NCBI GenBank assembly: GCA_963999385.1
Contig: CAXEUS010000233.1
Span: 1-35,770, forward strand
Source: an uncultured Candidatus Poseidoniales archaeon
GTDB lineage: Archaea > Thermoplasmatota > Poseidoniia > Poseidoniales > Thalassarchaeaceae
Direction: 5' to 3'
Length of the DNA stretch: 35,770 nt
How positions within the stretch are numbered: the stretch's first letter is position 1; the number at the start of each line of letters is the position of its first letter. Positions 1 to 35,770 of this stretch are shown piece by piece. The notes beneath the pieces are model-generated. The model had not been told where the DNA came from, searched no databases, and saw nothing but the letters and a program-made list of their open reading frames with translations. The translations under genes and the position numbers were made by a program.

Positions 1-1
1 A

Positions 2-964
2 GAGGAGGGCGGAGACCGCGATGAGCAACTGCGCCTAGTCAACAAGATTCTGAAACTCGACGATAGCCACATCGACGGATGGTGGGCACTTGCAAAACTC
101 GAACTCCCCGCTCAGGGTGCTCCCACTCTGGTGCAGGCATCACGTTGCCTGCGCGCCTGCAAGCGGGTCGTCGAACTAGACTCTGAACATCGCGATGCAT
201 GGTGGCGGGGTGGTCAGGTCCTCGTAGAGGACCTCGGCATGCTCGAGGAAGCGCTCAACTGGTGGCAGCAGCGCAGAGAAGCCTCGCCGTCTGACCCTGA
301 ACCACTGATCGAACAGGTGGCCATCCTTGCAGATTTGGGTCTCTATCCCGAAGCGGCCGAGCGACTCTCGCAACTGTGGGCGGAAGGGATGGAGTCGATG
401 CTGCATTCTCAACTGCAACGTGCAGCACGGCTGCACTCGATTGTCAAGAAGGCTGCATTGCGGGAGAAGAAGCACATCTTCCAGCCGTGGGACGCGGATC
501 ATGAGGGATGGAAGGATGTTGAGTGGTCACGTAATCGCAAGCCAGCACAGGAGTCGACGCAGTTCCTGCTCTTAGCCGGGCCGCTGGTGCTTCTCGAGGT
601 CACCTTCTGGAATACAATCGATTTCGGAGAGAGCATCATCTGGCCGATGCTGATGGGTTTCCTGCTCGTTCTGTTAACAGTCCTGTTCTGTGTGAGAGTT
701 TCCAAATGGATTACGATGAAACTGAACAAGCCCGCCTACAACATGGTGCGAGCGATGGATGTGGAAGTCACCTCGGGTATGGTGTGCATACCAGATGGCT
801 GGCGAGGGATGAAACTCTATCAGGCGCTCTTGGTACTTCGCTCACCCGCCTGGCAGACCCGCTTGCAGCGCATCATCGATGGAGACGAGAAGTTGCCTGC
901 CAAGTGGCGGCCGAATGTAGGAGACCTGAGCACTGTCGACCTGATCATCTCTGAAGAGGAGTGA
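2..964 (+). CDS. TPR/Sel1-like repeat protein with two predicted TM helices, 5' end cut by the window edge
   Basis: The frame of the 131..964 ORF is open back to nt 2, with no stop before the GTG used by the ORF track, so the gene begins upstream of the window. Consecutive helical repeats share a signature: LDDSHIDGWWALAKLEL, LDSEHRDAWWRGGQVLVE, LIEQVAILADLGLYPEAAERL. The hydrophobic stretches FLLLAGPLVLLEVTFW and IIWPMLMGFLLVLLTVLFCV look like TM helices. I cannot assign a family by eye. Confidence 0.6.
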   Translation, partial: EEGGDRDEQLRLVNKILKLDDSHIDGWWALAKLELPAQGAPTLVQASRCLRACKRVVELDSEHRDAWWRGGQVLVEDLGMLEEALNWWQQRREASPSDPEPLIEQVAILADLGLYPEAAERLSQLWAEGMESMLHSQLQRAARLHSIVKKAALREKKHIFQPWDADHEGWKDVEWSRNRKPAQESTQFLLLAGPLVLLEVTFWNTIDFGESIIWPMLMGFLLVLLTVLFCVRVSKWITMKLNKPAYNMVRAMDVEVTSGMVCIPDGWRGMKLYQALLVLRSPAWQTRLQRIIDGDEKLPAKWRPNVGDLSTVDLIISEEE

Positions 965-971
965 GTGCGCT

Positions 972-2261
972 TCAGGTTCCGGCTGAGTAGTCGGCGTGGT
1001 ACGCCTTCTGCTCCTCGGTCAGTTCATCGATGCTGAGTCCTTCAGTGGAGAGCTTCAGCGCAGCCAGTTCACTGTCCTGCTCGCGCGTGATGTCGTAGAC
1101 TGCGTTATCGTAGGAAGCACCCTCACTGGCGAGTCGACAGAGACTCAGGAATTGATTGGCGAATGACATGTCCATCACTTCGGATGGGTGACCTTCAGCA
1201 GCTGCCAAGTTCACGAGCCTCCCTCGGGCCAGCAAGAAAACACGGCGACCATCGGCGAGGGTGAACTCGTCGTTGTTACTGCGAATCTCTCGCTCTGAGA
1301 TGGCCAGACCCTCGAGTTCAGGGATATTGATCTCACAGTCGTAATGACCGGTGTTGCAGATGACTGCACCGTCCTTCATGGAAGCGAAATGGCGCTCGAC
1401 CAGTACGTCCTTCATGCCTGTCGCCGTGCAGAACAGGTCACCCAGAGGTGCAGCTTCGTCCATCGTCATGACAGCGAATCCGTCCATGTGTGCCTTCAAT
1501 GCCGCTAACTCATCCACCTCGGTGATGATGACCTTCGACCCCATGCCTCGGGCTCGGTTAGCCAATCCCCTGCCGCAGTGCCCATACCCAGCAATGACGA
1601 ATGTCTTACCAGCCAACAGGATGGAGGTTGCCCTGAGGATACCATCGAGAGTGCTCTGACCTGTTCCGTGGACGTTGTCGAAGTCCCACTTGGTGATGGC
1701 GTCGTTGACAGCGATGACCGGATAGCGCAATTCACCCGCATCTGCCATTGCACGCAGGCGATGTACACCAGTGGTGGTCTCCTCAGTTCCTCCGATGACG
1801 CCTTCGATGGCGTCCGTTCGAGCATCATGCACGCGGAAGATGAGGTCGGCTCCATCGTCGAGCGTCAGAGTGGGTCCAGCGTCGATTGTCTGGTCAATGC
1901 ACCAGTAGAAGTCATCGACAGACTGCCCGTACCAAGCGAATATCGAGTAACCTTCGTGAGCGAGCCAAGCGGCTACGTCGTCCTGAGTTGACAGCGGATT
2001 GCATCCAGACCAACTGACATTGGCGCCAGCGGCAGAGATAGTCTCGATTAGCACAGCAGTCTCCTTGGTGACGTGCAGACAGCCGGCCACAGTCATGCCT
2101 GCCAGAGGCTTGTCCAGTTCCGCCTGCTGCTTCAGAGATGCGAGCACCGGCATGCGCGAGCGTGCCCAATCGACCCTGCGTGCGCCTTCGTCAGCAAGGG
2201 ACATGTCAGCGACTTTGTGAGATTCTCCCTCATCCATCGAACGCGCCGACCCGCCTTCCAT
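972..2261 (-). CDS. ahcY: S-adenosyl-L-homocysteine hydrolase (adenosylhomocysteinase)
   Basis: The 429-aa ORF carries the diagnostic blocks HVTKETAVLIETISAAGANVSWSGCNPLSTQDDVAA, TEETTTGVHRL, Rossmann GYGHCGRG, NTGHYDCEI and LVNLAAAEGHPSEVMD. The start is ambiguous between ATG 2261 and ATG 2237 (MDEGESHKVADMSLADEG). The gene is convergent with the TPR gene, with a 7-nt gap. Confidence 0.95.
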   Translation of the reverse strand: MEGGSARSMDEGESHKVADMSLADEGARRVDWARSRMPVLASLKQQAELDKPLAGMTVAGCLHVTKETAVLIETISAAGANVSWSGCNPLSTQDDVAAWLAHEGYSIFAWYGQSVDDFYWCIDQTIDAGPTLTLDDGADLIFRVHDARTDAIEGVIGGTEETTTGVHRLRAMADAGELRYPVIAVNDAITKWDFDNVHGTGQSTLDGILRATSILLAGKTFVIAGYGHCGRGLANRARGMGSKVIITEVDELAALKAHMDGFAVMTMDEAAPLGDLFCTATGMKDVLVERHFASMKDGAVICNTGHYDCEINIPELEGLAISEREIRSNNDEFTLADGRRVFLLARGRLVNLAAAEGHPSEVMDMSFANQFLSLCRLASEGASYDNAVYDITREQDSELAALKLSTEGLSIDELTEEQKAYHADYSAGT

Positions 2262-2297
2262 TCAAAAGCACAGAGGGTAGGTTCGTTTCACCCTGAA

Positions 2298-3536
2298 TCA
2301 GTGCTCGAAGTTGTAGAGTCCATCCCAGATATCATCCAATCTAGCAAGCGACTCCTTGATTGGTACAGCAGCGCGACCGAGAGGGGCATCAATGTTCCAA
2401 CTACCGTCGTCATTACGCACATCGTCAGTGAGTTCCACAAGCCTCATCTCCGCCAAATCTCCAACCGCATCACGAATCTCGAAATCTGCATGTACATCCT
2501 GTTCCGCCAACCAGGCTTCGATGCGTGCATCCAGTGATGCAAGGGTGTGACCAACATCGGCCTCAGCGAGCAGGAACGTGTAGCATAGCAGCGATTCCTT
2601 GACCTCTTGCTCCTCCGCCAGATCGATGACCATGTTCAGCACGGCCTGATTGTTCGCTTGGCCTTTGAAATAGAGATCCTTGGCGACTGCTGCCATGTAA
2701 TTCTCCTTCGTCTTTCGATAGGTCATGTAGGCCTTCATCGCATAACTACCAAGCGCCCCTGCGAGGGCTATCAACAGCGCTTGCGAAAGATCGACTGTCG
2801 GGCCACCAACAATGACCGGAAGCAGGTACTGCTGGAACAGCATGACCAGACCGACCACCAGTGGAAGGGATATCTTCGCCTTGTCCAACAGGCGCATATT
2901 GGGGGTTGTGTTTGGAAAGATGACCTCAAGGTCCTCGACTGGGACGTTCTTGAACAACCTCAGGTGCAGCCCTGCTCCCATCTTACCGGGGTCATGCTTC
3001 TTCATCCCCTGTTCCACGAACCATTCTGATTCCTGGAAACGTATGACCTGAATGACACGGTTGTACATATCGAATTTTACCTCTTTACCCGGTCTTCCGA
3101 GTAGATTGTCCAACGCGTTGGGAAGATTCTCAGTCATCTCATCGTGACCTAGTTTGTACAACTTCATCGTCACGAATTCATCAAGCCGGACGTCCATGCT
3201 TATGGGGAACAGAGATTCTCCATCCAATGCGAGTTGGAATTCCTCATCAGTGACGTCCTCCCAGTTTCCGTCTACCAATACCTCTTCGAAGGCGGATATG
3301 AAAGAATCAACTTCAGTGAGATCGAGTTTGCGCTCGGCATCAGGATCCATGGCACTGTACAGTACCTTGAGCCTCTCCAGTACACTCAGTGAACTGTGAT
3401 GATCGAGCGCTTCAAGCATCGTACAGACACTTTCCAAGCCCTCTTCGATGAGTGGAGCAATTGTCGGCTCGGCGAACAACCGCTCTTTCACCTCGTGTCT
3501 GGGCATCGGAATGAAGTGGCTCTTACCCATACCCAT
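2298..3536 (-). CDS. DUF3754 / TMEM143-like membrane protein
   Basis: 412-aa ORF. An AAGGAG Shine-Dalgarno element ends 6 nt upstream of ATG 3536. The core LRLFKNVPVEDLEVIFPNTTPNMRLLDKAKISLPLVVGLVMLF plus a second hydrophobic helix LIALAGALGSYAMKAY matches my memory of the DUF3754/TMEM143 signature (FK-x-[IV]-P-x-x-DLE-x-x-FP followed by TM helices). The family call is from memory, not from a search. Confidence 0.7.
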   Translation of the reverse strand: MGMGKSHFIPMPRHEVKERLFAEPTIAPLIEEGLESVCTMLEALDHHSSLSVLERLKVLYSAMDPDAERKLDLTEVDSFISAFEEVLVDGNWEDVTDEEFQLALDGESLFPISMDVRLDEFVTMKLYKLGHDEMTENLPNALDNLLGRPGKEVKFDMYNRVIQVIRFQESEWFVEQGMKKHDPGKMGAGLHLRLFKNVPVEDLEVIFPNTTPNMRLLDKAKISLPLVVGLVMLFQQYLLPVIVGGPTVDLSQALLIALAGALGSYAMKAYMTYRKTKENYMAAVAKDLYFKGQANNQAVLNMVIDLAEEQEVKESLLCYTFLLAEADVGHTLASLDARIEAWLAEQDVHADFEIRDAVGDLAEMRLVELTDDVRNDDGSWNIDAPLGRAAVPIKESLARLDDIWDGLYNFEH

Positions 3537-3624
3537 CTCTGGCTCCTTGCAAGACGCCTGTATTCAGCGTACATGAGTGTAACCTCTCAACTTCTACGTG
3601 CTATTCACGCATCACACGGCGCTA

Positions 3625-3644
3625 CCGCTCGAATAGACGAGCGG
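3625..3644 (-). terminator. GC-rich stem-loop in the 3' region of the 2130-aa gene (possible terminator or RNA-stabilising hairpin)
   Basis: Perfect 7-bp inverted repeat ccgctcg (3625-3631) and cgagcgg (3638-3644) with a 6-nt loop. It starts 27 nt downstream of the stop at 3671. No U-tract follows, so terminator function is uncertain. Confidence 0.3.
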
Positions 3645-3670
3645 CTTGCGCCGCGTTTCAAACGCTATCG

Positions 3671-6600
3671 CTATTGCTGTTGGAAGTGCGTTGCATACTG
3701 TTGCGCGTATTGACGTGCTGTCTCCTCAGGGTATCCCTGAGCGATGAGCTGCTGGACGTAGGCCTCCATCGGGTCCATATCCTCGATTCCGCCGAATCCT
3801 TCGACGTCAGCGGTGCCACCCTTGCGCATGCGCAGCATGAACAAGGTTGCGAGCACGACGATTAACAGAGCCAACGCAGCGATTCCAGCATAGAGCATCA
3901 TGTTTCCAAGGCTGCCTCCTTCATCACCCGTCTGGGTCTCAGTTCCAGAGCAACCGTCTGCATCGGGGTCGGCAACACATGGGTCCTCGTCTTGGACCGG
4001 CACCAGGTTGACATCGATGCGCTTCCAAAGCACCCAGTTCTGCCCGTTACCTTCGACTACCTTCACCCAGATGGTCTGCACCTGACTCTCGTTGGTGTAG
4101 AGGTCCTCAAGCTTCAGACCCATGCTGAACGTCGACACACAGTCCACGGTGGCGGTGCTCGTGTCACACAGGTTGTTGGTCGAGTTGTACTTGCCCAGAT
4201 TCATCTGCTGGAACTTGTCGGCGAGCGTCTGGTTGAGCACATCGGGATTGAGTGATACCTCGACGAGGATGTCACCGTTCTCGCTGCCCGAGAGCACCGA
4301 GCCGTTCACGTAGACGTAGTCACCCGATTGTGTCGAGCCGTCAAGAGGTGTGCTGATCTCCACCTCAGGGGGTTCATCGCCCCAGTCTTCAGGAACAACG
4401 ACGAAGAACATGTAGTTCTTGGCGCTCTCCCGACCGGCACGATCGACCACAACCAGTTCTATGCGAATCGTGTTCTCGTTGAATCCAGAAGGATCAGCAG
4501 TCTGGTTCCAGAAAGTGTAGGTCCAGTCACAGCCCATGGCAGAAGTACGCTCGAACTCGTGGTTGGCCTCGGACACCGCGTTCCACGGATAGTCAAACAG
4601 AACCTTCCACTTGTACATCGTGATGCCGGATTCGCCATCGGGCGCATCCGGGTCCTGCGAGGCACAGGCGTCGAACTTCACCTTGACATCATTCGAAGAG
4701 GAAAGCTTGGCCAGATGAATCGGCCAGTCGACTGCTCCCACTGTCTTGTTGCCATGGTCGGTGAGGCTGTCCGGATAGAACGGATGCTCCTCGACGATGA
4801 CGCTCGCCACAGGTGGTGAGGAATCAGCGAGGATGTCGTTGGTGGCCAGTTCGATGGTGGTGATGCGCGTGTGGCCCTCTGCGTCGTGCAGGAACAGCGT
4901 GATTGTCCATGTAGCGTCCTGACGGCAGCCACTGGCCTCCTGGGTATCGATACGGCAGAAGGTAGCAGAGTGGTTCTCGTCAGCTCGGTGAGCGTAATCC
5001 TGGTTCGGGGTGAACAGGTTTCGCTCCCAGTCGGTTGCACCACTGATATGCCAATCTGCATCGAGTCCGGATACGGTGGAGTTGTATCCAAAGGATAGCG
5101 CTGTGTTGCTCTTCATGTAGTAGGTGAAGTCGTAGACACCGTTGCCGTTTGCCTCTGTCGGTACCTCATCGTTGATGGTCATGTCCCAGCCTGCGCCGGC
5201 GATTCCGAATCCGAGCGGATAGGGTGTCACCATGAACTTCAGTAGGTTCGAGCGCAGCGGTGCAGCGGTGCTTCCGAAGTCCTCGGACACCGATGGGTTC
5301 TCCACGTCAATGGTTGTCACAATCAGACCTCCACTACCGATGCCACAGGTGGCAAGCAGGGTCATCGTCGAGTCATCAGCGTGCTGTATGATGCTGTGGA
5401 AGCGTCCCTGCTGCGTGTTGATCATCCCACCACTGCAAGCGTTAGGCAACTTGTTGAGACCGGTGGTTGCGGTTGACAGAGCAGCGTTAGCGACGTGGTC
5501 GCCGTTGTTCATGCCAAGCCATGCGGTCGGCGATACGTCTGCCAACAGCGGGTGGTATGGGTCGACGATAGCCAAGTCGTCATGCTCAATCTGAGTGCCG
5601 GAGGTGTCCCGGTTGAGGATGTCCATCTCGTAGAGCAACTTGCCTGCGTCGCTGTCGGACTCAGCGTTCGGTCCGACGTGCATCTCAACTGTACCGCCCG
5701 CGAGCATGAAGTTCTCCAGTGTGTTCTGCAGACCGGTCTCGCCCAGTTCCTGGTAGTAGGAGCCAGCGATGACATTGGCATTGGTCTGCCACGGCAGCAG
5801 AATCTTCTGGTAGTGCGACAGCCAATCATCGTCGAAGTAAGTGTCCCAGTCTCCTTGGCGGTACTGAGTGTAAGTCATGCCCATTGAATCGAGGTCCTGC
5901 TTCACCTTCTCCAGCCGGTTCTGGTCGGTCGTGCCCGACAGAATGGCGACATCGATGTTGTCGTAGAAGGTGATGGTGAAGTTACGCATGTTGCCAGACG
6001 ATGTGCCGTCAATCAGTTCAGCGTAGAACTGGATGTTGTAGGTATGGCCGTCCAGCCAGCCTGTGTAGGGCTGGAAGGTTGCGTTGCTGCGAGCGTGCGG
6101 GGCCAATGTCTGCGGGCTGTTGGTAGAGGCGATTGGCGTCTCTGCGGTTCCAGTGCCGACATCGGTAATCTGCATGAAGACGTTGTAATCTCCTTCCAGC
6201 ACGCCATTGATCAACTCAAGTTCGAACTGGTGGGTCTTGGCGTTGTCAATTGGATATGCGCAAGGCATCGAGACATCCTCGACACAATCGAGTACGTTCG
6301 GTCGCAGTAAAGTCACATCGACAGACGCTACCTCGAAAATCATGCGCGAGAGGTTGTTCCCTAGGGTCACCTCCGCAACGTTGGTCCAGTTGTTGCCCGC
6401 GGTCACATTGTCGAAGTGACTCATCACATCGACGCGATATATGCCCTGTTGGAAGTTGTGTGTGCCGACGGTCAGATTGACCTCTTCACGAGCATCCAGA
6501 TCGGTCACGCTGGCTGAGTAACTGGTGTCCAAGGTGAAGGTGTACTCCTGCACGGTGATGTTGTCTACGGCGAAGCCGGCGAAGCCGCTCTGACCGTTTA

Positions 6601-9600
6601 TTCCGTCTGAGTTGGTCTGGAAGCGGAAGGTCAGAGTTACCTGTGCTCCCTCCATCGTTGTGCACTCGGTGCGCCAACTGGACGAATCAGGAGAACTGCG
6701 GTTCTGGATGACGAGGTGAGTCAGGTCGAGTGTGACCGACTTCACGACGCCCTCGGAGTCGAACCAGACGTTCCAGCCATGGTCGCCAGTGAACTCTACC
6801 TCGTCGAACGTGCCGTCGTCGTCGATGTCCTCACAGGTCTGATTGATGCCTTGGATACCATTCTCGTTGTAATCGTTCCATGAACCGTATACCAGTCCGT
6901 CGTAACTCTGCGCGCCCTTGCGCCATGTGATTTCCATGCCAGCGAACTCATTGATGCCAACAATATCTCCTTCAGAGTCAGTCAGGTAGTCTGCCTCGGC
7001 GAAGTAGTCGAAGGAGAGGTAAGCGAAGTCACCCGCCATGTTACGCAGGTCAATCTCCTGTAGCGTCATCGATTCGTTCCAGTCGTCCCCATATCCATCG
7101 TCGGGATGTCCGAACCAGTAGGCATTGGAGCCGAACACCGGACGGTTGCCCGGAACAATGGCATTGGAGATGGTTGAGGCGGTGTCATCTACGACTACAC
7201 CGAAGTTGTCGCCGTCGTCACCGAACATGTAGGCGCAATTTGACGGTTCGAAATCCTCGAGTTCCTTGCACGGATTCTTGAACAGTGCGTTTGGCTGCGC
7301 CTGGTAAATCGTTGCTTCGACATCGAAGTCGACCAGCGTGTTGCCAGCGTGCTCGGCGATGACATCGATGGGCATCTGACCAGCGGCGTAGAGTTGACCC
7401 TTCTCGAACGAGGTTATCTCGCGTATCGCGGGGTCGTAGAGGTTGAGGACGGTAGCCTTGAATCGAGTCAGATCGTTGGTGTCGTCCTCGTTGACGAATC
7501 CAGATGTCGAGGTAATCTCTCCCCCGATGATGTACGTCGTGTTGTTGACGAAGTAGGCATTCAGACTGACTTCCTGCTCGTCACCGGGCGCGAAGTTGTT
7601 CAGGTTGACGTTCTGCTGCACGGTCTGCTCCTGCCCATATTGGGTCACCGTCTTGGTGATTGAGATGTTGTCAATCGCCATTCCGTCAAACTGCGTGTTG
7701 CGCGATTCGTTAAGCAGGCCGACACTGCCATAGAAGCCAGAGCGGAAGCGGAAGCGGATGTCGATGTTCTCGCCAGCCCATTCGGTCAGATCGAGTGCGC
7801 TGTCATCGGTGAAGTTGCTCCACGAGTAGTTTGTTCCACCGACGTGAATCAGACGGCGGGTGTACTCGATGTAGCCACTGTCAGCGAGTTCAGCAAAGCG
7901 GACGGCATCATATCCGCCCTCGTAGAGGACAGGTTCCCAGCCACCGTCATCGGTGTAGATGTCGATATTGCACGAGTCGTCGTAGATGAGCATCCCGGCG
8001 AACGCGCCGTTGCTGTAGACGTAGTTGATTGTCGAGTAACCCGATGTGCAGAAGAGGTCGACCTCCAACTTGGCGGAGTCCGATCCCGACAGGTCGACAT
8101 CGTGCAGGATAATCGCTTCGTCCTGCCATGAGACGTAGCCACTCTCCAGATTGTTGTTGTCGCTGGAGTTGGCGTACATCGTGCCCGCCCACATGTAATC
8201 TGTGGGGTTCACATCGGCCTCGTAGCCCTCACCGTTGCTCGTCATGTTAGCTGCACTCTCTTCGTGCCAGTAGAGCCCCTCTCCGTCGTAGTCAGCCGTG
8301 GACCAAGTGCATCCGGCGCCACAGTTGGAGATTGGAGTGTTGTCGTAGTCGTTGGAGTAAACGACGGTGTCTGTGCCGCCGATGACCTCCTTCACAGAGG
8401 CTTCGACCGTCAGGCTGCCACTGATGACATCCAATCCGGTGTTGGACACAGTCACGTTCACGTTGCGATCGCCCTCACCTAGCGTCATAAGCAAGGTATC
8501 AGGATTGAACGATGCTGGTGATGCGGACATCGACGAGATGCCCACATCCTCGTTGTCAAGCTGGATGATGGTGACCGCATCTTGCGAACCACAGCCGCCC
8601 AGACCCTGCAGGTTACTGTTGATTCTGTCAGGGAAGCAGCCCTTGGTGTCGAGCCACCATGCGCCATTGTTGAACTGGAATCGATAGTCACGATTGCCCA
8701 CCGCTAGGTCGAGCGCACTGCCCGAACCACCGACGAACTGGCCGACGAGTACCATCGTCGGACGACGTCCGACATCCATCGACTGCGGGCTGTGGTAGCC
8801 ACCGCTGCCGTCAGAAAGCATAATCTGCACGGTGTTCAAATCGTCCAAGTTCTCAATGTTGAGCGAAGTGACGGTGTTGCCGCTGGCTCCGGTAAGGCTG
8901 GTCACGGTCAGGTAAGTCGGGACGACGAAGTCCATTTCCCCGTCCTGATTGATGTCAGCGATCTTCAACGAAGCGCCGTAGTAGTCACCGATGTGGACGG
9001 TGGGTCCGGTGGCCCACCCAGACTGCGTCGCGCAAGGAGCGGAGGCGCAGGAGATGTAGGTGACAGTGGAGGCGTTGGTCATGGCGACCATGTCGATGAT
9101 TCCGTCTGCTGGAGAATCGGTGTCCGCGATATCGAAGTCGCCGTACTCCACTCCAACCTTGAAGTCGTGCGCCTTGCTGGGGTCGTTGAACGCGGAGAAG
9201 GTGTTCAGGATGCAATCGAATTCGATTACCGATATGTTGTCCCAGTCACCAGCGCCCCATCCCGTAGCCGGATTGTAACCGGGCCAGACGAGCATCCATG
9301 CGTCGAAGTCAACGCAGTCCTGCGTGCCTGGCAAGCTGCTGACACTCTCACCCCAGTCACCCAGCCGCAAATCTCCGTAGACCCTGTTAGCGAAGTTGTC
9401 CAGTTGAGTCACCTTGTGATTGGTGGCTGCGTTGTTGCGATTCGAACCACCGAGGAAGGTCATCAAGCGCTGTTGACCAGAGGCAATCGACTCAAGGTCA
9501 ACTCCCACAATATCGTCGACGCCATCGCCGTTGAGGTCTGCAATCTGGAACTGCCACACGATGTCTCCCATAGTGTGTACCGCATCCTCGACGAACGCTC

Positions 9601-10063
9601 CGTCGCATTCGGGATTGGTCAGAACAGTCAGATTTCCTTTCACCACTTCAGCGGCGCCATAGACCTGAATGTTTCCTTGGTAGAAGACGATATCATCGTT
9701 GCCGTCTCCATCGATATCACCTACCTCGACATTGGTCGCATCGGCCATGTCCATCCAATCCTGACGCCGGGAAGCATTGTTCGATACCCAGATGTCAGAG
9801 CGTTCCTGATAGGTTCCGCCATCGTTCCACAAGATCGACAGGAAGTTACCCATGTCGCTTGCCGTTACGATGTCCTCATCGCCGTCACAATCGAAGTCGC
9901 CAGTGGCGAGGTCGGTAGGGTCACGAGCGACCGGATAGTGCTTCGCGTTACTGGCAGACACATCTACTGCGCCCACCATTACCGAGAGTACCATCAAGCC
10001 GACCAGCAGCAGGCTGCGGCGGCGCACATTACTCAGATTCAATTCAGTTGCATGATTCATCAT
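3671..10063 (-). CDS. Giant (2130 aa) type-I membrane-anchored surface protein. Order: FG-GAP/VCBS propeller, CARDB/Ig-like and MAM-like jelly-roll modules, GATase1-like module, C-terminal TM helix, 53-aa tail.
   Basis: Signal-like N-terminus: RRRSLLLVGLMVLSVMVGAVDVSA. Repeated FG-GAP calcium-loop motifs: DFDCDGDEDIV, GDIDGDGNDDIV, ADLNGDGVDDIV, ADINQDGEMDFVV. CARDB-like strands: NVNVTVSNTGLDVISGSLTV. There are two jelly-roll modules ending IDIRFRFRS..GMAIDNISITK and VTLTFRFQT..GFAVDNITVQE. N-x-S/T sequons are numerous. The C-terminal TM helix MMLYAGIAALALLIVVLATLFML is followed by RMRK and a tail. Confidence 0.9.
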   Translation of the reverse strand: MMNHATELNLSNVRRRSLLLVGLMVLSVMVGAVDVSASNAKHYPVARDPTDLATGDFDCDGDEDIVTASDMGNFLSILWNDGGTYQERSDIWVSNNASRRQDWMDMADATNVEVGDIDGDGNDDIVFYQGNIQVYGAAEVVKGNLTVLTNPECDGAFVEDAVHTMGDIVWQFQIADLNGDGVDDIVGVDLESIASGQQRLMTFLGGSNRNNAATNHKVTQLDNFANRVYGDLRLGDWGESVSSLPGTQDCVDFDAWMLVWPGYNPATGWGAGDWDNISVIEFDCILNTFSAFNDPSKAHDFKVGVEYGDFDIADTDSPADGIIDMVAMTNASTVTYISCASAPCATQSGWATGPTVHIGDYYGASLKIADINQDGEMDFVVPTYLTVTSLTGASGNTVTSLNIENLDDLNTVQIMLSDGSGGYHSPQSMDVGRRPTMVLVGQFVGGSGSALDLAVGNRDYRFQFNNGAWWLDTKGCFPDRINSNLQGLGGCGSQDAVTIIQLDNEDVGISSMSASPASFNPDTLLMTLGEGDRNVNVTVSNTGLDVISGSLTVEASVKEVIGGTDTVVYSNDYDNTPISNCGAGCTWSTADYDGEGLYWHEESAANMTSNGEGYEADVNPTDYMWAGTMYANSSDNNNLESGYVSWQDEAIILHDVDLSGSDSAKLEVDLFCTSGYSTINYVYSNGAFAGMLIYDDSCNIDIYTDDGGWEPVLYEGGYDAVRFAELADSGYIEYTRRLIHVGGTNYSWSNFTDDSALDLTEWAGENIDIRFRFRSGFYGSVGLLNESRNTQFDGMAIDNISITKTVTQYGQEQTVQQNVNLNNFAPGDEQEVSLNAYFVNNTTYIIGGEITSTSGFVNEDDTNDLTRFKATVLNLYDPAIREITSFEKGQLYAAGQMPIDVIAEHAGNTLVDFDVEATIYQAQPNALFKNPCKELEDFEPSNCAYMFGDDGDNFGVVVDDTASTISNAIVPGNRPVFGSNAYWFGHPDDGYGDDWNESMTLQEIDLRNMAGDFAYLSFDYFAEADYLTDSEGDIVGINEFAGMEITWRKGAQSYDGLVYGSWNDYNENGIQGINQTCEDIDDDGTFDEVEFTGDHGWNVWFDSEGVVKSVTLDLTHLVIQNRSSPDSSSWRTECTTMEGAQVTLTFRFQTNSDGINGQSGFAGFAVDNITVQEYTFTLDTSYSASVTDLDAREEVNLTVGTHNFQQGIYRVDVMSHFDNVTAGNNWTNVAEVTLGNNLSRMIFEVASVDVTLLRPNVLDCVEDVSMPCAYPIDNAKTHQFELELINGVLEGDYNVFMQITDVGTGTAETPIASTNSPQTLAPHARSNATFQPYTGWLDGHTYNIQFYAELIDGTSSGNMRNFTITFYDNIDVAILSGTTDQNRLEKVKQDLDSMGMTYTQYRQGDWDTYFDDDWLSHYQKILLPWQTNANVIAGSYYQELGETGLQNTLENFMLAGGTVEMHVGPNAESDSDAGKLLYEMDILNRDTSGTQIEHDDLAIVDPYHPLLADVSPTAWLGMNNGDHVANAALSTATTGLNKLPNACSGGMINTQQGRFHSIIQHADDSTMTLLATCGIGSGGLIVTTIDVENPSVSEDFGSTAAPLRSNLLKFMVTPYPLGFGIAGAGWDMTINDEVPTEANGNGVYDFTYYMKSNTALSFGYNSTVSGLDADWHISGATDWERNLFTPNQDYAHRADENHSATFCRIDTQEASGCRQDATWTITLFLHDAEGHTRITTIELATNDILADSSPPVASVIVEEHPFYPDSLTDHGNKTVGAVDWPIHLAKLSSSNDVKVKFDACASQDPDAPDGESGITMYKWKVLFDYPWNAVSEANHEFERTSAMGCDWTYTFWNQTADPSGFNENTIRIELVVVDRAGRESAKNYMFFVVVPEDWGDEPPEVEISTPLDGSTQSGDYVYVNGSVLSGSENGDILVEVSLNPDVLNQTLADKFQQMNLGKYNSTNNLCDTSTATVDCVSTFSMGLKLEDLYTNESQVQTIWVKVVEGNGQNWVLWKRIDVNLVPVQDEDPCVADPDADGCSGTETQTGDEGGSLGNMMLYAGIAALALLIVVLATLFMLRMRKGGTADVEGFGGIEDMDPMEAYVQQLIAQGYPEETARQYAQQYATHFQQQ
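8654..9931 (-). other. FG-GAP/VCBS (integrin-alpha-like beta-propeller) repeat region of the 2130-aa protein, residues about 45-470
   Basis: At least five D-x-[DN]-x-D-G-x-x-D-[IF]-[IV] loops are spaced 50-70 aa apart. I checked coordinates against the DNA: GDIDGDGNDDIV is encoded at 9686-9721 on the minus strand. Confidence 0.7.
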
Positions 10064-10196
10064 ACGAGGCGCCGACTCTAGGTTCTCTTATTACTCCTTT
10101 CGTGCGCGTGTGCGTAGGAACCGTCAAAGATTGCGACGCAGTGTAACGTTTATTCAGTGAGCGAACTGTTCGCCGAGACCATTCAAAATAACATTC

Positions 10197-10865
10197 TCAG
10201 GGGGCATCCATCCAGGTAGGTTCGGGGCCATATCCCAACCGTTCTCCTCCGTGAATCTTAACCAGCCTTCCGAGCCGATGCTGAGCCTCAAGCCAGCTCT
10301 CTAGAACACCCTCATCCATCTCGATTCGATCACCGATAGCCTCGAAGACGACCTCTACAGGAAGTCCCATCACTCCAAAACGACGCACTGCGATACGAAA
10401 CAGTTCCCGAAGCCACCCCTCAGCCAGCGGCTCGCTGCTGGTGAATCCCTCCGGAGGCTTCGGAGCCTCGTCATAATCGTCGAGAATCTCCGCCAGTTCG
10501 TCTCCTGTCGGTGAACTTGGTTCATGGAATCCGAGTTTACGAATCTCCTCATCCAGATTTACGCCACCGATTGTTCTTCGGCGCTCTGGAAGCAGTGAAG
10601 GGTCAGGAGGTGGCCCGACGAGTTCGGGCTTCTTTGACTCTTTCTGGGGCTCTTGGCTAGTAGCGCTCGTGCCAGCGTCAGTTCGTTCGGAACCATCCGC
10701 TTGCAACGGTTGCAACCATCCTACATCTTCGAGGCCAAGTTCCTGCCGCCAATGCTCCACCCATTCAGTATCACCCTCCAACAGCACTTCGACATCATCA
10801 TCCATATCGCGAAAGCGATAGCGAACCGGTCCGGAGATTGATGCCATCAGTGGATTTCCTCCCAT
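10197..10865 (-). CDS. Small acidic soluble protein of unknown function embedded in the giant-protein array (222 aa, or 216 aa from ATG 10847)
   Basis: There is no signal peptide or TM helix. The N-terminal roughly 45-aa domain (VRYRFRDMDDDVEVLLEGDTEWVEHWRQELGL) is followed by a P/E/S-rich linker. A C-terminal roughly 80-aa helical region looks winged-helix-like: WLRELFRIAVRRFG, PVEVVFEAIGDRI, LESWLEAQHRLGRLVKIHGGERLGYG. GGAGG lies 10 nt upstream of the second ATG (10847), which may be the true start. Confidence 0.7.
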   Translation of the reverse strand: MGGNPLMASISGPVRYRFRDMDDDVEVLLEGDTEWVEHWRQELGLEDVGWLQPLQADGSERTDAGTSATSQEPQKESKKPELVGPPPDPSLLPERRRTIGGVNLDEEIRKLGFHEPSSPTGDELAEILDDYDEAPKPPEGFTSSEPLAEGWLRELFRIAVRRFGVMGLPVEVVFEAIGDRIEMDEGVLESWLEAQHRLGRLVKIHGGERLGYGPEPTWMDAP

Positions 10866-10911
10866 TCAGTCCATGAACCAAACGACGGGCCATGCTGGGA
10901 TGTTATTGGTC

Positions 10912-13900
10912 TCACAGACGTGTGAATCCGCCTTCCTCATCCTTCAACCATTGCTTTCCGTCAGCATCGATGTAGGTGGTGGTGGAGCCGTCCTGGATGA
11001 ACTGACCTCCGGGGGGTAGACCGTGGCTTGAACTCACACTCTTCATCCCCTGTTCCAATGACTGCCCGCCCTCGTCAAATTCCGATTCAAGTGGGTTTGG
11101 TGGGTCAATACCGAACAACGATTGCTTGTGTTCGGGCTGGGCGTATGGATCCTGAGCATCCTTCCAGCGGTTGTATCCAACCAAGATGAGCAAACCTATC
11201 ACGATGAGCAGTAATGAGATCAACGCTACTTTCGCCGGGCCGGGAATACCGCTCGTACTCTCCAAGTCGGGCTCCTCTCCAAGCTCGATGTCGTCATCTG
11301 TGGTTTGGTCAGTGTATGGCTTGAAGACAGGGTCAGCGAGGTACAAGCGGTACTCAACAGGGCCGTGTACCGATTCAGTGGAATTTCCGGTCCAATGGTT
11401 GGAGGGAAGCACCCTGACAATCTCGAAGATAAGGGCATGGATACCGCTGTGGGACGAGTTCTCCTCGGCATAGCATTCGAACCGAATACTGTCTGATGCT
11501 ACGACCTCGACGGGCTCGTAAGGTCCACAGTTGAACGGGGATTTGGAATCAGATGGTCCGCCTAGGAACTGGAGTGTGCCGTTGATTTCACCGATGTTGG
11601 TCACCACGCACTCCTGCGTGTGCGATGTCACCGAGATACTACCCATCCTGCCGAACCGCGACATACCATCGATACTCGTGGTGTGTTCGGAAGACTCGCA
11701 CTGGGTGGACCATTCCGGGCGTGCAGGTTCAATGATGCTGAACTCGGAGGTTGCCGTCCTGATTGGGACGTTCCAGTCCTGAGTTCTTACTGTGGCCACG
11801 ACCCGATGCTGCCCGAACCCGAACTGCTCCCAATCCCCGTACCACTCTAGAATACCATCTGTGGCTGCTGTGTGCACCAGTTCACCATCCACCTCGATTT
11901 CCAACTGTACCGTGCAGCCAATCGCACAACCGGTGTCGACGCGGAAGAGTACTGGACGCGGCTCGAGTATGGCGGAATCAGTCGGATGAATTATCTCCAC
12001 ACTCAGGATGTCAGAATCCGCTTCCAGGTACATGGTTGCATCAGCCCCTGGGGCGAGATCAGAGGCGGTGTTGTTCGCCCCGTCTACGACATGCAATTCG
12101 AGGTCGTGATTTCCGGGGTGCAACCCTGAGATATCGTACTGAACGCTAGCGTTCTGCACGACTGTGCGAGTGCCCAACCAACCCTGAATCTCGTGCAAGA
12201 AGAGGTCGGCTAGGTAAGCGTGACCGAGGTCGTTAGGGTGATTGCCGTCGGAGGTAAACCATTCAGGGTGTTCCGCGTTACTGTCTATGATTGGAACGAT
12301 GGTGACATTTGGACGTGTACTGACTATGTCTCTCAGAATCTTATTCTTCTCGCTGATTGCTTCAAACTCGTAGAAGGAGTAGCACCCCCCAGGTCCAGAG
12401 CCGATGTGGCAGATATATTCAGGGTCGATTCGTAATGCTCCGAAGAATACGTGTGCACCGGTGGAGGTGATGTCGTCGAGCAACTGTGGGTAGTTGCTGT
12501 TCCATACTGCAGTAGAGGAGGAGGAATAGTCGGCGAACGGTAGAATCGTGACTATGTCCGGATTCGATGAACTAATCTCGCTCCATTTGCCGCGGAAGTC
12601 CTGAACTCGTCCACCATCCTGTGAGAGATTACTCAATCTGACTGATTCGAACTTCTGCCCCAATGAACTGTTGATGATACCCACCATGCTGTGGTTACCA
12701 TCGCTGGCCCCCTCCCCGGCTGCTGTGGATGATCCCAGAGCCACGTAGGAAAGAACTGGAGAAATCTCCATCTGTTCGGTCAGCGGCAGAGGGATAGGGC
12801 CTCCATCGTCGACAGTGAACGAACCATTCGTAGAATCGCTCGCCTGCTGTATCCAACTGGCATTGATACGCCAACCATCTGCTGCAATTCCCTGCTGCTG
12901 CACGCTGAACGATATCTCGGTCGGATTGGTCTGGTCAACGACTGTTATCTGGAATACGAACGGGCGTGTCTCAACCGGATTCCAGTAGTACCAACTGCGC
13001 TCGTTGCGGTTCGGGTCGATAGCAATGTACTCCACGTTTAGGAAGCCGAAATCACTCGCCCACGGTACGAACGAACCGCGATACTCCTTGGTGTCAGCAT
13101 CCCAAGGCAAGAACACCTCGAACGGGTCTGAATTGTTGCTGGCGTTGAACATCAGAGCACGCACATACAAGTCGGTGCGACCTAATTCAGCCTCGGTGTG
13201 CAGCGTGACGATGTCACCCGGTTCCACCTGACAAACGTTAGCGCTGGTGACAACAATGCAGCCGCTGGTGGTAGATCCAATCAACTCTGGATAGACCGGG
13301 CGGAGCACGAACAAGTCGTACCAGTTGCCTACACCCACTGGGTGACGCTGATTCCCAACCGCGTCCTCCATCCAGATCCAAAGCGCCATCGAATCGCCGT
13401 ATTCCACCGAGAACACCGAGGTGTCGTAGACTGCGGTGTAGGCGTTGTGGAGAGTATCCCAAGTCATGTTTCCAAGAGATGCAGGTGGCCAACTACTGAT
13501 CGTCGAAAGCCCTTCGACGTGCCAGTTCATCAACAGGTTCGACTCGTTATTCAGTACGCGCACACGCATCTCAACCATGTCCCCGACCCGTGCTGAGGTG
13601 ACCTCAGTGCCGGCAATCACGAATGTGACGTCGACCACCGACGGCGCGATGTCATCGATGTAGGTGATGTTCAGATTGGACAATGTGATTGCATGCTCAT
13701 CTAGAGCATCCCCCGACGCAGTGAGCGGGAACGACGGGAAATCTGCGCTCGGCCAACCACCAGATGTGGAAATTGCATGTGCGGTCATGGCGTTGACCAG
13801 ACTACTGTTGGTGCCGATTCGCTGTGTCAACTGGTACGGAATAGCCACCTGCTCAATCAAGAAGTAAGACCCATACGGTACTGCACTAGCCGAACGGACA

Positions 13901-16689
13901 TTGAGATGACCCCAATCGACGCCCGTCGATGAGGAGTATGTCCCTTGAGAGGGCCAGCTGTTCTGCAGCAGACCCTTGGGGATGTTGATGGTGAGGCCAT
14001 AGTTCGGAATCTCCGAACTGTTGATCACCATAATCGTCACACCGCCCAGTGACACCGTCACATTACCGGCGCCCCAGAACAATGGCGGGGGGAGGTGCAG
14101 CCATCCATCGGCGATTGGCTTCGCATCGACTGGTACCCACAGGCGCGACTCAGTGTAACCCAACTGAGCATAGTCAGATCCGTTTTCTCCAAGCCCGAGC
14201 GAGCCTGCGAAATGCATCACTGGATTGGCTCCTGGTGTGTTGGAGAGGTCAAGTGAAAGGTCGTGCACAGTCTCCCAGTGGTAATTGCTGCTGTTGAAGG
14301 AGATGATACGCGGCGTCGTGTTGTTATCGAGCGATGATAAGTTGAGTTGTAGCTGCATCCAAGTGAACAACGGCACATCTGTTCCGGACAAGTTCACAGG
14401 GCTCCAATCCGACCAGGTACGGTTGTCTACCGTCCAACGCATCGAGCCGTTGACCGACGTGTTAGCAGGGATGTTTGCGGCCAGACTGAAGTGCGTCCCA
14501 ATGTGCACTACATCCTCCTCACCGATAAGTGGACTTACCCAAGTTCCGTTGAGCGCATACGTCGGCGTGCCTCCCCAACCTGCGAAAGCTCCGGTGAAGG
14601 CAAAGCCAGCGTTGCCATTGTCTCCCGCCACACCAAAGGAACCGCTTCCGTAAGGCCAACCAAGTGCGCCGCCGGTCCCGCCATCGGCATGGTAGACACC
14701 ATTGTTGGTGAGTCCATTGGCAGCAAAAGCCACCAAGAGACGGCCTCCAGAACCTCCGCCGCCTCCATCACCACCGTCGTATGCTCCCGCTCCCGGACCG
14801 TTCTGAGCGCCGTTGGCTCCATCTCCGCCGTCGCCGCCATCAGCGGAGAGCAATGCGTTGAATCCAATCTCGACCGTGTTCGCCATCACCGTGATTGAGC
14901 CGCCGCTGCCACCACCCGCGCCGCTTCCACCGGGCCCGGAGCCCGTCTGTGGGCGCTGGCCATCATCTCCTTGACTACCGTCAGCGGAGACTGTTCCATT
15001 GATGACGATGGTGCGAGCAATCAACTCGATGACTCCGCCACCTAATCCTCCAAGGGCGTCAACAGAAGTCTGATTGTTGATGATAGAGGTGACATTTCCA
15101 CCACTCGAGCCGGGCTCAGAGCCGTTACCATAGAGACTCCCACCAGAACCACCGGTCGGGCCGCCCCCGTCCCCACCGGTGTCGCCATGTCCACCACCCC
15201 CGGCACCATCGCTGCTGCTGTTGGCACCTTGGATGGTCGAACCGCCTTTTCCGTAGCCTCCAGAAACGACACCGTCAGAGATGATTGAGGCGCCTTGCTC
15301 GATGACAATCATGTTGGCGCTGATGCGTAGCGGTCCGGTGGCGCTGATCGAGCCACAGGTCTGACCCTGGCAACTGATTCGGAGCGTGTCGTAGGAGTAG
15401 TTGCCACCCATCTGCACAGGTTGGACAATGTTGCGATTGACAAGGCCTGCACCGGGAACCATGCTGCCGCCCGAGGTGTTCAAACGCAGATGACCGAAGA
15501 CATCGATAGTCGTGCCATTGAAGGCCGAACCCTGAGAGAATAACAGCATCGAATTAGAGTCGTTGTCCCACTTCTGGTAGGCGCCGGCGGTCACGTCGAG
15601 TTCAGCCGAATCGGCTCGGGATCCGGGGCGATGCGGCAGCGTTGTTGATTCGTCAAGGGCGGGGTGGAGAATGACTGAGCCGTTACCGTTACCAAAAGTG
15701 GTCACTGTATTCGTATTCCGCATCCAAGGGTAGTACACATTGGGAGTATTGTTGAACACCGTCATCGCTGCTGCTTGCTGCAACTCCAGTGTTCTGGTGG
15801 CATTCAACCCACCAGGGCCAATCAGTCCAACAGGGTCATCGCCAGTGAGTGTAGCGTAGACAACACAGGTTGCAAGGTAACTTCCTGAGAGTGAAGGATG
15901 GCTTCCATCGGATGTGTAGAGGTCGTGGAACAGCGTTCCCGAATCCTCCGGGGTGCCACCTTGAGCGACAATTCCGTCGTAGATGTGCTTGAATGCGAGG
16001 CCGGCTGGGGCTATCCAAGCGGGACGACCTGGTGTCGATACATTCTCCGCGTAGAGCCGGTACCCCGAATCCAGGTGAGCCTGCATCGTCAGGTAGTCTG
16101 GGCTGCGCCACTGATTCTGTGAATCTCCGTCGCGTCTTCCCCATGTCATCAGGAATACTGTTTCAGCACCTTGAGCCTCAATCATGCCATCGAGGACGAT
16201 AGCGCCGTCCTTGCTATCCTGCCAGTACTGGCTTGAAGTGGGCGGGAAACTCGGTACCTGACTCTGGTCCTGAAGGATGACCCAATCCCAGTTCCCGTTG
16301 TTCAGCGTGGTGTTCCACTGATGACCAGCAGTCTGAGCACGGGTTGCGTGTTGGTCGAGTCTGAGTCCACCAGCCGCGAGTCTGTCCGCGTTTGTGCTTG
16401 GACTGTTCTGCTGCAGGGCGCTCTCAACCAATCCATCGAGGTTGTTGCTCTGAGTGTAGGAATTCCCCATGAAGAGAACATCCAATCCTTGCTGACCAGA
16501 ATTCATGGATTGGTCTTCATCTGCCAAAGTTGGATTCGGGGGCGCATCAAATGGTTGCACGAAGCAGATGGCAGTCGTGCTGAACAACATCAGAGCAGCG
16601 AGAATGAATGCATTGCCTCGCATGCGCTGGGCCATAAGGCCCAGCGCTACCCCGCCATTGATACCGATTCCGGCTCCCTGTTGAGTCAT
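10912..16689 (-). CDS. Giant (1925 aa) type-I anchored surface protein. Order: SGNH/DUF4886-like esterase, Gly-rich beta-helix-like module, stalk paralogous to the upstream gene, second SGNH/GDSL esterase, Ig-like modules, TM helix, 86-aa tail.
   Basis: Signal-like MRGNAFILAALMLFSTTAICFV. The C-terminal TM helix VALISLLLIVIGLLILVGY is followed by a tail ending LPPGGQFIQDGSTTTYIDADGKQWLKDEEGGFTRL. Domain evidence is given in the sub-features. The start could be ATG 16689 or the internal MAQRMRG. Confidence 0.9.
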   Translation of the reverse strand: MTQQGAGIGINGGVALGLMAQRMRGNAFILAALMLFSTTAICFVQPFDAPPNPTLADEDQSMNSGQQGLDVLFMGNSYTQSNNLDGLVESALQQNSPSTNADRLAAGGLRLDQHATRAQTAGHQWNTTLNNGNWDWVILQDQSQVPSFPPTSSQYWQDSKDGAIVLDGMIEAQGAETVFLMTWGRRDGDSQNQWRSPDYLTMQAHLDSGYRLYAENVSTPGRPAWIAPAGLAFKHIYDGIVAQGGTPEDSGTLFHDLYTSDGSHPSLSGSYLATCVVYATLTGDDPVGLIGPGGLNATRTLELQQAAAMTVFNNTPNVYYPWMRNTNTVTTFGNGNGSVILHPALDESTTLPHRPGSRADSAELDVTAGAYQKWDNDSNSMLLFSQGSAFNGTTIDVFGHLRLNTSGGSMVPGAGLVNRNIVQPVQMGGNYSYDTLRISCQGQTCGSISATGPLRISANMIVIEQGASIISDGVVSGGYGKGGSTIQGANSSSDGAGGGGHGDTGGDGGGPTGGSGGSLYGNGSEPGSSGGNVTSIINNQTSVDALGGLGGGVIELIARTIVINGTVSADGSQGDDGQRPQTGSGPGGSGAGGGSGGSITVMANTVEIGFNALLSADGGDGGDGANGAQNGPGAGAYDGGDGGGGGSGGRLLVAFAANGLTNNGVYHADGGTGGALGWPYGSGSFGVAGDNGNAGFAFTGAFAGWGGTPTYALNGTWVSPLIGEEDVVHIGTHFSLAANIPANTSVNGSMRWTVDNRTWSDWSPVNLSGTDVPLFTWMQLQLNLSSLDNNTTPRIISFNSSNYHWETVHDLSLDLSNTPGANPVMHFAGSLGLGENGSDYAQLGYTESRLWVPVDAKPIADGWLHLPPPLFWGAGNVTVSLGGVTIMVINSSEIPNYGLTINIPKGLLQNSWPSQGTYSSSTGVDWGHLNVRSASAVPYGSYFLIEQVAIPYQLTQRIGTNSSLVNAMTAHAISTSGGWPSADFPSFPLTASGDALDEHAITLSNLNITYIDDIAPSVVDVTFVIAGTEVTSARVGDMVEMRVRVLNNESNLLMNWHVEGLSTISSWPPASLGNMTWDTLHNAYTAVYDTSVFSVEYGDSMALWIWMEDAVGNQRHPVGVGNWYDLFVLRPVYPELIGSTTSGCIVVTSANVCQVEPGDIVTLHTEAELGRTDLYVRALMFNASNNSDPFEVFLPWDADTKEYRGSFVPWASDFGFLNVEYIAIDPNRNERSWYYWNPVETRPFVFQITVVDQTNPTEISFSVQQQGIAADGWRINASWIQQASDSTNGSFTVDDGGPIPLPLTEQMEISPVLSYVALGSSTAAGEGASDGNHSMVGIINSSLGQKFESVRLSNLSQDGGRVQDFRGKWSEISSSNPDIVTILPFADYSSSSTAVWNSNYPQLLDDITSTGAHVFFGALRIDPEYICHIGSGPGGCYSFYEFEAISEKNKILRDIVSTRPNVTIVPIIDSNAEHPEWFTSDGNHPNDLGHAYLADLFLHEIQGWLGTRTVVQNASVQYDISGLHPGNHDLELHVVDGANNTASDLAPGADATMYLEADSDILSVEIIHPTDSAILEPRPVLFRVDTGCAIGCTVQLEIEVDGELVHTAATDGILEWYGDWEQFGFGQHRVVATVRTQDWNVPIRTATSEFSIIEPARPEWSTQCESSEHTTSIDGMSRFGRMGSISVTSHTQECVVTNIGEINGTLQFLGGPSDSKSPFNCGPYEPVEVVASDSIRFECYAEENSSHSGIHALIFEIVRVLPSNHWTGNSTESVHGPVEYRLYLADPVFKPYTDQTTDDDIELGEEPDLESTSGIPGPAKVALISLLLIVIGLLILVGYNRWKDAQDPYAQPEHKQSLFGIDPPNPLESEFDEGGQSLEQGMKSVSSSHGLPPGGQFIQDGSTTTYIDADGKQWLKDEEGGFTRL
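12175..12753 (-). other. SGNH/GDSL-hydrolase domain 2 of the 1925-aa protein, residues about 1313-1505
   Basis: Block I is YVALGSSTAAGEG (encoded around 12715-12747). The block II-like segment is LSQDGGRV. Block V is FTSDGNHPNDLGHAYLADLF (D-x-x-H). Confidence 0.6.
14560..15372 (-). other. Glycine-rich, beta-helix-like module (unassigned family) of the 1925-aa protein, residues about 440-710
   Basis: Rungs recur in the pattern hydrophobic-x-hydrophobic-x-G-x-[IV]-x-[AS]-DG, followed by G-rich turns. Examples: ISANMIVIEQGASIISDG, GGGVIELIARTIVINGTVSADG, GGGSGGSITVMANTVEIGFNALLSADGGDGGDG, GGGGGSGGRLLVAFAANGL. The module is collinear with residues about 115-416 of the next gene. Confidence 0.5.
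15820..16488 (-). other. SGNH-hydrolase domain 1 (DUF4886-like) of the 1925-aa protein, residues about 68-290
   Basis: Block I is VLFMGNSYTQ (Ser nucleophile, encoded at 16453-16482). Other blocks are DWVILQDQSQ and TVFLMTWGRR. Block V is DGSHPSLSGSYLATCVVYATLTG (Asp/His). The pattern matches my memory of DUF4886/SGNH family proteins. Confidence 0.7.
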
Positions 16690-16704
16690 CTAAAACGATG
16701 GAAA

Positions 16705-19700
16705 CTAGTTTCTGCGCCAACTGCCACCATGCTCGCACCACCACCAGTTCTCGTCAGCGTCGACGTACCACATGCCCTCAGGCACCTCCTCGTAGCGGCC
16801 ACCCGGAGGCAGTTCTTCGTAGGAAGCGACCCAGTCCGGTCCTTCGACCACGGGGGTAGGCTCGGAATCGGAGACCTTGAGGAACTCGGGCTCGGTAAGG
16901 ACTCCTGCAATCCCTGTTGCAGCAGTACCATACTGATCATCCTCTTCATCGTCACTTCGCTGCTTGCGCATGAGCAACAATCCGGTTCCCAAACCGACAG
17001 CGAACAGCGCAATCAACCCGAAAACAGCGCCTGCAATCGCCATTGTGGACAGTCCCTCATCCTCAGCGGAATCAAGGGATCCTTGGACTTCTTCGCTGGC
17101 TGGTTTCAGAGAGGCGATGAACGACTGCTCTGAGCCTATTCGATGCCAGTTGCTGACATGGTCCTGCCACTCGAATACAGCAGTGGTGCTGACTTCGGTG
17201 ACCTGTTCTACCTCCCCCTCAGTGCGGCAGGTCACTTGGAGCGAGTTGCCAACCAGTACGGTCTGAGCAGTGGTCGGTGAGCAGATGAACTTGGGGTGAC
17301 CGCTCGTGACTCTGAATCTGACCGTTGAGGACACCTCACCCATGTTGTTCACGTTGCAGATGAACTCTCGATGTCCTGCAAGAGACATGTCCGGGTCATC
17401 TACGACGCCATCGACACAACTCGGGAGAGAGAACAGGGGGTCGGGTGGTGTGACCACTGTGATGTGACTCATCTCAGTGATACTCAGGTCACCCGCGCTC
17501 AACGTGAAGAAAAAGCTGACATCGCCGACTTCAGTAAGCGTCCGGTTGAACTCGATCGTGCCATTGGACAGCCCTGCCAGACTCTCTTCTTCCAATGACA
17601 TCGAACAGCCGTCGTTACAGGAGATGGCGAGCCGGTAAGTCACTGTGTCACCGAGAACGAACTCTGACCCATTAGCGGGCTCCAGTAACTCTAGCGTGAG
17701 CTCCCTTGGCGGAACAATCACCAGTTCACCGTCAGGCCCGGGAAGCCAATCAGGAGCGGGGTTTCCAGCACTGTCCTCCAGTGACACCTCCAGATGGTAA
17801 CGTCCGGGATTAGCATCAGTCGTGTCCCAGTCGGCGTAACCAATTGTATCCGAGGTACTGTAGACCAGTAGTCGGTCGACATGTTCTCCGGAATCAGTGG
17901 ACACATCTACCGCTGCACTGATGCTCTCCCCTGTCTCAGCGGACCATTCTATGCTGGTACGCCAAATCGTGGGGTTCGTTGGTGACCAATCGAAGGATAC
18001 AGTGACCAGATTCGGAGCGAGACGGTCAACGATGGTGACGGTCGCATCGATACTTGGTCGCGCGCCATCTTCGTCCATATCAGAGAGTTGCGTATCTACT
18101 AGTTTGACCTCGAGGTCCCACGCCCCGAAGTCATAGCGTCCGGTTGACCAGACACCGGTGTAACTCGCTGTGGAGTCATTCCAAACAAGCGGGATAGAGG
18201 TCACTAGACCGCCTTCGCGGCGAGTCAACTCCACGGATGCATCGAGCGCTGCGCGGTCGGTTATCTCCTCGACTGTGAAAGTGATCGGCTCGTCATGACG
18301 CCAGGAGCCGGTCAGCATGCCACCTGAGATAGGTCCGCTGCTGCTGCTCAGAACGAAATCAGACACCACAGGAGGTCCGGGCAGGATGCGGACCTGCAAT
18401 GTGGGAGAAGGACTGGCGGAGTTGCCGAAAGCATCCTGCATGTCGCATGAGAAATCGAGCAGGGTCTCTGAACCAGAACTTGCATACTGGGCCGAATCAT
18501 ACTGAAGATGGTACGCTTGGTTCTGCTCGTCCCAAACCATCTGGTCGGGAGCAGTGGTGCTGTTCTGACCACTCTGTACAAGTTGACACATGATGGTAAG
18601 GTCCTGCTCGCCGATCTGATCGGTTACCCAGAAGGTCAGCATGTCACCGTAGCGGGCATCTGTGGTCTCGGCTCCATCCACTTCCATCTTCACGTCATCT
18701 AAGCGAGGAGGGATGTCGTCAATGGCTGTAACAGCGAGATTGGAGATGGTGATGTGTAAATCGAGAACGGAACTGATGCCAGTGGCCATCACTGGGAAGT
18801 AATCGCGGCATCCCTGCACCAGGTACCACTCAGTGCATTCAGCCTGCACCATTGCATCGATACCTGATACGAATTCACCTCCGCTGCCCACCCGGTGAGT
18901 CAAGTTCCACGGCAGACTGAGGTGGCTGAACACGGGGTTTGGCATCTCAGAGGTCCAATTCAGTACCAGCCAGCCCCATTCCATTCCCGATGCATCACTG
19001 CTACCAGAGGTTGGCCAAGCAACGGACAGCGCCTGTGCGGGGAGGGCGATGTCATGGGCGGTGTCATTGTTGTCTACCGAAGCTAGTTGAGCACGCCCAA
19101 CGCTCAGTGTCACGTTGTTCGCCTGGTTGAGGCCCAATGCCGAGAGAAGAATCCATCCGTTCTGCGGAACGGCAGCGAGAGGGACTGGAATCTCAAGAGC
19201 GCCGTTGTACGGACTACCTACTGATGGAGGAGGACCAGACGTGCTGCGCCATTCGATGCTGTGGAACAACCGCACGCCATTACCCAAGAGATCCCGCCCG
19301 TTGGTATCGCCTACGCGCCAATCATCTGTTGCGGGTGGACTGTTGGTGATGGATAAGGACAGAGGTCGGTCACCTTCGAGTGCTGCCCACCACCATGCAT
19401 CGTAGGAGAGGCCAGTGAGGGATGGTGTCGACTGGTTCGAACTACTGTTCAGATTGAGGCGTAATTGGAAGTAGAGCAAGCGTTCGGTCGATTGTCTAGT
19501 CAAGTTGAGAGACTGCCATGTACTCCAGGTGACGTTGTCCATGGTGGTGCGGAATTCACCGATGACTCCCGTACCACTAGGTGTGACACTGTTGACACTG
19601 ATGTTTGCTCCTTCAATGATAGAACCGACACCCAGAGCTGCGCTGGTCCAAGTTCCGTCGAGTACGCGCTCCGTTCCAGACCAGCCAGCGAATGTGGTCG

Positions 19701-20922
19701 AAATCTGTGATGACCCGGAAGTACCGCTGCTTCCAGCCCTACCGGCAGTGCCACTTCCGTAAGGCAGTCCACCGGTTCCGGCAGAGCCGGCGAACACCGA
19801 GATTCGTCCTGTACCATTGAGGCCATTCGCAGTGGTTGCGATGCTCACGGAACCTCCGCCACCACCGCCACCACCATCGCCGCCATCGTACATCAACAGA
19901 CTGATTGGCCTCTGACGCATGCCATCGGAACCGTCCCCTCCATCACCACCCATTGCGCGGATTGCGCCGGTTTGGCCCCAAATGACATAGTCGGCAATGA
20001 TGACCACCGAGCCGCCCGAGCCACCACCCGCACCAGCAATTCCCCTACCTCCATTGGTAGGATTGGGGGCATCTTCTCCATCATCGCCATCCGCGGAAAT
20101 CGTACCATTGATGTAGATTATATTCGCCTTCAAGGTGATGAGGCCTCCTCCTCGGCCACCCGCTGATTTCACTGTCGTCACTCCAGCAGAGTTCGTCTGG
20201 GTAACGTTGCCTCCTGAGGAACCGGGCTCGGTGCCGTTACCGTAGGACATGTTGGTATTGTTGCTGTTTCCACCTCCAGTGCCTCCCGCACCAAGGTGAG
20301 CGCCCCCATTGGCACCCACGCCAGAATTACCTGCATGGTTACCCGACGCACCCTGCCCGGGGCCGCTCCAGACGGTTCCGTCGGAACGAATCGAGCCATT
20401 GGCTTCGATGATGATCATGTTCGCAGTAATATGCAATTGTGGCCCCGTGGAATTGATCAAACCAGATACGCGCACCGTTCCATACGAATGGTTGCCTGCC
20501 GTGTTTAGAGTTCCTTGGACATTCAGTGTACCTCCCCCGGCTCCAGGGGGTCCACCAGTGCCGCCTCCGGCGTAGGCGAGTTGCAGCCCGTTGGGTGTTA
20601 AGGTGACATTCTGGTTCGTGGAGTTGGATGACATCTGCTGTAAATTGAGTGAGGAGTTATCCCACTCCTGTTCCGGGTGACCACTGAAATCGAATTCAAC
20701 CTCGGTGATTCTGGTTCCATTGGTATAGATGATTGACGTGGTCTCATTGAGGGAAGGGCGCAGAATCCTACTTGCTGGAGGATGCTTAGTGGAACTCGAC
20801 TGCTCTTCCTCACTGTGAATCGCGCCATTCTCTACTGATGCAGGGAACTGGACGATGACGCTGCTCAGCATAAGGAGACTCAGCAACAGCGCGAGCCGAC
20901 TGTGCGTGTACTTCCTGCTCAT
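16705..20922 (-). CDS. Giant (about 1405 aa) type-I anchored surface protein, tandem paralogue of the 1925-aa protein without the esterase domains
   Basis: The ORF track extends this ORF to 21291, but residues 1-123 overlap the 3' end of aconitase and look like non-coding translation. ATG 20922 gives a typical signal sequence, MSRKYTHSRLALLLSLLMLSSVIVQFPASV. ATG 20952 is an alternative start. The TM helix MAIAGAVFGLIALFAVGLGTGLLLM is followed by an 87-aa tail ending LPPGGRYEEVPEGMWYVDADENWWWCEHGGSWRRN. The stop lies 15 nt upstream of the next giant gene. Confidence 0.85.
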   Translation of the reverse strand: MSRKYTHSRLALLLSLLMLSSVIVQFPASVENGAIHSEEEQSSSTKHPPASRILRPSLNETTSIIYTNGTRITEVEFDFSGHPEQEWDNSSLNLQQMSSNSTNQNVTLTPNGLQLAYAGGGTGGPPGAGGGTLNVQGTLNTAGNHSYGTVRVSGLINSTGPQLHITANMIIIEANGSIRSDGTVWSGPGQGASGNHAGNSGVGANGGAHLGAGGTGGGNSNNTNMSYGNGTEPGSSGGNVTQTNSAGVTTVKSAGGRGGGLITLKANIIYINGTISADGDDGEDAPNPTNGGRGIAGAGGGSGGSVVIIADYVIWGQTGAIRAMGGDGGDGSDGMRQRPISLLMYDGGDGGGGGGGGSVSIATTANGLNGTGRISVFAGSAGTGGLPYGSGTAGRAGSSGTSGSSQISTTFAGWSGTERVLDGTWTSAALGVGSIIEGANISVNSVTPSGTGVIGEFRTTMDNVTWSTWQSLNLTRQSTERLLYFQLRLNLNSSSNQSTPSLTGLSYDAWWWAALEGDRPLSLSITNSPPATDDWRVGDTNGRDLLGNGVRLFHSIEWRSTSGPPPSVGSPYNGALEIPVPLAAVPQNGWILLSALGLNQANNVTLSVGRAQLASVDNNDTAHDIALPAQALSVAWPTSGSSDASGMEWGWLVLNWTSEMPNPVFSHLSLPWNLTHRVGSGGEFVSGIDAMVQAECTEWYLVQGCRDYFPVMATGISSVLDLHITISNLAVTAIDDIPPRLDDVKMEVDGAETTDARYGDMLTFWVTDQIGEQDLTIMCQLVQSGQNSTTAPDQMVWDEQNQAYHLQYDSAQYASSGSETLLDFSCDMQDAFGNSASPSPTLQVRILPGPPVVSDFVLSSSSGPISGGMLTGSWRHDEPITFTVEEITDRAALDASVELTRREGGLVTSIPLVWNDSTASYTGVWSTGRYDFGAWDLEVKLVDTQLSDMDEDGARPSIDATVTIVDRLAPNLVTVSFDWSPTNPTIWRTSIEWSAETGESISAAVDVSTDSGEHVDRLLVYSTSDTIGYADWDTTDANPGRYHLEVSLEDSAGNPAPDWLPGPDGELVIVPPRELTLELLEPANGSEFVLGDTVTYRLAISCNDGCSMSLEEESLAGLSNGTIEFNRTLTEVGDVSFFFTLSAGDLSITEMSHITVVTPPDPLFSLPSCVDGVVDDPDMSLAGHREFICNVNNMGEVSSTVRFRVTSGHPKFICSPTTAQTVLVGNSLQVTCRTEGEVEQVTEVSTTAVFEWQDHVSNWHRIGSEQSFIASLKPASEEVQGSLDSAEDEGLSTMAIAGAVFGLIALFAVGLGTGLLLMRKQRSDDEEDDQYGTAATGIAGVLTEPEFLKVSDSEPTPVVEGPDWVASYEELPPGGRYEEVPEGMWYVDADENWWWCEHGGSWRRN
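19675..20580 (-). other. Glycine-rich, beta-helix-like module (unassigned family) of the ~1405-aa protein, residues about 115-416
   Basis: Rungs: ITANMIIIEANGSIRSDG, GGGLITLKANIIYINGTISADGDDG, GGGSGGSVVIIADYVIWGQTGAIRAMGGDGGDG, GGGGGGGGSVSIATTANGL. The shared block YGNGTEPGSSGGNVT (Y codon at 20242-20244) corresponds to YGNGSEPGSSGGNVT in the paralogue (Y codon at 15130-15132). Confidence 0.5.
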
Positions 20923-20974
20923 CGGACATATCTGCCCACTGTCATTCACCATAGTAGTTGGCAATGGAAGATTG

Positions 20975-20991
20975 GGCGCCCATAGGGCGCC
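20975..20991 (-). terminator. Perfect GC hairpin immediately after the aconitase stop codon
   Basis: ggcgccc (20975-20981), ata loop, gggcgcc (20985-20991). This is a 7-bp all-G/C stem with a 3-nt loop, starting 1 nt after the TGA at 20993-20995. No clear U-tract follows on the minus strand. Confidence 0.35.
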
Positions 20992-20992
20992 A

Positions 20993-23662
20993 TCATGCGC
21001 TCGCGAGGTTGCGCAGAACCGTCTGAAGAATCCCACCGTTGCGGTAGTAATCGACCTCCACTGGAGTGTCAAGACGAACCGTGGCTTGGAATTCTTTAGC
21101 CGTGCCATCCGCTCTGTGGGCAGTGACGGTGATCTCGGAAAGCGGTTCGAGGTCGCCTGAGGCGGGGATGTCGAATGTCTCGGTGCCGTCGAGGCCGAGC
21201 GAGTCTGCGTTCTCTCCTTCGGGGAAGGTGAGCGGTAGCACTCCCATGCCGATGAGGTTGGAGCGGTGGATGCGCTCGAACGAAGTAGCAATCACTACTT
21301 TGACGCCCAGTAAGAACGTGCCCTTGGCGGCCCAATCACGTGAACTGCCAGCGCCGTACTCCGACCCTGCGAGCACGACCAGCTGCATACCATCCTGCTG
21401 ATAGCGCATACTCGCATCAAAGATGCTGGTCACCTCTCCAGATGGGAAGTAGGTAGTGAATCCGCCCTCCGTTCCAGGTGCCACTAGATTACGAATGCGC
21501 ACATTTGCGAAGGTGCCGCGCATCATCACCTCGTGGTTGCCCCGGCGAGAGCCGTATGAGTTGAAATCGCGTGGCGTGACTCCATTGTCCATCAGGTATC
21601 TCCCGGCGGGTCCGGTGTGCGGGAATGCACCAGCGGGAGAGATGTGATCGGTGGTCACCGAGTCACCCAGTTTCACCAACACATGAGCTCCAGTTACCGG
21701 CTCAATTGCGGGGGGATCGGGTGTGATGCCCTCGAAGAAGTTCGGCAGTCGGATGTAGGTCGAGTCGATGTCCCAGGGATAGAGTGCCGAAGATTCACCG
21801 GCGATTGAATCCCATCTCGGCTCGCTCATTATGTCCGAATATCGGTCACGGAACATCTTGGGAGTGACCGCCATCTCCATCGTCTGCTCGATTTCTGAAT
21901 CTGATGGCCAGATGTCGGATAGGTAGACCGGGGTTCCGGATTCATCAGTTCCTATTGCGTCGCTTTCGAAGTCGATGTCCAGAGTTCCTGCGAGCGCATA
22001 GGCGACGACCAGCGGTGGGCTGGCTAGATAGTTCGCCTTCACCTTCTGATGGATACGTCCCTCGAAATTCCGATTGCCGGAGAGCACGCTGCCGACGACC
22101 AGATTGCCAGAATCCACTGCTGCCTCGATATCCGCATCGAGTGGACCTGAGTTGCCGATGCAGGTGGTGCACCCATAGCCGACCACGCTGAATCCGAGTG
22201 CATCAAGCTCCTCTGTTAGCCCGGCGGCGTCGTAGTACTCGGTGACGACCCGACTTCCCGGTGCCAAACTCGGTTTGACCCACGGCTTGATTCCCAGCCC
22301 GCGTGCGCGTGCGTTGCGAGCCAACAGACCGGCCGCCAACATCACGCTCGGATTGGAGGTGTTCGTGCACGAGGTAATCGCGGCAATCACCACATCCCCG
22401 TGCTGCAGACGGAAGTCCTTGCCATTCACCGCCACTTTGGCAGCAACATCACCATCTGAGATGCCATGACCTTGGTGTCCCACAGGGGCGGTCAAACTGT
22501 CCCGCCAATGTTGTTTCATCTGTGAAAGATCAACCCGGTCCTGAGGTCGCTTCGGTCCTGCCAGAGAGGGATCGACAGTGGCGAGGTCTAGGCTGATATT
22601 AGAGGTGAATTCTGGGGTGGGGGTGTCGGTTGACAGGAACATTCCTTGCGCACTCATGTAGTTCTTCACATTCTCGACGTGGTCTGCATCCCTGCCGGAG
22701 AGTTGCAGGTAATCCAAGGTCTTCTGGTCGACCGGGAAGAATCCGCACGTGGCACCGTATTCAGGTGACATGTTGGCGATTGTCGCTCGGTCTGGGAGAG
22801 AGAGAGAGCCGAGTCCCTGTCCATGGAACTCGACGAACTTCCCTACGCATCCATGCGCGCGCAGCATCTCGACGATTCTCAGCGTCATATCGGTCGCTGT
22901 TACTCCGGGCCTCAGGGACCCCGTGAGTTCGAATCCGACCACTTCAGGCAGTAGCATGTAAATCGGCTGGCCGAGCATCACGGCTTCGGCCTCAATGCCA
23001 CCTACACCCCAACCCAATACGCCCAGTCCATTGATCATCGTGGTGTGCGAGTCGGTGCCGACCAGTGTGTCGGGAACCCAGACTCCATCTTCCTCGCGGG
23101 CGACTGAGGCTATCCATTCGAGGTTCACTTGGTGGACGATTCCTCTCCCTGGAGGAACGGCACGGAAGTTGTCGAGTGATTTCTGCCCCCACTTTAGGAA
23201 CTTGTAGCGTTCGAGATTGCGCTCGTACTCGATTTCCAGATTACGCTCGCGGGCGTCGGGGAACAGCCCGGACACATCCACCTGCACGCTGTGGTCGATT
23301 ACCAAATCCACCGGTACCTGCGGATTCACCTTCGCTGGGTCCCCACCCAGATCCACCATCGCTTCACGCAGAGCGGCGATGTCCACAACTGCGGGAACAC
23401 CAGTGAAATCCTGCAGCAGAACGCGGCTGGGCATGAACGGAATCTCTTCTGGAGCCATGGTGGGCGACCATGATGCGATTCGCTGCACGTCCTCATCTGT
23501 AACCAGAAATCCATCACGCTTGCGCAAGGCTGCCTCGAGTAGCACTCGGATAGTGAATGGCAGCCTGCTGAGGGTGCAATGACCAGCATCCTCGACCGCT
23601 TGCAGAGAGCAATAGCGACCCTCGCCTCCATCAGCCGTCCGGAAGGAGGCATCAGCGGTCAT
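20993..23662 (-). CDS. acnA: Aconitate hydratase (AcnA/IRP-type, about 889 aa)
   Basis: The protein is aconitase-like over its full length. Blocks include [103 protein letters not shown] and [10 protein letters not shown]. The track start at 23665 is a TTG. ATG 23662 is the likely start. Confidence 0.95.
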
Positions 23663-23720
23663 CAAAAATCCTCACTCTGAGGGGCGAGGGTGTCACGCTT
23701 CAATCTGACCATGCGCCAAC

Positions 23721-24845
23721 TCAAGGGATGACGATGTGCATGTAGGCGGTGTTACCATCAATATCGATGCTGTGGATGTAAGGTGGGTGCAGTGGGAGAG
23801 ATTGGTCGTTCGTCTCTACCTGACTGATTATGTCGACCATATCTAGGCCGCCGATGTCATCACCTTCGTAGGTGCCACCAATCACTCGTCCGAATACAGT
23901 ATGGCACGAGACACCTTGGGTGCCACATGACTTCAGCTGATCGTTCTCGTCGTATCCGTCCAGCCAATGAGTGCCCGGCTCACCGTCCTGAGAGTTTGTA
24001 GCCTCCTTGTCGACAATGTAGAACTGGCTGCCAGCGCTGTTGGCGCCTGAATTAGCCATTGCCAGCGCGCCTACGTCGTGACGTCGGTTAGGACTGAACT
24101 CGTCGGGAACGATGTATGATGTCGGGTCGCTCTGATCCCCTTGACCAAACCATTTGGCAGCATAGCCACCTTGGCCGTTGCCGCTCTCGATATCTCCGCC
24201 TTGAATCATGAAACTGTCGATGATGCGGTGGAAGATGACGTCGTCATAGTTGCCCTCATTGGCGTGAATCTTGAACGATTCTACCGTATTGGGCGCGTCA
24301 TCTGCGTAGAGTTCGAATGTCAGGGTGGCGGTGTATGACTCGTCCCACGCTTCGGTGAGGCCAAGGGCGTCCTTGATATCCGGGAGATACTTCAGTGAGG
24401 TGAGCAGCAATAGCACCGAGACGATGATTGCCATCAGACCGTAGATTGTTGGCGCACCATCGTCGAACATCACGGGGAGATTGGTGGCGCGCACCCCCAT
24501 ACCATCCAACTCAGCGAGCAGAGCGCTGTCCGCACGTCGAGCAGCACGATGTTTGGGGTCCTTCTTGAGCGCCTTCTGGTATTCACTGTGTGCAGCGCGC
24601 AGCAATTTGCGCTTCACCGTCTCACCTTCGCGCGCTTGCCCGGCTTTGGCATCACCGACCAGTTTCCAGGTGTTGGCGTGGTCGGCAGTGTCTCCATGCT
24701 CAGTCCACGCATCCCTCATTGTGTCAAGGGCAGCTTCGAATTCGCCACTCTCGATTTGCGCCTCGGCACCAGCCCATGCGTCCTTCAGACCCTGTGAGAG
24801 CATGGGCCGGCCGAGTCGGGTCTCATTCATCAACCCCGCGCTCAT
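23721..24845 (-). CDS. Membrane-anchored cyclophilin-type peptidyl-prolyl isomerase with a helical N-terminal domain
   Basis: The C-terminal half is cyclophilin: FHRIIDSFMIQGGD, GALAMANSGANSAGSQFYIV, HTVFGRVIGG. A single TM helix (TIYGLMAIIVSVLLLLTSL) separates it from a roughly 140-aa TPR-like helical N-domain. The track start (TTG 24923) runs through an A/T-rich, promoter-like stretch (TTTTTTGGACGCGATATACC on the minus strand). I therefore prefer ATG 24845 (MSAGLMNETRLG). ATG 24830 and ATG 24803 are also possible. Confidence 0.8.
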   Translation of the reverse strand: MSAGLMNETRLGRPMLSQGLKDAWAGAEAQIESGEFEAALDTMRDAWTEHGDTADHANTWKLVGDAKAGQAREGETVKRKLLRAAHSEYQKALKKDPKHRAARRADSALLAELDGMGVRATNLPVMFDDGAPTIYGLMAIIVSVLLLLTSLKYLPDIKDALGLTEAWDESYTATLTFELYADDAPNTVESFKIHANEGNYDDVIFHRIIDSFMIQGGDIESGNGQGGYAAKWFGQGDQSDPTSYIVPDEFSPNRRHDVGALAMANSGANSAGSQFYIVDKEATNSQDGEPGTHWLDGYDENDQLKSCGTQGVSCHTVFGRVIGGTYEGDDIGGLDMVDIISQVETNDQSLPLHPPYIHSIDIDGNTAYMHIVIP

Positions 24846-25011
24846 TGAAAATAGAGAGGTGTACGGTATATCGCGTCCAAAAAAGAGGAAATTCATGACT
24901 ACGTGTGCAACACAAAGTCTCAAGTCATGAAGTATACGCGGAACAGCGTGAGGGCGAGGGAACCCAGCGGGTGAATCAGAGCAACCAAGTCGTCAGGGGC
25001 ATTTGGAAAGA

Positions 25012-26796
25012 ATGGAACGCATAGTCAACGACTTCACCATCAACATCGCCACGGCGAATGGGACAGGGTCCCAGAGCGCCAATCTTATTCTACTGCAGAC
25101 TATGTTTGAAATGGGCGTCCCAGTCAGTGGCAAGAATCTCTTCCCAAGCAACATCTCCGGCCTGCCGACATGGTACATCGTCAGGGTCTCGGACGACGGA
25201 TACCAAGCCCCTGGAGATCGCACCCACATCCAGATTCTGATGAACAAGGCCACCTGGGAGGGTGACCTCGAAGTGCTGGAACCGGGAACGGTCGTGATTT
25301 ACAATTCCGACGTGAAAATGCCCGTGGAGCGTGACGACCTGATTCTCTATCCTATTCCAATGACAAAGATTGCTCGAGGATTGAATCCAAAGTTGGCGCG
25401 CATGATTTCCAACATCGTCTACGTCGGTGCGCTCGCTCAGGTTCTAGAACTGGACCAAGGGAAAGTGGAGGCGGCCGTGGCGAAGCAGTTCGGTGGCAAG
25501 CAGAGGGCAATAGACCTGAATCTGGAGGCGGCACAGTTGGGACGTCAATACGTTGCTGAAGAAATAGAAGTCTCTGACCCCTATGTAGTCGAGGCGCGGG
25601 AGAGGAATCCTGACGCATTTCTCATCGAAGGCAACGAAGCGGTCGCCCTCGGATCCATCTTCGGCGGTGTTGGACTGCTCTCATGGTATCCAATCACCCC
25701 TTCATCATCGCTCGCTGAGGAGGTGATTGCTCATTTGCCGAACCTCAGGGTTGACGCTGATGGCAAATCCACCTGCGCCGTCATTCAGGCTGAGGACGAA
25801 TTGGCGGCAGCGGGAATGATTGTCGGAGCTGGTTGGGCTGGAATTCGAGCGATGACCTGCACCAGTGGTCCGGGAATCTCTCTGATGTCAGAGTTCATCG
25901 GACTCTCATACTACGCTGAAGTGCCGACGGTCATCTGGGACATCAACCGAGTTGGACCATCCACAGGTTTGCCAACGCGCACCCAGCAAGGAGACCTCTC
26001 ATTGGTCTACGAGGCAGGCCACGGTGACACTCAGCACATCGTACTCATCCCGGGAACCGCCGAGGAGTGCTTCGAGTTCGCCTGGCGGGCGTTCGACTAT
26101 GCTGAGCGCTACCAGACGACTGTGTTCGGATTCAGTGACTTGGACCTGGGTATGAACCGCTGGGTCTGCAACGGATTTGATTACCCAGATTCGATGGACC
26201 GCGGCAAGGTCATCCGTTCTCAGAAGGCTCTGGATGCGGTACCCGAGTACGGCCGCTACCGCGATATCGACGGCGATGGGATTCCGTACCGGACCCTTCC
26301 GGGTTCCGGACTCGAACCGATTCTGAACCGCGGCACCGGTCACGACGAAGATGGTGTCTACTCTGAGAAACCGGATGTCTATGCTGCCAACATGCAACGC
26401 CTGAGGCGCAAGATTGACGGATCGAGAGACCATCTCCCAGCACCCGTTCTCAGAGAGGAAAAGGAACTGGAGGTGGGTATCATCTTCTACGGCTCAATGG
26501 AGAATTCGATTCAAGAGATTGACGACATACTGGAGAATACCGGACTCAAGGTGAGTCAATGCCGTGTACGCGCGCTACCGCTTCATTCGCACATCGAAGA
26601 GTTCGTCGACCGCCACGAGACTGTCATCGTGCTGGAGATCAACCGAGACGGCCAGATGTATGGTATTCTGCGCAAGGAACTGCCCATCAAACTGGTTCCG
26701 AAGGTGCACTCCGTTTCCTTCTCTGATGGTATACCCCCGCGTGCGCGAGAATATGCCGATCGTATCTTGGAAGTGCTTGAGGAGGTGCACAAATGA
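25012..26796 (+). CDS. korA: 2-oxoacid (2-oxoglutarate-type):ferredoxin oxidoreductase, fused gamma-alpha subunit
   Basis: The N-terminal gamma-like domain (NIATANGTGSQSANLILLQTMFEMGVPVSGKNLFPSNISG) is followed by the alpha domain (IEGNEAVALGSIFGGVGLLSWYPITPSSSLAEE, SGPGISLMSEFIGLSYYAEVPTVIWDINRVGPSTGLPTRTQQGD). The track start at 25003 is a TTG. ATG 25012 is likely. An ATGA overlap joins it to the next gene. Confidence 0.9.
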   Translation: MERIVNDFTINIATANGTGSQSANLILLQTMFEMGVPVSGKNLFPSNISGLPTWYIVRVSDDGYQAPGDRTHIQILMNKATWEGDLEVLEPGTVVIYNSDVKMPVERDDLILYPIPMTKIARGLNPKLARMISNIVYVGALAQVLELDQGKVEAAVAKQFGGKQRAIDLNLEAAQLGRQYVAEEIEVSDPYVVEARERNPDAFLIEGNEAVALGSIFGGVGLLSWYPITPSSSLAEEVIAHLPNLRVDADGKSTCAVIQAEDELAAAGMIVGAGWAGIRAMTCTSGPGISLMSEFIGLSYYAEVPTVIWDINRVGPSTGLPTRTQQGDLSLVYEAGHGDTQHIVLIPGTAEECFEFAWRAFDYAERYQTTVFGFSDLDLGMNRWVCNGFDYPDSMDRGKVIRSQKALDAVPEYGRYRDIDGDGIPYRTLPGSGLEPILNRGTGHDEDGVYSEKPDVYAANMQRLRRKIDGSRDHLPAPVLREEKELEVGIIFYGSMENSIQEIDDILENTGLKVSQCRVRALPLHSHIEEFVDRHETVIVLEINRDGQMYGILRKELPIKLVPKVHSVSFSDGIPPRAREYADRILEVLEEVHK

Positions 26797-27821
26797 CAAT
26801 CAAACTGAACATCATAGAATTGCCCAAATCTGAATATCAGGGTAAGCCTTCCTCGCTCTGTCCTGGCTGTGGTCATGACCAGATATCCACTGTCATCATC
26901 AATGCGGCTTGGGAGAATGGAATCCCACCTGAGAAGATTGCCAAGATGAGTGGAATCGGCTGTTCCTCCAAGACTCCCGCCTACTTCCTTGGTCAGTCGC
27001 ACGGCTTCAATACCCTGCACGGCAGGATGCCCTCTGTCACCACTGGTGCGTGCATGGCGAACAAGGATCTCTGCTACATCTCCGTTTCAGGTGATGGGGA
27101 CACCGCCAGCATTGGCATGGGACAATTCGTGCACGCTATTCGACGCAATCTGAACATGGTCTACATCATCGAGAACAACGGTGTATATGGCCTCACCAAG
27201 GGGCAGTATTCGGCGACCGTGGAGAAGGGCAGCCGCAAACGCAAGAGCGAGGAGAACCACCAGAATCCAATCGACCTGTGCGCCATGGCCATCAATCTCG
27301 GGTGCTCGTTCGTGGCTCGTTCGTTCTCCGGCTCAAAGAAGCAGTTGACGGCGCTCATCAAGGCTGCCATGAGCCACCACGGCATCGCCGTCATCGACGT
27401 CATCAGTCCATGTGTCACCTTCGCCAACAATGACGAGTTCTTCCGCTCCTACGGATATGTCAAGGAGAACGAGACGGAGTTGCACTCCCCCGATTACATC
27501 CCGCACCACACGCCTGTCGAGGAGGTAGACATCCCCGCTGGAGAATACCAGGACATCGAGTTGTTCGACGGCGCCAAACTGCGACTTGAGACGGTCGGAG
27601 ACGAACATGATCCATCAGACCCGGTCGCCGCGTTGGCGTCAATTCACAAGGCAGAGATGGAAAAGAAGCACGTTACTGGATTGCTCTACTTCGATGCAGA
27701 GCAGGCGACTCTGGATGAGGAGTTGCGACTCTCTGATACGCCACTGGTCAATCTGAGCGACGATGAGATGCGACCGAGCGAGCAGGCGCTCGCTGACCTG
27801 CTCGCTGAGTTCCGCTCGTGA
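26793..27821 (+). CDS. korB: 2-oxoacid:ferredoxin oxidoreductase, beta (TPP-binding) subunit
   Basis: CPGCGH motif near the N-terminus. TPP/Mg site: VSGDGDTASIGMGQFVHAIRRNLNMVYIIENNGVYGLTKGQYSAT. There is a 4-nt start/stop overlap with korA (ATGA at 26793-26796), which suggests translational coupling. Confidence 0.9.
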   Translation: MTIKLNIIELPKSEYQGKPSSLCPGCGHDQISTVIINAAWENGIPPEKIAKMSGIGCSSKTPAYFLGQSHGFNTLHGRMPSVTTGACMANKDLCYISVSGDGDTASIGMGQFVHAIRRNLNMVYIIENNGVYGLTKGQYSATVEKGSRKRKSEENHQNPIDLCAMAINLGCSFVARSFSGSKKQLTALIKAAMSHHGIAVIDVISPCVTFANNDEFFRSYGYVKENETELHSPDYIPHHTPVEEVDIPAGEYQDIELFDGAKLRLETVGDEHDPSDPVAALASIHKAEMEKKHVTGLLYFDAEQATLDEELRLSDTPLVNLSDDEMRPSEQALADLLAEFRS

Positions 27822-27862
27822 ACTCCGAAGCGCATATGGGGCGCGGCCGAAAGGGCCGGGTC

Positions 27863-28714
27863 ATGCATGGACCGACGCTCACCATCGGCCATCGCACCCC
27901 TTCTGGAGAAATGACGCACACCTGCGAGGTGCCGCAGTTCGGCCTAGGGGTGTTCCTGATGAAAGAGCCGGGGGTGTGCAGACAGGCTTGCCTGTGGGCG
28001 CTTGAGACCGGATACAGGCACATTGACACAGCGAAGGTCTACGAGAATGAAGAGGGTGTAGGAGAGGCGCTAGCAGAGTGCGGAATCGAGCGCTCCGAGG
28101 TGTTCGTGACCACCAAGTTGCGCAGTCTGGATGCAACGAGTTACGACGCAGTGCTCGAACACTGTCAGGCGAGTCTTGAGCGACTCGGAATAGAGCAGGT
28201 CGACCTCTATCTGGTCCACGCTCCACCGCCCGACATCGATTGTCGTGCTGAGGTCTGGCGCGGTATGGAAACCTGTCTGGATAATGGCTGGACCAGAGCG
28301 ATAGGAGTCTCGAACTACGGCCGGAATCACCTCGATGCTCTGATGCAGAACGCACGCTACGGACCATCGGTGAATCAGGTGGAGATTCATCCCTGGCTGC
28401 AGCGACCTGACCTGATTGCCGCCACACTGGAAGTAGGTGCGGTTCCGATGGCTTACTCACCGCTTGCACGCGGACACAAGGTCGACGACCCGAAGTTGGC
28501 TGAGATCGCTGGTGCAATCGGTTGCACTCCTGCACAGGCGGCGCTCAAATGGTGCATGGACCGCGGCTACATCACCATCCCGAAGTCGAGCAACGAGAAT
28601 CGCATTGCAGAGAATCTAGCAGCGCTGGACGTGGACATAGAAGACCAACGTGATGCGCTGGATTCCCTCGAAGAGAATTACATTTCAGGGTGGGACCCGA
28701 CCACCGAGCCGTGA
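27863..28714 (+). CDS. Aldo-keto reductase (DkgA / 2,5-diketo-D-gluconate reductase-like)
   Basis: FGLGVF, ETGYRHIDTAKVYENEEGVGEAL, VFVTTKL, DLYLVHAP, IGVSNY, NQVEIHPWLQ, AYSPLARG, IPKSSNENRIAENL. The maximal ORF starts at GTG 27818, overlapping the korB stop. ATG 27863 (MHGPTLTI...) aligns best with the usual M-x-x-PT-[VL] start of this family, and 27911 is also possible. Confidence 0.85.
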   Translation: MHGPTLTIGHRTPSGEMTHTCEVPQFGLGVFLMKEPGVCRQACLWALETGYRHIDTAKVYENEEGVGEALAECGIERSEVFVTTKLRSLDATSYDAVLEHCQASLERLGIEQVDLYLVHAPPPDIDCRAEVWRGMETCLDNGWTRAIGVSNYGRNHLDALMQNARYGPSVNQVEIHPWLQRPDLIAATLEVGAVPMAYSPLARGHKVDDPKLAEIAGAIGCTPAQAALKWCMDRGYITIPKSSNENRIAENLAALDVDIEDQRDALDSLEENYISGWDPTTEP

Positions 28715-28719
28715 GAGGT

Positions 28720-28791
28720 AGTCCCTCCCGGATTCGAACCAGGGTCGGAGGCTCCAGAGGCCTCCATGATGGACCGCTACACTAAGGGACT
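28720..28791 (-). tRNA. tRNA-Gln: tRNA-Gln (anticodon CUG), archaeal type
   Basis: Minus-strand sequence: AGTCCCT TA GTGT AGCGGTCCA TCAT G GAGGC CTCTGGA GCCTC CGAC CCTGG TTCGAAT CCGGG AGGGACT A. It folds by hand into a cloverleaf. The acceptor stem has 7 bp with A1-U72. The D stem has 3 bp plus a U-U mismatch. The anticodon stem has 5 bp with loop C-U-CUG-G-A. The T stem has 5 bp with a GTTCGAATC loop, and the discriminator is A. CCA is not encoded (the sequence continues CCT). The 3' end lies 5 nt from the AKR stop codon, in convergent orientation. Confidence 0.85.
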
Positions 28792-28812
28792 GTGAGCAAG
28801 CCGAATCAGCGC

Positions 28813-28821
28813 CATTATTTC
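28813..28821 (-). promoter_or_regulatory. Candidate archaeal TATA box for tRNA-Gln
   Basis: The minus strand reads GTTGAAATAATGG followed by 22 nt to tRNA position +1. This puts the A/T box about 27 nt upstream, which is the canonical archaeal TATA-to-start distance. It is the only A/T-rich octamer in the upstream 60 nt. Confidence 0.4.
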
Positions 28822-29042
28822 AACGCCACCCCACAACATGCGGAAGGCGTACTTGGACACCCAGCCTAGCATGAGCAGCGTCATGAACCAAGCGAGCGAT
28901 GTGCGAGCGATGCGCCCGTTGCGTTCCTTACGGTGCCGATCCCGTTCCTCTTCTGCAATCAGCGGAGCGAGCGGGTCAGCGCGGCTCATGCTAAGCCGGA
29001 GCGGGCGACAGGCTTCAAGCGGTGCGCAGTGTGGGCGACGAC

Positions 29043-30578
29043 ATGAGCGAGGCACCGGTTGGCTATGAGCTGCCGCGGATTCCACCCGCGCAGCCCAAAC
29101 CGTCCGTGTCAGCGGTAATCACCCGAGATGGAGAGAAGGGTGTCGAGCTGCTGCTGTGTCATCGCGTAGCAGAGATGCCCTCGTTCCCTGACTTCTGGTC
29201 GTTTCCCGGTGGAGGAATCAAGGAATGCGACCGGGCGGCTGCGGATGCGATGCAGCAGTTGTCTGGTGAGGAAGGTGCGGCACTTGCGGGCCTTATGCGC
29301 GAGCTCGTGGAGGAAATCGGGCTGGCACCCTCTGGCCGCGGATTGGTGGCAGTAGATGAGCCGGTGAGAGATGGCGTTCTTGCTGACGCCGATACCTGGC
29401 TATCTATGGTGGAAGACGGCGCCCTACCGAGTAACCAGGATGGATTCTCACTCATCACTCGCCGCACGACTCCGCCCTTGGCTCCAATGCGCTTCGACAA
29501 CCGATTCTACCACCTGCACGGTGGTGCGAGCCCCCCTGATCCAATCCTTCCTTCCGAGCGAAGTGAGTTCGATGCCATCCGCTGGCTCCGCCCCACAGAC
29601 GCACTCGCAGCATGGATGTCCTGCGACATGCGCATACCACCCCCACAGATCACACTGCTACGTGATTTAGCCACCGGGCTGTCAGAACATGCTGAAGATA
29701 TGCAAGCAGTTGCTGACTCACTTTCATCTGAACTCCCGACTGGAGAGCATCTGATTGAGTTCGCTCCCGGGGTCGAATGCGTTCCCCTTGAGACGCAGAC
29801 GCTGCCGCCGGCAACGCACACCAACTGCTACATCCTAGGAGAACGAGGTGGGGAACACATCGTGGTTGACCCAGCCGCGAAGGATTCGGCTGGGTTGGCA
29901 TATCTAGAGCGGCGCGTGCGCTCGGCAGAGGAAGCGGGAGGACGCATCGTGGCGACCGTGTTCACGCATCGCCACCCGGACCACATCGGTGACCTAGGTG
30001 GGATAGCAACCATCTATAGAGCGCCAATATGGGCGTCTGCTGAAACTCACGAGGTCATACCTGAATGTGAGACAGATTCGCTACTTTCTGACGATGATGA
30101 ACTGGTTTTGAATGGCCCTTCGGGTTCTGTTTCATGGAGGGTGCTGGCCACCCCTGGGCACTGCCCCGGACACATCGCTCTAGCATCTGAAGTCGGGGTT
30201 GTCTCAGGAGATCTTGCTGTAGTCGTCGGAACAATTCTCGTGCCTTCCACTGATGGTGATATGGATGATTATCTCGCCAGCCTTGAGCGTGTTCGCAATC
30301 TCTCTCCACCGATGCTCTTCCCAGCACATGGACCCCTCTCACCCACACCGGAGAAACTTCTGGACCACTACCTCTCGCACCGGAGAGCAAGGCATCTACG
30401 AGTACTAGAGGCGGTGAATTCCGGGTTGACAACACTGGCTGAAATCTCTGAGTCAGCGTATGCTGACACTCTGGAGTCCCACCCTATACTGAAACTGGAC
30501 CAAACTCTGTCGCATCTGCATTCTCATGAGAGAGCGGGGTCCATCCAGAAGAACGAATCTGGTTGGCAATCAGCGTAA
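29043..30578 (+). CDS. Nudix hydrolase fused to an MBL-fold (LACTB2-like) hydrolase with a C-terminal winged-helix extension
   Basis: The N-terminal half has a Nudix-like signature, FPGGGIKECD...(insert)...LMRELVEEIGL. The C-terminal half has MBL motifs: VFTHRHPDHIGD (HxHxDH), ATPGHCPGHIAL, SGDLAV, FPAHGP. The tail HYLSHRRARHLRVLEAVNSGLTTLAEISESAY resembles the winged helix that follows LACTB2-type MBL domains. The track start is GTG 29022, and ATG 29043 (MSEAPVGYE) is likely. Confidence 0.8.
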   Translation: MSEAPVGYELPRIPPAQPKPSVSAVITRDGEKGVELLLCHRVAEMPSFPDFWSFPGGGIKECDRAAADAMQQLSGEEGAALAGLMRELVEEIGLAPSGRGLVAVDEPVRDGVLADADTWLSMVEDGALPSNQDGFSLITRRTTPPLAPMRFDNRFYHLHGGASPPDPILPSERSEFDAIRWLRPTDALAAWMSCDMRIPPPQITLLRDLATGLSEHAEDMQAVADSLSSELPTGEHLIEFAPGVECVPLETQTLPPATHTNCYILGERGGEHIVVDPAAKDSAGLAYLERRVRSAEEAGGRIVATVFTHRHPDHIGDLGGIATIYRAPIWASAETHEVIPECETDSLLSDDDELVLNGPSGSVSWRVLATPGHCPGHIALASEVGVVSGDLAVVVGTILVPSTDGDMDDYLASLERVRNLSPPMLFPAHGPLSPTPEKLLDHYLSHRRARHLRVLEAVNSGLTTLAEISESAYADTLESHPILKLDQTLSHLHSHERAGSIQKNESGWQSA

Positions 30579-30645
30579 TAGAAGAAGTTGCAAGGGCATA
30601 GTTCTGAGCAAGGCTTGATTGACGGCACTCTCGGAGGGACGACAG

Positions 30646-31491
30646 ATGGAAGACCCGTTGGGCGAGGTAGCCGCCACTTTCGAGGTGCGCCACGTATCGG
30701 CCGCGGACGGCTGGAGATTGCGCACATTCAGTTGGACGCCAACTGATTCTGGAGCGGCTCAACGCAGGCCTGTAGTAGTCGTAGCCGGTTGGACATCGGT
30801 GGTCGAAGGATGGAAGCCATTGTTGTTGAAATGGGTTGAACAACGGCCAATCCACTATATCGAGACACGAGAGAAGAATCGAACTGAATCACCTGCAGGA
30901 CATCGTCAGCGACCTATCGACTTCGAGATGGAGAAGCACTGCCGTGATCTAGCGACTGCCGTGCACGGACTCGGACTAGATGCCGGAGATTGCGACTGGT
31001 TCGGCTCATCACTAGGGTCAACAGCCATACTGCACGGATTCAAAGAAGGGATACTCGAGGGGAGGTCGGCCTTCCTTGTGGCCCCAAATGGTGAGTTCAA
31101 GTTCCCTGGTTGGGCAATCCCGTTCACCTGGCTTCCATGGTGGTTCTACTGGCCCGGTATCCGCTTGCTAGTGATACCCTATCTCAAAATCCGGATTAAG
31201 GAGAAGGAGCAGTACATCCGCTACCGTCGAGCAGTTCTCAGTGCAGACCTCAAGCGGCTGAAACTTTCGACGAAGACGAATCTGGGGTATACAATCTGGG
31301 ATGGACTGGAGCGTGTTGACGTCCCATGCGCCATCTGTGTCGCCTCCTCAGATACCCTGCACGGTTCGGGTGAAGCTGAACGAATCGCAGACACCCTCTC
31401 CAGAGGGGAAATAATTGAAGTCCCGAGTAACCAGTTTGCCCATGAGGCGGACGTGATTCCTGTAATCGAATCTTGGCAGCAGACAGCATGA
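30646..31491 (+). CDS. Alpha/beta-fold hydrolase
   Basis: VVVVAGWTS (oxyanion region), nucleophile elbow FGSSLGS, and a late His in NQFAHEADV. The track start is TTG 30619. ATG 30646 has a GGAGGG element ending 8 nt upstream. Confidence 0.75.
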   Translation: MEDPLGEVAATFEVRHVSAADGWRLRTFSWTPTDSGAAQRRPVVVVAGWTSVVEGWKPLLLKWVEQRPIHYIETREKNRTESPAGHRQRPIDFEMEKHCRDLATAVHGLGLDAGDCDWFGSSLGSTAILHGFKEGILEGRSAFLVAPNGEFKFPGWAIPFTWLPWWFYWPGIRLLVIPYLKIRIKEKEQYIRYRRAVLSADLKRLKLSTKTNLGYTIWDGLERVDVPCAICVASSDTLHGSGEAERIADTLSRGEIIEVPSNQFAHEADVIPVIESWQQTA

Positions 31492-31516
31492 TGAGTGAAT
31501 CTCAGGAGGCAAGCAG

Positions 31517-33013
31517 ATGGATGCGGAATCAGAACCACCCGTGAGTGAAGAGCAAGCCGAACTCGAAATGCCCAGATACTTCCTTTGGAGATTCCCAGAT
31601 TCAATCTGGAGGTGGTGTCTATTCATCCCAGCAATGTGCCTTCTGGGGTACGGACTAATCTGGTCCTTGTACAACATGGATAGTGATTCACTCGCTGTTG
31701 CTGTTATCGGTGCGCTAGTCGCCTCTATCGCAACCCCCGGGTCGCTCTCTGATTCGATAAAAAAAGCAGCAGGTGGAGACATTAGTGGGGATGTATGGAA
31801 TGTCGAACCAATTCCGCCGATGAATTCTGAAGATTGGCATCTCGACCGCAAGTTCTGGGATGAGGATGAGGAATGTTGGATCCCCAACCCTCTCGCACGC
31901 TATGAGCAGGATGGACCAAGGGTGAGTGTTGAACAAGATGGAGAATCTTGGGTGGTTCAAGTAGAGGGGAAAGACCCGATAACTGTGGAATCGGCTGAGG
32001 AAGCTGACAAGTTGATGATGGAAGAAATCAAAGATGCTGATTCTGATGATGCTCAAGAACTGGTCTTCAGTGAACACCCGCGACACAACAGATTCCGTGC
32101 GATGTACAACGCAACCCCTCCTCTGTTTTCGACTCAATTCCTCTGGCAGGCCATTGCCATCATGATACTCTTCTCGATGTGGTTGGCTACACCAAAGGAA
32201 ATACGGAATTCGATGACTCTTGAACTGACTGGAATCATGGTTTTTGGCTTCGTTATTCTGGTTGTCAGTCACCATCTGAACAAGAAGGCCCTAGAGGCGT
32301 GGGATACTGTCACTTCGATTGTCAAGTATCTCGATGCGGGGCATAACGAATTGGTAGGTCAAGTCAGACCTGCAGATTTCACACCGATTGATGTTGTACA
32401 TGTCGACGGATATCGGGACAAATCATGGACATTCCATGACCTCGTTGCTTGGAGATGGGATTACACACCAACCGTTTGCTGGAAGGAAACATACGTCGAT
32501 AGTAAAGGGAATGTGCGAACTCGTACTGTGTGTAGATCAGAGACAATACGTGCTGATGCACATGTACGTGATTTCCTCTTGCACGATGGTAGTGGAGGAG
32601 TTACAGTAGATCTAGGGTCTTTCGAAGATGTTTCCTACGGAAATAATCTGATGGATGAAACTAAGCCTGGAAAACAGGGCGGCAATCCCCTGCATGACCC
32701 GGGCTCAGGAAAGTGGATTCGGAATCATGCCTGGAGTCTGAGTGGCCTAAGACTAGGGGAACCGGTCTATGCGATGGCACGGATAAAGGACATTACCAAC
32801 AAGGAGAACCTGAGAGGAATGGTATCTGAAAATTCTACCAGACTCCATCACAATCTGGTCGCCATGGGAGAAGACGCCCCGCGGAGACACGCCAAGGTTC
32901 GCAAGGGAAGCGAACTATCTCTGCTGAAAGCACGGAGGTCTAGTGTTGACGTGATGGGCTTCGGAACTCTCTTGATTCTCAGTCACCTGATCATCATGTC
33001 AATGTCAATCTAA
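31517..33013 (+). CDS. Polytopic membrane protein with a GIDE-like (PF12483-type) domain
   Basis: AGGAGG ends 8 nt upstream of the ATG. Predicted TM helices: WRWCLFIPAMCLLGYGLIWSLY, LAVAVIGALVASIA, FLWQAIAIMILFSMWLA, LTGIMVFGFVILVVSH, and a C-terminal VMGFGTLLILSHLIIMSMSI. The domain between the last two TM helices has the pattern I associate with GIDE proteins: NELVGQVRP, LVAWRWDY, VRDFLLHDGSGGVTVDL, LRLGEPVYAMARI. The family call is from memory. Confidence 0.55.
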   Translation: MDAESEPPVSEEQAELEMPRYFLWRFPDSIWRWCLFIPAMCLLGYGLIWSLYNMDSDSLAVAVIGALVASIATPGSLSDSIKKAAGGDISGDVWNVEPIPPMNSEDWHLDRKFWDEDEECWIPNPLARYEQDGPRVSVEQDGESWVVQVEGKDPITVESAEEADKLMMEEIKDADSDDAQELVFSEHPRHNRFRAMYNATPPLFSTQFLWQAIAIMILFSMWLATPKEIRNSMTLELTGIMVFGFVILVVSHHLNKKALEAWDTVTSIVKYLDAGHNELVGQVRPADFTPIDVVHVDGYRDKSWTFHDLVAWRWDYTPTVCWKETYVDSKGNVRTRTVCRSETIRADAHVRDFLLHDGSGGVTVDLGSFEDVSYGNNLMDETKPGKQGGNPLHDPGSGKWIRNHAWSLSGLRLGEPVYAMARIKDITNKENLRGMVSENSTRLHHNLVAMGEDAPRRHAKVRKGSELSLLKARRSSVDVMGFGTLLILSHLIIMSMSI

Positions 33014-33795
33014 TCATCTAGATTCTCTTTGAGTTCGGCCAACCTAGCCTTTGCAGCCAGCAGTTCTGCTTCAGCCTCGACAGCAGCCAATTCATCCTGC
33101 AATTCCTCTGTCCTCTCATCAGCTTCAGACTTCTTCGATTCAACGAAACTACCCAAACTCGCTCTGCGTTCGAACATGTCATCCACCTGTTCATCTGTAT
33201 ACAAGTCGAACAAATCCGCCCTCTCAAATCCGAACATTCGGGCGACGATTACTGCGGGGAACATTTCAATCACGGTGTTGAAATTCTTAGCTGACTGGTT
33301 GTATTCCTCAACCTCGTTAGCCATTTTGGAGATGGCATGTACACCCTCCTCTAGACCTGCAACCAAGACATTGTGAGATGTCAGTTGAGGGTTGTCCTCT
33401 GCAAAGGCGAGAAGTTGGGGCATCATCCCGTCAAGCAATGCGTTTGCGGCTGCCAGTTCGGCAGGTGCCCGATTGCTCTTCGCCTTAGCGAACATCTTGC
33501 GTGCATCAACGATTTTGTCGTAGACAGAACTCTCCAGTCCTAGTTGGGCGAGATCTGTTTCTTCGATTAATGCAATCTTCTGGTCTTTCACCCCTATCTG
33601 GGCTTCCAGGTTCTGATATTGGTTCTCGACTTCGTTGCGTAGATCTACCATTCTATTGTAGGCTGAAATAATCCAGAACAGAATCAATAGTGCTACTATT
33701 CCAACTACAACTAATACGAAAACCAAGCCGCCAAGAGCCGCCATGACGCGGCGAGCATGAACTCTCCTATGAGCGTTGGCGCAATGAGGAATCAT
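33010..33795 (-). CDS. lemA: LemA family protein with a C-terminal coiled-coil extension
   Basis: An N-terminal TM helix (LGGLVFVLVVVGIVALLILFWII) is followed by YNRMVDLRNEVENQYQNLEAQ, AFAEDNPQLTSHNVL and EEYNQSAKNFNTVIEMFPAVIVARMFGFERADLF. This is the classic LemA pattern. An extra roughly 60-aa acidic coiled coil sits at the C-terminus. The start is probably ATG 33744 (MAALGG). The stop TAG (33010-33012) overlaps the TAA (33011-33013) of the convergent gene. Confidence 0.9.
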   Translation of the reverse strand: MIPHCANAHRRVHARRVMAALGGLVFVLVVVGIVALLILFWIISAYNRMVDLRNEVENQYQNLEAQIGVKDQKIALIEETDLAQLGLESSVYDKIVDARKMFAKAKSNRAPAELAAANALLDGMMPQLLAFAEDNPQLTSHNVLVAGLEEGVHAISKMANEVEEYNQSAKNFNTVIEMFPAVIVARMFGFERADLFDLYTDEQVDDMFERRASLGSFVESKKSEADERTEELQDELAAVEAEAELLAAKARLAELKENLDD

Positions 33796-33857
33796 GGGTT
33801 TCGCCTAAGGCGACCTTGATGAAGTGCGGCAGCCGCAGCCGCGGTTGAGGAGTTACG

Positions 33858-35770
33858 ATGCGCGGACAGATGAGTTCGTTCGATGTGGCGAGAATCGTCA
33901 CTGAGTTGCAGCCGTACATCGGCGCGCGGGCGCGCAAATCCTACCAGCCTCACTGGGAGCAGGTGGTTCTGCGACTGAACCCCAAGGATGAGCCGCAGGT
34001 GGATCTGGTAATCGTTAGCGGCAAGCGCTGCTATCTCGCTAGGCGAGATCGCCCGATGCCGCACAATCCCTCCTCGTTCGCCATGCTGCTGCGTAAGCAT
34101 CTGATGAACGCCCGGCTTACTGGAGCGACCCAGCACGGGTTTGACCGCATCATCACCCTCGCTTTCGAGACGAAGGATGGCCCCCTCTCACTGGTTGTGG
34201 AGATGTTCCGCGATGGAAACGTGTTGCTGCTCGATGCTGACGGAGTGATTATCCAACCGCTAACGAGCGTGGAATATGCACAGCGCATTCTGAAACGTGG
34301 TGAAGCATACGTCCCTCCCCCTACCCAGATTGACCCGCGGACTCTCGGAGGTGACGAGTTAGCGGAAATCCTCGCAGTAAGCGATGCTAATCTCGTCAGC
34401 ACGCTAGCGAGTCGGGTGAACCTGTCAGGAACTTATGCGGAAGCTGTATGCGCAGCGGCCGGACTTGAGACAACCTCAGCGGCCGCAGATGTCAATGCCG
34501 GAGGTATTCGCGGTCTGGTGAAGGCGCTTGCGGACCTCGGAGATGAACTGTCCTCGGGCAGCGGTGGAGTCACGGTACTGTCACTGGCGCCCGAATCGAG
34601 CGCCGAAGAGGTGGTGGCAGATGCAATCGAGGAGCACTGTTTCGAGGCTCTCCCATTCGCACTGCCAGCCCACGACGCTAGCCCGCTCATCGAATTCGAT
34701 TCTCTGTCAGACGCTGTAGATGCCTGGAAAGGCGGTCACGACGCAGCAGCACTGGCTAGACGACAGGAGGAGAAGGCGGGTCAAATGCAAGAGGGACGAC
34801 GTCCGATGGATGTCGGAGACCAACTCGGCAGGCGCGCTACTCAGCAGAGTCAGGCAATCGAGCGATTCCACGCTAAAGCGGACGTGCAGCAGAGACTAGG
34901 CAAGGAGATACAGGACAACTGGGCGCACGTCGAGGAACTTCTGCAACAGACCAGGCAGGCGGTTGAGGCTCACGGTTGGGACGAGGTGCGCCAGCAGGTG
35001 CGTGACATCGAGTGGATAGAATCGATCGATGCGGGGAAGAAGAACGTCATGGTCTACCTCCCAGATTCCAATGGTGAACCAAGCAGCAGGGTCGAGTTAG
35101 AACTCGAGGCCAGCGTACACCAGAACGCGCAGCGCTATTTCGACAAGGGCCGCAAGCAGAAGGAGAAGGCTGCAGGTGCGAAGAGTGCTCTCAAAGTGAC
35201 TGAATCTGAGACAACGCGCGTAGAGAAGAAGCGGGCGAAGGATGAGGCGGCCGGAAGATTACAGGCAGCCAAGCGTAGCAAGCGTTTCTGGTTTGAGAAT
35301 CAACGCTGGGCGGTCGTCGGCGATGGCCACCTGATTATTGGTGGTAAGGATGCGCGCGGCAATGACCAGATTGTGCGCAAGCGACTGGACCGCCATGACC
35401 GCTACCTGCACGCTGACATCCATGGGGCACCCTCATGCGCACTGAAACTGAAAGACGGCTTCGAACCCGACCTGCAGCACGCAGGGGACCTGCCAGAAGG
35501 TGTGAACGCTCTGCGACTAACCCAGACACTCGAGTGGGACGATTTCACTGAGGAGGCACTGGAACAGGCCGCTCAGATGGCCGTGGTCTGGAGTCGAGGC
35601 TGGTCAGGGGGCGGGGCTGCAGCGACCGCATTCTGGGTGGAACCGCCACAGGTGTCCAAGACCGCAGAAACCGGTGAAGCGCTCGCACGCGGGGCATTCA
35701 TAGTACGCGGGACGAGGAACTGGCTGCGGAATCTACCTCTGGAACTGACTCTCGGACTCGCTTTGATCAA
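33858..35770 (+). CDS. NFACT-family protein (archaeal Rqc2/RqcH/FbpA homologue), 3' end cut by the window edge
   Basis: This gene is not in the ORF track because it has no stop in the window. My hand translation is open from ATG 33858 (GAGGAG ends 5 nt upstream) to the window end. NFACT-N: MSSFDVARIVTELQPYIGARARKSYQP, PSSFAMLLRKHLMNARLTGATQHGFDRIITLAF, EMFRDGNVLLLDADGVIIQP. A coiled-coil middle follows. NFACT-R/DUF814: RFWFENQRWAVVGDGHLIIGGKDARGNDQIVRKRLDRHDRYLHADIHGAPSCALK, VSKTAETGEALARGAFIVRGTRNW. Confidence 0.9.
   Translation, partial: MRGQMSSFDVARIVTELQPYIGARARKSYQPHWEQVVLRLNPKDEPQVDLVIVSGKRCYLARRDRPMPHNPSSFAMLLRKHLMNARLTGATQHGFDRIITLAFETKDGPLSLVVEMFRDGNVLLLDADGVIIQPLTSVEYAQRILKRGEAYVPPPTQIDPRTLGGDELAEILAVSDANLVSTLASRVNLSGTYAEAVCAAAGLETTSAAADVNAGGIRGLVKALADLGDELSSGSGGVTVLSLAPESSAEEVVADAIEEHCFEALPFALPAHDASPLIEFDSLSDAVDAWKGGHDAAALARRQEEKAGQMQEGRRPMDVGDQLGRRATQQSQAIERFHAKADVQQRLGKEIQDNWAHVEELLQQTRQAVEAHGWDEVRQQVRDIEWIESIDAGKKNVMVYLPDSNGEPSSRVELELEASVHQNAQRYFDKGRKQKEKAAGAKSALKVTESETTRVEKKRAKDEAAGRLQAAKRSKRFWFENQRWAVVGDGHLIIGGKDARGNDQIVRKRLDRHDRYLHADIHGAPSCALKLKDGFEPDLQHAGDLPEGVNALRLTQTLEWDDFTEEALEQAAQMAVVWSRGWSGGGAAATAFWVEPPQVSKTAETGEALARGAFIVRGTRNWLRNLPLELTLGLALI

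Follow-up and report, generated by a model that had tools for sequence, protein, structure and literature searches.

A 17-kb block of four genes in a contig window from the Poseidoniales (Marine Group II archaea; the window is the whole stretch of DNA analysed, 35,770 nucleotides) is best explained, we believe with somewhat more confidence than doubt, as a conserved core-genome slot. It would hold a gene pair, S and G1, together with optional G2 and G3 genes, and the encoded surface proteins would carry tail cassettes that are read by cytosolic partners. The four genes are not one dedicated four-part machine. No description of the locus was found in the literature searched.

We examined the four genes G1, S, G2 and G3. 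Our ORF calls agree with the co-directional array described in an earlier note on this DNA: four minus-strand ORFs of 2130, 216-222, 1925 and about 1405-1415 codons, separated by gaps of 133 nt (S-G1), 46 nt (G2-S) and 15 nt (G3-G2), with the span 3671-20922 taking up 48% of the window.

3671-10063, minus strand: G1, 2130-aa core surface giant of the Poseidoniales (ORF call)
10197-10865, minus strand: S, small acidic cytosolic protein, 222-aa ORF (216 aa from the probable start at 10847)
10912-16689, minus strand: G2, 1925-aa accessory surface protein, a G3-type scaffold plus two SGNH esterase domains
16705-20952, minus strand: G3, accessory surface protein, 1405-1415 aa depending on the start (20922 or 20952), the minimal form of the G2/G3 scaffold
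20975-20991, minus strand: GC-rich hairpin GGCGCCC-TAT-GGGCGCC between aconitase and G3, read from the sequence

The start of S is more likely at Met7 (10847, 216 aa) than at 10865, because the homologs and the database gene call begin there, with a GGAGG 9 nt before that position. The raw G3 ORF extends from 16705 to 21291; since the aconitase gene ends at 20993, the start must be at 20952 (1415 aa) or 20922 (1405 aa). The hairpin lies directly past the aconitase stop codon, and analogous hairpins of different sequence also follow aconitase at other loci.

To place the block in its genomic context, we surveyed 85 loci, of which 81 cover both S and G1 and 72 cover both aconitase and S. The gene order is KorA(-), cyclophilin, aconitase, (G2/G3-type), S, G1, (AdoHcyase). 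In 81/81 Poseidoniales loci covering both, the gene directly upstream of G1, in the same orientation, is S. A G2/G3-type gene occupies the aconitase-S slot in 12 of 72 loci and is absent from the other 60; two copies are found in the window and at L006, L057, L088 and L090. Thus the expectation that all four genes would be syntenic in relatives held for S-G1 and, as a full order, at these four loci, but not for the slot, which is mostly empty. On gene content, G2 and G3 are dispensable. G3-type genes also occur elsewhere, both beside a SecY/ribosomal cluster and within a distinct island of surface-protein genes. The S-G1 adjacency is by itself weak evidence of a functional link, because it is found inside a long collinear block of the core genome. 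The housekeeping genes of that block are equally collinear, and the adjacency may reflect conserved gene order only.

All three giants showed one N-terminal, signal-like hydrophobic segment and one C-terminal transmembrane (TM) segment in Kyte-Doolittle windows, and S showed no TM segment in the same windows.

3833-3889, minus strand: TM helix of G1, aa 2059-2077, followed by RMRK (Kyte-Doolittle 2.78 over 19 aa)
11173-11229, minus strand: TM helix of G2, aa 1821-1839 (Kyte-Doolittle 2.95)
16969-17025, minus strand: TM helix of G3 (Kyte-Doolittle 2.34), also a helix in the AF2 model

Basic residues directly follow each TM segment (RMRK, NRWK and RKQR), which puts the tails (53, 86 and 87 aa) on the cytoplasmic side, as the earlier note had proposed; this topology is read from hydropathy and the positive-inside rule only. 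The ectodomains are dense in N-x-S/T sequons, also as proposed: 32 in G1 against 22.3 expected from shuffles (P=0.018), 43 in G2 against 17.9 and 28 in G3 against 13.2, the last two counts being reached by 0/2000 shuffles. Six cytosolic neighbours have 0-3 sequons per protein and S has zero. No model of PGF-CTERM or another sorting signal matched the giants at E<=0.1, in line with the first reading of the sequence. Taken together, these features make the three giants look like glycosylated type-I proteins that are anchored in the membrane at the cell surface and have conserved tails in the cytoplasm.

Full-length G1 orthologs (about 2080-2300 aa, 35-92% identity) were found in the Poseidoniales only; outside this order, matches to G1 were local and confined to FG-GAP repeats. 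G1 is single-copy, order-wide and syntenic. A shorter "G1" protein proved to reflect a split of the gene at this locus.

8624-9934, minus strand: FG-GAP/VCBS propeller region of G1, about aa 44-480, outer boundaries approximate (Pfam FG-GAP_3 and FG-GAP)

The Pfam match (E 1.6e-8) bears out the propeller suspected earlier, and four calcium-loop-like motifs D-x-[DN]-x-[DN]-G-x-x-D lie at aa 56, 116, 176 and 370. The profile of G1 orthologs weakly matched CRTAC1 and integrin alpha propellers (E 0.01-1). The long ectodomain beyond the propeller matched no family, and the CARDB/Ig-like and MAM-like modules once assigned to the giants found no HMM support.

G2 and G3 are paralogous: they share 32% identity over about 1000 aa, and the alignment extends to their C-termini as well; G3 orthologs and paralogs share 42-100% identity. 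No similarity of G1 to either protein was detectable, so that the earlier view of the giants as "not three unrelated adhesins" stands for G2 and G3 but not for G1.

15847-16485, minus strand: N-terminal SGNH/DUF4886-like head of G2, aa 69-281, with GNSY and DGSHP motifs
14590-15372, minus strand: Gly-rich module of G2, about aa 440-700, common to G3 and inside the aligned block
12202-12747, minus strand: internal GDSL/SGNH domain of G2, aa 1315-1496, with GSST and DGNHP motifs
19693-20445, minus strand: Gly-rich module of G3, about aa 170-420 (numbered from 20952), from the alignment with G2

Of the two SGNH domains claimed for the giants, both in G2, the internal one was confirmed and the N-terminal one found support. 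The internal domain matched Pfam Lipase_GDSL_2 (E 2.6e-10) and Lipase_GDSL (E 2.9e-5); G3 lacks it, and G2 residues 1294-1517 are skipped in the G2-G3 alignment. The N-terminal head is supported by its motifs, by a match to PDB 4s1p (E 4.3e-7) and by the paralog P0152, which matched DUF4886 just below threshold (E 1.1e-5, 25.0 bits for a cutoff of 26.7). Across the G2/G3 family the N-terminal head is DUF4886/SGNH, Lectin_C (C-type lectin) or none. Many glycine columns of the Gly-rich module are invariant in the family alignment.

The short conserved motifs reported in the tails were strongly confirmed, and they resolve into two modules, A and B.

3689-3775, minus strand: tail module A of G1, aa 2097-2125, DPMEAYVQQLIAQGYPEETARQYAQQY, a UBA-like helical hairpin
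10918-11031, minus strand: tail module B of G2, last 38 aa, LPPGGQFIQDGSTTTYIDADGKQWLKDEEGGFTR (tail-built HMM, E 3.4e-17)
16711-16824, minus strand: tail module B of G3, LPPGGRYEEVPEGMWYVDADENWWWCEHGGSWRR (tail-built HMM, E 4.5e-20)

Module A is nearly invariant over 77 orthologs, and the G1 tail block ranks with the best-conserved portions of the protein (0.70 over 40 aa versus a protein mean of 0.57); in one large group of G1 orthologs the module is duplicated. Pfam UBA matched it below threshold (E 0.025 and 0.0016), covering only two of the three helices. The near-invariant, folded-looking G1 tail implies a cytosolic partner. Module B, an aromatic-rich beta module, always forms the extreme C-terminus (the last 38 residues). 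In G3 it was predicted by AF2 as four short strands (pLDDT 89-96), and Foldseek found no significant PDB match for it. The same module also terminates an unrelated CARDB protein, and modules A and B stand in tandem in a 1041-aa protein at L087 and again at L099. This reuse beyond G1 and G2/G3 comes from a single type of surface-protein island, for which three loci were sampled (L087, L098 and L099). What is new here is that the tails are built from two cassettes that are shared with unrelated surface proteins elsewhere, once both together.

The N-terminal domain of S is of the beta-beta-alpha-beta type, and a disordered linker joins it to a C-terminal winged helix (residues 146-219, pLDDT about 89 in the AF2 model). 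The linker contains a proline-rich motif, GPPPDPS...R-x-IG, that is invariant in the homolog alignment; G84-P-P-P-D-P-S falls in a low-confidence stretch of the model. As first noted, S belongs to no recognisable family, Pfam and NCBIfam giving none, and it is strongly acidic (46 D/E versus 23 K/R). The S family is confined to the Poseidoniales (344 species-representative genomes; 117 cluster representatives, all <=255 aa). The contigs listed for S relatives are labelled Poseidoniales, Thalassarchaeaceae, Poseidoniaceae or generically archaeal, with one exception, which is mislabelled. S is the best candidate partner for G1 and its docking on the tails of the giants is plausible, but the modelled C-domain also fits a regulator.

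Upstream of both G1 and S we found promoter-like elements at conserved positions.

10087-10101, minus strand: BRE/TATA-like element of G1, GAAAGG-AG-TAATAAG, -38 to -24 from the ATG
10869-10879, minus strand: promoter-like element of S, GGTTCATGGAC (consensus in relatives GGTTCAAAGACC)

A/T-rich heptamers occur in the G1 upstream zone at 76/76 unique loci, and the A/T fraction is 0.62-0.68 at -40 to -26 versus 0.36-0.38 at -20 to -11. Aligned G1 upstream sequences show AAAGG followed by ATTAAAG, ATTATAT or GTAATAAG. For S, 71 of 74 unique loci have TT[CG]A between -42 and -26, compared with 9 and 20 for control windows, and the element is present whether aconitase or a G2-type gene lies upstream. 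These separate, position-conserved elements favour at least three transcription units over one operon; the four genes are probably not a single transcript. Together with the mostly empty slot, this speaks against the single co-expressed unit proposed in the earlier note.

That proposal, one capture and hydrolysis apparatus in which S is the common intracellular docking subunit of three tails, now appears quite improbable. The genes are indeed co-directional and close-set (15-nt and 46-nt gaps), and four-gene order is kept at L088, L090 and even L057, where S is only about 53% identical. Moreover, the slot holds G2/G3-type genes in lineages labelled Thalassarchaeaceae and Poseidoniaceae alike, a recurrence that could reflect a real link to S-G1 and is perhaps underrated; the invariant proline-rich motif of S and the aromatic-rich module B would also suit the proposal. 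Nevertheless, S and G1 mostly occur with the slot empty, G3-type genes are found far from both, G1 differs from G2/G3 in its tail module and has an unrelated ectodomain, and S and G1 have distinct conserved promoter-like elements. At the other extreme, the idea that unrelated adhesin genes came together by chance in a hypervariable island is scarcely credible: slot copy number does range from 0 to 2, but the region belongs to the collinear core genome, not to a variable island, and G2 and G3 are paralogous. For S and G1, chance is contradicted by the synteny survey (81/81).

Two readings separate S from the tails. G1 might be the S-layer or main envelope glycoprotein, with S a neighbouring core gene of unrelated function and G2 and G3 ordinary variable adhesins or exoenzymes. 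This is possible, though we doubt it. Giant S-layer proteins are known from other marine archaea, such as the ~1700-aa protein of Nitrosopumilus maritimus, and such a role would suit a single-copy, order-wide, syntenic gene with a conserved BRE/TATA-like promoter, spaced as for a leaderless mRNA, whose acidic product begins with a signal-like N-terminus, is enriched in sequons and is anchored in the membrane at its C-terminal end. Against it, neither PGF-CTERM nor any other known S-layer anchor or domain was matched, the envelope of these uncultured archaea is undescribed in the literature searched, and a near-invariant, folded-looking cytoplasmic tail that implies a cytosolic partner is unusual for an S-layer protein. 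That S instead regulates transcription as a winged-helix protein, with G1 or S itself as a possible target, is rather unlikely; its adjacency to G1 would then be a regulator-target linkage and not that of a structural partner. No fold is commoner among archaeal transcription factors than the winged helix, the nearest Foldseek neighbours of the C-domain include MarR, ArsR/SmtB, Fur and BlaI/MecI regulators, S is directly upstream of G1 in every locus, and the promoter-like elements of G1 and S have conserved sequence blocks flanking them. However, no regulator family matched by sequence, the Foldseek matches are generic winged helices (best E 0.013, all E-values >=0.013), and by inspection both the helix that occupies the recognition position (185-197, VLESWLEAQHRLG) and the stretch leading into it are acidic or hydrophobic and variable among homologs. 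The acidity of S argues in the same direction, and no motif common to the S and G1 upstream regions was seen by eye.

We therefore return to the conserved slot as the preferred explanation. It would have two components, the order-wide pair of S and G1, a 2100-2300-aa type-I membrane glycoprotein, and zero, one or two G2/G3 copies inserted between aconitase and S. The giants would be exported by Sec, N-glycosylated and retained at the cell surface by their TM helices. G1 may be a constitutive envelope or adhesion protein. The G2/G3 family would combine a conserved Gly-rich scaffold and stalk with interchangeable N-terminal heads (an SGNH esterase for G2, a C-type lectin for certain paralogs, no head for G3) and, at the C-terminal end, a TM helix and a predicted folded 38-aa cytoplasmic beta module; G2 would thereby add a surface-tethered esterase activity. 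S, the best candidate partner of G1, may contact its tail. Cassettes A and B would be recognised by cytosolic partners that anchor, sort or organise surface proteins, and such partners may serve many surface proteins of these archaea, beyond the three giants described here.

ORF calling on the window confirmed the layout that the earlier note had read from the DNA: four co-directional genes on the minus strand, of the sizes then given, which are separated by gaps of 15, 46 and 133 nt and together fill 48% of the window. Three of them (G1, G2 and G3) encode giant surface proteins and the fourth, S, is a small gene lodged between G2 and G1:

3671-10063, minus strand: G1 ORF, 2130 aa (ORF call)
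10197-10865, minus strand: S ORF, 222 aa (ORF call)
10912-16689, minus strand: G2 ORF, 1925 aa (ORF call)
16705-21291, minus strand: G3 ORF (ORF call)

Since the aconitase gene ends at 20993, the G3 start is placed at 20952 or 20922 (1415 or 1405 aa). S probably starts at Met7 (10847), because its homologs and the database gene call begin at this residue and a GGAGG lies 9 nt upstream; the database call also explains why an exact look-up of the 222-aa ORF found no record. The window flanks encode aconitase, cyclophilin, 2-oxoacid:ferredoxin oxidoreductase and AdoHcy hydrolase. Further along, the window carries one tRNA gene (28719-28791, minus strand; Rfam tRNA, 55.6 bits) and a gene for a 518-aa protein in which a NUDIX domain is fused to a metallo-beta-lactamase domain (29022-30578, plus strand). 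Two antisense ORFs, one of 429 aa within G1 (8792-10081, plus strand) and one of 270 aa over the G2/G3 junction (16321-17133, plus strand), have translations of low-complexity, Arg/Val/Gly-rich appearance; they are probably not genes, but arise from the GC-richness of the coding strand.

Hydropathy profiles gave each giant one N-terminal and one C-terminal hydrophobic segment, and S none. Because basic residues directly follow each TM helix, the tails of 53, 86 and 87 aa are predicted to be cytoplasmic. N-x-S/T sequons number 32 in G1 (22.3 expected from shuffles, P=0.018), 43 in G2 (17.9 expected) and 28 in G3 (13.2 expected), and for G2 and G3 none of 2000 shuffles reached the observed count; six cytosolic neighbours have 0-3 sequons each. 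The common topology and the sequon-rich ectodomains proposed in the earlier note were thus borne out by hydropathy and shuffle tests and, with the ORFs, its observation stands as a whole. Likewise, it had seen no PGF-CTERM signal, and NCBIfam gave no match at E<=0.1 to PGF-CTERM or a related tripartite sorting signal in G1, G2 or G3. All three giants would be exported by Sec, N-glycosylated and anchored by the TM helix, with their tails inside the cell.

The ectodomain modules fared unevenly: FG-GAP in G1 and SGNH in G2 were recovered, but CARDB and MAM found no profile support. The sole domains that Pfam and NCBIfam recognised were FG-GAP (G1) and one GDSL domain (G2); neither database matched CARDB, MAM, WW or regulator families in the four proteins or in the isolated tails and domains. 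PDB sequence searches, run with single sequences and with ortholog profiles, returned only 4s1p and weak propeller and C-type lectin matches, the last of which probably stem from lectin-headed members of the G2/G3 family. Of the known families compared, the proteins can be assigned to two alone, by their FG-GAP repeats and their SGNH domains.

In species-representative genomes, a scan found 344 stretches that encode a relative of S, and 80 loci were fetched; synteny was mapped by tblastn on these 80 and on five metagenomic loci. The order was collinear: KorA (minus strand), cyclophilin, aconitase, an optional gene of the G2/G3 type, S, G1 and, in places, AdoHcyase. S was followed by G1 on the same strand in 81/81 loci covering both, with a median gap of ~177 nt, so that the linkage of the small gene to a giant held throughout. 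The four genes as a fixed syntenic unit did not hold: the slot between aconitase and S had no giant in 60 of the 72 loci covering aconitase and S, and had one in the remaining 12. Two copies occurred in the slot only in the window and its closer relatives (L006, L057, L088, L090). Genes of the G3 type were also found after a SecY/ribosomal-protein cluster (L086/L096), in an island that also encodes an S8 peptidase and a CARDB protein (L087/L098/L099), and at other loci (L093, L094, L097). Since S and G1 are always paired, and G2 and G3 are often absent or elsewhere, S-G1 is a core pair and the G2/G3 type an accessory family spread over several loci, for which the aconitase-S slot is a frequent but not the sole place. 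The interpretation in the earlier note is therefore partly supported, in the S-G1 linkage and the paralogy of G2 and G3, but not as an obligate four-gene unit.

Homologs of S and G1 were labelled Poseidoniales, Thalassarchaeaceae or Poseidoniaceae, or came from generic Thermoplasmata/Euryarchaeota MAGs. The window itself belongs to a Marine Group II archaeon. One contig (L039, CAXRJJ010000119.1) is labelled as a Yoonia sp. (alphaproteobacterial) MAG and bears the full Poseidoniales block, with KorA, cyclophilin, aconitase, a G3-type gene, S and G1; it is probably mis-binned. In the window, the cyclophilin of this order-wide block, upstream of aconitase (23721-24923, minus strand), has 400 aa. 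It is extended at the N-terminus by ~150 aa, and a hydrophobic segment (~aa 160-180) precedes its PPIase domain; it may be membrane-anchored, and could be a foldase for exported proteins. A gene for a DUF3754 membrane protein lies between G1 and AdoHcyase (2298-3536, minus strand) only in the window and its closest relatives, L006 and L009; an unrelated locus has a homolog too, ~1.7 kb upstream of a gene of the G3 type (L094:2328-3512, minus strand).

The sequences between the genes suggest at least three transcription units, which would be G3-G2, S and G1. Upstream of G1, an A/T-rich heptamer was present within -45 to -19 of the start in 76/76 unique loci, mostly starting at -38 to -31, and the A/T fraction was 0.62-0.68 at -40 to -26 and 0.36-0.38 at -20 to -11. 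Aligned upstream sequences read AAAGG followed by ATTAAAG, ATTATAT or GTAATAAG, which we take to resemble a BRE/TATA pair positioned for a leaderless mRNA. Another promoter-like element, TT[CG]A (consensus GGTTCAAAGACC), was found upstream of S at -42 to -26 in 71/74 unique loci, as against 9 and 20 in control windows, and was present with either aconitase or a G2-type gene upstream. The 15-nt gap between G3 and G2 is compatible with co-transcription. A scan for bacterial sigma-70 promoters and intrinsic terminators, which is unsuited to archaea, gave counts not above those of shuffled sequence. Directly after the aconitase stop codon, the window has a perfect 7-bp GC hairpin (GGCGCCC-TAT-GGGCGCC; 20975-20991, minus strand), and different hairpins are found at the same place in other lineages, such as ACGGCCC-TCT-GGGCCGT in L019. 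A terminator or processing site conserved in structure may thus lie here.

G1 is single-copy and conserved across the order, and its full-length orthologs (35-92% identity) are limited to Poseidoniales. Its FG-GAP repeats were matched by Pfam FG-GAP_3 (35.4 bits, cutoff 26.9) and FG-GAP (34.6 bits, cutoff 22.1), and the orthologs yielded the same matches. This region, a candidate for a seven-bladed propeller, shows two to three Pfam stretches and four calcium-loop-like motifs at aa 56-378; ~1600 aa of the ectodomain match no family. BLASTP detected neither internal repeats in G1 nor similarity to G2 or G3. A protein that had seemed to be a short G1 paralog (P0130) proved to be a split gene at the same locus. 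In L089 (9001-15920), an assembly of polished long reads, G1 is broken into two pieces, of 1436 and 874 aa, which may reflect a frameshift artefact or a pseudogene.

The layout of G1 recalls integrin alpha and other FG-GAP/VCBS surface proteins: FG-GAP repeats bearing calcium-loop-like motifs stand at the N-terminus, a long stalk outside the cell follows, and one TM helix near the C-terminus leads to a cytoplasmic tail that is short and highly conserved. The tail would be integrin-like too if it were read by a cytosolic adaptor. However, the resemblance is confined to the FG-GAP repeats, with E-values of the G1 ortholog profile of 0.01 or more against integrin propellers; integrins were matched in no part but the propeller, at E >=0.12. 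Integrin alpha proper was rejected: we found no thigh or calf domains and no evident beta-subunit partner, and the tail is a UBA-like hairpin with the motif DPxExYVQQLIAQGY in place of GFFKR. The giants may also be compared with archaeal S-layer and surface glycoproteins such as the Haloferax volcanii SLG and the Nitrosopumilus S-layer protein. They are large, acidic and, as predicted from their sequons, N-glycosylated, with predicted export by a signal peptide and a membrane-held C-terminus; G1 in addition is single-copy and order-conserved, with a strong-looking promoter. Unlike the Haloferax volcanii SLG, with its PGF-CTERM and ArtA, the giants show no match to PGF-CTERM or another archaeosortase signal, and behind each TM helix come 53-87 aa of predicted cytoplasmic tail, conserved or folded. 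G1, laid out like an integrin alpha, would serve constitutively in the envelope or in adhesion.

G2 and G3 are paralogous: over ~1000 aa they are 32% identical, their C-termini can be aligned as well, and G2 is in effect a G3 to which an N-terminal SGNH head and an internal GDSL domain have been added. The two SGNH domains of the earlier note were both found, in G2: residues 1315-1496 match Lipase_GDSL_2 (41.5 bits, cutoff 32.9) and carry GSST and DGNHP motifs, whereas residues 69-281, which have no Pfam match in G2 itself, match PDB 4s1p (E 4.3e-7) and carry GNSY and DGSHP motifs. As in SGNH/GDSL hydrolases, including DUF4886, both have a block I Ser and a block V D-x-x-H; they differ from these enzymes in being inserted in a 1925-aa membrane-anchored scaffold, the paralogs of which begin either with a C-type lectin or without any head. 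Indeed, the heads vary within the family: G3 has none, G2 and its relative P0152 have a DUF4886/SGNH head, and P0153 and P0154 a C-type lectin. Because the catalytic Ser and D-x-x-H are kept in both domains, G2 is probably a surface-tethered esterase. The G2/G3-type proteins would be optional scaffolds displaying esterase or lectin heads.

The conserved tail motifs mentioned in the earlier note proved to be two distinct modules. In 77 aligned G1 proteins, the tail block 2081-2120 has a conservation of 0.70, against a protein mean of 0.57, and a single ectodomain block alone scores higher. The core of this block (module A), DPxExYVQQL[IV]AQGY[PD]ExTARxYAxQY, hardly varies, and it is present twice in one large group of orthologs. 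UBA/TS-N domains resemble module A (YVQQLIAQGYPEETARxYAQQY) in their helices 1-2, including the hydrophobic-x-x-L-x-x-x-G-[YF] loop; however, module A has no evident third helix and sits on the cytoplasmic tail of a surface protein. The Pfam UBA profile (PF00627) scored 14.9 and 18.6 bits, below the cutoff of 22.4, and aligned over positions 2-21 of 37, short of the three-helix span, so that assignment as a UBA domain was rejected. That module A binds a ubiquitin-like protein would be pure conjecture.

Wherever the C-terminus is intact, the last 38 aa of a G2/G3-type protein form a predicted beta module (module B), with the consensus LPxGGx[YF]...G...Y.D...W...G.[FW].R. In an AF2 model of the G3 tail, the TM helix is followed by a spacer predicted to be disordered and then by module B, with four strands at pLDDT 89-96; no significant Foldseek neighbour was found. 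A WW domain was considered and dropped: Foldseek listed WW entries only at E 2.8-5.6 with probability <=0.10, the isolated tails had no Pfam match to WW at E<=10, and the first signature Trp of WW domains is a Gly here, within LPPGG. Module B is missing in two slot homologs of the G2 type (L001:4648-9711 and L014:2858-8455), and in L001 the S-G1 gap is unusually long (~800 nt, 10627-11432), which suggests that the accessory gene is decaying or has been remodelled in these two loci.

Neither module is confined to the giants. Module B ends an unrelated 1561-aa CARDB protein (L087:17303-21988, minus strand), and module A followed by module B occurs in a 1041-aa protein (L087:2942-6067, plus strand, and again L099:3-1514, plus strand). 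These carriers, unrelated to G1, G2 or G3, have as neighbours an S8 peptidase and a G3-type gene with a lectin head. Since modules A and B occur on unrelated surface proteins, the tails look like reusable cassettes.

S had been described as lacking a recognisable family, and indeed no Pfam or NCBIfam family matched it. It was absent from phage and viral collections, and a HMMER profile run against 1.84 billion cluster representatives collected only 117, all <=255 aa, with no distant relatives and no fusions to other domains. AF2 models S (overall pLDDT 72) as a beta-beta-alpha-beta unit at the N-terminus (13-53), a low-confidence linker (linker peptide GPPPDPSLLPERRRTIGGV) that holds the invariant motif G84-P-P-P-D-P-S...R97-x-I-G, and a winged helix at the C-terminus (146-219, pLDDT ~89). 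The fold class is thus winged helix, but with a best Foldseek E of 0.013, no match at E<=0.001 and no sequence-family match; all neighbours (E >=0.013) were winged-helix domains, of regulators and of protein-binding modules. With its order of H1-(strand)-H2-H3-wing, the C-domain shares the topology of MarR/ArsR-type regulators and of protein-binding wHTH modules such as those of Hop2 and KAT6A. It differs from them in that S belongs to no sequence family, that the region of its recognition helix is acidic, that a unique N-domain and a proline-rich linker are attached to the C-domain, and that the family is found in Poseidoniales only. The acidity and variability of the helix in the recognition position, and the 46 D/E against 23 K/R of S, lean against DNA binding.

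Two features thus emerged from the follow-up: an order-wide S-G1 pair with a near-invariant tail, and tail cassettes common to unrelated surface proteins. That module A is so extremely conserved, and that module B is predicted to fold, implies partners in the cytosol. For G1, the best candidate would be S, a cytosolic protein restricted to the lineage, always encoded next to G1 and bearing a conserved linear motif. It is conceivable, if rather unlikely in its full form, that Poseidoniales have a lineage-specific system in which many type-I surface giants with modular folded cytoplasmic tails (A, B, sometimes in tandem) are read by dedicated cytosolic adaptors, S binding the G1 tail via its winged helix or N-domain and offering GPPPDPS to module B. 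Such a tail-adaptor system would be an archaeal analogue of integrin-adaptor coupling, in which the surface is tied to the cell interior for anchoring, clustering, sorting or signalling.

In the surface waters of the ocean, few archaea are as abundant as those of Marine Group II, which are uncultured. A literature search returned no description of their envelope, nor of this locus, of S or of G1 (one FG-GAP preprint dealt with viral genes). G1, with its 230 kDa, order-wide presence, strong-looking promoter and near-invariant tail, is thus a specific candidate for the chief protein of the envelope or of adhesion. The G2/G3 family shows how cells may tether exchangeable esterase or lectin heads at their surface, which bears on the processing of algal organic matter. 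Finally, the tail cassettes and the family-less S suggest an as yet undescribed coupling between the surface and the cytoplasm in archaea.
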